Shown here one piece after another: positions 1 through 64,000 of a stretch of 64,000 nucleotides of DNA. Each line of letters begins with the position of its first letter. Within the stretch, counting starts at the first letter, position 1. Under the pieces are notes generated by a model. It had not been told where the DNA came from, made no database searches, and saw nothing but the letters and a program-made list of their open reading frames with translations. Location: IMG/VR virus record IMGVR_UViG_3300028887_000066, positions 64,001-128,000 of that record. The stretch is one strand, 5' to 3'. This stretch comes from a virus. Lineage: Duplodnaviria > Heunggongvirae > Uroviricota > Caudoviricetes. The translations under genes were made by a program, and so were the position numbers.

Positions 1-24
1 GCAGGTAATTTTTATTCGCTCTCA

Positions 25-567
25 TTACAGGTTCTTTGTTTCGGTTACATCGCTTACAACAGCACACTTCACGGTTCTGTAATATGGTACAGTCCCCCAA
101 AGTGTATGGGCATTGTCAAAATTAACCCTTCCGTCATCAGTCACTATGAAATATTCCATATGTTCAGGATTTACCTGAAGTCCTATGTAATCGCCTCTTT
201 TTATGTCACAGCCATTTTCTTCAAGTTCCTTATTGTAGATTGTAAATTCAAATTTACCAACCTTTGCATAATACCCCTTTATGGCCGTTTTATCATATGT
301 CTTTAGCTCGTGCTTATCCAATCTATAAATGACATTAAGTTCTACAGGTGTTTTGAATATGATATTATCAAAATCCGATTCCTTATATATGTCATTCATG
401 TTTGTCTTTTCAAGATCGACTTCATACAATACAATTGTTTGGTTAAGGACATGATTCACATATTCCATGCCAATCCCTGCTTGCACATGAAACTGTTCAT
501 CAGACATAAACAGATTATTTCTGTTTATCGGGTTTTTCCTTCTTATCGTACTGTTGTCTATCTTCAT
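25..567 (-). CDS. neck/head-closure protein, T4 gp14-like
   Basis: 180 aa; 'D(I)YKES' segment after 'VLYEVD' and 'IKRGDYI' resemble gp14-type head-completion proteins; late-type motif upstream. Confidence 0.55.
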   Translation of the reverse strand: MKIDNSTIRRKNPINRNNLFMSDEQFHVQAGIGMEYVNHVLNQTIVLYEVDLEKTNMNDIYKESDFDNIIFKTPVELNVIYRLDKHELKTYDKTAIKGYYAKVGKFEFTIYNKELEENGCDIKRGDYIGLQVNPEHMEYFIVTDDGRVNFDNAHTLWGTVPYYRTVKCAVVSDVTETKNL

Positions 568-646
568 TTTCAGACACTCTTTAAGAATAAATACTTCTTT
601 TGAACTATTTATTGTATATTTGGAAAAGAAAAATCAGAATTACAAT

Positions 647-1876
647 ATGGACAATAATAGTAAGATTACAGCCGCAAAGATTGTATCCATGATGGAAAGG
701 ATGGATACGCATCAAACATATAATGCGGCGATGCTTAATGAGTCACAAATCATCCTTGAATCCACAAGGGTCACTGCTGACAGTTTCTTGGAATTCCTTA
801 CCAAGAATATGATACATAAAGGGCCGTTTGTACAACTTGGATACCTTCAGATTTATCCTACAGATACTGCCTATCCTACCGACGACTATTACAAGGCAAT
901 GTCGGATACAAGAAGTGAATTCACGGATAACTCACGAAATCTCGGAAGGTTTGATCAATATATGGACAAAGTTTCCAATAGCGAATGGAATATGCCTACA
1001 GGACGTAAAAAGCCAAATAGTGACATCAAGGCAATGAAGAATAAGCTTTATCCTTATGTACTGAAGCTCACCAACTACACACTCCATTGGCAGACATACA
1101 ATGACTACGCGAAAAAATCAAGTGACGCATACAATGAGCTTGATGCCATCAAGGGACAAATGAGCGACGATACAAGGTCTAAACTGTTTGGTGCGCCACG
1201 GGCAAAGTCAAATTCGGGATATTATCCCATCGGAGCCGCAGGAAACTATGACATTCTCACATTTGGTGATAAAGATGATAATGGTAATTATACGGCTAAA
1301 AGTCAGGAATACTTTACAGACCCAGACAATCCCGATTCAAAGGTACTGTATGACCGCACGGCAATTAGGAATTTCCTTTCTGACATCAAGCCGCAACGTC
1401 CTGTGTATTTTGGGGTCGATGAAAACGGAAATATTGACCCAATTCCAAAGTCATTAGGCAAACTTCTGTATAACCCATCCATCAGTCACGATTCAAAATT
1501 GGCACAAATAAGTGACCCGAATGAAATTGCCCTCGCAAAAAAATATTTTGACTTGGAAGACAAGAATGGCATGGCGAACAAAACATTCATTCTTCAGAAC
1601 GTCGCTTATATTTGTGGTGTGGCTACTGAAGCTGGCGGCAAGAAACGTTCTGTATATTGGGTAAATAAGAACCCGCTTTTCCTTCTTACACGTCAGAAGC
1701 AGATAAACAAGGTGAAAACCACATTCAAATACTTGTTTAACAATATGAATAATGATGAGTTACAGGAAATCATTAACAGATACGCAAGAAATGAGACCGA
1801 TGAACTGATGGCAATGGCCAACACGAATGCACAGGGTCAGACTATTTATGCAAATCCTGATGATTTGGCGGTGTAA
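647..1876 (+). CDS. hypothetical putative head-internal protein (leader MMERMD...MLNE..ILE)
   Basis: Long ORF; the ATG at 647 is preferred over the track start at 554; the leader resembles that of 47988..49874. Confidence 0.6.
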   Translation: MDNNSKITAAKIVSMMERMDTHQTYNAAMLNESQIILESTRVTADSFLEFLTKNMIHKGPFVQLGYLQIYPTDTAYPTDDYYKAMSDTRSEFTDNSRNLGRFDQYMDKVSNSEWNMPTGRKKPNSDIKAMKNKLYPYVLKLTNYTLHWQTYNDYAKKSSDAYNELDAIKGQMSDDTRSKLFGAPRAKSNSGYYPIGAAGNYDILTFGDKDDNGNYTAKSQEYFTDPDNPDSKVLYDRTAIRNFLSDIKPQRPVYFGVDENGNIDPIPKSLGKLLYNPSISHDSKLAQISDPNEIALAKKYFDLEDKNGMANKTFILQNVAYICGVATEAGGKKRSVYWVNKNPLFLLTRQKQINKVKTTFKYLFNNMNNDELQEIINRYARNETDELMAMANTNAQGQTIYANPDDLAV

Positions 1877-1895
1877 CTTATAGATATATAACAGT

Positions 1896-1929
1896 AAAAC
1901 GGTAGCATTTATTGATGTTACCGTTTTTT
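1896..1929 (+). terminator. intrinsic terminator
   Basis: aaaacggtagcat-loop-atgttaccgtttt stem followed by a T run. Confidence 0.7.
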
Positions 1930-1957
1930 ATTTGTATTTTTATAAAAACTTTATTTA

Positions 1958-3973
1958 ATGGCAAGTCTGAAAAAAAAGAATGAAATATACGAAATACTGA
2001 AAAACTACAATGGTGGAAACCCATACATCCTTATGTTAAGAAGAGATGTATTTGTTAATAATGATTTAGATGTACTGGGTGATTTTCAAATAGAATATGT
2101 AATTAAAAACCTGAATTTCAAACCATTACCGATAAATAAAATAACAAGGTTAGTTGATTGGTATGCAGAAAAGAAAAAAGTTGATTGGAAAACGGAGTTT
2201 TTACCTGAAAAGATAAAGATAGTTACCTTATTAGGTGAAACAAACTCGACATATCATTGCTATGTAAAATATCGTCAATCCGTTGACCCAGTAATGTGTT
2301 TCATCCCTAAAAGGGCAATTTTAAAAAATTTCTTGGTTAAGGACTACAAAAATTTAGAAGTGGATTTTGACAGATACGACAGACTTTCAACAGGAAAAGA
2401 CCCTAACAGGAAATTATATGAACATCAAAAGGAAGCTGTCAAATTCTTGCTTGCAAGAAAAAAATGTATTTTAGCTGATGACCAAGGTTTAGGGAAAACA
2501 ACCTCTTTGTCTGTTGCAGCAATTGAGGGTAACTTTGATTCTGTCGTGGTTATCTGTCCAGCTTCACTTAAAACAAATTGGGCAAAAGAACTTTTTTGGT
2601 ATTGCAATGAAAAAGATGTCTCCGTCATTGAATCATTCAACGATAAGAGAAAAGACGAACTTGAGGGCTTACTTGGATATTCTATTGGAAAATCAGGAAA
2701 GAAGAAGGAAGAATTGCTGTTAGAAGCGAAAGAACGCGGAAAATGGGAAGACAACCGATTCGTCATCGTAAACTATGATATTCTTGATGAATTTTATAAA
2801 ATACCAAAGAGCAGAGGTAAAGAATCGCTATCTGATGCATTCGCCCAAAGCCCGTTGCTAAGATACATTAATAATCGGAAATCACTTATTGTAATCGATG
2901 AAGCGCACAGGCTTTCAAACAGTACGGCAAATACATATAAAATAGTGAAAGACCTTATAAAAAGAGGAAACCCCGATTCAATATATCTTTCTACAGGTAC
3001 GCCTATAACTAATAACCCGCAAAACTTATATTGCCTGCTTCAGCTTTTAGATGATTCCGTTGCCGAGGACTATGACTATTATATGAAACGTTATTGTGGG
3101 GCCATTGAAATAGTCGCCCCAAAAGATAAAGAAAAACGGAATTTAATATCTGATGCCTATGTAGCGCAAAAGGGAAAAACTACTTGGTTTGCCCTTACGG
3201 ATGAGGAAAAGAAGGAGCTTGATGAGCGTATCAGGAAAAATTGCCGAATGATGACAATAGCGAAAGACGCGACGCATCTTGATGAACTGAAGGAGCGAAT
3301 TTCGCACATTTACATGAGGCGCATCAAAGAAGAATTGGGTACGATACCTGAGAAAATATATCACGATTTAAGATACGAGCTTACATACGAACAGCGTCAA
3401 GAATATAGCAGGCTTTGGGATGAATATGAGGAAGCGAAGAAAAACGAAGAACCTGAAAAGGAGCTTAACAGAGAACTATTGGAAGGCTCTATTTATAGGA
3501 AGTATCTTGCTGATCAAATGGTCGAACACACTATCAAATTCGTTAACGACCTTATATCGAAAGGCGAAAAGGTCGTGATAGCATGCTGTTATGATACCGA
3601 ATTGTATAGTTTAAGGGATTATTATGGAAATAAATGTGTAATTTATAACGGTAAGATAACGGCCAAACAAAAGGATGCCGCTATCGAAAGGTTCTATAAC
3701 GACCCTGAATGTATGGTGTTTATTGGAAATAACGTCAGTGCCTCAGTAGGAATTACATTGATAAACTCATGTAATCTTGTATGGAATTCATTCAGCTACT
3801 CAAGCGTGGATGTAAAGCAATTTCAAGACAGGATTTGCCGAATCGGGCAAAAAAGAAAATGTCACATATGGTTTCAAATGTTCTCAGATACCCAAAATGA
3901 ACATGTGTGGGATATTGTCCTAAAAAAAGAACTAATTTCAAATACGGTTATTAAGACTGAAAAGGAAAAATGA
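1958..3973 (+). CDS. SNF2-family (HARP-like) DNA helicase/translocase
   Basis: LADDQGLGKT (Walker A), DEAH, STGTP and QDRICRIGQ motifs. Confidence 0.9.
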   Translation: MASLKKKNEIYEILKNYNGGNPYILMLRRDVFVNNDLDVLGDFQIEYVIKNLNFKPLPINKITRLVDWYAEKKKVDWKTEFLPEKIKIVTLLGETNSTYHCYVKYRQSVDPVMCFIPKRAILKNFLVKDYKNLEVDFDRYDRLSTGKDPNRKLYEHQKEAVKFLLARKKCILADDQGLGKTTSLSVAAIEGNFDSVVVICPASLKTNWAKELFWYCNEKDVSVIESFNDKRKDELEGLLGYSIGKSGKKKEELLLEAKERGKWEDNRFVIVNYDILDEFYKIPKSRGKESLSDAFAQSPLLRYINNRKSLIVIDEAHRLSNSTANTYKIVKDLIKRGNPDSIYLSTGTPITNNPQNLYCLLQLLDDSVAEDYDYYMKRYCGAIEIVAPKDKEKRNLISDAYVAQKGKTTWFALTDEEKKELDERIRKNCRMMTIAKDATHLDELKERISHIYMRRIKEELGTIPEKIYHDLRYELTYEQRQEYSRLWDEYEEAKKNEEPEKELNRELLEGSIYRKYLADQMVEHTIKFVNDLISKGEKVVIACCYDTELYSLRDYYGNKCVIYNGKITAKQKDAAIERFYNDPECMVFIGNNVSASVGITLINSCNLVWNSFSYSSVDVKQFQDRICRIGQKRKCHIWFQMFSDTQNEHVWDIVLKKELISNTVIKTEKEK

Positions 3974-4179
3974 AGACAATTTATACGTTAAAGACATCAT
4001 TTATGAATGGTACTGTCACCATGATGACAGACGTTGCAAATTTCACGGATAGAAATGTCGCGGAGGAAACGGAAAAAACCGTAAAAGAAAAAAATAAGTC
4101 ACAGAACATATATACTGAAATAACGGAAACCTATCTGTATGAAAACAGGGACGAGGTTCCAATTCTAAAAGAAAATTAA
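3970..4179 (+). CDS. hypothetical protein
   Basis: ATGA overlap with the helicase stop codon; operon position. Confidence 0.6.
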   Translation: MKTIYTLKTSFMNGTVTMMTDVANFTDRNVAEETEKTVKEKNKSQNIYTEITETYLYENRDEVPILKEN

Positions 4180-4186
4180 ATTTCAC

Positions 4187-4570
4187 ATGGATGCAAATAC
4201 TGAAACGTTATCATTAGTATATATAAGCTTACTTGGTCAGAACAGTGAAGGTCTGTATGAATATGAGCTTTTTTTTTCAGACACGCCCGATATTGTATGG
4301 GGTGAAGATTGGGCAGAGCAATGTCCCGCCGCTATAGGCGATATACCACCCGATGAAAAGACAATTTCAACCGTTAAAAGGATATTGTCGCCTTACGTCA
4401 TAAAATGTGCGCAAGAAAACCCATGCTTTTCGTTCCAAGATTGCATTGACGGAATAATAAAACTTTGCTACATCGAAGTTAATGATGCCTTTATACTGAA
4501 AATCTCATTCGGTGAATCATATGATGATGTGGCTGCTAAATTAAAAAAATTCGGAATTGAACTATTATGA
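4187..4570 (+). CDS. acidic hypothetical protein (paralog 1)
   Basis: Shares LVY..G.NS...YEY...FS.TPDIVWG..W......GDI.PD with the next ORF. Confidence 0.8.
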   Translation: MDANTETLSLVYISLLGQNSEGLYEYELFFSDTPDIVWGEDWAEQCPAAIGDIPPDEKTISTVKRILSPYVIKCAQENPCFSFQDCIDGIIKLCYIEVNDAFILKISFGESYDDVAAKLKKFGIELL

Positions 4571-4992
4571 ACGAGGATGAACTTTTCCTGGTGTATGTTA
4601 ATCCTATAGGAGAAAACAGCATTGAATGGTATGAGTATGATGTCTATTTCTCAAAAACACCCGATATTGTATGGGGATATGGATGGGATTGTGAATTTGC
4701 CGCACAGGGCGACATAGAACCACCAGATAAACAGACTTATTGTTTAGTTAAGAGGTTAAAAACAAATATACCATTACAATGTGCGCAAAACAATAACAGC
4801 TATGGAATGAGATATGCCGTTGAAGACATCATATCTTTAGCTTTTGAAGATATATCAGAATATGATGAATACCCTGATGATAGAGTTGTTTTACATTTTG
4901 GGGAAACATATAGAAGCGTTGAAAATAAGTTTGCATTAAGGCATCAATTGTTTTCAGACGATATGGACATTAATAATGAGAAGCCAAGTTAA
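4567..4992 (+). CDS. acidic hypothetical protein (paralog 2)
   Basis: Tandem paralog of 4187..4570; ATGA overlap. Confidence 0.8.
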   Translation: MNEDELFLVYVNPIGENSIEWYEYDVYFSKTPDIVWGYGWDCEFAAQGDIEPPDKQTYCLVKRLKTNIPLQCAQNNNSYGMRYAVEDIISLAFEDISEYDEYPDDRVVLHFGETYRSVENKFALRHQLFSDDMDINNEKPS

Positions 4993-5014
4993 TTCCTGGC
5001 TCCTCATATTTCAT

Positions 5015-5476
5015 TTATATTCTTGTATATATTCCGTTTTTATATTTAAGATACTGTTTTCTTTGCTGTTTGTTCCTGTTATAAAGAGCGATATGTACCC
5101 ATTGTGAATTTCCGCTGAATTCATTTATATATTGGTCAAAAGCCATATTGTTATTCTTCAGCCATTTCATCACGAATGACTTAAATTCGGCTATTTTACC
5201 ATTAGCGGGTTTTATATCAGCCGCCCATCCTGTTGTATGGGCTGATGTGGAACTTCCGCCGACAGCCTTGTTTAATGCAGGACATCTGTAGCCCGAATTC
5301 ACTTTTATCCCTGAACCCCAAGCAACCCTAAGAGGCTCAAGAATCACATTTACTAATTCCTGAATATTTCCTACTATTTCCGAATTCGGTGTATTGTCTA
5401 TATTACGTTTTTCCGCAGTAGAAGACTCTATGAATTCAGACAATGTAAAATGTTCCGATAATCTTGTTAATGCCAT
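5015..5476 (-). CDS. peptidase M15 family endolysin
   Basis: LSEHFTLSEF, SGYRCPALNKAVGG, SAH..GWAADI and WVHI motifs; likely start MALTRL at 5476. Confidence 0.9.
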   Translation of the reverse strand: MALTRLSEHFTLSEFIESSTAEKRNIDNTPNSEIVGNIQELVNVILEPLRVAWGSGIKVNSGYRCPALNKAVGGSSTSAHTTGWAADIKPANGKIAEFKSFVMKWLKNNNMAFDQYINEFSGNSQWVHIALYNRNKQQRKQYLKYKNGIYTRI

Positions 5477-5501
5477 ATTTATGTTGTTTACTATTTTTCT
5501 G

Positions 5502-5509
5502 TATATTTG
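5502..5509 (+). promoter_or_regulatory. Bacteroidota-type -7 promoter element (TATATTTG) upstream of the DNA polymerase
   Basis: Matches TAnnTTTG; the same octamer occurs at 615, 23630, 56281 and 56666 upstream of + genes. Confidence 0.55.
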
Positions 5510-5583
5510 TACTAACCGTTCCGATGCCAGCCGAAATGCGGGCTTAAAACGGTATAACACTTATTTTATATAAATACTTTAAA

Positions 5584-8500
5584 ATGGAAAACGAGGTCAA
5601 GAAAATACCCCAAGAAGTAATTGAACAATTCCTTAACGGCGATGACCCGATGGAGCGTATTGTGAACTTGGACTATAAGTACCAAGACAAATTCATCACT
5701 ATCTTTTATAGGAATGAAGAGGATCAAAAATGCACAAGGCAAGAATCATTTTACCCATTTGTATGGGCTACAAGAAAGGCTTGTGAAAGGCTTTGTAATG
5801 GTGATAGGGCAAAACTTAAATCACTGATGAATTATTATCGCATAGGCGTTAAAAAGCTTAGTAATATATCAATCGACAGCACTATACGCGAAGAATTTGA
5901 GGATGGTTATATGTTCATGTTTTTTGCGAAAGACCCTATGTCGTATACGGATTTTCTGAATTTCTTTAAAAAATGCGAAAACCCCATTTATTCGGATTCT
6001 AAAGATAAAAATGGCGATAACAATAGTAGCAGGGAAAAACAATATCTTATTGTCACGCCACAAGAACAATTCCTGATTGCAACAGGAAAACGTTTTTTTA
6101 AGGGATATGACGATTATGATGAAGTCCTTAGAATGACGTTTGACTTGGAGACAACGGGTCTTAATACTAAAACCGATAAGATAGAATCTCTTGGTATCAG
6201 GACTAACAGGGGATTTCCTGGCCGTCCAAACGGCTTTGAAAAGATTTTCACCGTTACAGGAAATACGGAAGAGGAAAGAAGAAAATCAGAGCTTCAAGTA
6301 ATCGATGTAATGTTCAGAATCATCTACACCTTTAAGCCTGATGTTATTACGGCGCACAACGGTGAAAACTTTGACTGGCAAATAATCATTGATGCCTGTG
6401 AACGTCTTGGAACATCAATAGAGGAAATGTCATCAAAATACTTCAATGGTGAAAGTGTAAGAAAAGATAAAAAGGAATCCATCCTAAAACTTGGTGGCGA
6501 AATTGAGGTGTATCGTCCTACGATAGTACCGTTTACAACCGTGACAGATTCTCTTCATGCCGTAAGGCGTGCGCAAGCCATTGATTCTAATATGCAAAGG
6601 GCTGACTTGAAATATGCTACGGAATATGCAGGTCTAAAAAAGCCTAATCGTGTATATACGCCAGGTGAAAAGATCAGTGAGATTTATAATGACACGGTAA
6701 ATAAATATGCATTTAATAACCTTGACGGTGATTGGTATATCTATGATCCAAACAGCGAAAACGGAATAAAGAATGAATCTGATTTTTCAAGTCATGATGA
6801 ATATACCAAATATCTTCAGTCAATTAAAGGAAAGCAAGATGATAAACCATTTAGAATGCATACGAGAAATGTATTGTTAGATGGTTATGAAATAGTTACT
6901 GGAAAATATATCATTGAACGTTACCTTTTGGATGATATATATGAATGTGACAGGGTTGAATGGAAATATAATTCTACTAATTTCCTTATCTGTAAAATGC
7001 TTCCCGTACCATATAAAAAATGTACAACAATGGGTACGGCTGGACAGTGGAAAGCCCTGATGATGGCGTGGTCGTATAAATTTGGGCTTGCAATACCCCC
7101 GTTAAAAGACACGCAATCATTCACGGGAGGTCTTTCCCGTCTTTTACGTACAGGCTTCGTAGATAATGTAATTAAACTTGATTACAACAGCCTTTACCCA
7201 TCCATCATTCTTACTTGGGGTATATCAGATACAAACGACCTCATGAATTCAATGCTTTCTTTCCTTGAATATGTACTTACTACCCGCGAAAAATACAAAG
7301 GTGAGAAGAAGAAAGCAGATAAGCGTATTGATGCTCTAAAAGGTAAAATCAAGGATAAAACGGCCACACAGGAAGAGGTTGAAGAATACAACAAGGCCCA
7401 AGCGGATTATGCATTAGCCGATGGAAAACAGGCTCAAATGAAGGTTCTTGGAAATTCATTCTTTGGTTCATATGGTGCGTTGGTCGGTGCTATGTTTCCT
7501 TGGAAATCGGCTAAATGTGCAGAACAGACAACATGCACAGGCCGTCAGTCCCTTCGTCTAATGATTAGTTATTTCAGCACCATTAGTAGTAGATACGGGC
7601 TTGATGATGAAGATTATAATTATCAGCCTATAGTTGGTGATACCGACGGATTCAACTTTAAATTGCCGAAGAAGCATCGATACACAAAGGAAAATCCGTA
7701 CATCGGGAAAGGCTCAAACCGCGAGGTTAAACTTGGCAAAGAATATTCGGGATATGAGGCAGATGTGGCAGAGTTCAATGACCTGTTTATGAATAAGGTA
7801 TACTCTCCAAACGGAGTTCAGAAGATGGGACTCGGAATAGACGAGGTGGTTTCTTCGACCATTAATTTCTCCAGAAAGAACTATAGCGACCATTTTCCTG
7901 ATAATCCATTCCCGAAGGATGTAAAACTCGTCGGAAATACGATTAAATCAAAAAAGATGCCTGAATATATCGCAAAATTCCTGTCAGTCGGAATCAGGCA
8001 GCTTCTTCGTGGTGAAGGGCAGGCATTTCTTGATGGTTACTATGATTATATAGAGAAAATTTATAACTACAAAATCCCTCTCAGGGAAATCGCCACAAAG
8101 GGTAAGATCAAGAAAAGTATCGAACAATATCTTAAAGACGTAAAGGAGATAACGAAAGCTGGCCGCCCAAAATCTCGGCAGGCTTGGTATGAATTAGCAA
8201 TTAAGGAAGGAATTCATGTCGATAACGGCGATACTATCTATTATGTAAATACAGGTACATCGAAGTCACATTCAGACGTAAAAAAAGTAACTCACTATTT
8301 GGATTCCAACAGGAATGATATTACCAAGGATATTGAGAAAGAATACAAAATCTATCATAAATCAGGTAATAAAAGCAAATCTGATTGGCTGAAAGATACA
8401 CATCCCAATGTTACTGTGGAAGAGGAAATCATAATGAATTGTAAGCTTGTTCCTCGTAATATTATTGACAGTGACGATGATATTTTCTGCGACGAGGAAC

Positions 8501-9072
8501 TTGAATACAACACGGCAAAATACATTGATATGTTCAATAAACGTATCACTCCATTGTTAGTGTGCTTTAGTCGTAGTATTCGTGATGATATTCTTATCAA
8601 CAATCCTAATGATAGGAAATATTTCACAAGGGAGCAATGTGTACTTGTCTCAGGAGAGCCTAATAAACCAAGTGATCAGGATACGTATGAACAACTGATG
8701 ACTATGGAGGATAAGGAAATACGGTTCTGGACTAAATACAATATGATTCCACCATTCTTGGAAGAATGCAGAATGGGTAAATGGGAAGATATTGTAAAGG
8801 ACTATGAAGAAAGAATGGAACGCGATAAGCGTCTTGGTATTGATAAGGATAGGGAAACCATTACCGAAATCATTGACAAATTGTCAAACCAAGAAGTCAA
8901 TGACTTTTTGGATGATGGCGTGATACCAACGGCCATTCTAAGGATTGCCGACCTTAATCCTGTCAAATTCAGCCTTATGTCTAAAAAATATCCCGATATT
9001 GAGCTTGTTTCATTGAATGATATTATTGAAAAGCTTGAAAACAGGGAGATATTAGATGGTGAAGCCGCATAA
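5584..9072 (+). CDS. family B DNA polymerase with 3'-5' exonuclease
   Basis: ExoI FDLETTG, ExoII HNGENFD, motif A DYNSLYPSII, motif B K...NSFFG, motif C GDTDG. Confidence 0.95.
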   Translation: MENEVKKIPQEVIEQFLNGDDPMERIVNLDYKYQDKFITIFYRNEEDQKCTRQESFYPFVWATRKACERLCNGDRAKLKSLMNYYRIGVKKLSNISIDSTIREEFEDGYMFMFFAKDPMSYTDFLNFFKKCENPIYSDSKDKNGDNNSSREKQYLIVTPQEQFLIATGKRFFKGYDDYDEVLRMTFDLETTGLNTKTDKIESLGIRTNRGFPGRPNGFEKIFTVTGNTEEERRKSELQVIDVMFRIIYTFKPDVITAHNGENFDWQIIIDACERLGTSIEEMSSKYFNGESVRKDKKESILKLGGEIEVYRPTIVPFTTVTDSLHAVRRAQAIDSNMQRADLKYATEYAGLKKPNRVYTPGEKISEIYNDTVNKYAFNNLDGDWYIYDPNSENGIKNESDFSSHDEYTKYLQSIKGKQDDKPFRMHTRNVLLDGYEIVTGKYIIERYLLDDIYECDRVEWKYNSTNFLICKMLPVPYKKCTTMGTAGQWKALMMAWSYKFGLAIPPLKDTQSFTGGLSRLLRTGFVDNVIKLDYNSLYPSIILTWGISDTNDLMNSMLSFLEYVLTTREKYKGEKKKADKRIDALKGKIKDKTATQEEVEEYNKAQADYALADGKQAQMKVLGNSFFGSYGALVGAMFPWKSAKCAEQTTCTGRQSLRLMISYFSTISSRYGLDDEDYNYQPIVGDTDGFNFKLPKKHRYTKENPYIGKGSNREVKLGKEYSGYEADVAEFNDLFMNKVYSPNGVQKMGLGIDEVVSSTINFSRKNYSDHFPDNPFPKDVKLVGNTIKSKKMPEYIAKFLSVGIRQLLRGEGQAFLDGYYDYIEKIYNYKIPLREIATKGKIKKSIEQYLKDVKEITKAGRPKSRQAWYELAIKEGIHVDNGDTIYYVNTGTSKSHSDVKKVTHYLDSNRNDITKDIEKEYKIYHKSGNKSKSDWLKDTHPNVTVEEEIIMNCKLVPRNIIDSDDDIFCDEELEYNTAKYIDMFNKRITPLLVCFSRSIRDDILINNPNDRKYFTREQCVLVSGEPNKPSDQDTYEQLMTMEDKEIRFWTKYNMIPPFLEECRMGKWEDIVKDYEERMERDKRLGIDKDRETITEIIDKLSNQEVNDFLDDGVIPTAILRIADLNPVKFSLMSKKYPDIELVSLNDIIEKLENREILDGEAA

Positions 9073-9077
9073 AAACG

Positions 9078-9120
9078 AAATGAGTGAATTGATATTTGTT
9101 ATCAGTCCACTCATTTTTTT
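9078..9120. terminator. bidirectional terminator between convergent genes
   Basis: aaatgagtg...cactcattttttt inverted repeat. Confidence 0.65.
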
Positions 9121-10688
9121 TATATGGAATATTTTGTTACTGTCTTTTTTTCATATAAATAATTACTTTTAATTTCATTGTAGGTCAACGGTTCTGAATA
9201 AATTTTGAATGAGCTTATGTCCCCCACAAAACTACCCGCAAAATTCTCCTCCAACGGAAGCACCTTATTAAAACGGGCTTCATTGTTAAACCACACCATA
9301 TCACACAGACCCTGGGTTCCTCCGCCGATTGATATACTAAACGGAACCATTTCCTGTTTTGTATAATATTCATCCAAACGTGTGAAACTGAATTCATCCA
9401 TTTCTTGCGAAACAAGTTTTAAATAGCCATTTACGTAAATATATATTTTCATCTTCCTCGTACTCTTTGGCAAACCGCAATCATCAAGGTTTCCATTAAG
9501 GATTTGGAATCTTATGTGTATTGTTGACCATTCATTTTCTGATATGATATTAGGAAACGTTTTTTCTTCCTTGATAGACCATCCGTTTTCAGAGTCACAG
9601 TCTTTTACAAGATACCTGTACCCAATGCTATAATCATCATTAAGCTTCAAAGCAAAAGCATTATTCATTGTATCTTTCATTATGTCATACTTGGCATATC
9701 CTGTTTGACCGCTTAATGTGGAAATGTAACTATCTATTGTATCAACCGTATATCCGCTTTTTGTGTGATTCATCAGAAGAAACATATTTTCATCTATGTC
9801 ATTTCTTTCCATTTGAAGCACCACATCTGTATTTTCATCCCAAGTATCTACGGTGAAACCGTTTTTTGTATGATTGAACAGCAGATATTTGTTATCTGTT
9901 TCGATTTCCTTTAATGGAATTTTGGAAATATCATTACCTTCTGAATCAGTGATTGTCACCCCTGAATACATTATATCTTCCGTATATCCCGAAAGTGTTC
10001 TATTTGGATAATTTGAAATGTCCGCTCCGTTAAGTATAGCAAACTTATTTTCGGCTCTTGCGCCCATGTAGAAGAAAATACCGCTGTTATTCGGATGTAC
10101 AGAATTAAGTGTATTTCCCGACACAATGTATTTGTTCGGTCTCATGGTAAATTCCACATGCATCGAATTATCTATATATTGGGGCAGAATCTGATAGTCA
10201 AAGCCATCCATCATAAACACACCCTGTAAAAATCCGCCTTTTAATGAGATATACTTGTGTCTAAAATATTCATAATCATATGAATATTGTTTTGTATTTC
10301 CATCTACAGGAAATACGTGCATTTTTGTATCTCCACTTGTAAACGTCAAGCTTGACTTTGTTAATATATTATATAATTCGTCGTCTGTTATTGTATCCTT
10401 GTTAAACTTTAACAGACCATTGTCAATCCCCGTCAGACCAATATCCTTCAATTCAACACCATCATTATACGCCCCGTCCCACTTATAATTATCAAGTGAG
10501 ACAAATGTATCCCCACTTACACATTCATCTAAGGTGAAATTGATGTATCCTGACAAACCATTTTCTGTAAACTTGTCGGTAACGGCAATATCATCTGGAT
10601 TGCTTTGTGTAAGTACAAAATCATAATATCTATCTCTTATTGTAATAAGGAGATGCTTGAATTTCTTGTATTTGTTGAGAATGGACAT
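9120..10688 (-). CDS. virion structural protein with C-terminal LamG/concanavalin A-like domain
   Basis: W..I...KIYIYVNG...SIGGG...FVGDISSFKIYSEPLTYNEI is typical of LamG; late-type motif upstream. Confidence 0.65.
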   Translation of the reverse strand: MSILNKYKKFKHLLITIRDRYYDFVLTQSNPDDIAVTDKFTENGLSGYINFTLDECVSGDTFVSLDNYKWDGAYNDGVELKDIGLTGIDNGLLKFNKDTITDDELYNILTKSSLTFTSGDTKMHVFPVDGNTKQYSYDYEYFRHKYISLKGGFLQGVFMMDGFDYQILPQYIDNSMHVEFTMRPNKYIVSGNTLNSVHPNNSGIFFYMGARAENKFAILNGADISNYPNRTLSGYTEDIMYSGVTITDSEGNDISKIPLKEIETDNKYLLFNHTKNGFTVDTWDENTDVVLQMERNDIDENMFLLMNHTKSGYTVDTIDSYISTLSGQTGYAKYDIMKDTMNNAFALKLNDDYSIGYRYLVKDCDSENGWSIKEEKTFPNIISENEWSTIHIRFQILNGNLDDCGLPKSTRKMKIYIYVNGYLKLVSQEMDEFSFTRLDEYYTKQEMVPFSISIGGGTQGLCDMVWFNNEARFNKVLPLEENFAGSFVGDISSFKIYSEPLTYNEIKSNYLYEKKTVTKYSI

Positions 10689-10757
10689 CTTATTTTAATT
10701 TTACCATATATGATAAATATCAAGCATCAAGTATTTATATAATAAAATGGCTAATTT

Positions 10758-11399
10758 ATGCGAAAAGTAATATTTACTGAAAGCCAATTGAAGAAAATAT
10801 TAGGTGAAAATTTCGATACATACCTCCCAAAAAAAGATTATGCCGAAGAAAATCCGAACAATGCATATGGCACGCAAGTATCTCTTACAGGTAAGGATTC
10901 AAAGGGAGATCCGATAGATACCGTTGCAACAGACAGGATTGCAAAGTCTAGGACACCATCTATCGGACGTTTCAGGAGAATATCAGAAAATGATGAACTG
11001 AATGAGGAAAATCAGGAATTGGTTAATCATGAGTATAATCTTGGAATGAAAATGAACGGTCAAATAGATACTATGGCCGCACAGAACCCCAATGATAAGC
11101 TGCTTCAAAATATGAGCAATGACAAAAATATGAAGCACGGTACGGCAAAGAAGCGCAAACACGACCTTGAGGTAATGAAGGATGAAGACCCTGTACGTTT
11201 TCAGTCAATAAATGGCAATAACATACTTAGTGGTATTAACAGAAAGTTAAAAAACGATATGGATGCATCAAAAAGCCACAAGGAATTCAAAAAAAATGTA
11301 TTGGGATATAGCAATGCATTCCAAAAAGAAGGTGGCCACAAAAATGCATCGGGAACGGCACATACGAATAATAACATTACCGTAACATATGAAAACTGA
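10758..11399 (+). CDS. putative head-internal protein (leader MRKVIFTESQLKKILGE)
   Basis: ORF with the shared leader and ISE/LNE sites. Confidence 0.65.
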   Translation: MRKVIFTESQLKKILGENFDTYLPKKDYAEENPNNAYGTQVSLTGKDSKGDPIDTVATDRIAKSRTPSIGRFRRISENDELNEENQELVNHEYNLGMKMNGQIDTMAAQNPNDKLLQNMSNDKNMKHGTAKKRKHDLEVMKDEDPVRFQSINGNNILSGINRKLKNDMDASKSHKEFKKNVLGYSNAFQKEGGHKNASGTAHTNNNITVTYEN

Positions 11400-11450
11400 A
11401 AAGGGTTTTCTGTTTACAATAAATAAAAGACATTTAATATTATAATAGAA

Positions 11451-11831
11451 ATGGGAAAACAAAGCAGACTTGAGTTTGAAGCTCTTAATAAAAGGCACGA
11501 GCTTCAAGTAATATCTGACTATCAGAAAGAAGTTAACGAATATAGCGAAAGTCACAAGGATGCAATGAGTGACGGTGATCCCCTTGGTAAAGGTACGGGC
11601 GTGTCTATGGGCTTCAGTATTCCTGGACAGACCACTAATAAGGGTATCAATTATTCAAACATCGATACTACAAAAGGCGGCGGACAATATGATATTGAAG
11701 GTCGTGACGGTGTAGGTGGCGGACGTAACTATTCCGCAAACATAAACCTCTACAACAGTGAGAATTCATACGGTTCTGATTCCGTCGATACAAGCGCAAA
11801 TGTTGCAGAGGGACAATATATCGTAAAATAA
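11451..11831 (+). CDS. hypothetical Gly-rich virion protein
   Basis: Clean ORF within an operon. Confidence 0.65.
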   Translation: MGKQSRLEFEALNKRHELQVISDYQKEVNEYSESHKDAMSDGDPLGKGTGVSMGFSIPGQTTNKGINYSNIDTTKGGGQYDIEGRDGVGGGRNYSANINLYNSENSYGSDSVDTSANVAEGQYIVK

Positions 11832-11845
11832 ACTAAGGATTCGAT

Positions 11846-12700
11846 ATGTCTAAAGGCTACGCGGAACTGATATTGGAGTCATTGCTGAAGGAGGAGGCAA
11901 TGCAAGCTGACGTTATTGACGCTATCAAAAAAAGATACGAAGTCGGCATTAACTATGTGTCCGACAAAACGTCAAAAGGCAGCGGATACCGTATTATTCA
12001 GCCCGTAGCCTATGGAAAAACAACGTCAGGAAACTTGGTTATACGGGCATTCCAACCATATGGTGATACAAAGACAAAAACACCGAGTTGGAAAATGTTC
12101 AGGCTTGATAGGATTGAAAATTGGAAGCCGATGAAAAACAAACGCTTCAAAGAACCGCCATCCACTGATGGTGATATTCTTGGAAAGTTCAATCCAAACG
12201 GTGACAATACGATGTCTGAAGTCTACCTTGTGGCTAATTTCCACGGAATGAGAAATGATGCATTGATCAAATATAATCAAAAACGTCATGCTGAAAAGGT
12301 TGCGGCTGATCCGTATTATGATTTTAAACGTAACATAAAGAAAGCGCAAGACGGTAACAAAATTGATTATATAAGGAAAAATGTGGAAGATTGGCAGAAA
12401 AGTGCGGCGGCGGCAGAATTCAGGAAAGGAAACGGTCAATCTGTATATGATATGTCCCGTGTCCATAACTTTGGTGATGATCAGGAAACACAGACGGTAG
12501 GCCCTGTAAGGAAGGGTAATGCGGACATTGCCCCACAGCAGCAGCCGAAGCAAATGAATTATACTGCGGCCCTTAATAATGGCCCGTTATATAAGCAGAA
12601 CATTCAGCAGGCAGAGACTGATACTGATGAATACGAAGATTCACAGACAGATGCTGAAAACGCATATATTGAAAAAGATGAATTAAATGGACGGAAATAA
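11846..12700 (+). CDS. WYL-like domain protein with low-complexity C-terminus
   Basis: R.IQPVAYG...VIRAFQ...WKMFRLDRIENWK matches the WYL pattern. Confidence 0.7.
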   Translation: MSKGYAELILESLLKEEAMQADVIDAIKKRYEVGINYVSDKTSKGSGYRIIQPVAYGKTTSGNLVIRAFQPYGDTKTKTPSWKMFRLDRIENWKPMKNKRFKEPPSTDGDILGKFNPNGDNTMSEVYLVANFHGMRNDALIKYNQKRHAEKVAADPYYDFKRNIKKAQDGNKIDYIRKNVEDWQKSAAAAEFRKGNGQSVYDMSRVHNFGDDQETQTVGPVRKGNADIAPQQQPKQMNYTAALNNGPLYKQNIQQAETDTDEYEDSQTDAENAYIEKDELNGRK

Positions 12701-13271
12701 ATTTGAACACATAATGGCTAATGCCCAAAGGCTGATGCTCGACGAGGAATTTAACAGAAAAGTCGAGTCAAAGGCCGCATCGTTTGCTGGAAGAAAAAGC
12801 AGCGGTGTTTCCGATATGTCATCTCTTGAACGACAGGCATTTGGTTCTTCATACGAAGAAAAGCCAATACAGATGATACAAGTTGAGGATAACGGTTTGG
12901 ACGACAAGCGTTTCTCAAAACTTCCTGCTGCAATTAGGGAATCATTCTCTAAAACTCCGCCTCTCACAGGACAGGATAACAGCGTAATGGGACGTATGAC
13001 AAATAACTTGTCAATAAATGAGCAATCAATCGAACCTAAAAGAACTTCAACACCTATTGGGAATGGAAGTGGAATTGATTATAGCCTTATCAAAGCCATT
13101 ATAGATGAAAGTGTGAGAAGAAACCTTAAAGAAATGAGAAATGGACTGCTTAACGAGAATGTTATCAGGGGTATGAAAATTGCAAAGGGCAACAAAATAC
13201 AATTCCTTGATTCGGCGGGCAATCTTTATGAAGGTGTTCTTACACTAAAAAAGAAGGCGGGCAAAGCGTAA
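12687..13271 (+). CDS. hypothetical protein
   Basis: Overlaps the upstream stop codon; INE/LNE sites. Confidence 0.7.
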   Translation: MDGNKFEHIMANAQRLMLDEEFNRKVESKAASFAGRKSSGVSDMSSLERQAFGSSYEEKPIQMIQVEDNGLDDKRFSKLPAAIRESFSKTPPLTGQDNSVMGRMTNNLSINEQSIEPKRTSTPIGNGSGIDYSLIKAIIDESVRRNLKEMRNGLLNENVIRGMKIAKGNKIQFLDSAGNLYEGVLTLKKKAGKA

Positions 13272-13302
13272 CTTTTTTCTTCATACTATACTAATATTTT
13301 TT

Positions 13303-13336
13303 CCTGAAGCGATTTTATGTTGCTTCAGGTTTTTTT
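13303..13336 (+). terminator. intrinsic terminator
   Basis: cctgaagc...gcttcagg followed by T7. Confidence 0.75.
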
Positions 13337-13388
13337 ATGTTTACTTTGATGAAAACATTTTTTATATTTCTGAAAAAGCCAATTACAA

Positions 13389-14636
13389 ATGGATGGAAAT
13401 AAAATAAAAATATTAGTAGTACAGACCGATCATGTCGGCGGTGTGGGTTTCTACAGGTCTTTTCAGCCTCATCAGTATATTACCGCTAATTACGGAGATG
13501 AGTTTGAAATAGCCTACAATAGTGACCCTGATTGGGCTGATAACGCCTATTTTGAGCAGTTTGATATTATTCACGTGCATAAAGGAATATTCCCCAAAAT
13601 ACAGGATTTCTATAAGCAAATAATCCACTTGAAAGATACTAATACCGTAACGGTGTTGGATCTTGACGATTCTTGGGAACTTTCAGAAGCTCATCCTAAC
13701 TATCTCATCCAAAAACAATACAAACTTGATGAATTAGTCGTTACGGGGATAAAGCTTTTCGACTATATCACAACGACCACATCAAAATTTGCGAAAGAAA
13801 TCTATAAAATAAATAAACACGTATTTGTCTTACCAAATGGCATTGATCCTAATGACGACAGATTTAAATTAGATAAACCTGTGTCTGACAAACTGAGGGT
13901 TGGTTTTATTATGGGTTCGCATCACGAAGCAGACATTAAGCTTCTTGACCGCTTCATCTTGCAAATACCTGAAGAGACAAGGAAAAAGATACAGATAGTA
14001 TTATGTGGTTTTGATCTCAATGGTGTAGCAAGAATCATCGACCAAAACACAGGTCAGGTACAACAACGACCTATAAAGCCTAAAGAGACCGTTTGGTATC
14101 GTTATGAGGTAATGCTTACGGATAATTACAAAATATTATCTGATAAATACAAAAGGTTTCTTGAAATGTTCGTGAAGAATCTTGACTACCCTGAAGCCGA
14201 CGAAGAGGGTTATAAAAGATGTTGGACTAAAGACATTAACCATTACTATAGTCATTACAATAATATTGACGTTTTATTGGCTCCACTGGCAATCAACAAA
14301 TTCAACCATGTAAAATCAGAATTAAAGGTTGCCGAATGCTGTTTCTCGGATACGGCACTTATTGCATCCGATTACGGCCCATATAATCTTGTGCTGAAAA
14401 ACGCTTGGGATGAGAATGGGCAATTTAACCCCGAAGGAAACTCAATACTGATAAATGAGGAGAAGAATGCTACTGATTGGGCAAAGGCAATTACGATGTT
14501 AGCTGAAGACAGGAACAAATTAGATACATTAAAAAAGAATATACACGATGACTTCTGTGACAAGCTCAGTCTTGAGTCAATTACGAAGAAAAGAATAGGT
14601 TTTTATAAGGAGATATTAAATTACACATCGAAATAA
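13389..14636 (+). CDS. GT-B fold glycosyltransferase
   Basis: GVGFYRS.QP, DLDD.W, VLPNGID, DVLLAPL...FN..KSELK..E...LIASDYGPY. Confidence 0.85.
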   Translation: MDGNKIKILVVQTDHVGGVGFYRSFQPHQYITANYGDEFEIAYNSDPDWADNAYFEQFDIIHVHKGIFPKIQDFYKQIIHLKDTNTVTVLDLDDSWELSEAHPNYLIQKQYKLDELVVTGIKLFDYITTTTSKFAKEIYKINKHVFVLPNGIDPNDDRFKLDKPVSDKLRVGFIMGSHHEADIKLLDRFILQIPEETRKKIQIVLCGFDLNGVARIIDQNTGQVQQRPIKPKETVWYRYEVMLTDNYKILSDKYKRFLEMFVKNLDYPEADEEGYKRCWTKDINHYYSHYNNIDVLLAPLAINKFNHVKSELKVAECCFSDTALIASDYGPYNLVLKNAWDENGQFNPEGNSILINEEKNATDWAKAITMLAEDRNKLDTLKKNIHDDFCDKLSLESITKKRIGFYKEILNYTSK

Positions 14637-15235
14637 TGAGAATTTGTATTACATTAGATGATGTCATCAGGGCTAAAACGACTCAAATAGGAAAAATCTA
14701 CAAAAAGTATGTAAACAGCGACATTGACCTTGAGGCACTCGAATTCAACACAACTGACTATGCTGATATTTTCGGTTTTGAAAGTTTAAGTGAATATCAG
14801 GATTTTCTCTATAATCTCTATTCATATGAGATTTTTGCTGAAGCTGGAACAACAGAAAAGCTTATAGACAAAAAGTTCAACTTATGGCATATGAAGGTAA
14901 CGGAGGACGGCGAATATGACGAGCCTGTTGATGTGTTCATCGCAAACCCATTTGAATTTAACAACTCTATAGGCTATACTTGCTTTTTTCTGTCAAAAAT
15001 AGCAACAAGAATCAGGGAGATATATTTTCCCATGAATTCGTCTACTATTTGGGACAAATGTGATGTACTTATCACGGCAGAGCCTAAATTGCTTGAAAAC
15101 AAGCCAGAAGGGAAAATAGCAATTAAAATAGAAATGCCTTATAATAAGGAATGTCAGTCAGATTATACATATAGTAAGTTATCTGAATTTTTAGACGATA
15201 ATAACATTATTGAAAAACTCATTAATAAAGAATGA
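14636..15235 (+). CDS. HAD-fold 5'-nucleotidase-like protein (degenerate motif I)
   Basis: MRICITLDDVI (vs I.IDxDGV), CDVLI and PYN motifs. Confidence 0.55.
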   Translation: MRICITLDDVIRAKTTQIGKIYKKYVNSDIDLEALEFNTTDYADIFGFESLSEYQDFLYNLYSYEIFAEAGTTEKLIDKKFNLWHMKVTEDGEYDEPVDVFIANPFEFNNSIGYTCFFLSKIATRIREIYFPMNSSTIWDKCDVLITAEPKLLENKPEGKIAIKIEMPYNKECQSDYTYSKLSEFLDDNNIIEKLINKE

Positions 15236-15561
15236 TAGACTTAAACGGTAAAAAATACTACATCGACATCAAAAAGGTGTTCGAAATGATAGAATACTCA
15301 ACTAAAAATGAACGAAAGGAGACCGAAATTACCGATGGTTACGAATTTGATGAAGATGAAAAGAAACTTACGCAAATTAGTAAAATCGTACACGAATCAA
15401 AGTTCCCTCCTGAGTCACAAACAGACAATATCAGATACGATTTTTTGAAGATGTTAGTAGGAATCGTTATCGGAAACGAAGATACCACACCTGATATTGG
15501 TACTGAAATTTGCATAAATTCTTTAATTAAACATGGAATCCTTGTTGAATGGACTAACTAA
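15232..15561 (+). CDS. hypothetical protein
   Basis: Coupled ORF in the GT operon. Confidence 0.7.
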   Translation: MIDLNGKKYYIDIKKVFEMIEYSTKNERKETEITDGYEFDEDEKKLTQISKIVHESKFPPESQTDNIRYDFLKMLVGIVIGNEDTTPDIGTEICINSLIKHGILVEWTN

Positions 15562-15580
15562 TAATTAAAAAAACTTAAAA

Positions 15581-16675
15581 ATGGAAACTAAGGATAAAAA
15601 GACCATAATGAACAATCTTTCTACCGAGATCAAAAAATTGGAAGACGGAAAGTTCAATTTTATGTTTTTCGTAATTGATACAAAAGGTACTCCTAACGGG
15701 CAGTTAGCCTATATATATGAAACGGCACTAACATTAAAAGAAATGGGGTACAGCGTAAAAATGCTGCATGGCGAATCTGAATTTGTCGGCGTTTCGTCTT
15801 GGCTTGGTGAAAAATATGGAGAATTGCCTCACTTTAACATTGAAAGTGATGGTGTTGCAATATCCCCATCCGATTTCTTGTTTATTCCTGAGATATATGC
15901 AAATGTGATGCACAAGACGTTTGAAAAGAAACTTCCTTGTAAACGTATCGTATTGCTTACCAATTTCAACTATCTCACAGAGATAATTCAACCTGGAGCA
16001 ACATGGAGAGACTATGGCATCAATGACTGTGTGACAACAACCAACGTGCTTTCAGACAGGGTTAAGGAATTATTCCCGTCACTTAATGTCGATATTGTAA
16101 AGCCTTGCATTACAGACGAGTTTAAGAACACGATAGATTCCAAGAAACTTATTATAAACGTTGTTGCGGAAAACAAAAGCGACGTGAATAAGGTTGTAAA
16201 GGAATTTTTCTTGAAATACCCTATGTATAAATGGGTGGGATTCAGGGATGTAAGAGGGATTTCACACGAGGAGTTCGCAAATGCACTTAACGAAGCATTC
16301 GCTACTGTTTGGGTAGATGAAAAGACGGATTTCGGCTTTTCTCCTATAGAAGCGATGGCTTGCGGTAACATAGTTATCGGCAAAATACCTGAAAACGCCC
16401 CTGAATGGGTAATGGACGGCGATAAAATAAACGATAATGCCGTTTGGTTCTATAATCTTAGGGATGTACATGAAATCATTGCAAATGTAGTGCAGGCTTT
16501 CTTGCACGATGCAATTCCTAATGAGTTATATGAGAATGCGAAAAAGACCGTAGCGGAATACAGCACTGAGAACTTCAAGAATAACGTCAAGAATGTTTAC
16601 ATTGAAAAATTTGTAAATGAGCGTCTGAAAGATTTTAAGGAAGCCTTGGCATTGCTAAAGAAAGAGGAGGAGTAA
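15581..16675 (+). CDS. GT-B (GT4-like) glycosyltransferase
   Basis: DFGFSPIEAMACGNIVIG matches the E-x7-E-type signature. Confidence 0.85.
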   Translation: METKDKKTIMNNLSTEIKKLEDGKFNFMFFVIDTKGTPNGQLAYIYETALTLKEMGYSVKMLHGESEFVGVSSWLGEKYGELPHFNIESDGVAISPSDFLFIPEIYANVMHKTFEKKLPCKRIVLLTNFNYLTEIIQPGATWRDYGINDCVTTTNVLSDRVKELFPSLNVDIVKPCITDEFKNTIDSKKLIINVVAENKSDVNKVVKEFFLKYPMYKWVGFRDVRGISHEEFANALNEAFATVWVDEKTDFGFSPIEAMACGNIVIGKIPENAPEWVMDGDKINDNAVWFYNLRDVHEIIANVVQAFLHDAIPNELYENAKKTVAEYSTENFKNNVKNVYIEKFVNERLKDFKEALALLKKEEE

Positions 16676-16679
16676 TAAT

Positions 16680-17492
16680 ATGGAAAAACTTACTATCATA
16701 ATACCATTACACGAGTATAACGATTCAGTTGCACAGTATCTTACGAAAGCTTTGGATAGTGTGAAAAACCTTAGAGGCAACGAAATGCCCGTATTGTCAT
16801 TCATAGGGCCGAAAAGTGTAATTTCTGAAGCCAAAAAGTTATTGAAAAGTGTAAAATTGCCACAGACGGTGAATTATTATGAAAATGATAATACTGATTT
16901 CTTCGTACAGGTAAATACGGCAGTCAAATATTGCCTCACAGAATATTTCTCGGTTCTTGAATTCGATGATACATATTATGAGTATTGGCTTGAAAATTTC
17001 TGGAAATACGCAAATGCAGGCAATGAGGCAAGTATATACCTACCAATTGTTGAATTATATGATACTGAAGACAATTTCGGTGGGTTTGTAAATGAGATTG
17101 CGTGGGCTACTTCCTTCTCGGCAGATGAGATAGGATACCTCGATCTCGAATGTCTTAAAAGTTTCATGGATTTCAACGTAACAGGTGCAATTATCAACAC
17201 GGAGGACTTCCTTGCAGTTGGCGGTTTGAAACCTTCATTGAGAATTGCCGCTTGGTATGAGTTCCTTATGAGAATCGCAAATAACAAGAAAGATATTTTT
17301 GTCGTTCCGAAGGCTGGATATAGGCACATCGTAGGGCGTGATGGCAGTTATATGAAACTGTCAGGCTCTGAGATAGGCGTGAATGAGGGCCAATGGCTAA
17401 TTAAGAAAGCCCAAGAGGAATATGAATATAACGAGGAAAGGGAAATAAAATACAACCCTGACGAAAAGATAGAGGAAACTCAAACAGAGTAA
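16680..17492 (+). CDS. GT2-family (GT-A) glycosyltransferase
   Basis: LTIIIPLH...L.KALDSV; YFSVLEFDD (DxD-like); F..VGG. Confidence 0.8.
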   Translation: MEKLTIIIPLHEYNDSVAQYLTKALDSVKNLRGNEMPVLSFIGPKSVISEAKKLLKSVKLPQTVNYYENDNTDFFVQVNTAVKYCLTEYFSVLEFDDTYYEYWLENFWKYANAGNEASIYLPIVELYDTEDNFGGFVNEIAWATSFSADEIGYLDLECLKSFMDFNVTGAIINTEDFLAVGGLKPSLRIAAWYEFLMRIANNKKDIFVVPKAGYRHIVGRDGSYMKLSGSEIGVNEGQWLIKKAQEEYEYNEEREIKYNPDEKIEETQTE

Positions 17493-17494
17493 CA

Positions 17495-17523
17495 TATGGG
17501 GTTATTTAATAGATAACCCCATA
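17495..17523. terminator. 11-bp hairpin after the GT operon
   Basis: tatggggttat/ataaccccata. Confidence 0.6.
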
Positions 17524-17662
17524 ATAATTATAAACGATTTTTGAATCTAACTAAAGGTAAGATGCCTGTAATTGGCATAGATAATAATGTAAGCGCATTG
17601 TCATTTTGCGGAAAAAGTTAATTCAAATGTTAAAATGAGCATTGTATTAACTATTTTACATA

Positions 17663-18388
17663 ATGGCTAAAAGAGGAAGAAAACCAGATCCTAATAAGAA
17701 AAAAGACTATTTCAGTACAGAAGAGGAACAAGCGGTAATAGATTACCTTAATGCTGAAACCGCACAGCAAAAAAATGAAATATATAATAAAACACTAAGA
17801 CCCGCATTCGATAAGTTAGTATCATCCATTATAAGGCGATACAGGCTTTATATTCCTGATGAGCCTGAAAATGAGACGTTTCAGGATGCATTGTCATTTA
17901 TTCTTACAAAAGCCGACAAATTCAAGGCAGGAGGAAAGTTCAAAGCATATTCATACTATGGCACGATATGCAAAAACTACCTTATAGGGAGAATAGATAC
18001 GTACAATAAACGGATAAGACGATTAGAGTCATATGATAGTAATGCACGTGAATTCGCCGACAGTCTCAGGTATTCAAACTATACAGAGAAAAACGAAAAA
18101 ATTGCTGCTGACAGCGTGAAAATGCTTATAGATAAAATAGGCACAATGATAGACAATCCCAAGGAATACGGGCTGAAGGATACTGAGGTGACGCTTGGAA
18201 AGGCACTGAAAACCCTTCTTGAAAACTGGGATTTCGTATTAACGACTGACGGAAGCAACAAACTGAATAAAAACGCCATTTTATTGTTTCTGAAAGAGAC
18301 TACTGGATTTGACACGAAAGGCATACGTGACAACATGAAAAAATACAAAAACGAGTTCTATACAATAAAGGAGTTTTTGCTTACTTGA
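17663..18388 (+). CDS. phage sigma factor, gp55-like late sigma
   Basis: Region-2-like QDALSFILTKADKF....KAYSYYGTICKNYLIGRI parallels the gp55 NPHAY.T.ACFNAF..RI pattern; no region 4 evident. Confidence 0.6.
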   Translation: MAKRGRKPDPNKKKDYFSTEEEQAVIDYLNAETAQQKNEIYNKTLRPAFDKLVSSIIRRYRLYIPDEPENETFQDALSFILTKADKFKAGGKFKAYSYYGTICKNYLIGRIDTYNKRIRRLESYDSNAREFADSLRYSNYTEKNEKIAADSVKMLIDKIGTMIDNPKEYGLKDTEVTLGKALKTLLENWDFVLTTDGSNKLNKNAILLFLKETTGFDTKGIRDNMKKYKNEFYTIKEFLLT

Positions 18389-18414
18389 TATTTATAGAAA
18401 ATAGTGCTTTATAT

Positions 18415-18822
18415 ATGGAAACCAAGAAAAAATATACCGTAAAGCTTAACAATATTGATAAAATAGAGCAATTACTTCAGGAAACATATAATCTTGCCTG
18501 CCAACAATATACACAGATACAAACCGAGATCAACAAGATTGCAAATACAACTAAGTTGAACGAGCTTGATATTGATGGCAAAGAAAAATACGGCAAGATA
18601 ATGAATAACTATATTGCCCTTCAGCAAAAAGCTATTACACAAAAATTCGACATTGCAAAATTGATGAGCGAAATAGTGAAACATAACGGCGACATCAAGG
18701 GGGCATTGGATGCCACCAAGAACGTGCCTACTACGCTTGACATCTCCGCACTCAGAGAATTGGCAAAGAAAGCCTCCACTCAGGGGGAAAGTGAAACACA
18801 AGAATATATAACCAAGAAGTAA
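18415..18822 (+). CDS. hypothetical helical protein
   Basis: Likely start METKKK; TATTTAT at 18389. Confidence 0.7.
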   Translation: METKKKYTVKLNNIDKIEQLLQETYNLACQQYTQIQTEINKIANTTKLNELDIDGKEKYGKIMNNYIALQQKAITQKFDIAKLMSEIVKHNGDIKGALDATKNVPTTLDISALRELAKKASTQGESETQEYITKK

Positions 18823-20633
18823 TGTCAAATATCAATTCACAAAAGGCTAAAGTATTAGGAAGCATCGGTGCAATACAGACGCTTCTCGAAAAGTTTTCGA
18901 TGCTCATCAATATAGATTCGCAAATTCCAGGTGAGACATCGTTTACTTTCATGCTTAATGTCTTGGATATTCTTGGCGTTAAGCAAAAGGATATAGTGGA
19001 TTGGCTTGCCAAACTTTTATCAGGCAAAGGCACTGATGGTTTTTTATATGCCGTAGAAATAGCGACAAAAGGAATACTTCTCGCAAACATCAGGAACCTA
19101 CTCACATGCTCAATGAATCCGATGCTTCCTGACAAACTTATGTACAAATACAAGAATGTCGAGGGAATGACAGTAGGTGGCGAAGGGATAGAGCTTGACC
19201 TTAATAACATTGACCTGTATGGGGTTCTTGGGAATTGCCCGACATCTGAAGACGGAAGCATTTTCTATTTTGACGCAAAGGAGTCAATATACAGTACAGA
19301 TGAACATCCTGTAGAGGGTTATTCAACGAATAACCTTTGGAAATCATGTGATTTCAACACATATTTATGGTATGTCATACACAAAGGTACTAATGTGGGT
19401 TCTGAGGCGAGAAAACTGTATTGGGACAACAGGGTAAAGTACATAGAGGCATTTAAGGGGGAAAACGGTGACACTCTTCGGAATGACTTTTTTACGTCGG
19501 CCGCGATAAACGGCAACATACGTTCAGGCAGTACCACTCTTAAAAAGAAACAGATACTCATATGTGAGTACATAGAACGCAGCGAAGACAAGACAGCCCC
19601 GAATGTACTTAGGGTATGGCTTAACGATGAGAGATATTATCACACCAGAAAAGTAAAGCTTAATTCACTTAAAATTGGTGGAGTATCTGTTACGCCAAAG
19701 ATGAAGATGGAGTTGAACAAAACGGTATTCGAGTTCAACTATGACTATATAATGAGCCTTAAACTGTTTGAGACAAAAACTCTTGTGGCGAATATTGTAA
19801 ACGCCATATTAGGCATTTCATGCAGTATAAGCGGGACATATTCTATCATCGAAAGTGTCGTTGCGGCTAAGATAGGTACTATAGTTAAAAACATCATCAG
19901 GACGGACGATACCGAGGTTGCTGATTGCTATTTTACATTTGACAATGATGAGTATGACGAAATGCTTCAGGAGTCAATAAAGAAGCATAACGGCGTATAC
20001 GCATATAGTAATGAAAATGTTGAATTTGATTACTCAAACATACTTGATGCAATCAACAATATAGACAAGTCGGCAACGCTACAAGAACAGATCAACAACA
20101 TCAGTAATGTATTTACTGAGATAATGGCTACTCCCGCACAGAATGGGTCAATTGAAAGCAAAGATAATTGGACTTGGGGTTTTGATATTATCAACAAACT
20201 TTTGGAAGAGACTGTAACACAAATAGTTATGCAAGTTCTCTCACCAAAGGTTGCGATTTTATTCCAAATAAATCAAATTATAATGGGTGATATTGACCCT
20301 GAGAGTGATGTATGGGATTGTGGATGGGAGAATTTCATTAAGAACTTCCAAAACGTTATAGTACAAACAATAAAAGAGATCAAGGAACTTATATTGCAAC
20401 AGCTTCTTGCTTGGGTTCTCGAACAGTTGAAGCCATTACTTGAACTCTTTATTTCAAAACTACTTCTTGAAACAATAAATAACTACAGAATTTTGCTGAA
20501 GCAATTGATTAATTTCTGCGGACTTGGATGGAGTAGCGGCGGTGGAAACAAGTCAGTCATCGCAATTGATAATGTCAACTATGCCGATATAGTTCCATCA
20601 AAGACAGAACCTAATAACGATAAATGTGGATAA
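18822..20633 (+). CDS. putative baseplate/tail structural protein
   Basis: 603 aa; lies in an operon with the spike gene. Confidence 0.5.
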   Translation: MSNINSQKAKVLGSIGAIQTLLEKFSMLINIDSQIPGETSFTFMLNVLDILGVKQKDIVDWLAKLLSGKGTDGFLYAVEIATKGILLANIRNLLTCSMNPMLPDKLMYKYKNVEGMTVGGEGIELDLNNIDLYGVLGNCPTSEDGSIFYFDAKESIYSTDEHPVEGYSTNNLWKSCDFNTYLWYVIHKGTNVGSEARKLYWDNRVKYIEAFKGENGDTLRNDFFTSAAINGNIRSGSTTLKKKQILICEYIERSEDKTAPNVLRVWLNDERYYHTRKVKLNSLKIGGVSVTPKMKMELNKTVFEFNYDYIMSLKLFETKTLVANIVNAILGISCSISGTYSIIESVVAAKIGTIVKNIIRTDDTEVADCYFTFDNDEYDEMLQESIKKHNGVYAYSNENVEFDYSNILDAINNIDKSATLQEQINNISNVFTEIMATPAQNGSIESKDNWTWGFDIINKLLEETVTQIVMQVLSPKVAILFQINQIIMGDIDPESDVWDCGWENFIKNFQNVIVQTIKEIKELILQQLLAWVLEQLKPLLELFISKLLLETINNYRILLKQLINFCGLGWSSGGGNKSVIAIDNVNYADIVPSKTEPNNDKCG

Positions 20634-20636
20634 GAA

Positions 20637-21029
20637 ATGAGTATAGAGGCAATTTGTGATACACTTAACAGTGCAATAGACAAAGCGCGTGCGCCATTGG
20701 CTACAATTCCCGCAATATTGCTTATATGTAGTGCTATAAGGCGGCCAGGCTTGTCTGCAATGCTTATTGCAAGCAAGATTATAAGACGCGCTGGAGAAAA
20801 GGGCATACCGACAGGCACGGCGGCAGACGGAAGTGCAAATCTTGGGCTTATAATGGAGACTATACGTGTCGAGGAAATGGTAAGTGCAATAAAGTTGGAC
20901 TCAAGAGTTCAAGCATCATTCCCGATAGGTGGACTTCAGGTCATGGCTGTAGGTTCTAATGCTGGAGGATCTCTTGTCGCCCAAGGTTTCAATGTCAATA
21001 TGCCACATGTTGATGGCATTGTAGGATAA
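20637..21029 (+). CDS. hypothetical (baseplate-associated) protein
   Basis: Operon position before the spike gene. Confidence 0.6.
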   Translation: MSIEAICDTLNSAIDKARAPLATIPAILLICSAIRRPGLSAMLIASKIIRRAGEKGIPTGTAADGSANLGLIMETIRVEEMVSAIKLDSRVQASFPIGGLQVMAVGSNAGGSLVAQGFNVNMPHVDGIVG

Positions 21030-21042
21030 AATGACTTAACAG

Positions 21043-21960
21043 ATGGGATTTTGTATAGGAAGAGTCGAGTCGAATACAAATGATGAGCTTGACGGAAAAA
21101 GGATAAAGGTTAGGATAGAGGCGGACAGCAGGACTACGGATATTCCTGATGCGTTTCCGCTTCTGCCTAAAATCATGCACATCGTCCCCAAAGTCGGGGA
21201 AGCCGTTATCGTTGTCTATCCGAATGATAAGCCAAACGAACAGCGTTTCTATCTTGGGCCGATTACCTCGCAATATCAGCATATGTTCAAGGACTATTTT
21301 GATTTCGGGGCATTGAAGCTTATTGGGGGTAAAGGTGATGCTGATACGGCAATTACTAATATACCAAAAACACACGGGGCTTTTGCAACCAACGAAGATA
21401 TTGCTATTTACGGACGTAAGAATAGTGATATTATATTGGGCGATAGCGATTTACGAATAAGATGCGGATGCCATTTAGTGAATAAAGTTGATACAACTGA
21501 CATTGCGTTTAATAAAAGTAATCCGTCATTTATTAAACTAAAATATCATGAAAATCCAGTACAAGTAACAAAACCTAAATGGATGAATGACAGGTTTGAA
21601 AAAGTACCTTCAGGAAACCTTGAAAGTAGTGCTTGTATTGTGGCGCAAGAGATTAATCTTATAAGTACGGATAGCGGGAATCCATACATCAATACGTCGA
21701 ATACCGACATAAAGAACCGTCTAAGTAAAAATAATGGTAATGAGGGAATATCCGATGAGGATTTGGCAAAGTTCATTGAAGAAGCACATCCGCTTCCATA
21801 CGGCGATACTTTGATCAAGTTCCTTCATATATTCATAAAGGCATTTGAAAATCATACACACAGATACCATCAGATGATACCCGTACAGGATGAAACAATG
21901 AAAACCCTGAAATCATATCCACTAAATGATATACTTAGTAAAAATGTCAGAATTAATTAA
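21043..21960 (+). CDS. baseplate hub/central spike protein (gp5/gpV-like OB fold)
   Basis: GRV....D......RIKVRI...P..GE.V.V...RFYLG; C-terminal HTH(R)YH metal-binding tip. Confidence 0.75.
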   Translation: MGFCIGRVESNTNDELDGKRIKVRIEADSRTTDIPDAFPLLPKIMHIVPKVGEAVIVVYPNDKPNEQRFYLGPITSQYQHMFKDYFDFGALKLIGGKGDADTAITNIPKTHGAFATNEDIAIYGRKNSDIILGDSDLRIRCGCHLVNKVDTTDIAFNKSNPSFIKLKYHENPVQVTKPKWMNDRFEKVPSGNLESSACIVAQEINLISTDSGNPYINTSNTDIKNRLSKNNGNEGISDEDLAKFIEEAHPLPYGDTLIKFLHIFIKAFENHTHRYHQMIPVQDETMKTLKSYPLNDILSKNVRIN

Positions 21961-21969
21961 TAGACAAAT

Positions 21970-21995
21970 ATAGCGGATTAGAAATAATCCGCTAT
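21970..21995. terminator. bidirectional terminator
   Basis: Perfect 11-bp stem atagcggatta-GAAA-taatccgctat between convergent genes. Confidence 0.8.
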
Positions 21996-22001
21996 CTCTT
22001 T

Positions 22002-23414
22002 TTATATACGTTTCCTGTCAAATTTGCTTACTATCTCGAATCTCAATTCATCTTTGAATACCTGCATTTCCCTTCCATTATTGACCTTAATGTCAATCCT
22101 GTATTTTTGAGGTATTAATCCGCCTGTATCTATGATAAAATAATTATAGTCATTACATATGTTGACATTATCCCATTCAATTACAGGAATCTCCTTGTCA
22201 CCGTCCATCGTATAGAGCCTATAATACACATTTCCCTTTACTTCGTCCCTGTGATGTGTATATGGCTTTCTAAAATCAACGGAAATCTCTCTAATTTCGT
22301 CTCTGTTGAGTTTTTCATCGTTCCTGATACCATTAACCACTACGCTTGTTTTAAGCGTCTGTAGAGGCTTTTTTCCTACCTTTGCGAACATTTCCATAGG
22401 TAGGGTCACAAACTCCATTTCAACGTCGTCTAAATTGTCACCGTCAAGTTTTATATTAGACCACACATCTTCCAATATCATCTCGGCATCATAGTCTTTT
22501 TTTGCTAACTTAACTTTTGCATAATAGACCCCTTTCGTCTGATGTACGACCTCATATTCATTTCCATCAATGGTACATTTGGGCAATTCGTCCAAATCAC
22601 GCATACTTCCACCTATATTTGCATACAGGTACAGCCTGTTTTCCTTACCAAGATAGAATGAGTGTCTGTTGTCGTTTATTGCATCATCTTTCCTTGTCTC
22701 GACAAACGGATGGTAAAATGTATTTGTTTCATCAGTAAAGAAGCCCGTATAGAATGTTTCCCTGAGTTCCTCCGTTTCAATCAATGGTGCAAATGCTATT
22801 CCTAACCCGTAGTTATGTTCATTTTCGTCAAGTATTTTGTTTACATATCCCGTAATGTCAATATCCAAGTTTTCATTACCATACTCGAAATGCTGTTCGC
22901 CTATTATTATACTATTTTCACCATTTTTGAATTTATCGTATTCCCTGAATAACTGTTCAGTAGTGTATATACCCTCATTCGACCATTGAACGCCTGTCTT
23001 CGAATAATACCAATTGCATGATTCGGTAGAAACAGCCGCGTCACCCCTGAGCCAAAAATCCTTTGAATCGTCAAAACCGCAGCCCCTGTCCCATGATTTA
23101 GGCAATTTGAACAATATGACATCAAAACCCGTTGCACGATGTTTTAATTCATTCTCATCGTTACTTTTAATGGGTTTATGGAAATTACGTTGATCAACGG
23201 AACCAGCATTATACATTTTAAGTGTATGCGTCAATCCTTCTGTTGAAAGGTAATAATTTGAAATATCAGTTTTTATCTTATCTGTATCGAAATAAAGCAA
23301 AAACCTTGATGTAATCAGACCATGATTAAGCATTGCTATCGGATAAAGCCCGTAGTTGTCATATGAATCTTTTACTATCGTATTGGTTTTTGTTATAAAT
23401 GTCCTTGTAACCAT
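22002..23414 (-). CDS. virion structural protein (DNRLRE-like beta domain plus Ig-like domains)
   Basis: SRFLLYFD, W..G.G, DIDIT.YV...L.....NYGLGI pattern; late-type motif upstream. Confidence 0.55.
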   Translation of the reverse strand: MVTRTFITKTNTIVKDSYDNYGLYPIAMLNHGLITSRFLLYFDTDKIKTDISNYYLSTEGLTHTLKMYNAGSVDQRNFHKPIKSNDENELKHRATGFDVILFKLPKSWDRGCGFDDSKDFWLRGDAAVSTESCNWYYSKTGVQWSNEGIYTTEQLFREYDKFKNGENSIIIGEQHFEYGNENLDIDITGYVNKILDENEHNYGLGIAFAPLIETEELRETFYTGFFTDETNTFYHPFVETRKDDAINDNRHSFYLGKENRLYLYANIGGSMRDLDELPKCTIDGNEYEVVHQTKGVYYAKVKLAKKDYDAEMILEDVWSNIKLDGDNLDDVEMEFVTLPMEMFAKVGKKPLQTLKTSVVVNGIRNDEKLNRDEIREISVDFRKPYTHHRDEVKGNVYYRLYTMDGDKEIPVIEWDNVNICNDYNYFIIDTGGLIPQKYRIDIKVNNGREMQVFKDELRFEIVSKFDRKRI

Positions 23415-23678
23415 CTTGAAAAACAGTCTTATTTACTATAAATACTTTCTCGATGCACATTTTCAACCGCTATAAAATTTTTATATGCAAAACCTGTATT
23501 AAGTAAAATGAGCGTATATTTATCTTTAGAACAAGGCAAAATCACTGCAATTGCGGTGGTCAGAGCTTATATATTACCCAATAGGGAGGCGTATCATTAT
23601 AAAATGGCGGCCTCCTCTCATTTTTTATGTATATTTGTAACAAACTTGTATGTAACAAATAAAAATTTAAATAAGAAT

Positions 23679-24032
23679 ATGTTCAAGGTAGCAATAATAG
23701 GCGGATCAACGACAAACGACTATGGTTTCTTTGAAAAGAAATGCATCGAATGCCTTAGGAATAAAGCCAAAACCGACACTATAATGATATATAGCATCGG
23801 AGACGAATTTGTTGAAAGATTTGCAAACAGGTTCAATATTGATGTCAGTATTATTTCCCAACACTTCAAAAAATACAAAAATGACACTGACAAGATGAAA
23901 GATGATGAACTATTCGGTAAAATAGATGCCATCATCATATTCGATAATTTCAAATACGCTAAGTCTGTTTCACAAGTATCAAATGAGAAAAATATACCTA
24001 CGAGACTAATACGCAAAAATGGCAAACCGTAA
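23679..24032 (+). CDS. SLOG/YspA-like small protein (degenerate)
   Basis: KVAIIGGS..NDY.F...C and DAIIIF.. pattern; TATATTTG at 23630; likely start 23679. Confidence 0.5.
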   Translation: MFKVAIIGGSTTNDYGFFEKKCIECLRNKAKTDTIMIYSIGDEFVERFANRFNIDVSIISQHFKKYKNDTDKMKDDELFGKIDAIIIFDNFKYAKSVSQVSNEKNIPTRLIRKNGKP

Positions 24033-24050
24033 AAGTCTGCCATTTTCATT

Positions 24051-24437
24051 TTATTTTATAAATATTGCCAAATCCTCGATAATAGGGACTATCAAATTAC
24101 CCGCATCATATGTAACTCCGCTTTCATAAAGGTCTGAATTGAACGTTATCTCAAATCTCCCCAAGAATTCACCCCTTTCCTTCACATCCCTTGGTTTCCA
24201 ATCATATTGAAGAATGTATCGGTCTTCACAACAGTTTCCATTGATCCTCTGTATAGTCGCAGGTTGTTTTGAAATCCTCAGCCTCTTGTCGGCATCCCAC
24301 ATTGTGAACGTCACGTCTGCATTCTGTACCGCATTATTGAATGTGTAGCTTTTTATATAATCATATGTCCCATCATCTATCAATTCCATCCTGAGTTTTG
24401 GAAGAAGTGACCCTTTGTTTATATAGAATGTTTGCAT
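24051..24437 (-). CDS. BppU-like baseplate/tail Ig-type protein
   Basis: FYINKG.LLP.L..EL...A.VTFTM...YDW...D....G.F.G.FEITF. Confidence 0.6.
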   Translation of the reverse strand: MQTFYINKGSLLPKLRMELIDDGTYDYIKSYTFNNAVQNADVTFTMWDADKRLRISKQPATIQRINGNCCEDRYILQYDWKPRDVKERGEFLGRFEITFNSDLYESGVTYDAGNLIVPIIEDLAIFIK

Positions 24438-24468
24438 TTCTTCTCAGTGTATTTTCTAATAAATACTT

Positions 24469-24912
24469 TCAAGATTTCTTTTTACTTATGGAAAAACCAT
24501 TATTATACATTGCCTTTCCCAAATCATCAGTGATTGACAAAATCATGGGTTCTGCTAACGGTTTCAAACTCTTTAATAAAATAGGGTTTTCATTTTTTTG
24601 TTTAAACAACACCTGAAAAGAAAGAAAACTGTGCTTACCGACTTTTATTCCACCAGTGGCGACATCGAAATCGATGATAAAATTCCTGTCAAATATATCA
24701 CTATTCATTAAACTTCTTGATATTGATGTCTTGAATGATTTTTTTGACGAATTTACGTTGTATGTATAATCATCCATTTCTTCAGACGGTGTTATAAACG
24801 CTTTCCCTTCTATATATACCGCTTTTGGGTTAAGTCTGTTTACTGTACCCATTTTCAGGTTAAAATACTGCGAATCTATCTTCTTCTCAGCATTTAGTCT
24901 TTTTTCTGCCAT
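24469..24912 (-). CDS. hypothetical protein
   Basis: Clean ORF. Confidence 0.65.
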   Translation of the reverse strand: MAEKRLNAEKKIDSQYFNLKMGTVNRLNPKAVYIEGKAFITPSEEMDDYTYNVNSSKKSFKTSISRSLMNSDIFDRNFIIDFDVATGGIKVGKHSFLSFQVLFKQKNENPILLKSLKPLAEPMILSITDDLGKAMYNNGFSISKKKS

Positions 24913-24988
24913 TTTCACATTTACATTTTGTTAAAAATACAAAAAATGGCAAATACTCCATTGAATATCTGCCATTGTATTTTTAATC

Positions 24989-25459
24989 CTATGCAAGTAT
25001 GGAACTAAGCATTATACCAAGCATCCCCAAACACTCACCGAAATAATACGGGTATTTCTTACCTATCTTTGTACACAATACAAGAAGTCCGTAAATTGTC
25101 CCGCATATAAGCAATGGATATGGATTAGTCAATAAAGACCAAATACCGCCGCTTATTAGGGCTGTGTACGCTCCTATATTATGCGCCTTTTTTCCATGTA
25201 TGGACTTATAGTGTGGTTCTGCCCCGACGAGTGACAAACCGAAACACATCGCCAAACCCAATATGCCGATAGGTTCTGCAACTTCTAACATATGGGGAAG
25301 TTGGCTAAATGCGGCAAATACGATAACAAATGAAAACAACCATTTGTTGTAGCCTACATAGAAATCATCAGACACATATTCCTGTATTCCGTGTATAATG
25401 GCCATGACCACCACATAAATACTTATGGTGATCAAACCCACGATAGATAAATATATCAT
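24989..25459 (-). CDS. multi-pass membrane protein
   Basis: Five to six hydrophobic segments. Confidence 0.75.
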   Translation of the reverse strand: MIYLSIVGLITISIYVVVMAIIHGIQEYVSDDFYVGYNKWLFSFVIVFAAFSQLPHMLEVAEPIGILGLAMCFGLSLVGAEPHYKSIHGKKAHNIGAYTALISGGIWSLLTNPYPLLICGTIYGLLVLCTKIGKKYPYYFGECLGMLGIMLSSILA

Positions 25460-25473
25460 CTGATATTATTTTT

Positions 25474-26241
25474 TTAGAACACTAAATGTTCGGGATAATC
25501 AGCGGTATAGTCGTAACTCTTAATCGCTTGAATATCTGTCATTTCAGAAACTCTTGCCTTATGCTCTGCCGTAACGTTATAGCACTCAAGCGCATACACC
25601 TCGATAGCACTAAGCAATTGAATCACAGTATCACAAGGTACAGTATAACTCTTGCTTCCAAGCCAAAGAGTAGTTGTCTCTTCACCTGCGGCCTTTAAAA
25701 TCGTAGTAGAGTTCATAAGTCCTACGCGAGTAGCTTTATCAAGCCACATCTCATCACCGTCATAAACAAATGAGTTTACAGCTGGACTAACATCATATTC
25801 AGTAATAGTCTTGAGCATTTCCTTTCTAACACTCTCAAGTGTCTCAACAATAGGAATACCGATAAGCGGGCAAATAGCCTTTGTAACCTTTTCTGCAAAA
25901 TCAGACCAAGATTGAAGCCTTTCGTAATCTTCACGTCCTTCATCTGAAAATTCCTTATTGACAACAATTGAAAGCTGCTCTTCCTCGCTAAAACGATGTG
26001 AAAGAACGGTTTTCTTCACGCTGTCAAAAGTAGGTGAAGATGGAATAAGATAGGATACCTTCTCACCTGAACAAACAGCGATAGTATATTCACCGCTTCT
26101 ACGGATATTAAGGTCATTGAGATCGACATCTATTTCCTCGATTCCGTCCAACATCTCTATTTCCATAGAAATACCAACAGTCAAGCCGTTTTTCAGGTAT
26201 TTTCCTGCATCCGCATAGATTCTCTTGTCTTTTGTATACAT
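25474..26241 (-). CDS. DUF4376-type tail fibre assembly-like protein
   Basis: YDVSPAVNSF....MWLDKATRVGLMNS...LE/IEVYALECYNVTAEH...YDYT.DYP, typical of Bacteroidota phages. Confidence 0.75.
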   Translation of the reverse strand: MYTKDKRIYADAGKYLKNGLTVGISMEIEMLDGIEEIDVDLNDLNIRRSGEYTIAVCSGEKVSYLIPSSPTFDSVKKTVLSHRFSEEEQLSIVVNKEFSDEGREDYERLQSWSDFAEKVTKAICPLIGIPIVETLESVRKEMLKTITEYDVSPAVNSFVYDGDEMWLDKATRVGLMNSTTILKAAGEETTTLWLGSKSYTVPCDTVIQLLSAIEVYALECYNVTAEHKARVSEMTDIQAIKSYDYTADYPEHLVF

Positions 26242-27494
26242 AATCTTTCTCTATTTTTTATAATGTAAATACAACTTGGAAGATGTTTTTCTAACCGACA
26301 TCCATCTTCACAGTATTCTTTATATGCTTTTACTTTCTTATATTTCTCGTCATAGTAGCAATACTTCCACAATATGTCCAAATCCTTAGACAAAAGCAGT
26401 TTCTTTCTTACTTTGTATGTATCCTTATGCAACATGAATCCCAAATATGAATTCATCACGCATATTGCATGAGCAATAACTTCTTTGTTTCCTGGAGACA
26501 ACTCAAGCTGCCTCTTGATTTTCCTCATTGCTTCCCATGCACTTCCGATAGTCCTTTTCGCAATATAAAGTCTGTTAGGCTTTATAACTGTCCCTATAAA
26601 TTTTATGCCCTTCTGTACTTCTTGTATATATACTTTTTTAGGGTGGAGCATTACACCATTCTCCTTCAGTTTTTTCCTTATTTGTGAACGCGCCTTCAAA
26701 AGCTTCTTCTTATCGTTACACACAATATAGAAATCGTCCACATAACGCCCGTAATACTCAAACCCCATATCTTCTCTTATCCAATGATCAAACCAAGATA
26801 AGTAAAAATTAGCGAATATCTGCGATGTAAGATTGCCAATAGGAAGCCCCTTATCGGGGTCACAGAAAAACAATGATTTGTTTTTCGGCAATCCGTTCCA
26901 ATGTGCCTTAGACTGTTTTCTTACACAATTGTCTTGAGGACGATTAAATACTATCAAATTAAGTAGCCAAAGTATATAATTGGTTTCTCTTTCAGGAAAA
27001 TTAACTTTTTCTTTAATAAAATTAAGTAACATATAAAAAAGTTTTGGCTTAGATATTGACATAAAAAACGACTTCAAATCACATTTAAGAATATAAGTCT
27101 CTTTCGTATAGTTTTCAGAACATTTCTCAATCTGTTCCTTACAACGCACCACACCGTATTCAGTTCCTTTTCCTTCACGGCAAGAATAAGCATCATCAAT
27201 GAATTCCCTTTCAAAGTATGGCATCAGTCTGTTGATCACCAAATGATGAACTATTCTGTCCCTAAAGTCAGCCGCAAACACCTCTCTTTTAACAGGATAG
27301 TCAACGACAAAGACAATACTTCTTCCAACAGTGTAAGTTTTCCTATTCAGGTCAATCCATAGCTTATACAATTCAATCTCATCATTCATTTCGAATAATG
27401 CGGAATTAACTGTACGCCTTTTTCTTTTCCGACAATCCAAATATGCCTCATATAATTCATCATATGTGACATACTCCTGTTCAAATGTCACCAT
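26193..27494 (-). CDS. brt: DGR reverse transcriptase
   Basis: FRDRIVHH, KCDLKSFF, GLPIGNLTSQ (DGR-type SQ) and YGRYVDDF motifs; adjacent TR. Confidence 0.97.
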   Translation of the reverse strand: MVTFEQEYVTYDELYEAYLDCRKRKRRTVNSALFEMNDEIELYKLWIDLNRKTYTVGRSIVFVVDYPVKREVFAADFRDRIVHHLVINRLMPYFEREFIDDAYSCREGKGTEYGVVRCKEQIEKCSENYTKETYILKCDLKSFFMSISKPKLFYMLLNFIKEKVNFPERETNYILWLLNLIVFNRPQDNCVRKQSKAHWNGLPKNKSLFFCDPDKGLPIGNLTSQIFANFYLSWFDHWIREDMGFEYYGRYVDDFYIVCNDKKKLLKARSQIRKKLKENGVMLHPKKVYIQEVQKGIKFIGTVIKPNRLYIAKRTIGSAWEAMRKIKRQLELSPGNKEVIAHAICVMNSYLGFMLHKDTYKVRKKLLLSKDLDILWKYCYYDEKYKKVKAYKEYCEDGCRLEKHLPSCIYIIKNRERLCIQKTRESMRMQENT

Positions 27495-27561
27495 TTTACT
27501 TGATCAACCTCTTTATTTAATAAAAAGAATTTATGCGGTCACTACGGGTAGTAATACCAAG

Positions 27562-27727
27562 AGCTGCGCGACGCACCCGACTACACGGCGAGGAACGCCC
27601 TGACATTGTTGCTATTGTTCTTATTGTTGTTGTTGACATTACCATTGTTCGTGTTAACGTTCCTCGCATTCGTTGCTGAATACTCGGAGCTACTCCAATA
27701 GTTGTTGTTCGTATTCAACGCAAAGGC
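27562..27727 (-). repeat. DGR template repeat (TR), 166 bp
   Basis: Aligns without gaps to 28496..28661; 18 AAY codons; 23 differences, all at TR adenines on the coding strand. Confidence 0.97.
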
Positions 27728-27882
27728 CAATGCAGTTGCAGCTAAATGATCTTCTGAGACCATCATTAACAGACACATAAAGTGTATTACCTGTGTGCAA
27801 CCCTTTTAATATATTTTACCCCTCATTCTTGCAAGCGTACCTGCAAGCGATAGGCGGCCGCCATTAAATTCTTATTTCCTTT

Positions 27883-28290
27883 TTACTTGTTATTATTACT
27901 TTGTTCCAATGCTATCCTATCTTCAAGAGTCTTTATGAAATCCTCAAGCTGTGTTTTTATCGAACCTGCATATTTCATAAATATACCCATGTCCCTAACT
28001 GTAATCGTCCTCAATTCGACCAAGATATTACCTAAGATTATTACCTCCTCTATCTTGTCCATTACTTCTTTAAAGTACCTAACTTTCTCAGTCAAGGTCT
28101 GATTGTTATAGCCTCTCATATAAATCAATAGAGCATCACGTGCAGCCATAACAATTGCATCACCATACCAAATACGGTCAAACTTCTTAACATTTCTGAC
28201 ACGAGTGTCAATCTCTTTTAGGAGTGCTTTTATGTCTAAAAATATATTAGTAACACGGTATCCTGCCTGTTTCTTATTGGCTCTTCCCAT
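27883..28290 (-). CDS. avd: DGR accessory variability determinant (Avd-like four-helix bundle)
   Basis: 135-aa basic helical protein between the target and TR, as in the mtd-avd-TR-brt order. Confidence 0.8.
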   Translation of the reverse strand: MGRANKKQAGYRVTNIFLDIKALLKEIDTRVRNVKKFDRIWYGDAIVMAARDALLIYMRGYNNQTLTEKVRYFKEVMDKIEEVIILGNILVELRTITVRDMGIFMKYAGSIKTQLEDFIKTLEDRIALEQSNNNK

Positions 28291-28391
28291 TACTATCAGT
28301 TTTTTATTATTTGTTTATTATAACAATTTGCTGTTAATTCTAAACTTATTATTACTTCTTCCATTATTCATGGAATTTTTATTGATATAAC

Positions 28392-28419
28392 CCTCTCCCC
28401 GTTCTAAGGCGGGGAGAGG
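28392..28419. other. GC-rich hairpin downstream of the DGR target (terminator or DGR cruciform)
   Basis: cctctccccg-8 nt-cggggagagg, a perfect 10-bp stem. Confidence 0.6.
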
Positions 28420-28495
28420 AAATTACATCTTCTTTGTTGCTTGTTTCTCTGTAAAGCTTTTTCTTACCAGCATTTCTAAGATTCTGTAAGATAAA

Positions 28496-28661
28496 AGCTG
28501 CGCGACGCACCCGACTACACGGCGAGGAACGCCCTGACATGGAGGCTACCGTACTTATTGTCGCCGTAGACACTACCATAGTACGTGTAAACGTACCTCG
28601 CACGCGCCGCTGAATACTCGGAGCTACTCCAATAGAAGTTGTACGTATACAACGCAAAGGC
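28496..28661 (-). repeat. DGR variable repeat (VR) at the 3' end of the target gene
   Basis: 166-bp copy of TR with A-to-N substitutions; G/C-rich TCGGGTGCGTCGCGCAGC after the stop codon. Confidence 0.97.
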
Positions 28662-31600
28662 AGTACCTGACCCATATGCCGTGTTGATGGCCGATACGAT
28701 TCTATTAATAACTGCCAACTTTGGAATAATATATCCAAGCTCACCACAAGCAGGTAAGTACCAATCTCCTGCGCTTGTACCTGTAGTATGGAACCTACGG
28801 CAGCAACAAGCAGCTGGATAATAACCTGAATTGTAGCTGTTAGTAATCGCTGAAGCGGTAGTCCAGCCTGACTGTGCTGTGGCCATTGCTGTAATTATAT
28901 CGGTATTCTTCTTACCATTGAAATCAGCAGTAGCAGTACCTGCCATCACATATGCCTCGTTCTGCTCCAATGTTTCACCGCTGAATGGTGCGCTTCCCTT
29001 GAATGGTGAAGGACACATTCTTTCAGCCAAAGGCTCAGTTGCACCGCTTGAAGTATCAAGATAGTACCATAAATTATCCTGAATGAAGCTGTCAGTTACA
29101 CCAGAGTTCTTATACTTGAAGTATGTGGTGTTATATTGCTCCTCTGAACCAAGACGTGTATAGTCATTAGTTGGAACTGTAGAACCACTGATAGTAGGAA
29201 CCTTAGTTAAATTAGGAAGTGAATTAATATTAACATTATAACCACCCCAATACATACCTTGGTCACTGCCACCAACCTCAGGATTATCATAGTGCATACC
29301 CTTGAGTGACATCACACGTGCGGTACGATCCTTAGTGTGAGTACGTGGAACGACTGTTATACCGATAGGAACACGTCCTGTTGGAATTGTTACACTTACG
29401 GCTGTATTGTAACCACTTGCATTGTATGTGTATGTAGGTCTTGCGAATGTCATATCATCAAGAAGGACATCACCGAATTTACCATACAACTCCTGTCCGA
29501 TAAGGATATTACGTGTAACTATTGCACTACCACGTCCGTTTTCATATGTCAAAGTTGCCTTCAAGACATTTGTCATAGCCTGTGGATTATTAGTTGTAGT
29601 ATACAACGTACATTGTGACTGTCCAGAAGCACTTATGATAGCGTCAGAACCGTCAATCTCCCAAGTTACTGTATAGTTACCTGTATAGAACGGTTTCTCA
29701 AAGTTCAACCTGTAAACGTGATAAGTGTTAAGCTCATCAAGAAGGTCATCACCTGTGATATATCCATCGATGTCTTCAGGATATGTGCGCATAGTCAACG
29801 CAATGTTACGTGTCTTAGTACCACTACCAGAAATTGTCTGACCGTCTACCTCAGTCGTAAATGTAAATGCCGCCGTGATAGTTGCCGTTTCAGCACTTGC
29901 AAGAGGATATGTACAACTTGCAGTAACACCGCTATTACTCTGATTAGAAAGCGTAACTTTATTGTTATTCACACTCCAAGTAACAGATGTGATATTTCTG
30001 TTTACAGTATAGAATGAATATTCGTTAGACCATCCCTCAACCAAGTCACTACCATTGTTGGTTTCATTAGACATCTTAGACCAAGATGTTCCTCCGTCCT
30101 TAGAAGACTGACTGTAAAGAATGTCTTCGTATGTGAATGGAATTACAAATACAAGCTTGTTAGCTGGATTGAATGCATCATCACCGAAAGCAGCCTTGAT
30201 TTGATCAATAACCGTTTCATCGAACTCATCACCTGTAAGGGCAATCCTACCGCTCAAATCCATCTCACGGATACCTAACTTGATATTAGCAAGTTCAGTA
30301 ACCTTTGTAAGAGGTAATGTCCAGTTAACACCTTCGATGAACAGACGAACCTCATCAGCCTTATTGATACTGTGTGAAAGGTTATTCAACCAAGTCTGTA
30401 CCCAATCAAAGTCTGTTCCATAGTAATCATGAGTTGCATCACCGTCTGTATAGATATTGATAGTAGTCAATTCACTCTTTGTTTCAAGAGAAAGTGAAGA
30501 ATCATCAAAGTTAGGAGCCTGCCTCAATGTGATTGAGTGAATACCTGTAGGTATAGTCACCGATGTCAATGTATTAGTCATAGGCAACTGTACATTGGTA
30601 ATGCTTGTGCCGTTAAGCTTCAATGTCTTCAAACGCTTGTAGTTTGTCATATTAGCGACACCCTGGAGTGAAACGACGTTCTCAAGGTCAATATCCTCAA
30701 TGATCAATGGGAATGAAGCATCAGTCAATGTCTTAGGATTGAACTTCACATTGGATGCTGTTGCATCACCACCATCAAATTCCTTTGTACGGTTAGAATA
30801 AAGCAGAATTGAAGAATCGTTGTCATAAATGTGCTTATTCACCCAAGAACCGACACTTGAAAGATATTCAGTACCAACAATACTTGTTGTAACTGTCTGA
30901 CCACCACCAAGTTGGAATGTATGTGTATCACCAACGTGCATTCTTACAGGATGGTTAGTACCTGTCTGATCCTCACCGTGCATCGCAAAAGCATACATCT
31001 CAGCACCTGCCCTTACAGTAAGACTCTTGTTAGAATCGTCTGCAAGCTTGAAACCGAACTTACTCAATGACTTGTAGTACATTGCAAAAGTCTTCATAAA
31101 GAATGTACGCATCTTCAAGAACTGAATCTCACCCTGCAAGCTATCACCCATAGACATCGTGATAGGACGGCTATTCTTAGCTGCGTCATAAGCGTCAATA
31201 CCTGCATTACCGAGCAATGCTGCCTCCTCGTAAAGAAGCCTTGCTGTCTCATTATATGCTACAGAAGGCAAATATTTCTGAATTGAGAAATAATACCTGT
31301 TGAAACATCCGAGAACTGTATCGCCATTGATCTCATAGCCTGAACCAAGTGTACTCATTGCATCAAGCATCTGTGACATTGAACCTCTCAATGAAGGTGA
31401 TGTAGTTGCATCCCTTTCCTCAAGGTCTGTAAGGTATGCGTAAAGCAATGTACCGTAGTAACCTGTATTGTTAGCTGTGAAGAACGGTGTAGTACCATCG
31501 GCTTTCTTGTCAAAGAACTCAACATAGTAGTTCTTGTCCTTAGTACCTTCATTGTTCACACGGAAGATAGTATCATCATCATCACGCCAAGGAAGAATCT

Positions 31601-34600
31601 TTGGTTTCTTTCCGCTTGCAGGCTTGTCAACCATGAAGAATGAGTTCTTACAAAGGTTATCGGAAGCCGCGATAAGCAATGTGAATGAGAAACAGTTAAG
31701 TATCTCGTTGATGCTTGCATACTCATCAATATGTTCGCGCAAGTTTGTTGCCCTTGCCCTCTTGAAGATGGTATTAAGCTCAGTCTTGCTGTAGTTTGAA
31801 AGATCAACAGAACCGATGACAATATTGTTTCCATTTGGATCCGTAACAGCTACATTGTTCAGATACTCAAGAAGGTTGAGTGATGTAGCGTATGTCTTAC
31901 TTGCTGTATAATCAGCACCCTGCTCCGTTATTTCAACACCTGCGCCAACCCATCCGCCAGTAAGGAAGTTATAACGCCATACATTGTATGAATCATCCCA
32001 ATACTGATAAGTCGTATCAAGGCTGTTTCCTGTCTCATTCTGTATATTTGAACCTTCGTAAGGCAAAAGCCTGTAACTGTTGGCAAATACGAAGTTATGG
32101 TAATCACGGAAGTAGACTATTGACTTAACGTTACCAAGCTCATTATCGAAAGCTTCCTCTCCGTTATAGTCCCATGTCTCAATCTTACCCTCATCATCAG
32201 TAGATGTAGTCACATCATCGCTAATCCAAGGAGCGTGACAAAGTGTAAGTGGGTTAGTCTGGTTAGAACCGCCAATCATCAACATATCCTTTGAACCTGA
32301 CACGTTCTTGTCATAACCGTAAGTGAGTTTGTCACCCTTTGCAGCACCCCAAGTCATCAAACCGTAGAACTTGGTTTCACCGTTGTACTCAACGAAGAAA
32401 AGGAATTCATCCTGCCTCAATGCCAAACGGCTAAGGTCGAAACGCTGTTCGTAGTATTGTGAACCCTCTACGTCTGAACCACCGAGTTTCTGAATCTCGC
32501 TTCTGAAACCACGCTGTTTCCTGATGTCCTCATACATACGGAGAGAACCCTGCTTATGGCTCTGCATTGATGAAGCATAGTTAAGCTTACCTACAAGCTT
32601 GCTTGCCCTTGGTGTGATAGCAACGATATTATCCTCATCGTCACGTGTCACATACTGCCAATAAGCGTGATTGCTGATAGTGTTGCCGTTAATGTCCTTA
32701 TAAACGGTGTTGTCCTCGAATTTCCAAGTACAGTTCCATTTATAGTAAAGCTTTGAAGTAGAACCCTGACCCTTTGCACTCATGTTCTCAATGATACAAG
32801 AGTTGTCGGTATCAACCTCGTAGTTACCATATTCATCCTTTGTATCCCTAAGGTAAGTCACGGTAAGAGTACCCTCACTTGCAGCCTTGTTCATATACTC
32901 AGGATAACGTCCTGTAAACTTGATTGTACGGTACTTGTTCTTTGCCATATCATAGTTGATAGTACCGTCGGCATTGCATATGTTGTTAGCGTCCTTGTAT
33001 GCTTTCTTGTCGGCAAATGAAGGAAGTGAAGACATATAGTCCTGCTGGATCTCCTGTGTTGAAAGGGCCGCATCCTCATAGATTCTGATGCCGTAGATGT
33101 CAACATCTGCGAAGTCGGAACCGATGACTATATTCTCCATATTTGTGTTCATGGTATCATCCTCAGAGTATGTGAACTCACGGTTAATAGTACCATTGAC
33201 ATATGTTCTTATGAAGTTTGCGCGATAGTCCGTACCATTGATATTCAACGTATGCTGATACTTGACGTTCACTGTGAAGTGAGTCCTTGTATCTTCCTGA
33301 TACTCAGTATCCTGATTGAGCGTATCTGTCAAGTTGTTTGTGTATACGTAAGCAATGTTAGGATACATTATGAAGCCATAAGGCTGTGTCCTTGAAAGCT
33401 TTGTAGACATATTCACAACAGGCTCAGTATCATCGGATACGTTCCTGAACGCATAGTCAACCTCAATTGTAACGCCATAGTGAAGTGTATTGTGGTTAGA
33501 AGCCGTGTCAAACACCCTGTAAGGGATAGTCACCTTAGAACCTGCAAGCAAACGGAGACACTTGTTTCCGCTCTCATCAGTAGTCCAACCACCGTTAAGC
33601 CAGTCCATATTAGACCAATTTACACCACTGATAGTGCTACCGTTAAGTCCGTTATAGATTGTCTCCTTGTCAGAGCTTGAGTTAGACCTTGCCTTTGGAT
33701 CAAGGATGAAACCATTAGCCATTACAGTAGGAGCGAAATTCTCTGCTGTATTGACCATAATCTGCTGTTGTCCGATATGTGGGGTGTCGCTTGTAATGGT
33801 CTGACCATTATCAACATACACGCGAACATTTGACGTAACAGCCGTAGTAGCGGCATCGGTAATGTTAAACTCAATCTGAGTGGAAAGCATATGCTTTACC
33901 TTTGGAGTCACAGAAGCCTGTGAAACCTCCTCGTATATTGATGTAAAGTTATTGTTCCAGAACACAAACTTGAGGTTTGTTGAAGAAGCACCGCAGAATG
34001 CATATTCGAAAATGTCATTCATAGCCCAGTTGGAGATTGAGTTGTTCACATTGTTGATGACAAGCTCAATACCATTCTCCTCATCAGATACGAGGAATTG
34101 GAATGTCTTCACCTCACTCTTCACGGTATCGGTACATACCCAATACTGACCATTGTACAAACCCTCTCCAAGCTGTCCGATATTGATGGATGGTCTTACG
34201 TTACCGACAAGGTTTTCATACTTGTGTGTGTATACCTGATCACCAATGTCCAAATGGTCTGTCTGCTCTGTATATCCTGCACTCAATATCTTTACATAAA
34301 GAGTCTTTGAAATAGAACCTGTAGTGTCGAAGTTAAGGATGATGTCGCTACCCACGCTGAAAGGATTCTGATACTCTGTAGCAAAGTTAAGTCCGAAAGT
34401 TGACTGGTCGATAGTGAATGTGATCTGACGTGTCAACTGAGACTCACTACCACGCCATGCAAGACGGACTCTCACAACGGTATCCTTAGTAATGTAATCA
34501 CTTACGTCAATTGAGGTGTAGTTATTATCATCAGCTTCATTGTCAATAGATGACAAAGACATTGAACGCCTACGGGTGAATGAGTTACTTGTTCCTGCCG

Positions 34601-35057
34601 CCGTAGAGATTGTCAGAGTACCTGTCTCCTTCAACTGTGTGAGGCTGTCAGAACCTGCCCTCTTTACCTTAGAATTAGCGCGAACCCTAAGATAAACCTT
34701 ACTTGCTGTCGTGATAATTTCAAGATCGTCATCATCAGGCTTCTCAAGTGAAACTGAATACACATCAAGAGTCGCTGCACCTCCAGCAGGAAGTTTCACG
34801 CTGTCGATAACCAATTCTGAATATGTCTCCTTATCAGAAACCCACTTTTCGTAGTTTGCTAAAGAGTTGAACATATAAAGATATGGTTCCTCGTCGATCA
34901 TCTCAAGACTTGTGTATCCGACCTTACCCTTCAATTCAGCCCTGACGAATTTCTGCACGGCATCTCCACTAAAAGGAAGGTTTCCGTCTTTCGGATCCAT
35001 TCCCCAGTTGTCGTCCAACGAACTAATATCATTATCGCTGTATTTCTTTACTGCCAT
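28515..35057 (-). CDS. DGR target: 2180-aa tail fibre/receptor-binding protein (LamG-like, CotH-kinase-like, LRR-like, Ig-like, C-terminal C-lectin fold)
   Basis: C-terminus WYLPACGEL...YWSSSEY...VRAF contains VR; KGQGSTS, DNLCKN and DDDDT motifs; LKTLKLNGTSI LRR-like. Confidence 0.85.
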   Translation of the reverse strand: MAVKKYSDNDISSLDDNWGMDPKDGNLPFSGDAVQKFVRAELKGKVGYTSLEMIDEEPYLYMFNSLANYEKWVSDKETYSELVIDSVKLPAGGAATLDVYSVSLEKPDDDDLEIITTASKVYLRVRANSKVKRAGSDSLTQLKETGTLTISTAAGTSNSFTRRRSMSLSSIDNEADDNNYTSIDVSDYITKDTVVRVRLAWRGSESQLTRQITFTIDQSTFGLNFATEYQNPFSVGSDIILNFDTTGSISKTLYVKILSAGYTEQTDHLDIGDQVYTHKYENLVGNVRPSINIGQLGEGLYNGQYWVCTDTVKSEVKTFQFLVSDEENGIELVINNVNNSISNWAMNDIFEYAFCGASSTNLKFVFWNNNFTSIYEEVSQASVTPKVKHMLSTQIEFNITDAATTAVTSNVRVYVDNGQTITSDTPHIGQQQIMVNTAENFAPTVMANGFILDPKARSNSSSDKETIYNGLNGSTISGVNWSNMDWLNGGWTTDESGNKCLRLLAGSKVTIPYRVFDTASNHNTLHYGVTIEVDYAFRNVSDDTEPVVNMSTKLSRTQPYGFIMYPNIAYVYTNNLTDTLNQDTEYQEDTRTHFTVNVKYQHTLNINGTDYRANFIRTYVNGTINREFTYSEDDTMNTNMENIVIGSDFADVDIYGIRIYEDAALSTQEIQQDYMSSLPSFADKKAYKDANNICNADGTINYDMAKNKYRTIKFTGRYPEYMNKAASEGTLTVTYLRDTKDEYGNYEVDTDNSCIIENMSAKGQGSTSKLYYKWNCTWKFEDNTVYKDINGNTISNHAYWQYVTRDDEDNIVAITPRASKLVGKLNYASSMQSHKQGSLRMYEDIRKQRGFRSEIQKLGGSDVEGSQYYEQRFDLSRLALRQDEFLFFVEYNGETKFYGLMTWGAAKGDKLTYGYDKNVSGSKDMLMIGGSNQTNPLTLCHAPWISDDVTTSTDDEGKIETWDYNGEEAFDNELGNVKSIVYFRDYHNFVFANSYRLLPYEGSNIQNETGNSLDTTYQYWDDSYNVWRYNFLTGGWVGAGVEITEQGADYTASKTYATSLNLLEYLNNVAVTDPNGNNIVIGSVDLSNYSKTELNTIFKRARATNLREHIDEYASINEILNCFSFTLLIAASDNLCKNSFFMVDKPASGKKPKILPWRDDDDTIFRVNNEGTKDKNYYVEFFDKKADGTTPFFTANNTGYYGTLLYAYLTDLEERDATTSPSLRGSMSQMLDAMSTLGSGYEINGDTVLGCFNRYYFSIQKYLPSVAYNETARLLYEEAALLGNAGIDAYDAAKNSRPITMSMGDSLQGEIQFLKMRTFFMKTFAMYYKSLSKFGFKLADDSNKSLTVRAGAEMYAFAMHGEDQTGTNHPVRMHVGDTHTFQLGGGQTVTTSIVGTEYLSSVGSWVNKHIYDNDSSILLYSNRTKEFDGGDATASNVKFNPKTLTDASFPLIIEDIDLENVVSLQGVANMTNYKRLKTLKLNGTSITNVQLPMTNTLTSVTIPTGIHSITLRQAPNFDDSSLSLETKSELTTINIYTDGDATHDYYGTDFDWVQTWLNNLSHSINKADEVRLFIEGVNWTLPLTKVTELANIKLGIREMDLSGRIALTGDEFDETVIDQIKAAFGDDAFNPANKLVFVIPFTYEDILYSQSSKDGGTSWSKMSNETNNGSDLVEGWSNEYSFYTVNRNITSVTWSVNNNKVTLSNQSNSGVTASCTYPLASAETATITAAFTFTTEVDGQTISGSGTKTRNIALTMRTYPEDIDGYITGDDLLDELNTYHVYRLNFEKPFYTGNYTVTWEIDGSDAIISASGQSQCTLYTTTNNPQAMTNVLKATLTYENGRGSAIVTRNILIGQELYGKFGDVLLDDMTFARPTYTYNASGYNTAVSVTIPTGRVPIGITVVPRTHTKDRTARVMSLKGMHYDNPEVGGSDQGMYWGGYNVNINSLPNLTKVPTISGSTVPTNDYTRLGSEEQYNTTYFKYKNSGVTDSFIQDNLWYYLDTSSGATEPLAERMCPSPFKGSAPFSGETLEQNEAYVMAGTATADFNGKKNTDIITAMATAQSGWTTASAITNSYNSGYYPAACCCRRFHTTGTSAGDWYLPACGELGYIIPKLAVINRIVSAINTAYGSGTAFALYTYNFYWSSSEYSAARARYVYTYYGSVYGDNKYGSLHVRAFLAV

Positions 35058-35085
35058 AATTTTTTATCTTTTTATTATTGTTATT

Positions 35086-35256
35086 TCAATTTTTCCAAGC
35101 ATCAGTATTCTTCCAAGGATAATTATTGATCCAATAACCCGCTCCAAAACAAGAACTGATGGATTCCCAAATAAGCTTTCCGCCCTTGTAGACTGCCATA
35201 ATCACGGCCTGACCGATCCTGATGGCACTAACGTCCTTTGAACCAATTTTTATCAT
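35086..35256 (-). CDS. small tail-associated protein, 56 aa (not in ORF track)
   Basis: Hand translation MIKIGSKDVSAIRIGQAVIMAVYKGGKLIWESISSCFGAGYWINNYPWKNTDAWKN; fills the gap in the fibre operon. Confidence 0.75.
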   Translation of the reverse strand: MIKIGSKDVSAIRIGQAVIMAVYKGGKLIWESISSCFGAGYWINNYPWKNTDAWKN

Positions 35257-35289
35257 AGTCCTACTTGAATGTTATTTCTCTTCTTTTTC

Positions 35290-35754
35290 TTATTCCTCCG
35301 TGAGGAAGTAAAGTGTATCATTATCCTTAACGACCAACGCCTGATATTCTTCCTCCGTCATCACTTCATGCAGCTTGTAGTCTCCTACCTGACCTTCCAA
35401 TGTCCTGATTCTGTCTCCTGCTGCCTTTGCGTCTGCTGAACGTCCTGTAACGGTAAGTGCGCTGTCAACTGCCATGTACTTGAGGGCATCATCGACATTC
35501 GATGCACGGTTAAACATCATTGCCTTGGTTTCCTCACTGAGCAAAACCATACGGGCATTGGTAACGGCACTTACTGCAATGTCACCTTCCGTAATGGCAC
35601 TGAATGTATTGTAAAGCGACTCTTCCGCCTGTTGTGCGCGTACTATCTCGTTAGCCAATTCATCAGATATTGTACTTGTCTGTCCGCTGATGTATGACTT
35701 GAGCCTTACATCATATGCTGTCAAACCACTGAGGTCTAAAAACTTTTTTGACAT
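35290..35754 (-). CDS. tail fibre-associated protein
   Basis: FLDLSGL, VDSALTVTGRSADAKAAGD and TEEEYQAL..KD.DTLYF fibre-type motifs. Confidence 0.7.
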   Translation of the reverse strand: MSKKFLDLSGLTAYDVRLKSYISGQTSTISDELANEIVRAQQAEESLYNTFSAITEGDIAVSAVTNARMVLLSEETKAMMFNRASNVDDALKYMAVDSALTVTGRSADAKAAGDRIRTLEGQVGDYKLHEVMTEEEYQALVVKDNDTLYFLTEE

Positions 35755-36114
35755 TATCTCTATTTGTTATAACGATTTTATTGTTAAATCCGATTTTTCC
35801 AATGGCTTTATTCATTAATAATATAGGTTTCGGAATTGGAAAAATGAACAGTTAATTTAAAAATAAATATGGCGAAATGGAAAATGGAAACACGTTTTGA
35901 ATGTATATTTTCCATTCCACCATCTATTCATTGTCTAATGCCTTCTAACCGCATATTAATCCATATCACATCAGCCAAAAATATTCACGTATTACGATAA
36001 TGATTCTACCACAAAGGAAATGAGCTTTGTTTACTCATTATTGACGTTTCAACAGAGAATGACATTGTTTGAAAGCCAATGTGCCTATGTCAAAAAACTA
36101 TTCAGTCAATGGTC

Positions 36115-36300
36115 TTAATCGTTAATCAGTCTCCTGATGTCCTCCTGATCTATAGGTTCCGTACCTGTCTGTACGGCTGTCTCTATATTCTCAAGTCTTG
36201 TGGTAAGTATTGTATTTGTCTTAGTGTCTATTATGGCATCTGTGATAGTCATTGGATATGTCAATTCGCTATTAAAGAATATTCTCTTAATCTTTGCCAT
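36115..36300 (-). CDS. small tail fibre-associated protein
   Basis: YP.T.TDAI motif; C-terminal PIDQEDIRRLI. Confidence 0.6.
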   Translation of the reverse strand: MAKIKRIFFNSELTYPMTITDAIIDTKTNTILTTRLENIETAVQTGTEPIDQEDIRRLIND

Positions 36301-36317
36301 AATAAATTATCGTATTT

Positions 36318-38630
36318 TTACTCGCCTGATCCGCTATTATCAAGTGGATAATTATTGAACAATGCTGTAATTTCGTCGTCCGTGATTGCTACGAAACTGT
36401 CATCAAGAGCGTCAATCTGTACGTCTGTGTAATTCTTTGCATATTGAACAACTGTACTTGCGCTGTATGTAGTAGATGCATCAGCAGGAAGTTCGCCAAC
36501 AAGTGTGGCAGAAGCAATGTCATTCTCAGCAATTGTTACTTTCTTATATGTAGTACCTCCTGTTGTATCAGCAGAATCAACAACCGTAACAGTAACGTGT
36601 CCAGTATCCTTAGGTTCAACCTTTGTATGAGCGGCAGCGGCTTTAGCATCAAGGTCTTCAATATCCTTTTTCAAAGACCATAAAGTAGGAGTTGCTTGGT
36701 CTGAATCGCCCGTTTGTTTTGTACCACGAACACGCTCCCAAGTACCTTGTATTTTACCATAGACAGTATTTCCTGAATTAGCGGCTGTGTCGTTCTTTGG
36801 GCCAATAACTGTATCAAGAGCCTCGATAGCTTTTGCAATTGAAGTAACGGTACTTGCACTTACATAGTTTCCTGTCAAAGCAGAATAAGTACCATCAGCT
36901 TTCAAACCAACAGCACCTTCAATGTTATTGAATTCTGTTGTAGTTGCACTATCAGAAGCTACATCAACGGTTTCAATAGTGTAGGTTGTTGCACTTGTGG
37001 AATTATCAGTTGTTGCGGAAAGACTAAGATGCGCCTCACCATCTTTCTTTGCGACCACAGTAGTAGCAGCGGCAGCAGCGGCTTCAATCTTATTCTTCAG
37101 TCCATTAAGGGTAAGCGAATCAACACTGTCTGATGAATCACCCGTAATCTTGTTATCAAGATTAGTTATTGCGGTGGCAACTTTTTGATCAACAGAACCC
37201 GAAGTAGCAGAATCAGCATTCAACAATGTAATTGCATCCTCATTGACTTTAATTGCGGCATCTAATTTAACGTCTGCATTGTTCAAAGAAGTCGCATCAC
37301 TAATATAGTTAGCACTAGTATTTGCAGCGTATGTCTGACCATCCTGACCATCAACAGCCTTACGTGCCGCAATTTCAGCATCGAGTGCATTCTTACTTGC
37401 AACATCAGTCAGATTAATGGTGTATATTTTGTGTCCATCTGCACCTGCTGTCTCAGCGATAGACATATTGTTACCTGCATCAGTACCTTCAGTAACAACG
37501 GTAGTAGCAGAAGCTTTTGCGTTAATAACCTGATTCTCAAGCTTTGAAATTGCCTGATTAAGAGTATCAGTAGCCGCAACAGCAGCACCATCAGTACCCT
37601 TTGAATAGTTATTCAAAACGGCTTCAGAAACATTTGCACGAGTTTTAACACCAACAATACCATTTTCTTCTTCAATTGCGGCAACATACTGTCCTGCAAC
37701 TGCTGCGTCACTTGTAAGGTCAAGGGCATTGATTTTACGTTCAATTTCATTCTTGATACCGTTAAGTTTGAAACCAGCAGCACCGACAGTTAAAAATGCA
37801 GCAGGAGTTCCCTGACTATCTGTTTCAGAAGCTGGGTCAACAACACCGTGTGCAATATGATTTGTAACAGTTATACCACTTGCAAACTCAGCCTCAAGAA
37901 CCAATGCCGATATGTCAACATATTCTGTTTGAGATACGCCAGAAGCATCAATATATACATATTCCAGATTTTGATAATGAGTATCTGCTGAATCTGAAAT
38001 ATAAGTAATACTAACTAATGAGGAATCTTTATAAATCTTAATGGAGCTTCCCAATTGAGTAGTACCATCACTTGCAATAAGAGCATACTCTTCTTTAACC
38101 GTGGTACTTGATGGCGTAATTGCGCTAAGTTTAATGTCGGTATAAATACCGTTATCGGCATCAAGATTAATTACTTTCTCGCCATTCTTGATATTAACTT
38201 TAACAGTCGTCTTACCACCAGCAGTACCAATAACTACTGATTTATCGGCAGCAGCAAGTTCCTGTGCAGAAGCTTTAGCAGCCAAAGCTTTCAAAGCCTC
38301 ATCAACTGTTGTAGCAGCGGATAATGGGCCAGTTTCTCCTGCGCCTTTGGTGTATGTAATATCAGTACCGTCAAGAATCGCCGCATCTAAGCTTACAATT
38401 TTACCATTTTCCTGTTCCAAACCTGAAACAACTTGCTGTTTCCCGCCTGATTTTTCTAAGGTTTGATCAAAATCCAGAGCGTTTATTTCAGCCTTAGTAG
38501 CATAAGTGGTAGTAATGGCACTACCATTGGCATCTGCGGTTGCTCTACCTGATATAAGAGTTCCATCTTTAATACCATTAACAAGGGTTGTCAAACCCGA
38601 AAGGTCAAGATATTTTTTTGTATCTGCCAT
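36318..38630 (-). CDS. long Ala/Thr-rich tail fibre protein
   Basis: 770 aa; repeated AI..LD coiled segments; YLDLSGL N-terminus and AITDDEITALF C-terminus. Confidence 0.75.
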   Translation of the reverse strand: MADTKKYLDLSGLTTLVNGIKDGTLISGRATADANGSAITTTYATKAEINALDFDQTLEKSGGKQQVVSGLEQENGKIVSLDAAILDGTDITYTKGAGETGPLSAATTVDEALKALAAKASAQELAAADKSVVIGTAGGKTTVKVNIKNGEKVINLDADNGIYTDIKLSAITPSSTTVKEEYALIASDGTTQLGSSIKIYKDSSLVSITYISDSADTHYQNLEYVYIDASGVSQTEYVDISALVLEAEFASGITVTNHIAHGVVDPASETDSQGTPAAFLTVGAAGFKLNGIKNEIERKINALDLTSDAAVAGQYVAAIEEENGIVGVKTRANVSEAVLNNYSKGTDGAAVAATDTLNQAISKLENQVINAKASATTVVTEGTDAGNNMSIAETAGADGHKIYTINLTDVASKNALDAEIAARKAVDGQDGQTYAANTSANYISDATSLNNADVKLDAAIKVNEDAITLLNADSATSGSVDQKVATAITNLDNKITGDSSDSVDSLTLNGLKNKIEAAAAAATTVVAKKDGEAHLSLSATTDNSTSATTYTIETVDVASDSATTTEFNNIEGAVGLKADGTYSALTGNYVSASTVTSIAKAIEALDTVIGPKNDTAANSGNTVYGKIQGTWERVRGTKQTGDSDQATPTLWSLKKDIEDLDAKAAAAHTKVEPKDTGHVTVTVVDSADTTGGTTYKKVTIAENDIASATLVGELPADASTTYSASTVVQYAKNYTDVQIDALDDSFVAITDDEITALFNNYPLDNSGSGE

Positions 38631-38656
38631 ATTTTATTTCTGTATTTATTAAATGA

Positions 38657-39013
38657 TTATATTCCGTTTAGTGTGCCTGACACATGTTCCCCGTCCTGAT
38701 CCGTAAGCATATCGCCATTGACATCATCCTCGTTCATAGTGTCATCAATTATAACAGTTCCCCCGCTTATGTTGTAGTTAGGGTATTCTTTGTAATCGAT
38801 AGGGTCTTCAGGATCCGTTCCTGGAACCGTATCCCAATAGTCGATACTTGAATTTCCGCTGTAACTTCTTATTATCTTCATATATTCCTGTATATCCAAT
38901 CCATTGTAGTCCTCGAATACACCGAAATTGTAGTATGTGGTGGCCGAATCAACCGCCACGTAAGAAGCACCCTGACAAACATCAGCTAATTCGTTTTGTG
39001 TATATGTCGGCAT
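38657..39013 (-). CDS. hypothetical acidic protein
   Basis: ORF in the fibre operon. Confidence 0.6.
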   Translation of the reverse strand: MPTYTQNELADVCQGASYVAVDSATTYYNFGVFEDYNGLDIQEYMKIIRSYSGNSSIDYWDTVPGTDPEDPIDYKEYPNYNISGGTVIIDDTMNEDDVNGDMLTDQDGEHVSGTLNGI

Positions 39014-39048
39014 ATTTTCGTCCTCCCATTATTTCCATTTACTTGCCG

Positions 39049-39315
39049 TTATGATTTTGCGGGGAAAAGCTTGCCTATCTCATACTCCTCGATGGATGAA
39101 ATGTTACTAAGGTCTGTATTAAGCTCGTTCCTCAGTTCCTCTATGCCCGTCTTGAAGTTGCTGGCATTCTCCGTAGTCTTCTCCTTCACCCCGCTTGTCA
39201 CAGCAAGCAAGACATCCTGAAGGGCCTGACCTGTAATCTCCTTCTTGCCGTTGCTCGTGATTCTCTCACGTATCATTACTTCGGCTTGGTCTATTGTAGT
39301 AGATGTATTTGCCAT
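39049..39315 (-). CDS. small tail-associated protein
   Basis: I..NG.KEITGQALQDVL motif; C-terminal SIEEYEIGKLF. Confidence 0.65.
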   Translation of the reverse strand: MANTSTTIDQAEVMIRERITSNGKKEITGQALQDVLLAVTSGVKEKTTENASNFKTGIEELRNELNTDLSNISSIEEYEIGKLFPAKS

Positions 39316-39411
39316 AAATAATCTGAAACTATTTTGAATTATTATTTTACCTCTATAAGACGAGGCATTTTATATTATAAATATAAATGAAGAATGAAAA
39401 ATGCAACCGCA

Positions 39412-39507
39412 TTATTTATTTTTCATCGTAGCCTGCTCATTTATAATCCTGATAATCGCATTACGCAGGCACTCCTTCAATTCCTTCTTAGTGATTTTCG
39501 CCTTCAT
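39412..39507 (-). CDS. 31-aa micro-ORF resembling a stand-alone head leader (not in ORF track)
   Basis: MKAKITKKELKECLRNAIIRIINEQATMKNK. Confidence 0.55.
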   Translation of the reverse strand: MKAKITKKELKECLRNAIIRIINEQATMKNK

Positions 39508-39537
39508 TTTTCCTTACAAATTTCATTAAACCAATTA

Positions 39538-40440
39538 TCAGGACAGTGTTTCACGAAGCTCTGAAAGTTTCAGCAGGTCTTCGTTCACCGTTTCCTCATT
39601 ATATTCTTTGGCATTCAGCCTTGTCTTCATCTCGTTGAGCCTTGATGCTTTCTCGGTGTCCAAATTCTCTATCCCTTCATCGATTGTGGAAATGCATTTT
39701 TCCTTATATTCCTCAAACAATTCCTTTTTATCCTTTCCCGTAATCTGTAACATTGCGATGTCCTTGACAACCCTGCTTTCCCAAGGTTCCATTCCTTCCC
39801 CGATAATATGGTCAAGTTCATTAACAAGGTCATTCACTGTCTTCGATTCATCTATGGTTTTTCTTTCGCATTTCTCCGTGCTGAGATGCCCTATGATATT
39901 TCCCATTGCACCGACATATTCATTCAGGTTCTTGAATGACTTGTCGTTGTTCATAATATAGTCTATGGACTCATTCAGGCTTCCCTTGTACCCATTAATA
40001 AGACCATTGACATCATCTGAAGTGACGTTTGCCTCTGTTACGCATTCTTTCACTATACCTCTAAGCTTCTCAAGGCTCTCCTCATATTTCACCATATCAT
40101 TCGGTTTACTTAATGAGATTGATTCCTGCAAGAACAATGACGGGTTTTCCAAACCTGTACTCCTTTTCAGTGTACTATAGAGCTTATACACATTCTTTAA
40201 ATCCTTGTTCTCCTTTATTGTCTTTACGAAGTTCTTAATAAGGGGTTTACCTTTTTTCGTCTCATAAAGCTTATCGGACACTTCCTCAAAGATACTGGTA
40301 ACAGCAAGGAATGGCATTTTGTCAATCGAAGACACGGACTCGTTAAGGCGTATGCCGTTGATTTTCTTATCAATGACATCGCTCAATGATTCCTTGAATT
40401 TCAAGAGATTGTCTATTTTTCCTAAATCAAAATCTTTCAT
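39538..40440 (-). CDS. helical head-assembly protein downstream of the portal
   Basis: 300 aa; several LNE/VNE sites. Confidence 0.6.
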   Translation of the reverse strand: MKDFDLGKIDNLLKFKESLSDVIDKKINGIRLNESVSSIDKMPFLAVTSIFEEVSDKLYETKKGKPLIKNFVKTIKENKDLKNVYKLYSTLKRSTGLENPSLFLQESISLSKPNDMVKYEESLEKLRGIVKECVTEANVTSDDVNGLINGYKGSLNESIDYIMNNDKSFKNLNEYVGAMGNIIGHLSTEKCERKTIDESKTVNDLVNELDHIIGEGMEPWESRVVKDIAMLQITGKDKKELFEEYKEKCISTIDEGIENLDTEKASRLNEMKTRLNAKEYNEETVNEDLLKLSELRETLS

Positions 40441-40458
40441 TTCAATATGCCGTTCTAT

Positions 40459-42402
40459 TTAATCATTTATTTTATTCTTAATTCCTGATATATCAGTCAG
40501 TGTTGCGGTTATTTCCTCATTGATTAACAGGTTTTTGTCTAAAATCGTGGGTCGGCTGTTTTTTCTGTCATCATCCTTGTTTATGAATGAAATATAGTCA
40601 TTGATTTTCTCCATCAACGCCTGACCGTTTCCCATAGACTGCAAATCCTGACCGCCTTCTTCACCGCCTATTTCACCTTCTTCCTCGGCTCCAGGCTCCC
40701 CTAAATCACCTAATTCATCACCGAAATCGGGGCCTCCGCCAAGTCCTCCTATTGGGCCGCCGCCTCCGCCGCCCATCATTCCGCCTTGCTGATCTTGCAT
40801 CATCGGCTGTTTGGAATATTCTGCTCCAGGCTCACCGTATATTCTATCAACTTGCTTGAACAAATTTGTTTTCTTGATTATCTCAGGTGTTCTCTGCAAT
40901 TCGATGGCAATAGCCACCTCAAGGCGTATTTCATTAAGCATATCTGATATTTCGGCATCAGTCAGTCCCATTATCTCCTTTTGTACCCTGTGCCAAGACA
41001 TAAGCGGAATGCCTCCACCCTGCTCTGCCAATGCGCTTGATGCATTCTGCAATCTCTTAGCCTGATTATCCAACTCCATCGTCTCCAACTGATTTGATGG
41101 ATTGTTCATTGACAACGTAAAGTTAGTAAGGTCGTCTTCAAAACCAAGCAGATACAAATGCAATATGGCAATCTTGGTAAGCTCCATGAGAAGAGATTGC
41201 TGTATACTGTTAACTGCCCTGTTGAAACGTATGTCCATCAATGAAAGATTCTGCCCTTTACCTTGCGCCTCCTGATAGTTAAGGAAAGTCTTAGGCACTC
41301 TTAACGCGGCAAAAATCTTGTTCTGCATATATTCAATATCATCCATTGATGTGACGTTTTGAGCCGCCTGCAATGTCTCAATGGTAGTAGGATCCTGACC
41401 GCTTCTTACAGGAATAACGTAGTCCGCGCTTACGTCCAAGAAATTTTTCCTTAAATCAATCTGTCCTGTTTGGGGGTCGATTATCGGCGCACGCTTTACA
41501 TTGTTCATGAAGTCCTGTAAGAACTGAGGGACATCAACATCGTCAATTAGACCGACATTTACCTTGAATATTCTTCTTTCGATACTACGTTCCAAACGAT
41601 AGAGAAGCATTCCGTCCTCCATCATTGACAGCATCCTCCAATGTCTTCTTGCCTTGTTTAAGATGGAAACACCATAAGGAAGCAGCAATGAGTCCTTTAT
41701 AAGCCTAAAATGGGCAATTTGCCACATTTTATATGGCGTGTTGTCACTATGCCCCTCCCATACAAATTTCACCTCATCAGGCTTCAGGTTAGTAGCCGTA
41801 GCTGAATATGTTCCAGTATATGCGTTAAGCATACCATTCTCGACCCTCCTTATTTCGTGAACGGGTAATTCCCTCCATCCCATTACACCATTGTCCTGAT
41901 CGATGTTAAGGAACATGAACTCATTTCCGTACTTGCACAATGACCTTGTTATCATCGGAAGCATTACATGCATGTCCAACCTATTTTCAAACAAGTCCTC
42001 AAGCACAGATACTATCCTTGGCGACTTTGAATTGACGGAAACCATTTTCAGGGTTTTCGGACTTATCGTACAGGCTTCTTCTGCATATATGTCAAGTGCT
42101 GCGCCTATTTCTGGCCACATGTCCATTAAGTCTGCATCGCGGTACATCAGCCTTACTTGTGTTGCGCCCATCATCTGTTCCATTGATGTGTCGTAACCCG
42201 TCTTAGCCCATTGGTATGAAAGCAGCTTTTGTTGCTTCATCTGCCTCAATTTGGTATCGCGCTCCTCTTTATTGGCAAATGAATACAATACGTTATCTGA
42301 CGGCATCATTGTATAATTCGATACCGTCTTCCCTCGATTGGTATTTCCCGTACCAATCATTATATTTGTTAGTTTTTGAAAAACTGTCTTGTTATTAGCC
42401 AT
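40459..42402 (-). CDS. portal vertex protein (T4 gp20-like)
   Basis: PEIGAALDIYAEEA, MEDGMLLYRLERSIERRIFKVNVG, DDIEY.QNKIFAALRVPK. Confidence 0.93.
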   Translation of the reverse strand: MANNKTVFQKLTNIMIGTGNTNRGKTVSNYTMMPSDNVLYSFANKEERDTKLRQMKQQKLLSYQWAKTGYDTSMEQMMGATQVRLMYRDADLMDMWPEIGAALDIYAEEACTISPKTLKMVSVNSKSPRIVSVLEDLFENRLDMHVMLPMITRSLCKYGNEFMFLNIDQDNGVMGWRELPVHEIRRVENGMLNAYTGTYSATATNLKPDEVKFVWEGHSDNTPYKMWQIAHFRLIKDSLLLPYGVSILNKARRHWRMLSMMEDGMLLYRLERSIERRIFKVNVGLIDDVDVPQFLQDFMNNVKRAPIIDPQTGQIDLRKNFLDVSADYVIPVRSGQDPTTIETLQAAQNVTSMDDIEYMQNKIFAALRVPKTFLNYQEAQGKGQNLSLMDIRFNRAVNSIQQSLLMELTKIAILHLYLLGFEDDLTNFTLSMNNPSNQLETMELDNQAKRLQNASSALAEQGGGIPLMSWHRVQKEIMGLTDAEISDMLNEIRLEVAIAIELQRTPEIIKKTNLFKQVDRIYGEPGAEYSKQPMMQDQQGGMMGGGGGGPIGGLGGGPDFGDELGDLGEPGAEEEGEIGGEEGGQDLQSMGNGQALMEKINDYISFINKDDDRKNSRPTILDKNLLINEEITATLTDISGIKNKIND

Positions 42403-42471
42403 GAAAGCCACTTATTTACTATAAATACTTATTGTTAGTAAAAAAATAACCGCATATACGGCATTATCAAC

Positions 42472-42506
42472 AAAAAACCGACAGGCTTGAAATTTACCTG
42501 TCGGTT
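42472..42506 (-). terminator. intrinsic terminator
   Basis: aaccgacagg...cctgtcggtt with an A run on + (T run on -). Confidence 0.7.
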
Positions 42507-42514
42507 ATGTATCA

Positions 42515-43639
42515 TTATACAACAATCATCTTCATCGGTTTCTGTCCTATTATCTTTGCCATATTGTCCGTCAATTCCGCTTGCTGTTTCATCACATTAT
42601 AAGGACTCATTCTTTCAAGACGTTCCATTAACTCTTTCATTGCTTCTTCATATTCTTCCTTTGCACGAGAAAGAAGCATATTGTAGTCCATTGTAACCGT
42701 GGCATCAGGTATTGCGACTGTGCCGCTGAACTTACCTCTTACATAAGCCAAAGTCTCCTTTGCCTTTGCGAAGAACAATTTTCGTATGATGGTTTTCGTA
42801 GGCCCGTTCATCAGCGAATAATCCAAGTCTTCCAAAGGAATCTGATCTGGTGAAAGAACCAAATCCCTGTTCATTCTCCTGCAATCGTCCAAATCGCCTT
42901 GTGTAACATCATAATACGTGTACCATACCTCACTACCGACAAGGCTCAATGTTCCTGTCATATTGTTTATACTGAAAAATGACAGTTTTGATCCAGGTGT
43001 TGAAAAAAGATGAATTATATGTGTACCATCGGGGCCAGCAGTCACCTTAAATGTCATATCACCCCTAAGTAACCTGTTCTTATATGCAAGGTCTGTAGCC
43101 ATATATGCGACATCCATTGACTGAGCTATATAGAACCCTCCCATTGGGCCATAGCTTCCTCCTCCTGCCATTCCAAAACCACCCGCAAAACCAAGCGTGT
43201 CCAAGCCGCCATAGTTGGCATACAATGCCGCCTGAGACGTTGGCGGATTAAGCCAAAGAACATTGTTTATCTCTCTTCCAGCAGGAATAAGATAATTCTG
43301 CTTACCCTCCTCGATTTTGAAGAAATCCTTCTTTAATTCCCAAGGGCCGCGCATCTGTACTCCTGCGTCTCTTGAGAACCAATAGCTGTAGTCCTTGGAC
43401 ATATCCAATGTCCTAACGCTCAATGCGAATGCCAAGTCTAAATTTGAAAGGTTCTTACCATATAAATTAGCCCAATTCTGCTCAATTATCCAATTCTGTA
43501 CCTTTTCTGTATAGTCATCTTTTGCAATGGCAAAACAAGCACACAACTGTTCTTGCGTAAGCTCTACATTTGTCACTGGTTCACCCAAATGATACCTACA
43601 TTTCTGAAAAAGATTGGCTAATTCCTCCGTTATTTTCAT
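42515..43639 (-). CDS. neck protein (T4 gp13-like)
   Basis: LGEPVTNVELT.EQL; A.AKETL..VRGKFSG...IP...V..D. Confidence 0.85.
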   Translation of the reverse strand: MKITEELANLFQKCRYHLGEPVTNVELTQEQLCACFAIAKDDYTEKVQNWIIEQNWANLYGKNLSNLDLAFALSVRTLDMSKDYSYWFSRDAGVQMRGPWELKKDFFKIEEGKQNYLIPAGREINNVLWLNPPTSQAALYANYGGLDTLGFAGGFGMAGGGSYGPMGGFYIAQSMDVAYMATDLAYKNRLLRGDMTFKVTAGPDGTHIIHLFSTPGSKLSFFSINNMTGTLSLVGSEVWYTYYDVTQGDLDDCRRMNRDLVLSPDQIPLEDLDYSLMNGPTKTIIRKLFFAKAKETLAYVRGKFSGTVAIPDATVTMDYNMLLSRAKEEYEEAMKELMERLERMSPYNVMKQQAELTDNMAKIIGQKPMKMIVV

Positions 43640-43771
43640 TTTCTATCTGAATTCAATATTGACCAATATTATTTTTCTTTCCGATACTGTTTTCAATTTT
43701 CATCAAAAAAGCCTTTTCTATAAATACTTTCTGCCTGTTAAAACTATTTATAAGAAAATCCAATTTTTAAC

Positions 43772-44587
43772 ATGATCAAGAACAATAAGGTTAAAAGCAT
43801 AAATGAAGACCAACTTAGAGAAATGGTTAAAAAAGCAATTACCGAACAAATACTGACAGAAGCGCAAACCCTCATTGACAACTTCAATGAATGGGCAAAA
43901 CTTCTTGACTGCACAGACCCTGATCAGTTCTATTTTGTACAGATAATTAAAAGGTACAAGGACAATAAGGGTATGAGTAAGGCAGGTAATTATCATGCAG
44001 GCGGCGAATATGGCGAATATTCAAACGGCACTGCATTCAAGGTAAGAAATGCACAAGAGTTGTTGGCATTAAAGCCTAAAATCGTACAATATTGCGACGC
44101 GAATAATGCCCGTGCATACATCACATCCAATCCACGTTCTGATAAAGCGATAAACGCATTCATACCCACATATCAAAGACGTTCAGGAAACAATGTAAAC
44201 GATCCGCGTTACATTCACGCAGCAGAGATTCTTGCAGGACAGCCAAAACATGACCCTGTTAATTTTCCTGAAAGAAAAAGATTCATGCTTGATGTCGATA
44301 CAACTGATAAGCGTGTGTGGAAAGTCACTAAGGCTATCATTGCAAGCTACGGAATACCCATTGTAAAAGAATTCGGCACACCAAGCGGAGGCTTGCATAT
44401 AATGCTTCCAGATGCCTATGCAAAGGAAATTCCTGAGTTAATCAAAGACTTATATGTATTTGATGCCAAACAAGACAGAAATGGAAACAGAATATTCTTC
44501 CCTGATGAAGGATTCAGACAGACAGTACACGCGAATTTTGATGGAAAATTCATTCTCTATTCAAATGTACAAACGGCAGGGTATTAG
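43772..44587 (+). CDS. AEP/Prim-Pol-like protein with head leader
   Basis: FMLDVD (hhhDhD) and TPSGGLH motifs; leader SINEDQLREMVKKAITEQILTE. Confidence 0.55.
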   Translation: MIKNNKVKSINEDQLREMVKKAITEQILTEAQTLIDNFNEWAKLLDCTDPDQFYFVQIIKRYKDNKGMSKAGNYHAGGEYGEYSNGTAFKVRNAQELLALKPKIVQYCDANNARAYITSNPRSDKAINAFIPTYQRRSGNNVNDPRYIHAAEILAGQPKHDPVNFPERKRFMLDVDTTDKRVWKVTKAIIASYGIPIVKEFGTPSGGLHIMLPDAYAKEIPELIKDLYVFDAKQDRNGNRIFFPDEGFRQTVHANFDGKFILYSNVQTAGY

Positions 44588-44653
44588 CATATTTGAAGAT
44601 TTATGTATATTGTTTCATTTAATGAGAAAAAAGAGATATTATTAAATAAATTT

Positions 44654-44690
44654 AAAGCGAGACTCAGTTAAGAATCTCGCTTTTTATTTT
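44654..44690. terminator. bidirectional terminator
   Basis: aaagcgaga...tctcgcttt between convergent genes. Confidence 0.65.
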
Positions 44691-44692
44691 AA

Positions 44693-45589
44693 TTATCTCT
44701 TAGGATTTACTTTAATGTAAAAACACGGAGGCTCGGACGTATCAACCTGAAGGACACCGACATTATAGTTATCCCTAAGGAAAAAGAACATTTCCTTCCA
44801 CCCCATTGGTATTTGTTTTTTGCCATTTGCATTGACTGAGAAGCTATATCCACCCGCTTTCTTAATTGGCTTACCCACAATTGGCGTATATACGGCCACA
44901 CCGTCAAATGCATACAAGCCAAGCTCCCTGCATTTTTCTTTTATTGCCATATATTGACCATAGTCAGGTTCTTTCTCGAAGAATGGCTGTAATTTCTTAT
45001 CCAAGAGAACGATATTTGATTCACCACTTATCTCAATCGGGAAATCCCCATCACTCCAATTGTTATAGTAATTGAATGCATCACAGGTAAAATCGGGTTG
45101 CGCAAAATATTTCGCATATTTGTCATTTTTTGCAGCGATGTTTCTCCTCATTGCCTTTTCACCGTCACTGAGGTTATCCAACTTACGCCTTTCCCTTTCA
45201 TCTGCTTGCTGTTGTAATATAGGTTTGTTTTCATCTGCAAGAACTCTTGCGTATTTATTCTCGCCTCTATATTGTATATTCTTCAACCATTGTTGTACCA
45301 ATTGGAATGCATCATTGTCACTAAAAGTCTCAGGTGAAAGAAAATCCTTGATACTGAGCTGTTTAGCATCTATCGCATCCGCGACATCAGGAAGTTCATT
45401 AATAGCACCATCATCGGCAAACAATGTCATTCCGTGAGCATTCAGCCTTTTCTCTGCGGGTATCACATACTCACGTATTTTATCCCCAAATGTTCTAGTT
45501 TTCGCGGTTTTATGAAACCCCTCATTCATAAGCATCTTTTTCAACAGGGAATCAAACTGTCCCTCATTAAGATATATATTCTTTCCCAT
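44693..45589 (-). CDS. putative head-internal protein (leader IYLNEGQFDSLLKKMLMNE)
   Basis: Shared leader motif. Confidence 0.65.
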   Translation of the reverse strand: MGKNIYLNEGQFDSLLKKMLMNEGFHKTAKTRTFGDKIREYVIPAEKRLNAHGMTLFADDGAINELPDVADAIDAKQLSIKDFLSPETFSDNDAFQLVQQWLKNIQYRGENKYARVLADENKPILQQQADERERRKLDNLSDGEKAMRRNIAAKNDKYAKYFAQPDFTCDAFNYYNNWSDGDFPIEISGESNIVLLDKKLQPFFEKEPDYGQYMAIKEKCRELGLYAFDGVAVYTPIVGKPIKKAGGYSFSVNANGKKQIPMGWKEMFFFLRDNYNVGVLQVDTSEPPCFYIKVNPKR

Positions 45590-45593
45590 ATTC

Positions 45594-47960
45594 TTATTTG
45601 TTTCTGTTTGTTGCGGGATTCAACAGACAATTATTGTTTATCTGTTTATCCTTGCTTATTATTCCCTGTTCCTGCATCATACCTATAGCACTTATCAGCA
45701 TATCATACGGAATATCCTCCCAAGCACCCTCATCCTTGAATTTCAAATCACAATTGAGGTTATCATCAACTTTAATAGCAAACTGATAATCACCATATGC
45801 GAACTGTGCTGTATTCGAGAATGGGTCAAAATTAGTCGCGGTGTCAGCATCAACGGGTAACAATGATCTGTGGAACCATATGTCTTTCCAATTGTATCCG
45901 CTTTTTCCTTTCACCATTGAGAAATTACCCGATGGGTGCGCTCTGAATGAAACATCCTCATAATCATTTCTGTAAAGGTAATACGGGTCAACATTTGTGT
46001 TTATCCTGTCAAAATTATCCTTTGTTCTGCTTGCGCGTCCACTTTCCACTTCCCAAGTCTTTCCTCCATCAACAGAATAATCGATAGGCATTACAGAATT
46101 AAAATCCCTTACAACAACAACTCTGCCATCATCAGCTCCAGTGAATACAATACCTCTTATCTTTGTTTTACTAAGGAGCTTTTCGTCCCTTACGGCTGGT
46201 GCAACAGGATCGCCTAAACGATGACCAAGCAATGTCATCATAAACGCTTTTGCATATTTAGCCGTATTCTGTATATTACCAATATTCCTGTGATAATCAG
46301 AAAGATTCCTTATATTCTTGAAACCCTCGATTCCGTTATTTCTCAAATCGCCTGAAATGGCATAGAATATTCTGTCATTATTGGCTAAATGATTGTTTAT
46401 CTGATTAAATAAATCTTTCGGAACAAGTTTTACTATCTCATCGTATACACTTTTTCCTGGGTCAACTTTCGCACGCAAGTCATTATCAAAGATAATGAAA
46501 TCCTTGAAACCATCTTTTAACATGAATTTCACGACACCATTACCATATTTTCTACAATAAAGACTCACCGTATCTCTTACGCAATATACGCCCAAACCAT
46601 AATATAATGAATTATCGCCTGATGTGCCTGAAAATTCCCTATTAGAGCCATTTTCAAACTCTATCTTAGCGGTTCTTGGGTCTGTTGCTCTATATATGAC
46701 CACGTTCTTTGGGTCATTTATACTTTTTTGAAATGTATCGAAATCCTTATGGGTAAATACTTCATCAACAGACTCGTTCAATGAACCCATCTCAGCCTTG
46801 AATCCTTCCATTGCCCCGATAAAGTCAGAATAGCTAATATCAAACCAACCTGTCTTTTCATCATTCAATACCTGACGGTACTTAATGGCAAGATTCTTGC
46901 CATAATCATCCGTCTTTATCATAAATTCGATAACACCTTCTTCAGAATGTGTATCCACTCCGCAAGTAGTAGTATTTGTAAACGGATCAAATGCCGAAGC
47001 AAAATCAAAATCCAATGGAGAAAGAAGCTTGTGCGTCCTAGCGCTTAGGAAATTATATTTTTTGCCTTTTTTCACAAGAGAGAATCCGCATGATGTTTTT
47101 TCGGTAAATCCTGTATCAGGATAGTCCTTTCTTTTTCTTCTAAAGGCATCAACGACATAGTTTGAATTATTGAATGCCTCTTCATTTCCCATGCAGTATG
47201 TAAAGTCTTTCTCGTCTGGCCATCCGCCACTCCATCCGTTACCATTTCTATAGGCATAGCTGTAAGGTACAATCAAATCAGTTGACCTGAAAATAGCCAC
47301 AGGGCCGTATGAACTCGCATAATAGGCGAAACCGTCCACATTCGACTCGTCTAATTTTTTCTCGTTATAGTATTTGCTTGAACCTGGCCTAAACTGCATA
47401 TTTCTCTCTCCGCGAAACATTGACCAAAACTCCTCCTCAATGCTCCAGCTATTTGAGTTCATATCACAACGCATCACCATATCATCCAACCTTGCCAAAC
47501 CTGTGCCGTAACGACGTTCAAGCATTGCAAAATCTTCGCTTGTAAACAAGCGTCTGCAAGTTGCTGATATTTTCTCATGCTTCGTAAGGACACCTATCTT
47601 GTAAAGTAATTTCCTTACGCCTATATCAAATATAAGGAAATTATCAAATGCACCGCTTTTGACCAAATATTTAACCATAGCATTGCCTTCGTGATACCTC
47701 GTGCAAGCATCAAATGACAATGTTGTATATATGCCACTTCCATAATACATATGATCCGTATTCATGAATTCCTTAGCACCTTCTGCGCCGTTGGCACATA
47801 TATTTGGTATACTCTCCTTATCTACCTGACTGTACGCAAAACAAGAATGGGAGCCTGGGCTTCCCACCCCCTTCTTATAATCGTCAAACGTCTCGTAGTC
47901 ACTTGCAATCTCAGAAATAGCTTCGTTTATCTTCCCCTTCAAATATTCAAACCTATTCAT
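45594..47960 (-). CDS. tandem-duplicated ADP-ribosyltransferase-like protein
   Basis: Two homologous ~390-aa halves with YYGSGIYT / YRAT...YYGLGVY, joined at LNE (aa 396). Confidence 0.6.
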   Translation of the reverse strand: MNRFEYLKGKINEAISEIASDYETFDDYKKGVGSPGSHSCFAYSQVDKESIPNICANGAEGAKEFMNTDHMYYGSGIYTTLSFDACTRYHEGNAMVKYLVKSGAFDNFLIFDIGVRKLLYKIGVLTKHEKISATCRRLFTSEDFAMLERRYGTGLARLDDMVMRCDMNSNSWSIEEEFWSMFRGERNMQFRPGSSKYYNEKKLDESNVDGFAYYASSYGPVAIFRSTDLIVPYSYAYRNGNGWSGGWPDEKDFTYCMGNEEAFNNSNYVVDAFRRKRKDYPDTGFTEKTSCGFSLVKKGKKYNFLSARTHKLLSPLDFDFASAFDPFTNTTTCGVDTHSEEGVIEFMIKTDDYGKNLAIKYRQVLNDEKTGWFDISYSDFIGAMEGFKAEMGSLNESVDEVFTHKDFDTFQKSINDPKNVVIYRATDPRTAKIEFENGSNREFSGTSGDNSLYYGLGVYCVRDTVSLYCRKYGNGVVKFMLKDGFKDFIIFDNDLRAKVDPGKSVYDEIVKLVPKDLFNQINNHLANNDRIFYAISGDLRNNGIEGFKNIRNLSDYHRNIGNIQNTAKYAKAFMMTLLGHRLGDPVAPAVRDEKLLSKTKIRGIVFTGADDGRVVVVRDFNSVMPIDYSVDGGKTWEVESGRASRTKDNFDRINTNVDPYYLYRNDYEDVSFRAHPSGNFSMVKGKSGYNWKDIWFHRSLLPVDADTATNFDPFSNTAQFAYGDYQFAIKVDDNLNCDLKFKDEGAWEDIPYDMLISAIGMMQEQGIISKDKQINNNCLLNPATNRNK

Positions 47961-47987
47961 TCCAATTAATGCGTGAATTTAAAAAAG

Positions 47988-49874
47988 TTATTTCATCAAT
48001 TCATCAAGCAACGACTCAATGCTCTCAGTAAGTTGTACAGAACCGCTATCAGTATCGGATACTGCCTGTGTTTGAGGTGTAGCACTTACATCTTCAAATT
48101 TAGCATATTTATCCATCAGATACTTAATCATGAAATTGATGATCATTGTGACAGACTGCAACGTAACCTGACAAGCATTGTCCCAATCACTGAGCAATTG
48201 TTTCGTGTCGCTTGTACGTCTTCCGAAGAGCGTAAGCACTTCTTTTGCGCCAGTAGTTTTACATCCTACGGCAAATGCTGAAATTATTTTCAAAGGCTCG
48301 ATAAGGCTTTGATTTGAATACCTCATCTTCTTCAATATATAATCACAGACATTTACAATATTGCTTGCATAGTCTACCAATACATTGCTTGAATTTCTCA
48401 CATCTATGAGATTTATAGAGTCAGAGAAATTGTTTTTCTCTGCATATTTTAAGAGTGCATCGTTATATACTTTCGCCTTACCTTCATCGGATTGTATTTC
48501 CTGAAGCAATGCTGTCTGTTCTGCTGTCAATGAAGCCTGCTGCGCCTGTAATGCGGCATTTTTAGCTGCTTCGGCGTGAGGATTCAACTCTCCTGTAAGA
48601 TTGTTTGCAAGCCCAGGAATATCCTTGTGATAATCCACATTTGGATCCATCTTATCTGGGTTCAAACCATATTTATCATACTCTGATGCAGGAATTCTTT
48701 CAGTATCACTTATATCATAAAGCCAAGCAGGTTGGAAGCCTTTCAAATCCTGTCCGAATTCATCATAGTGTCCTTTTGAGCCTAAATTCACTTTAGTTCC
48801 ACGATCATTCATTCTTGGAGCCATTGTGTACCACTTGTATTTGGCATTAGGCAGCACCCTTCTTCCGAACTTAGTCACCCATTTATTAGGCGCATACAAA
48901 TTCGTCGGATAATCGGGATCACCTGGGTTAATTCCGTAATCACTTGCCTGTCTTTGAATCATTCTCTGATTCCTTCCTGAAAGTACATTACCGAATATCA
49001 CGGCTTGAAGATTAATTGGGCTAAATACACTGGCTATTGCATCCCAATTTCCGTTTTTGATAGCTTCAGCGACTTCTTTCTTAATTTCTTCCGTAGATTC
49101 TTCGCTATAGTTACTATCGGTTTTTTCAGGAGCAACTAAATATTTGTCAATAAGGTAATTCACATCCATCAAGTTGGCGATATGTCCTTGCTCGTAATTC
49201 TGATTTCCTGATATGCTCTTTATTGCTGGGATAACCACTTTATTGAACCAATTTACAATATCGTCAGGAGCATTACCATTTGGATTTGCCTGTTGTGGTG
49301 CGGCCACTTGTGGAGCGGCTTGAGTTTGAGGGGCTGTTGCCTGTGGAGTAGGTTGTGCTGCATTAGCTCCTGCCTGAAGACGGCCAAGCAAACCTTCTGT
49401 AAGATTACCGCCCTTGTTTCCACCCGCTTGAAGCCTACCTAACAGACCTAACCCCTTCTTAGGCTGTGCCTGAGGTGCTGATACTTGCGGATCGGAAGCT
49501 TGTGGGTCTGCCTGACCATTGTCAGCAGCGTTTTTCTTTCCTCTGGCATTTTTCTTGAATGGCAATGATTTATTGAAAATAACACCATTCATACCCTTAT
49601 AGTTTAACTGTGAACAGTCAAACATCCCTTCTAACTTTTTAACATCATTAGGGAAAAGCGGGCCGATAAATACTTTCAGCATACGTGTTTTGTTGCTGTT
49701 ATCTTCGTCAATTGTCATGAGTACGTTAGGCTCAAGTTTTCCGCTATTACTTGCAATAGCCTCCTCAAGACAATTTTCCGTAATATACTCTGCTTGAGAA
49801 CTTGTCATATGTCTTCCCATTCTTTCCATCAGTGAACGCATACTTGCAAGTTCCTCATTAAATTCCTTTATCAT
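47988..49874 (-). CDS. ArdC-N-like ssDNA-binding protein with head leader and PQ-rich linker
   Basis: LS.RNQ.MI..Q...T......W..KFGRRV.......AP...F....LYDISDTE. Confidence 0.6.
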   Translation of the reverse strand: MIKEFNEELASMRSLMERMGRHMTSSQAEYITENCLEEAIASNSGKLEPNVLMTIDEDNSNKTRMLKVFIGPLFPNDVKKLEGMFDCSQLNYKGMNGVIFNKSLPFKKNARGKKNAADNGQADPQASDPQVSAPQAQPKKGLGLLGRLQAGGNKGGNLTEGLLGRLQAGANAAQPTPQATAPQTQAAPQVAAPQQANPNGNAPDDIVNWFNKVVIPAIKSISGNQNYEQGHIANLMDVNYLIDKYLVAPEKTDSNYSEESTEEIKKEVAEAIKNGNWDAIASVFSPINLQAVIFGNVLSGRNQRMIQRQASDYGINPGDPDYPTNLYAPNKWVTKFGRRVLPNAKYKWYTMAPRMNDRGTKVNLGSKGHYDEFGQDLKGFQPAWLYDISDTERIPASEYDKYGLNPDKMDPNVDYHKDIPGLANNLTGELNPHAEAAKNAALQAQQASLTAEQTALLQEIQSDEGKAKVYNDALLKYAEKNNFSDSINLIDVRNSSNVLVDYASNIVNVCDYILKKMRYSNQSLIEPLKIISAFAVGCKTTGAKEVLTLFGRRTSDTKQLLSDWDNACQVTLQSVTMIINFMIKYLMDKYAKFEDVSATPQTQAVSDTDSGSVQLTESIESLLDELMK

Positions 49875-50011
49875 AGTATTTAAAATGCATTTTATTTATT
49901 ATAAATATCATGAAGAATCCTTTTATTTCAATAAATAACCCCCAATATCCCATTAAAAATGGGTGAATGATTTTCTCATTCACCCAACACTTCATTTTGT
50001 CCGTATGTTTT

Positions 50012-51130
50012 TTAGTTTATGTCGTCTATTACAGTATTAAGCAAATCCATATTGCTTTTAACTGTTACTAATTCTGTTTTTAATTTATATGTACCAATAG
50101 GATTGTATCTGTTTACAAATTCTCCGTTTTCCTTAAATGTTATTCCATTAATTACAAGATAATTCTTGTATACAGTAACGACAAATCCCTGGGACACATC
50201 AGTATTCTTGCTCAATTCTTGTGTAGTATCAGATTCAATTACATCATTGCAATATGAACATCCAGGAACATGAATATTGTATGCAACATTAGATGCCCCG
50301 TCCTTGTCATATTCTACATTTTCTGTTTTTGAATGAACCTGCGCTTCAAGAGAATAATTAGTCTGTCCTGTAAACCACACGGTATTTTTATAATATTCGA
50401 TAAGCCTTCTAAGTTTCTGATACGTGTCGAAATCCGTACCATAATACACCAACCCGTTTAAGCCGTACAATTCATAATATTTTGGATAGATATTTCCCGC
50501 CTTATTGAATATCGGAGAATGAAGGAAAACAAAACACTTCTTGTTCCTGTTTTCATCAAGCACACCGTGTAACCACCTCAAGTTATCCTCCAGATAAACG
50601 CCTCCGTTCACACTGTCACTCGACAAGAATGCAAACACGGAATTATCATGAATAAAATAGAAATTACATGTATTTTTCTTATCCTGATATATTATTTTCT
50701 TATATTTTGTATTCTTCGTAGGCATCGTCTTATTCCACCATACCTCGTTTGATTGCATGAAATCCTTATTTCCCTTTGCACAGAACACAGGGACTTTATA
50801 GTATTGTTCATAGCTTTTATTCGAAGCAACAGCCATATTTCCACATACACAGGCAAATTTCACTTTCTCCTTATCGCTGAAAAAATTGATGGCATTCTGA
50901 AAATTGTCAAGGTTTCTTGTGTTTTCCATATCTGTCGCACCATTTACATTAAGCAATGTATCCGACAACACTCCGAATTTATATGAAACTCCTGACATAT
51001 CATTTTCCAAAGTCCTAAGGTCAATCACCCCGACTTTTACCTTAAAGTCACCTTCAATCTTATATACACCTATATGATGGGCTTTCTTCGATACTGCTAT
51101 ATTCTCAGGTATTAAATCTGTCCAAAACAT
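50012..51130 (-). CDS. calcineurin-like metallophosphoesterase, degenerate active site
   Basis: FGVLSDT, CGN, GNKD, FLHSP and FTGQTN correspond to DxH, GD, GNHD, H and GHxH. Confidence 0.7.
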   Translation of the reverse strand: MFWTDLIPENIAVSKKAHHIGVYKIEGDFKVKVGVIDLRTLENDMSGVSYKFGVLSDTLLNVNGATDMENTRNLDNFQNAINFFSDKEKVKFACVCGNMAVASNKSYEQYYKVPVFCAKGNKDFMQSNEVWWNKTMPTKNTKYKKIIYQDKKNTCNFYFIHDNSVFAFLSSDSVNGGVYLEDNLRWLHGVLDENRNKKCFVFLHSPIFNKAGNIYPKYYELYGLNGLVYYGTDFDTYQKLRRLIEYYKNTVWFTGQTNYSLEAQVHSKTENVEYDKDGASNVAYNIHVPGCSYCNDVIESDTTQELSKNTDVSQGFVVTVYKNYLVINGITFKENGEFVNRYNPIGTYKLKTELVTVKSNMDLLNTVIDDIN

Positions 51131-51176
51131 AATATATTACATTATTTTATTATAAATACTTTATCCATTCCATTTT

Positions 51177-51327
51177 TCAGGATTCAGGCTTCCAAATATA
51201 TTTTGCCAATCCACAATTCCATATCTTATAATATCCGAGTTGGGCCGTCATTTCAGATTCTCATCGTCAATGGTAAACCATATTTTTTATGCAATATATG
51301 TTTTTCTGAAACCAAACTTATGATAAA
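51177..51327 (-). pseudogene. frameshifted C-terminal remnant of a Hef-like homing endonuclease-type gene
   Basis: Three frames join to LYHKFGFRK/HILHKKYGLPLTM/ESEMTAQLGYYKIWNCGLAKYIWKPES*. Confidence 0.6.
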
Positions 51328-51356
51328 GTTAATGTTAATTATTATTAAATATACAT

Positions 51357-51392
51357 AAAAAATAGCCGTAGGATTTTTGTCCTACAGCTATT
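51357..51392 (-). terminator. terminator of the major capsid gene
   Basis: aatagccgtagga...tcctacagctatt with an A run on +. Confidence 0.75.
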
Positions 51393-51420
51393 CATATGTA
51401 AGTATTCGTAAATCAATCGA

Positions 51421-53283
51421 TTAGCGAAGCTCGTTGATGTTCCAAGTCTGAAGACCTGCCACCTTGATGGCTCCATAATATCTGTTGTTAACCATCTTCT
51501 TAGCATAACGAGTGATGATACCACGAACAGGTGCAAAGTTAGCACTGTTATAGATAACAGGAGTCAACTGCATTGGAACATAAGGTGCATAGATGTAACC
51601 TGTGTCAAGGAGACTGTCACCCTTATGACCTACAAGTGCGCTTTCAGCAGGTGAATATGGGTCAACATATACCTGATAACGTCCCTGAAGTGAACCAACC
51701 TTCTCAATACCCATTGAGTAAGTAGTAGCCTCAGCGTTAGCGTCAGTTACGTGGAAATACTCAAGGTCATTAAGCATTGCGTTAATCTCGGTAGAAACAA
51801 CTACGAAGTTTGCGCCACCACGAAGTGTTGCCTTGTGGATTTGAGCGGAAATCTGATTAACCTTAGTCATAAAGGTCTGATTCCAGTCCTTCTGAGTGTA
51901 GTTAGTGCTGAAACCACTCTGCCTACGCCATCCGTTGTAGTCCCAATTGAGCTGCCAAGGAGAACCCTTACGGAGGTCACGGAGAATCTCACGGTCAACC
52001 TCTGCTGCAATCTGCTCAGAAAGAATAGCTGTCAACTCAGCCTCTGCGTCGATGTTGTGGAATGCAGCAACGTCTTGCGCCATTTCAGGACTCCAAGTTG
52101 CACGAAGTTTGCGCTCCTCAACAGAAACGGTAACATCAGAAAGCTCGAAGCTAACCTCACCGATTTCAGTCTCAAGCTCAAGGCTGTCATACTGTGCCCA
52201 AGCCACCTGGAACTTATCAGCAACATTTGCTACAGTAATTGCTGAAGGATTAACACCTACCCAACCGTCGATAGTTGCACCGATTGCCTTAGTTGGTTTT
52301 GCAAGGTCAAGCTCAAGATAGATCTTACCTTTTGCATCGCAAGGATTACCGTATTCAACGATACCTGCACCGTAACGCTGTGTAACAACACGGAAAGGAA
52401 CATTCTCGTACTGATCAAAAGCTGTAGTAGTAAGACCGCTCATATCAGTAGCAGGAATAGCAGCCTTTGTGATAACCTTCAAAGAAGCAAGGAATGCCTC
52501 AGTATCCATCTCATTGCCATCAGGGCCAGTGAGCTTAGAAGCACGGAAGCTTGAGAAACCACCTACTGCAACGATAACGTTACGGAGTGTGTCGTCAAGA
52601 CCGCAAGTTTTATAGGTATTTGGCTTGCTATATTCACCATTGCTAAGAATCTCAGCAGCCTCAATAGTACCTACCTTAATAGTGATCTTACCCTTAGAAT
52701 TGTCATAAAGGAAGTCATTGTAGAAGAGGTCATAAAGAGATTTCTTCATGTACTGAGTCACCTGAGGAGTATTGCCGCTTGCGTCAACATTGATTACCTC
52801 ATCAGGAAGATAGTAACGGTTAACTGTCTCGCCACTTGCGCTGTTACGCTGTGTGCGCTCGTAGCCCATAAGGCCGTAGTGTGAACCTGTGTCGCCATCA
52901 GTGATCTGACCGTCATTCTGAACCTCCCATTTACGCTCTGATGTAACAGGCTTGATGAAGAACAGTTTACCGATAGGCATATTCATAGCCTGAACAGAAA
53001 CGATGTCGTTTGCAAGCAGGCGAGAGAACACACGGCGAACCAATGGGAACACCACTGTCTCGAATGAACCGCTGTTAGAAGCGTCAGTAGCCTCGTTAAG
53101 AGTCTTCAAAGTCTGGTTAGCCTGATTCTCGAAAAGAACGGCCATATTTTCTTTAAGGTATCCCTTCAAGCCCTTTGTGAAGCCAAGGTTTTCCCAACGC
53201 TCATTGATTTGCTTACGTACTTGGGTCTGTGCATCGGTAGCAATACGACCGACTTTACCCTCTGTCAAAAAATTAGAAATCAT
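51421..53283 (-). CDS. major capsid protein (T4 gp23-like)
   Basis: VSVQAMNMPIG, RKLRATWSPEMAQD, AEAELTAILSEQIAAEVDREI, GYIYAPYVP, RGIITRY. Confidence 0.97.
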   Translation of the reverse strand: MISNFLTEGKVGRIATDAQTQVRKQINERWENLGFTKGLKGYLKENMAVLFENQANQTLKTLNEATDASNSGSFETVVFPLVRRVFSRLLANDIVSVQAMNMPIGKLFFIKPVTSERKWEVQNDGQITDGDTGSHYGLMGYERTQRNSASGETVNRYYLPDEVINVDASGNTPQVTQYMKKSLYDLFYNDFLYDNSKGKITIKVGTIEAAEILSNGEYSKPNTYKTCGLDDTLRNVIVAVGGFSSFRASKLTGPDGNEMDTEAFLASLKVITKAAIPATDMSGLTTTAFDQYENVPFRVVTQRYGAGIVEYGNPCDAKGKIYLELDLAKPTKAIGATIDGWVGVNPSAITVANVADKFQVAWAQYDSLELETEIGEVSFELSDVTVSVEERKLRATWSPEMAQDVAAFHNIDAEAELTAILSEQIAAEVDREILRDLRKGSPWQLNWDYNGWRRQSGFSTNYTQKDWNQTFMTKVNQISAQIHKATLRGGANFVVVSTEINAMLNDLEYFHVTDANAEATTYSMGIEKVGSLQGRYQVYVDPYSPAESALVGHKGDSLLDTGYIYAPYVPMQLTPVIYNSANFAPVRGIITRYAKKMVNNRYYGAIKVAGLQTWNINELR

Positions 53284-53338
53284 TGTATAGAACGATTTTT
53301 ATTTCAGTTATTTTTATTTCTTATTTTGTAATTTGTTT

Positions 53339-54787
53339 TTACTTAAACAAGTTGTCCATTCTGTCCATCAAGTCAAGTGCTGGGTTGCTCTTTCTGTTCT
53401 GATAGATAGTGGTCTCGTTAAGCATGTCGGAAGATTTTGCTGAAATCTGCTTTTCAAGAACGACTGCTGATTTCTTGTTCTCATTGAGTTCCATTTTTAT
53501 TGTCTCATAGAGAGCTTTTCCTTCCTTAATGGTCTTTACATTGTTGAAACGCTCAAGAATTGTTTTCTTCTCTTTTGCGGTTGTTGTCTCGTTTACAAGA
53601 AGCTTGATCACCTGTCCCATATTGACGTTAAGTGTAGCTGCCTCATAAACGGCTTTCTTGAGTTTATCAATGCAAGCCTCGTATTTTTTGTTTTCAGCTT
53701 GGATTTCCTTTGCCTTGTTGAAGATTTTAGCTGCTGATTCCCTAAGAGCCTTTACTGTGGCATCATTAGGATCAGATACGACGTGTTGGTTCTGTGCATC
53801 CTTATTGAGCCTGTTGGTTGACTTCTTCATAGCGTGCTTAGTGTTCAAGCCTTGTCCGTCTTCCTCAAGTGTAGCTTCTTCGCCTGTCACAGGTGCTGAT
53901 CCACACTCGTTTACATTCTCATTGACCTTTTCATTAAATGGATCATCATCACCTTTTTTACCATAAGGTCTCTTATTACCCTCAGGCGCACCGTCGTCCA
54001 TAGAATAGGTGGTTTTCTTGTCTGCTGGCTCATTCATATTAAGTCCAGGCATCACATCTTTCTGGTAGTCATTAACCATCATGTTCTTCTCTTCTTTAAG
54101 TTCTTCTTCTGCATTATCAGCATCCTCATCCTCGCCGTCAAGCTGTATGTCGATGAAATCATCACCAGCTTCGTCAGTTTCATCACCGCCAAGATCGATT
54201 GTAAGCTCTTCACCATCGTCTTCGCCGTCGGTTTCAGGTGCTGCATCCTCAGGAGTCTCTTCAGGAGTTTCCTCTGCTGCGTCGGCATCTAGTTTGATCA
54301 CGTATTCTGCGCCAGTCTCTTCATCCTTGACTTCATAATCACCATTTTCATCTTTTTTGACAAAAATCTGATCATCATCACCAAGTTTATTATAGACCTT
54401 GAGGAGCATTTCTCCATCCTCATCATCCACGCCCGTGAAATCATAATCATTGTCGCCAACCTTGTAGTCCTCCATATCCGACCATTCGTCATCGGCATCC
54501 TCGGCGGGAGTTTCATCCTCGGCCTCGGCATTCTCGCCCTCCTCATTTTCAGGAGTTTCGTCAGAATCTGCTACGTCGGTATTGACATCCTCTACTTCAC
54601 AACTATCTTCCGAGCCGTCAACGCATGGCTCAGTTTTTGGTTCCTCGTCCTCATCATCATCGTTGATGAGATTCTCAAGAGCCTCATTCATGAGTTCCTT
54701 CATTGACTTTTCGGTACTCTCCTTCAATGCCTTTGCGATTTCTTCAGCATTGCGGATAGTTTTTTCTGCCGTATTATTTTTTTTCAT
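53339..54787 (-). CDS. prohead core scaffolding protein (gp22-like)
   Basis: Very acidic, coiled-coil C-terminus, many LxE sites; lies between the protease and the capsid gene. Confidence 0.8.
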   Translation of the reverse strand: MKKNNTAEKTIRNAEEIAKALKESTEKSMKELMNEALENLINDDDEDEEPKTEPCVDGSEDSCEVEDVNTDVADSDETPENEEGENAEAEDETPAEDADDEWSDMEDYKVGDNDYDFTGVDDEDGEMLLKVYNKLGDDDQIFVKKDENGDYEVKDEETGAEYVIKLDADAAEETPEETPEDAAPETDGEDDGEELTIDLGGDETDEAGDDFIDIQLDGEDEDADNAEEELKEEKNMMVNDYQKDVMPGLNMNEPADKKTTYSMDDGAPEGNKRPYGKKGDDDPFNEKVNENVNECGSAPVTGEEATLEEDGQGLNTKHAMKKSTNRLNKDAQNQHVVSDPNDATVKALRESAAKIFNKAKEIQAENKKYEACIDKLKKAVYEAATLNVNMGQVIKLLVNETTTAKEKKTILERFNNVKTIKEGKALYETIKMELNENKKSAVVLEKQISAKSSDMLNETTIYQNRKSNPALDLMDRMDNLFK

Positions 54788-54973
54788 AAAATAAGCTTTT
54801 TCTAATTAGAATTTGTTATATATTTTACTGATAAATATGAGCTAAAAGCAAAAAATCACATAGTACAAAGAAAAAAGTTGCATATTATGTGATATATTTC
54901 TATTTTTAGCACACATTTTAATTATAAATACTTCTTAACTCGTAAAATTTACACTTTGCCATTGTTTTTCCAT

Positions 54974-56218
54974 TTATCCGTTTAACCATGAGTCAAACTT
55001 GGAAAATTTGTCTTCTTTAATCAATGGCTTATCCTTATTTGATTCATCCGATTCAATATAAGGCTGTAAATCTTGCGGATTCATTTCAATAAACGCCGAA
55101 TTTGTCGATGGCTGTGACACACAATCCCAACAAACCAATTCAAGGTCATCACCAACTACAAGCTTATCCATTACTTGTGTAACAGAACCTAAAGCCCTTG
55201 ATGAAACACCTATCCTTAATCCTGAAAGTATCCAATGTGCAACTTGGTCGGCACAATTTGAAATTATTCCGTAGTTCCTAAAACCGTCACTGATTGGTAA
55301 TTCCATCTTTCCGACAAGAGTATGTCCTTCCCAATGAAGCTCTATTATATTCATTGCTATTCTTGAAAGGTCTATCGTAGATGTCTCAGGATGATTGCAA
55401 TTCTTTGTCCAATGCGCCTTATCTCCTTGCTTTACATACCACGTATGATTAGGTGTTTCAACACACAATACCCTTCCTTTATACGGCACTTTTTCTATCT
55501 TCATGTGCCTTTCATTAAGATAGACCCTTTTATCTGTCGAATATTTGTCAAGAGACATGTCCTTTTCACATGGTATAAAATAGAAATCATCTGTATCAGA
55601 ACCACCCATGCCAAAATTTCTTTCTATGTCCGTAGCCGTCTTAAAGCCATAGAAGGATGCCTTCCTATCATTTGAACTACCTCCAAGGCTATTTTTTATG
55701 ATATAAACAGGATACCCATGTTCAGGTGTGACAAAATCATCTATATAGCTTCCGTACATATGATAGAGCATACCGTCAAACAATTTGTCGGTTATAAATG
55801 TTACCTTCTGAAGTTCTACCTCATTCGTCCTTGTATTAAGTGTAATAACAGAATCACCGACCTCAATTTCACCAAGCGGTTTCCATCCCTCTTCTGTCAA
55901 ACATTCAGCATCTGGCGTATAGCATTCTCCATATGCGCTTCTCGCTTTTATTTTTTGCTGGTATTTTTCTACTTCTCTTTTTAATATAGATTCGGGATAT
56001 ATGCGCCCATTCGCATTTTCTATACCGAATTTTTGGAACACGGCTGACACAATGAATGGATTGGGAAGATTCCTTGCCCTTGACTCGCCATCTCCCAATG
56101 ATTCATTGAGCTTTTCGTTTCCCTTCACATCAAGAGACACGAAACCATCATTCTCAATAAGCAAGCCTTTTCCCTGCTCACCTTTTTTTATTTCGACTAA
56201 TGTATTTTCCTTATACAT
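54974..56218 (-). CDS. prohead protease (T4 gp21-like) with intein
   Basis: N.NGRIYP, GE|C.HP, GVSSRALGS and D.VSQPST motifs. Confidence 0.92.
   Translation of the reverse strand: MYKENTLVEIKKGEQGKGLLIENDGFVSLDVKGNEKLNESLGDGESRARNLPNPFIVSAVFQKFGIENANGRIYPESILKREVEKYQQKIKARSAYGECYTPDAECLTEEGWKPLGEIEVGDSVITLNTRTNEVELQKVTFITDKLFDGMLYHMYGSYIDDFVTPEHGYPVYIIKNSLGGSSNDRKASFYGFKTATDIERNFGMGGSDTDDFYFIPCEKDMSLDKYSTDKRVYLNERHMKIEKVPYKGRVLCVETPNHTWYVKQGDKAHWTKNCNHPETSTIDLSRIAMNIIELHWEGHTLVGKMELPISDGFRNYGIISNCADQVAHWILSGLRIGVSSRALGSVTQVMDKLVVGDDLELVCWDCVSQPSTNSAFIEMNPQDLQPYIESDESNKDKPLIKEDKFSKFDSWLNG
55400..55924 (-). mobile_element. mini-intein (175 aa, no endonuclease)
   Basis: Starts CYTPDAECLTEEGWK, block B VTPEH, ends VLCVETPNHT...WTKN followed by extein Cys. 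Confidence 0.9.
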
Positions 56219-56319
56219 TTTTATATTATCACCATTTATTATTATAAATACCTTGAATCTGTGAAAAACTATATTTATTGTATATTTGTGAAAAATAACC
56301 TTTCAATTAGAAAAAACAA

Positions 56320-56541
56320 ATGTCGAAAAACAATTGCATTAAAGTGGACGGAACAATATTGGAAGCATTATCCAATTCCAACTTCAAAGTAGAACTTGAC
56401 AATGGGGCGGTTATTATATGCTTTTTGTCGGGTAAAATGAGAATGAACTATATTAAAGTAATACCTGGGGATAGGGTTGGAGTGGAAATGAGTCCGTATG
56501 ATCTAACAAAGGGGAGGATTTCTGTCAGATATAAGGCATAA
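56320..56541 (+). CDS. infA: translation initiation factor IF-1
   Basis: [13 protein letters not shown]...[33 protein letters not shown]. Confidence 0.97.
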
Positions 56542-56601
56542 TTTGATCAGTAATTATAGAACTATATAGTGTGTGCGCACACACATTCCTTGACCTTAAT
56601 C

Positions 56602-56651
56602 AAAAAATGGGGCTGAAACTATGTTTTACGGCATAGTTTTGACCCCATTTT
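56602..56651. terminator. long hairpin/terminator
   Basis: aaaatgggg..aaactatg...catagtttt..ccccatttt. Confidence 0.6.
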
Positions 56652-56724
56652 ACTTTTTAAGAATATATATTTGTGACGCAAATTCAAAGTAATAATAACA
56701 TTTTAAGAAAAATTAGAAAAAATT

Positions 56725-57117
56725 ATGAGAAAGTTTTTAATTACAATGGTTAGTATTTTTATGTTTGCAATGAGTGCAAGCGCAAATGACGTTAAAGTGA
56801 TCAACGACACAATTCATTCACATTTTAACAAAATTACTGTAAACGTTCCTGCAAAGATCAGGGTGTTGGAATCAAACACAATGATGATACGTATTATCGC
56901 ACCTGACGGAACAACGGCTAATTCAGTAAAATGGGATGTTCAGGACGGAAAACTTAGAATCTTCCCTGTACGTAGTGAAGACTTTTTTGAAAAAGAAGTG
57001 AATATCATAATCACAAGTCCATTGATCAAAAATGCTGACACAATGAAATTTCCTGAGATTGAAGCAGGCAGAGACTGCGTTATTATCGAAAATAAGCAAA
57101 TCAAAATGGAAAGTTAA
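56725..57117 (+). CDS. secreted protein with GIN/DUF2807-like beta repeat
   Basis: Signal peptide ending ASA; FNKITV...V.DGKLRI. Confidence 0.6.
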   Translation: MRKFLITMVSIFMFAMSASANDVKVINDTIHSHFNKITVNVPAKIRVLESNTMMIRIIAPDGTTANSVKWDVQDGKLRIFPVRSEDFFEKEVNIIITSPLIKNADTMKFPEIEAGRDCVIIENKQIKMES

Positions 57118-57154
57118 TGCTATGGACACTAACGGTACAAACATTACAAAGAAG

Positions 57155-57197
57155 AAATCGGGACGCTCAAACTTAGATGCTTGAATGTCCCGATTTT
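57155..57197. terminator. bidirectional terminator
   Basis: aaatcgggac...gtcccgattt between convergent genes. Confidence 0.7.
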
Positions 57198-57202
57198 ATT
57201 TT

Positions 57203-58789
57203 TTACCATAACGGATTTCTATGAGAAATTCTTACTGTCCGACTCAATGGTTTCTGATTATTTACTACAGTTGTTCCATTACGTCCCACTATTATTCTCA
57301 CTTTCCTATTTTCATTATTTAATGGGTTCTGTTTAATTTCCTTTAAGACTGTTCTTTCATTTACTATTATTTGTGGCATTATCGTCTCCGTATTGAGTCG
57401 ATTGGGTATTTTCTTATGTCCAGGATTCCATTTAAAATATTCAGACTTATGAATATTTTTATCCAAATATGAGACAATATCTGTTTGAAGCTTCCATACG
57501 GCATAGTTGAATGACAATTGGTCTCTATGGGATTTATTTTTTAATTCCTCCCACCATTTCTCCATTAATTTTATACATTCATAATCATTATGTTTCCTGA
57601 TTATGATATTCGATTGTACTAACCCATAATCAGATGGAAAACCTTCTTCCCTATACCCGTTTAACTGTTTATTAACATTTTCTTTTGTATCCTTTTTTAG
57701 TCTTATTACTGCCGACCCTTCAGCATATATGCAATTTCTTTCAGGATGCTGTGGTATAAACACACTTTTTTCGCTATCTATGTTTTCATTAAATAATTTT
57801 GAAACTGTACTTAAAATTTCAATATTTCCATCTATCCATAATGACATTTTGTATTCTGATAAATATTTGTGAGGATTTATCTTTATACAACGCTGTTTCT
57901 TAACATTCGATAAATTCATATCCGATACTTCATATGGAATTTGTCTAATTTCCCATACATTAGATTTAATATCTGTATTATCGGTAAAGCAAATATAATC
58001 CACATCAGGATCAACAACTCTTGGCTCAAGAAGGGTATCGTAACCACCAATTATACAAGTATATACAACTTTATCAGGTCTCGGATAATTCCATAAATGT
58101 TTATTTTCCTCAAGCCAAACTTCTGGATCTATTCTTTTGTAATGATGCTTGTTTCTCGCAGACTCTAACCAACTTCCAGCCCTATAATGTTCTATATAAC
58201 AGTTGTTATCTATCCTTTTCATATTATTTTGTACATCATCATAAAATGAGCCTCCAGTATCGTAAAACCTGCTTTGCGGGGTTATATTAAAACCAAGCAT
58301 TCTATTTTCGTCAAAAAAATGAATGCCATTTTCTTTACATTTAATAACATTAATATAACATATAAATGGAGTTATTCGTTTTCTTGGCCCAAATCTTTCA
58401 ATATCGGCAACAGCATAGTAGTCGTCATTACAAATTTCAGAAATATCTCTTTTTATTAAAACATCAGAATCCAATAAAATAAAATTATCCCCTATTAGAT
58501 CCATACATTTTTCTATTGAATAACAATGTTTTGCACTTCCAAAATCATTTACGGCAGCACCAATTCCTCTGTCTCTTTTAGGATAATGTGTAAGCCATTC
58601 CTCAAAATTTATTATTTGCCCCTTCGTGTTATCAAACACGGTCATATTATCATAATGCTTGACCCACGGATTAACGTCACTATTGTCGAATATGTATATA
58701 TAAGAATCAGGGGTATTACGTTTAATACTCCTTACAAGTGCATCCGTTAAATTCGGCGTATTATAATGTACTATACATATTTTTACCAT
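57203..58789 (-). CDS. two-domain glycosyltransferase (GT-A + DUF616/TOD1-like)
   Basis: N-terminal IVHYNTP...DNS...LLDSDV; C-terminal VYTCIIGGYD, CFTD, WIDGN, HP.RNCIY, RDQLSFNY. Confidence 0.8.
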   Translation of the reverse strand: MVKICIVHYNTPNLTDALVRSIKRNTPDSYIYIFDNSDVNPWVKHYDNMTVFDNTKGQIINFEEWLTHYPKRDRGIGAAVNDFGSAKHCYSIEKCMDLIGDNFILLDSDVLIKRDISEICNDDYYAVADIERFGPRKRITPFICYINVIKCKENGIHFFDENRMLGFNITPQSRFYDTGGSFYDDVQNNMKRIDNNCYIEHYRAGSWLESARNKHHYKRIDPEVWLEENKHLWNYPRPDKVVYTCIIGGYDTLLEPRVVDPDVDYICFTDNTDIKSNVWEIRQIPYEVSDMNLSNVKKQRCIKINPHKYLSEYKMSLWIDGNIEILSTVSKLFNENIDSEKSVFIPQHPERNCIYAEGSAVIRLKKDTKENVNKQLNGYREEGFPSDYGLVQSNIIIRKHNDYECIKLMEKWWEELKNKSHRDQLSFNYAVWKLQTDIVSYLDKNIHKSEYFKWNPGHKKIPNRLNTETIMPQIIVNERTVLKEIKQNPLNNENRKVRIIVGRNGTTVVNNQKPLSRTVRISHRNPLW

Positions 58790-58793
58790 AGTA

Positions 58794-59618
58794 TTACTTT
58801 TGTAAATCAAGCAAATCTCCTATCCTGATATTATCTGAAGGGTCTTTGTATTTGAATGTCATAGCTCCAGGCGTGAATGTCATCTCACCAAGGTAAACAG
58901 TTTCGTCAATCTCATAAAAATCAACTCTAACAAATTTGAATGGTTCGGAAAGCTTCTTTGAATATTCCACCATTTCATTGAAACCTGATGGTTTTTTGTA
59001 TTTGTTGTTTGGTTTTACCTTATAAAGATTCACCTCATTATCGTTCATATCATAATACATTATATCACCATGTCCGAAGCCATCATTTACCGTCCATAAT
59101 TTAGGATTCCCATTAAAGCACCAAAACTTATAATCAAACAAAGAATCACCATTCCCGTCACGCATTCTTTTTTCCGCAAATATTCTATGTGGTATATCAT
59201 GATAATGTATTTCAACACCATTTCTGAAAGCAAAATCATCTTTCATCCATTTGTCAAGATTGCGTATTGCCGCAGTTTTGTCTAATTTTGCCTTATCATT
59301 GACAATAATATTCATACCACTCCCATGATTGCATTTCATTACAAACTCATTCGGCAGCTCATCCCAATTTATTTCAGATATATCATTATACATCTTAATA
59401 ATAGGGATACAAATATCCTTTCCAAGCTTTTCTTTGCAATATTCGTGTAATAATATTTTATCTGCACACTTAACTTTCAATGGGTTTGTATCATAAAAAT
59501 TAAGCCAAGCCAATTTCTCCTGTATTGTTCTTGGGTTATCCATATTGAAAGACAAACCTATTCTTCTGAATATTGCTCTCTCTCTGTCAATATATTTAAG
59601 CGGATCAATACTATACAT
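58794..59618 (-). CDS. TupA-like ATP-grasp protein
   Basis: NP.TIQEKL.WL, ADK, FVMKCNHGSG, DYKFWCFNG, FVRVDFY, GEMTFTPG. Confidence 0.9.
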   Translation of the reverse strand: MYSIDPLKYIDRERAIFRRIGLSFNMDNPRTIQEKLAWLNFYDTNPLKVKCADKILLHEYCKEKLGKDICIPIIKMYNDISEINWDELPNEFVMKCNHGSGMNIIVNDKAKLDKTAAIRNLDKWMKDDFAFRNGVEIHYHDIPHRIFAEKRMRDGNGDSLFDYKFWCFNGNPKLWTVNDGFGHGDIMYYDMNDNEVNLYKVKPNNKYKKPSGFNEMVEYSKKLSEPFKFVRVDFYEIDETVYLGEMTFTPGAMTFKYKDPSDNIRIGDLLDLQK

Positions 59619-60768
59619 TTAATTCCTCCTCCGTAAAATAGCCGTCAGATATTAGGTCTTTCTCAGACTGTTTAACAAGAATATCTTTTTCAAAATCATT
59701 GTATTTTGAATTGTATTCGCAATCATCCAACAATTCGCCTATTGCCTGTTTGCCTATTTTCGTATTATTGGCCAACTCCTTAAAGAGGCTTATAAAGTCT
59801 TTTGCATCAATATCTATAAGCTTACCGAAGAAGTCGGGTATTATCTTAGGTTCAATGTCACGGTTAAGTGTAACCATATTCCATAGCCCTACACCGAAAC
59901 GCATATCCCAAGGCTCCTCTTCCAATATATCGGCCTTGTTCAGTACATTTTTTGCTACGTTAAAATCGTCAGGAAGCCCATTCGATGATATAAGTTCCAT
60001 TATCCCTTTTATGGACTCTATAAGCAGTATAGGAAATGTTAATGCCTTCACATCAATGTTTGACATTTTTTCCTCATTTCCAAGAACGACCTTTACAAAA
60101 CCACCCTGATGATGATTATCATCTTTTACTTCATCGTCCACATTAAAAAGAAGATACTCATTTATCTTTATCAATTTGCTATACAAATGCGGCAACTCTT
60201 CATCAATGTCAAAAAGTTCATTAATGTACATCTTCTTTGCCTTTTCAAATAAACTCATGGAAACACCGTATACCAATGAATCTATCAACCTTCTCTTTTG
60301 AACTTCGATACCTTCCCCGTCTATTTCATCAAGACTATTATATTCATAGTCTTCATTCGTATCGGGCGAAATATGAAACTCCAAACCACTATCAATGAAA
60401 TCAACTAACTCACATTTGAATATTATCTCATCTTCGGGTATATTGAAAAGCTGTACTAATGTATTGTAGCACAATTTTTCCAATTGCGGTCTGATATTCT
60501 TCTCCTTTTCCTGACAAAGCCTCATAAGCTTGTTAAAATGATTCGACACCTTTTCTAATGGTATCTGTGAAATATCATCCGTAAAATCCTTTTTGATTTC
60601 ATCAAACCTTTTTGTAAGTATTTTTTTTGAAAACTCTTTATCATCTAACGGAATATTTGACTCTTTATTCTCAAGGGCATTGAAAATTTTGGAAGGAATA
60701 CCACATTCCTTCCTATTTTCATTATGTATATATTGAATCTGTTTTTCCGTTAAAAATACGTTTTTCAT
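59611..60768 (-). CDS. putative head protein (leader MKNVFLTEKQIQYIHNE)
   Basis: Shared leader motif. Confidence 0.65.
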   Translation of the reverse strand: MKNVFLTEKQIQYIHNENRKECGIPSKIFNALENKESNIPLDDKEFSKKILTKRFDEIKKDFTDDISQIPLEKVSNHFNKLMRLCQEKEKNIRPQLEKLCYNTLVQLFNIPEDEIIFKCELVDFIDSGLEFHISPDTNEDYEYNSLDEIDGEGIEVQKRRLIDSLVYGVSMSLFEKAKKMYINELFDIDEELPHLYSKLIKINEYLLFNVDDEVKDDNHHQGGFVKVVLGNEEKMSNIDVKALTFPILLIESIKGIMELISSNGLPDDFNVAKNVLNKADILEEEPWDMRFGVGLWNMVTLNRDIEPKIIPDFFGKLIDIDAKDFISLFKELANNTKIGKQAIGELLDDCEYNSKYNDFEKDILVKQSEKDLISDGYFTEEELNV

Positions 60769-61076
60769 TTCAAATCACTCTTTTTATATTTCTTGGATTC
60801 ATTCATCAATTTTGCTAGACGAGCTTCTTTAAGTTCTTTTTTTGTATACATGCTGTACTTCGATTCATCAAGGGTGTCCTGATCAACGACTATCTGAGCC
60901 TTGTTAAGTCCTTGTGCATCGAGTTCATGATTCTGCTGCATAAGACTTGTTTGGGTAACTTTCCCGTTATTATCGGTCTTTGCGGAAACTTTTATCCCAG
61001 CACCCTGATTCAATGTCTCGAACAGTTTGCTAAACTGTGACTCTGTAATGTGTATATTACGCATAATATTTATCAT
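60765..61076 (-). CDS. small putative head protein (IHITESQFSKLFE)
   Basis: Shared leader; LDE/LKE/MNE sites. Confidence 0.65.
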   Translation of the reverse strand: MINIMRNIHITESQFSKLFETLNQGAGIKVSAKTDNNGKVTQTSLMQQNHELDAQGLNKAQIVVDQDTLDESKYSMYTKKELKEARLAKLMNESKKYKKSDLK

Positions 61077-61106
61077 CTTTTACCTTTATAAATATATTAT
61101 AGAAGC

Positions 61107-61133
61107 AAAAATGGCGGGTTATATTCCCGCCAT
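61107..61133 (-). terminator. intrinsic terminator
   Basis: atggcggg...cccgccat with an A run on +. Confidence 0.7.
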
Positions 61134-61137
61134 CGTT

Positions 61138-61794
61138 TTATTTCTTAATAAAATCCTTTGCCTTAAACGGTGATTTCTTAGTTTTCTTCTGTTTCTCAAC
61201 AGATTTAATACTTTCCTCATCCCCCGTATTAGTCAATTCCTGATTCAGACTTTCCATCAAGCCATTAATTTCTTGTTTTCTAAAAACACATTCATTTAAC
61301 CCCATATTATCATCCACAGGAAGTTCTTCATCATTCATACCAACCTCATCACCAGTATTTTGTGGTGTTTCGTCCTCAGGACTTTCAGTAGTATTAATGG
61401 ATTTAATAAGGTCTTTTTTCCCATTTTCATCCATACCCTTTGCCGCAGCTTTCACTATCATCTTACCAACATATTTTGACAATTCACCATCGTCTCCATT
61501 TTCGTTATTATATTTGTTCAATGATTGTGATAACTTGCCCGTAAGTTGTTGTATGAATTTCTTTGGGTCAGTGTCTTCATCAGCTTCTACGCCCGCATCA
61601 AAACCTGTATCAAATTCACTTTCTCCTGAATTGTTTTGCATATCAGTTTCTTCTCCGCCAAAAGGGTCTTGAGGCATACCATTTCCTCCCATTTGATTCA
61701 TTTGAGAATCTGGCATTTGTTCTATTGGTGGCATTTGCGGTTGCTGAGGCTCTTGATTGTTACCTGTTTTCAGAAATGTCTTATTTTCGTTTAC
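61138..61794 (-). CDS. acidic head protein, probably expressed as a -1 frameshift extension of 61791..63362
   Basis: The frame is open 20 codons upstream of Met 61734, up to the A9G slippery site. Confidence 0.6.
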   Translation of the reverse strand, partial: VNENKTFLKTGNNQEPQQPQMPPIEQMPDSQMNQMGGNGMPQDPFGGEETDMQNNSGESEFDTGFDAGVEADEDTDPKKFIQQLTGKLSQSLNKYNNENGDDGELSKYVGKMIVKAAAKGMDENGKKDLIKSINTTESPEDETPQNTGDEVGMNDEELPVDDNMGLNECVFRKQEINGLMESLNQELTNTGDEESIKSVEKQKKTKKSPFKAKDFIKK

Positions 61795-63362
61795 TTTTTT
61801 TTTAAACCCAATGATTCTTTTAAGACATTCATCACACTATCGGTGAGCATATCCACAACCTCATCAAATGGTGCTGAACTACCAATCTTCTGACCGTATT
61901 TTTCACTGCCCTTTGCTGAATCATCATTGAAATCCCTGTCTGCCGTACCCTTCATAACTTCCTTATTGTCGGGAGTCGTCATAGGTTCTTTGCCATATTT
62001 AGGGTGCTTACCCCAAGCATCCAATTTCGTTACTTCCTCTTTAACGATTTTGTCTATGCTTTCCTGAAGCTTTGATTCCTTGATGGCTGTTTTTTTGCTA
62101 TCCTCGAATATTTTACTGCATACGTTTTCTACAATGGTGTCAATGGCCTTCTTTTGGGATTCATTCATTTTATCCCAAGTAAGAACCTCTCCGTTTCCAT
62201 GAGGCCCGTCCAATGCTTCCACGTCTTCGGCTTCAGGTTTTGTATTTTCGGAATTTTCATCCATTTTGTCACAAGTTTGTACATCAAGTGAACCATCAGG
62301 GCCTGTAAGCACTTCATTATCACCTGAAATAAGACTTTCGAACTCTTCCATAAGAGAATCTAAGTCAGAATCGTTTCCAGTACCAACAATGTCATCACCT
62401 ACTTCTGACGCAGATTCAGGCTCAACATCATCTATCTGTGCATTACCGAATTCTTCTACTGCATCAGGTTCGGGATATGTTTCCTCTTCACCCTGATCAT
62501 AGAAATTTTCTTCGGCTGGCATACCTGCACCACCTATTGCATCATCATCAGGATATTCAATATCGAAATCATCATCACCAAATGACTCATTAACCATTAC
62601 GGCTTTAGCCCCCTTTGGATTTTTATCAGCTACGCCATCACCGTCAAGATCATCATGAGTAAGTTCATAATCTTTATTCGGATCGCCGCTATCAGTAGCT
62701 TTCTTAGGAGCTTTGTCTGATGTTAACTGTTGCTCAACACCTTTGTCGGCATCAGTATAGTCACTGTTAGCCTTTTTGGGGTCTGTTTCGCTTGCAACGC
62801 TGTCCTTATCCAATGTAGCTTTTGCTTTCTCGTCAAATGGCTCATTGTTTTTCTCTGTGTCAGCGCCAGTTGATTTTCCCTTACTTTCAGCATCGCCATG
62901 ATTACCAATATTGTCCTTGATTCCCATACCACCTGAATTCTCCATAATCTGATGGAGACGGTCAAGTTCCTTTCTTGCGTCCTCTGTCAATGTAGCATAT
63001 GTCTTCTGACTTCTGTCGAAATCAACAGTTGATACATCCTTGTGAACACCATAAGCCTCATTAAGAGCCATCATCTTGAGTTCAAGGTGTTTTGTGGCCT
63101 CATTGTAGCTTTTGTATTCTGTTTCCTTACGGTTATTAAAACCGTTGATATAGTCATATGATTCAGAGATATTCTCTTTACCTTTCTCGGTTGTCTTGAT
63201 ATAGTATTTTGTACCTTCCTTGAGAATACCGTAAATCTTTCCATCAGCACCTTCAGTGTGATATTCCAAGTGTCCGCTATTACTGTTTTTACCTTCATTA
63301 ACAGGCATACGATAACCCATCAGATACTCCATACGAGACAGTTGTTCATCAAACTTTCCCAT
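61791..63362 (-). CDS. acidic scaffold-like head core protein
   Basis: D/E-rich; many V/L/M-x-E sites; late-type motif upstream. Confidence 0.7.
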   Translation of the reverse strand: MGKFDEQLSRMEYLMGYRMPVNEGKNSNSGHLEYHTEGADGKIYGILKEGTKYYIKTTEKGKENISESYDYINGFNNRKETEYKSYNEATKHLELKMMALNEAYGVHKDVSTVDFDRSQKTYATLTEDARKELDRLHQIMENSGGMGIKDNIGNHGDAESKGKSTGADTEKNNEPFDEKAKATLDKDSVASETDPKKANSDYTDADKGVEQQLTSDKAPKKATDSGDPNKDYELTHDDLDGDGVADKNPKGAKAVMVNESFGDDDFDIEYPDDDAIGGAGMPAEENFYDQGEEETYPEPDAVEEFGNAQIDDVEPESASEVGDDIVGTGNDSDLDSLMEEFESLISGDNEVLTGPDGSLDVQTCDKMDENSENTKPEAEDVEALDGPHGNGEVLTWDKMNESQKKAIDTIVENVCSKIFEDSKKTAIKESKLQESIDKIVKEEVTKLDAWGKHPKYGKEPMTTPDNKEVMKGTADRDFNDDSAKGSEKYGQKIGSSAPFDEVVDMLTDSVMNVLKESLGLKKK

Positions 63363-63425
63363 TATATTATTTTGATTTTTATAATCATGATTATTTTATT
63401 ATAAATACGCACTAACAATAAAAAA

Positions 63426-64000
63426 TTAGCCTATGGATTTCAATTTATCATATGTCTTAGCTTTTAAATCCAACAAAATATCCAAATAGCCAAGTCTGCG
63501 TAAAAATTTATATATTACATTATACGGATGCATTTCGCCTCGCGCTTTTAATCCCTCTTTTCTTAATCCCTTTAAAATATCAAATGTTCCTTTAACCTTT
63601 TTTGAAAGTAATCTCAGTTCAGCATCATCATCTGTTTCATCAACCTGTTTTTTTAAAGAAGTAATAATCTTAATGTATTTCATCGTTTTTTCTTTAATGA
63701 AATACTTGTCCAACTTTATAGCCTTGATATTATCCTTTACAGGTTCAACCACCCATTCGTTTCTATTAAGAGAATAAACCCCTGATGCCGTATGTTCTTC
63801 ATTCGTATCCTGCACATACACCTCTACAGGAAAGCCATATATCTTCAGATTTTCATGAACATTATTCCATTCATTTTTCTTAGTATTGAAGTATTCTCTT
63901 ACAAAATCTGTTCTCTCATCGACCTTGCTAAAATCTATTAAGATATGAAGGTCAAAATCCGAAAAACGTGACCAATTATAGTTAGCCAATGACCCAGTAA
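63426..64000 (-). CDS. Pol-beta superfamily nucleotidyltransferase (5' end outside window)
   Basis: TGSLANYNWSRFSDFDLHI (GS...DxD) and VEVYVQD. Confidence 0.8.
   Translation of the reverse strand, partial: TGSLANYNWSRFSDFDLHILIDFSKVDERTDFVREYFNTKKNEWNNVHENLKIYGFPVEVYVQDTNEEHTASGVYSLNRNEWVVEPVKDNIKAIKLDKYFIKEKTMKYIKIITSLKKQVDETDDDAELRLLSKKVKGTFDILKGLRKEGLKARGEMHPYNVIYKFLRRLGYLDILLDLKAKTYDKLKSIG

Follow-up and report, generated by a model that had tools for sequence, protein, structure and literature searches.

A portable N-terminal leader on unrelated proteins of a T4-like jumbo phage is a candidate capsid-targeting propeptide

Introduction

Why do proteins with unrelated bodies begin with similar short leaders, and could such a leader direct them into the phage head? 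This question is raised by a stretch of 64,000 nucleotides, here called the window, which is part of the genome of an uncultured 356-kb T4-like jumbo phage from gut or rumen. A preliminary description of the window had listed about ten leader-tagged ORFs, had placed most of them behind a TATTTAT motif, and had interpreted the leader as a portable capsid-targeting tag carried by enzymes.

Results

A conserved leader recurs at the N-termini of unrelated proteins

The canonical leader has the form K-x-I-x-[IL]-[TN]-E-x-Q-[FLI]-x-x-[LI]...phi-phi-x-E and was found in five ORFs of the window and in about 10 elsewhere in the genome. The window copies are as follows (an arrow marks the junction to the body; E-values refer to the leader profile):

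10758..10808, plus strand: canonical leader, residues 1-17, end I-L-G-E, of the 213-aa ORF 10758-11399 (E = 1e-5)
43772..43861, plus strand: leader, residues 1-30, end I-L-T-E↓A, of the 271-aa ORF 43772-44587 (E = 1.7e-5)
45521..45589, minus strand: canonical leader, residues 1-23, end L-M-N-E↓G, of the 298-aa ORFan 44693-45589 (E = 1.2e-4)
60718..60768, minus strand: canonical leader, residues 1-17, end I-H-N-E, of the 385-aa ORF 59611-60768 (E = 6.6e-6)
61017..61076, minus strand: canonical leader, residues 1-20, end K-L-F-E↓T, of the 103-aa ORF 60765-61076 (E = 4e-5)

These five ORFs belong to the canonical class, all with a profile E ≤ 1.2e-4. Three other window ORFs (647, 49874, and 63362) carry a different motif, one (47960) has a short phi-x-E leader only, and the leader membership of ORF 11846 was not supported. 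The observation itself proved stronger than initially claimed. A short N-terminal helix ending in a protease motif is present on at least 15 unrelated proteins of the 356-kb genome. The pattern [ILVMFY][TNS]E.Q[ILVMFY] begins within the first 30 residues of 8 of the 471 proteins, compared to 0.49 expected, and the maximum count in 500 shuffles was 4. A profile search of the N-termini, which the preliminary description had asked for, gave 11 matches at E < 0.06 in the first 45 residues of the 471 proteins, 7 of them at E ≤ 1.2e-4, whereas the best match to reversed sequences had E = 0.35 and the sole match in residues 46-90 was due to a mis-called start. The codons vary among the leader copies (ACT/ACA/ACG, GAA/GAG, CAA/CAG) while the residues stay, and conservation therefore acts at the protein rather than the DNA level.

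In related phages the canonical form is MKK-IRLTESDLHRIVKESV-R-IL-E, which occurs on more than 50 unrelated protein families. There were 167 leader matches in 160 related-phage loci, of which 153 (92%) were N-terminal; in some proteins leader copies are internal or C-terminal. The bodies of 80 leader proteins fell into 54 BLAST clusters and are mutually unrelated. The exact 10-residue core of the leader was present 87 times in IMG/VR, compared to ~0.3 occurrences expected according to our own rough estimate. The motif is thus real, and it is both portable and concentrated at N-termini.

The leader end resembles a protease site and is conserved at the junction

A phi-phi-x-E sequence whose Glu lies 8 to 17 residues past the T/N-E anchor was present in 85% of 81 leaders but in only 14% of 2350 position-matched controls. 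The junction Glu is kept in three orthologous families, in which the length of the leader varies from 4 to ~45 residues, and some family members are reduced to M-L-N-E↓A ahead of the conserved body. For the 10758 protein, whose body is basic and of low complexity rather than an enzyme, 10 orthologues showed 88% identity in the leader compared to 61% in the body, with M1, R2, F6, T7, E8, Q10, L15, G16, and E17 of the leader being invariant. In 40 homologues of the 43772 protein, phi-phi-x-E↓[AGS] immediately precedes the conserved body start V-D-N-F-D after a leader of 4 to 45 aa, and AF2 (pLDDT 91.7) models residues 12-26 of the leader as an isolated helix. The 59611-60768 protein is conserved in 22 related loci; its near orthologues keep the leader, whereas distant ones have only a short M-S-K-K-I-N-E↓A-P-I-D-Y. 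The body of ORF 44693-45589 has no relative in Pfam, PHROG, PDB, or Atlas.

A second N-terminal motif, of the SLMERM type, was found in ORFs 647 and 49874 and in a looser form in ORF 63362. The leaders of this class and the short leader of ORF 47960 are the following:

647..760, plus strand: second-class leader S-M-M-E-R-M ... M-L-N-E ... I-I-L-E↓S, residues 1-38, of the 409-aa ORF 647-1876
49761..49874, minus strand: second-class leader S-L-M-E-R-M ... C-L-E-E↓A, residues 1-38, of the 628-aa ORF 47988-49874
63294..63362, minus strand: looser second-class leader L-S-R-M-E-Y-L-M-G-Y ... V-N-E↓G, residues 1-23, of the 523-aa acidic ORF 61791-63362
47910..47960, minus strand: short leader K-I-N-E↓A-I-S-E↓I of the 788-aa ORF 45594-47960 (phi-x-E only, supported by orthologues)

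Against the canonical profile the 647 leader was borderline (E = 0.35), and 15 homologues retain S-L-M-E-R-M together with the junction Glu. The hexapeptide of 49874 is that of the 647 ORF, and its L021 orthologue has S-L-M-E-R-M followed by T-L-N-E↓A. Orthologues of 63362 (L006, L013) retain F-x-x-x-[LI]-x-R-M-x-x-L-x-x-Y followed by phi-x-E. Homologues of 47960 have N-terminal helices of variable length with a phi-x-E end, followed by a conserved D-Y-x-x-F-D.

Some leader genes are located in a T4-type head module

The head genes of the jumbo phage are of the T4 type, with a gp23-type capsid, a gp20-type portal, and a gp21-type (S77) protease:

40459..42411, minus strand: portal protein, gp20 family (PF07230 E = 2.8e-73)
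51421..53283, minus strand: major capsid protein, gp23 family (PF07068 E = 1e-72)
53339..54787, minus strand: putative scaffold, acidic, gp22-like by its location between the genes for protease and capsid; phi-phi-x-E sites near the N-terminus
54974..56218, minus strand: prohead protease, gp21/Peptidase_S77 family (PF03420 E = 5.5e-15 in two stretches; phrog_207 E = 1e-27)

This module contains several of the leader genes: 43772, 45589, 47960, and 49874 are all located between the portal and capsid genes, the portal gene forming the far end of the module that encloses 43772 and 45589. The His (C-N-H-P-E) and Ser (G-V-S-S-R) motifs of the protease align with their T4 gp21 counterparts, and its N-terminus, L-L-I-E↓N, is similar to the T4 sequence L-L-I-E↓T. 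Judged by these motifs, the S77 protease looks catalytically intact and is presumed to be the enzyme that processes the leaders. The protease ORF also contains an intein-like insertion at 55400-55903. As the putative scaffold protein had no family match in Pfam and PHROG profile searches, its label is based on position and composition; the gene immediately precedes that of the capsid protein in 76 of 80 related loci.

For the capsid protein, a maturation cut is predicted at T-L-N-E64↓A65 (53092-53103), where the T4 gp23 site F-L-T-E↓A-E aligns. At this position, which corresponds to the Glu65↓Ala66 cut of T4 gp23, [LM]-[LIM]-x-E↓[AST] was invariant in 75 capsid-protein relatives. The leader ends in [LM]-[LIM]-x-E↓A/S and thus has the same form as the invariant cut motif of the capsid protein.

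A TATTTAT motif was found upstream of 10 of 14 leader genes but of only 43 of 457 other genes (genome-wide; Fisher p = 1e-7), at a distance to the ATG of 18 to 41 nt, mostly 26 to 36 nt (18 nt for ORF 60765-61076). The motif also precedes the genes for the portal (25 nt), the protease (32 nt), and the scaffold (50 nt), and we regard it as a putative late-promoter motif common to leader and head genes. The earlier statement that it stands before most of the listed examples holds for ~6 of 10 in the window; in the genome as a whole the motif was not over-represented.

The leader is probably a capsid-targeting propeptide

By analogy with T4, the shared N-terminal segment is probably a capsid-targeting propeptide of this phage lineage and the functional counterpart of the CTS that T4 has on IPII, IPIII, and Alt. 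It would consist of two parts, namely an amphipathic helix opening with a short strand and an N-cap (K-x-I-x-[IL]-[TN]-E-x-[QD]-[LF]-x-x-[IL]), which may dock the protein into the assembling scaffold core, and one or two phi-phi-x-E sites at the leader end, where the gp21-type protease would cut after Glu during head maturation. This cut would free the body inside the capsid, from which it would leave with the DNA at infection. The S77 protease, the capsid-like phi-phi-x-E end, the conserved junction Glu, the unrelated bodies, the location in the head module, and the TATTTAT motif support the portable tag proposed in the preliminary description; packaging, cleavage, and injection are what we infer from them.

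Some findings speak against a capsid tag. The phi-x-E motif is low in information and often contained in Glu/Lys-rich amphipathic helices, leader genes are also present far from the head module (at 128-149 kb, 242-265 kb, and 313 kb of the genome), and at internal or C-terminal leaders a cut past the helix would leave the helix on the upstream body. The leader has no more than a pattern in common with the T4 CTS, and TATTTAT, a late promoter only putatively, is not over-represented in the genome as a whole. The leader and the S77 protease occur together in 8 of 10 large contigs, which may simply reflect shared ancestry.

That the similarity is a by-product of chance, of an AT-rich N-terminal codon bias (MKK...), of a DNA element over the start codons, or of a functionless recombination patch would fit the 37% G+C content of the genome, in which Lys/Ile/Asn-rich N-termini are common, and the weakness of (L/I/V/M)-x-E as a pattern when taken alone. 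This explanation is most improbable and largely refuted by the shuffle, reversed, codon, and IMG/VR controls: the observed count was never reached in shuffles, the reversed and internal controls were empty, synonymous codons differ while residues are kept, and the core recurs in IMG/VR far beyond expectation. In addition, the constraint on the leader exceeds that on the body.

The segment could also be a propeptide that is removed by the protease, for example one that keeps enzymes inactive or unassembled until maturation, without serving as an address, the head or another part of the virion being reached via other determinants. Cleavage, but not targeting, is supported by the conserved junction Glu and by the resemblance to the capsid site, and the helix is missing in orthologues that retain just the cut site, as M-L-N-E↓A or M-I-Q-E↓L. 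However, no part of the proteins is more conserved than the helix (I-x-L-T-E-S-[QD]-L...), which more than 50 unrelated bodies share; a mere spacer ahead of the cut site would not be expected to be conserved so strongly. In T4, the equivalent 10 residues suffice for encapsidation (PMC9026906). We consider this alternative unlikely. Somewhat less so, but still rather unlikely, is a helix that docks to another common partner, such as a modifying enzyme (RiPP-like), a chaperone, a phage compartment, or a host factor. Such a role would agree with the many leader genes outside the head module and with internal and C-terminal leaders, but the genes for T4 CTS proteins are dispersed too and Alt bears a C-terminal propeptide. 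Furthermore, the tag ends in the form of the capsid maturation site, and TATTTAT precedes leader and head genes alike. No radical-SAM/SPASM enzyme was found beside the tagged genes, and the single PF04055 match in the genome is sub-threshold and located at 25.6 kb, far from the leader genes.

Comparison with known packaging signals

In T4, the CTS of IPI, IPII, and IPIII and the propeptides of Alt, gp24, gp22, gp67, and gp68 are removed by the gp21 prohead protease (PMC9026906, PMC3012670), and the L/I-x-E rule, the distinction between targeting and processing residues within the CTS, and the C-terminal processing of Alt have been described (PMC9026906). The T4 record gives the propeptides M-E-L-I-T-E-L-F-D-E↓D (Alt), M-A-K-I-N-E-L-L-R-E↓S (gp24), and M-K-T-Y-Q-E-F-I-A-E↓A (IPII, IPIII). 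Our leader showed no sequence homology to the T4 CTS (M-K-T-Y-Q-E-F-I-A-E); what they have in common is just the pattern phi-[TN]-E ... phi-phi-x-E, as in Alt and gp24, and the two are therefore analogous or too diverged to tell. Both systems combine a T4-type head module including an S77 protease with a short N-terminal peptide that has a hydrophobic-x-Glu end and is borne by unrelated, fast-evolving proteins, and in both the capsid protein has the same kind of site at an equivalent position. Further parallels are a putatively ART-like cargo (as Alt), genes that are dispersed as well as located in the head cluster, and the C-terminal leader copies, which resemble the C-terminal propeptide of Alt. 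In contrast to the 10-residue T4 CTS, the leader, known from sequence, comprises 17 to 25 residues with the core I-x-L-T-E-S-[QD]-L-x-x-I, often has two cut motifs at least one helical turn apart, and tags no fewer than 15 proteins in a genome and over 50 families across the lineage, compared to 4 to 5 proteins in T4. Moreover, the SLMERM class coexists with it in the jumbo phage.

The ejection or inner-body proteins of phiKZ, 201phi2-1, and SPN3US have propeptides that are cut by a diverged gp21 homologue after S/A/G-x-E (PMC9026906). Like these giant phages, our jumbo phage is predicted to have many head-internal proteins processed after Glu by an S77-related protease, but the P3 residue is small there and hydrophobic here, and their capsid lineage is not of the gp23 type. 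To our knowledge, no shared portable leader has been described for phiKZ-type phages. Encapsulin cargo-loading peptides resemble the leader as short portable peptides that, at either terminus, send unrelated enzymes into an HK97-fold shell. They bind the shell protein directly and are not removed, whereas here a scaffold core and a protease would be involved and the cargo is presumed to be ejected.

Predicted domains of the leader proteins

The enzyme labels given in the preliminary description were retained in part. The WYL label scored below the Pfam cut-off, and domain searches found nothing ArdC-like. The body of ORF 43772-44587 had no Pfam match, and its best Foldseek match reached only E = 0.04. 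Comparison with AEP folds by VIA-align gave Z-scores, in the middling range for this program, of 7.4 for RepB' (137 aa), 6.7 for PriS (160 aa), 6.2 for PrimPol (143 aa), and 6.1 for LigD-pol (159 aa), with alignments of 135 to 175 residues lying across residues 36-271. D174, D176, S205, G207, and H209 were invariant in 40 homologues and form DxD and SxGxH motifs (AEP motif I, DxD; motif II, SxH). The assignment of this body as AEP-primase-like is thus partly supported by the model.

ORF 45594-47960, which likewise had no Pfam match, is predicted to contain two ART-like modules in tandem, both of them bearing a small beta domain. Its model (residues 400-745) weakly matched cholix toxin, exotoxin A, PARP1, and MbcT (Z 5.2-5.4 over 112-133 aa), and Foldseek matched it to PARP10 with E = 0.04. 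With regard to the ART triad (H-Y-E or R-S-E), the homologues have H...G-x-G-x-Y, and ORF 45594-47960 has R or Y at the His position. An ART-like fold is thus weakly indicated. Leader proteins encoded outside the window include an InPase (PF18823 E = 1e-49) and a NUDIX protein; an ART-PolyVal match among the leader proteins (E = 2e-4) was below the cut-off.

As a tentative extension, the leader may be a two-part modular label, composed of docking helix and protease site and usable N-terminally, C-terminally, or between modules, by which a lineage of gut/rumen jumbo phages loads and injects at least 15 proteins per virion, including AEP primase-polymerase-like, ART-like, NUDIX, and InPase proteins and many ORFans. 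From the leader profile one could then predict which proteins thousands of uncultured T4-like phages inject, and a virion-delivered AEP enzyme would be a new way to start infection. Should the tag function as the T4 CTS does, sequence alone would suffice to list the proteins carried into the cell by a large group of uncultured Bacteroidota jumbo phages; they would be first-minute takeover and anti-defence factors, mostly ORFans, and the few internal proteins of T4 would stand at the lower end of a far more extensive, modular cargo system. The leader would also provide a longer natural targeting peptide for putting foreign proteins into T4-type capsids. The concept is textbook knowledge for T4 and was anticipated (PMC9026906), so that the gain is one of breadth and detail, not of principle.

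InPase, NUDIX, ART-like, and AEP/PrimPol-like proteins belong to families already proposed as virion-packaged effectors (PMC5512222). The repertoire overlaps with that of the polyvalent proteins of phages and conjugative elements (Iyer, Burroughs, Anand, de Souza, Aravind 2017, PMC5512222) in InPase PF18823, ART, and PrimPol/AEP, and for these, too, delivery alongside the DNA and action at the start of infection were proposed. Unlike polyvalent proteins, the leader proteins are mostly small, separate, and single-domain, each with its own leader, rather than giant MuF-type fusions; fused forms with an internal leader are few (g140493, P0156).

Unrelated proteins share an N-terminal leader

Similar leaders had been reported on otherwise unrelated ORFs in a preliminary description, and our analysis showed them to be real. 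The regular expression [ILVMFY][TNS]E.Q[ILVMFY], starting in the first 30 residues, matched 8 of the 471 predicted proteins of this 356,121-bp virus record (36.8% G+C; the window comprises its bases 64001-128000), compared to 0.49 expected by shuffling, and the count never exceeded 4 in 500 shuffled controls. The HMM check proposed for the protein N-termini agreed with this result: a leader profile, built by iteration on this genome together with related loci, found 11 proteins at E < 0.06 when the N-terminal 45 residues of each protein were searched, compared to a best E of 0.35 in the reversed-sequence control. A control on residues 46-90 gave only one match, g250780, a protein that clearly begins at the Met adjoining the motif and whose start was called too far upstream. 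As the leader residues are kept while the codons differ between copies, the conservation is that of a protein rather than of a DNA element.

Leaders in this genome
ORFs starting at window 10758, 43772, 45589, 60768, 61076: canonical leaders
Genome starts 128810, 140074, 139651, 242875, 250071, 250780, 264814, 313710: clear leaders outside the window
Genome starts 243178, 263429: looser leaders
Genome 148531: C-terminal copy
Genome 140493: internal copy

Two proteins carry the leader internally. In G000:C1:140493-141278 (L181) it comes after an InPase domain and is followed by a further 70 residues, and in P0156 it separates an ART-like module from a second one. Both resemble polyproteins of cargo in which the leader or cut motif forms the joint.

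The leader recurs in related phages

We scanned 80 loci around homologous capsid genes (50-76% identity) and 80 loci obtained with a degenerate DNA pattern for L-T-E-S-D-L-H-R-I-V, which occurs in 87 stretches of IMG/VR compared to ~0.3 by chance (our estimate from codon probabilities). The 160 loci contained 167 non-redundant leader matches; 153 were preceded by a Met at a distance of no more than 12 residues and continued into coding sequence, 4 were C-terminal, and 10 were internal or cut by locus ends. The canonical leader of the relatives reads M-K-K-[IV]-I-R-L-T-E-S-D-L-H-R-I-V-K-E-S-V-x-R-[IV]-L-x-E. When 80 bodies were stripped of their leaders, they fell into 54 clusters (BLASTP, 1e-4), with all members from this genome being singletons. 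The leader is thus portable. No Pfam family covers it, and the literature search turned up no paper with the core L-T-E-S-D-L. Leader and S77 protease occurred together in 8 of 10 large contigs, and in one more the leader accompanied a gp23 fragment, an association that shared ancestry alone may explain.

The cultured Flavobacterium phage immuto (MW353176.1, 106915-148456) has gp23, gp20 and S77 genes, with leader-like N-termini nearby. Two of its proteins, encoded side by side, start with F-[ND]-L-[RK]-x-F-L-[TV]-E-N-K-L-T...L-K-E, one of them annotated as a PduO-type adenosyltransferase, and several small ORFs between portal and protease start with M-K-K-S-Q-[IL]...E. This phage could be used to study the leader experimentally.

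Orthologues point to a conserved junction behind the leader

Orthologue comparisons provided the strongest line of evidence (a slash marks the predicted cut). More than 203 homologues are present for ORF 43772, which encodes a 271-aa protein. In an alignment of 40 of them the body starts with x-x-x-[VI]-D-N-F-D, immediately preceded by phi-phi-x-E/[AGS] (phi, hydrophobic), and the part in front ranges from 4 residues (M-L-N-E/A) to ~45, mostly with an I-x-I-T-E-S-Q-L-type helix. The family of the 788-aa protein (ORF 47960) has variable helices ending in phi-x-E ahead of D-Y-x-x-F-D, the shortest being M-I-Q-E/L. For the 385-aa ORF 59611-60768, the leader is kept in near relatives and replaced by M-S-K-K-I-N-E/A-P-I-D-Y in distant ones, and all members of the ORF 647 family keep the junction Glu. 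The 17-residue leader of ORF 10758 is 88% identical across orthologues compared to 61% for the body, and was unchanged even in a 32%-identical homologue. An AlphaFold model (pLDDT 91.7) for the 271-aa protein has the leader as a separate helix (residues 12-26) followed by a globular body, and confidence drops at residues 21-30, around the putative cut.

The leader end has the form of the predicted capsid maturation site

Profile searches identified head genes of the phage T4 type (gp23, gp20 and S77 families).

Head genes in the window
51421-53283: major capsid protein, gp23 family (PF07068, E = 1e-72)
40459-42411: portal, gp20 family (PF07230, E = 2.8e-73)
54974-56218 (-): prohead protease, Peptidase_S77 (PF03420, E = 5.5e-15; phrog_207, E = 1e-27)

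Among cultured phages, the closest capsid proteins (Microcystis phage Mel-JY01, Flavobacterium phage immuto and Rhodothermus RM378) were only 27-37% identical, and no cultured phage matched the head region by megablast. Two motifs of T4 gp21, His (N-H-P) and Ser (G-V-S-S-R), are retained in the protease.

The T4 gp23 cut site F-L-T-E/A-E (sequence from the T4 record) aligns with T-L-N-E64/A65 of the phage capsid protein. Across 75 relatives the aligned residues fit [LM]-[LIM]-x-E, always with the Glu, and the next residue is A, S, T or G. The leader ends of this genome (I-L-G-E, L-M-N-E, I-L-T-E, K-L-F-E) have the same form, and those of relatives read I-L-N-E, V-L-K-E and V-I-N-E. A phi-phi-x-E with its Glu 8-17 residues past the T/N-E anchor was present in 85% of 81 leaders compared to 14% of a position-matched set of 2350 N-termini. 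Spacings of +9, +13 and +17 are preferred, which fits one helix face. Cuts at L-T-E within the leader or at F-L-T-E in capsid residues 5-8 were also considered and dropped, the capsid N-terminal F-L-T-E not being conserved in relatives. Complex prediction for residues 1-40 of a leader protein with the scaffold gave scores of 0.08, 0.48 and 0.06 against a mark of 0.32, which carry no weight for or against binding.

The S77 domain is interrupted at window 55400-55903 (-) by an insert of ~168-176 residues that directly precedes the motif of the catalytic His (G-E-L-N-H-P in T4, G-E-[insert]-C-N-H-P in this phage). Features typical of inteins are the start C-L-T-E-E-G...G-D-S-V, a T-P-E-H block and the end ...N-H-T-W-Y-V...H-W-T-K-N/C; no intein model of NCBIfam or Pfam matched it. 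The protease genes of relatives have ~590-610 codons and the same C-terminal block. The divergent neighbour of the protease gene (56320-56541, +) encodes a homologue of translation initiation factor IF-1 (PF01176, E = 7e-23) that is kept in the closest relative.

Location of the leader genes and the TATTTAT motif

The portal and capsid genes flank ORFs 43772, 45589, 47960 and 49874, and ORFs 60768, 61076 and 63362 lie a few kb past the protease gene; other leader genes are located beside replication genes or far off. The T4 genes ipI-III and alt are likewise dispersed. A check for a radical-SAM enzyme that might go with the tag was negative, the sole PF04055 match being sub-threshold and located at genome 25.6 kb, away from any leader gene. 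Between the protease region and the leader genes at 59611-61076 are genes for a TOD1/MUCI70-like glycosyltransferase (57203-58789, -) and a TupA-like ATP-grasp enzyme (58794-59618, -), which may form a virion- or DNA-modification pair. Elsewhere, a reverse transcriptase gene (26193-27494, -; RVT_1, E = 4e-22) adjoins that of a 2180-aa protein (28515-35057, -), whose C-terminus resembles the Lcl C-terminal domain below the Pfam cut-off.

By analogy with T4 TATAAATA, TATTTAT is a candidate late-promoter element. It is not over-represented genome-wide (223 found, 224 expected) and peaks 25-35 nt 5' of start codons, for example those of the portal and protease genes and of other large late-looking genes; in the case of the scaffold gene it lies 50 nt upstream.

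TATTTAT in the window, examples
Upstream of 42411, 56218, 54787, 51130, 10758 and 43772

The earlier observation that most leader ORFs lie behind this motif was borne out genome-wide, as it precedes 10 of 14 leader genes compared to 43 of 457 others (Fisher p = 1e-7). This distribution is compatible with co-expression of leader and head genes, with a promoter role that we infer.

Diverse bodies and comparison with T4 internal proteins

Over its whole body, the 271-aa protein matched the AEP primases RepB' (Z 7.4, 137 aa), PriS (6.7), S-2L PrimPol (6.2) and LigD polymerase (6.1), and its D-x-D and S-x-G-x-H motifs are invariant. Foldseek searches of the PDB with models of this and the 788-aa protein gave no match below E = 1e-3. 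The AEP-like label is partly supported. The 788-aa protein consists of two tandem modules. The model of the second (pLDDT 80.6) weakly matched the ARTs cholix toxin, exotoxin A, PARP1 and MbcT (Z 5.2-5.4) and PARP10 (E = 0.04), and also a cyanophage A4 pre-ejectosome protein (Z 5.3). The catalytic residues show no obvious conservation. The basic, low-complexity 213-aa protein (ORF 10758) is more like the small internal proteins of T4 than an enzyme. Searches of Pfam, PHROGs and NCBIfam with the window leader proteins yielded only one PHROG of unknown function and a WYL match below the Pfam cut-off, so that the WYL label was not upheld, and family and PDB sequence searches could not substantiate the ArdC-like one. 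PDB sequence searches with ORFs 10758, 45589, 647 and 49874 gave nothing usable, and the 298-aa ORF had no match in the ESM Atlas. Outside the window, leaders are found on an InPase (PF18823, E = 1e-49) and on a NUDIX hydrolase (E = 3e-9), and there is an ART-PolyVal match below threshold; in relatives, a NUDIX protein (E = 7e-20) and a nucleotidyltransferase are tagged. InPase, ART and PrimPol are among the domains assigned by Iyer et al. to virion-packaged 'polyvalent proteins' (PMC5512222).

The T4 prohead protease cuts after L/I-x-E, and in the 10-residue capsid targeting sequence (CTS) positions 4 and 7 determine targeting, and positions 8 and 10 determine processing; T4 internal proteins are diverse with the CTS alone conserved, and Alt is processed at its C-terminus too (PMC9026906). 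The CTS was suggested to be a general protein-loading route of T4-like phages (PMC9026906; PMC3012670). The T4 propeptides (Alt, M-E-L-I-T-E-L-F-D-E; gp24, M-A-K-I-N-E-L-L-R-E; IPII/IPIII, M-K-T-Y-Q-E-F-I-A-E; from the T4 record) share the pattern phi-[TN]-E...phi-phi-x-E with the phage leaders without alignable homology, and the phage leader is longer and more widely used. On balance, we favour with moderate confidence that the leader is a CTS-like capsid-loading tag, and class it as a variant of the T4 kind with greater length and wider use. The leader-bearing proteins would be packaged in the head, cut by the protease and injected, each step beyond the motif being one that we infer.

A second leader class

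ORFs 647 and 49874 have in common the hexapeptide [SL]-[ML]-M-E-R-M near residue 15. Their orthologues keep S-L-M-E-R-M followed by phi-x-E sites, and a looser version, R-M-x-x-L-M/Y, is present in ORF 63362 and in its orthologues. Among the 160 related loci the motif was found only in the closest relative, so this class rests on three families. One immuto protein combines an R-M-Q-K-L-A-G stretch with I-I-T-E-S-Q-F, suggesting that the canonical and S-L-M-E-R-M leaders may be related.
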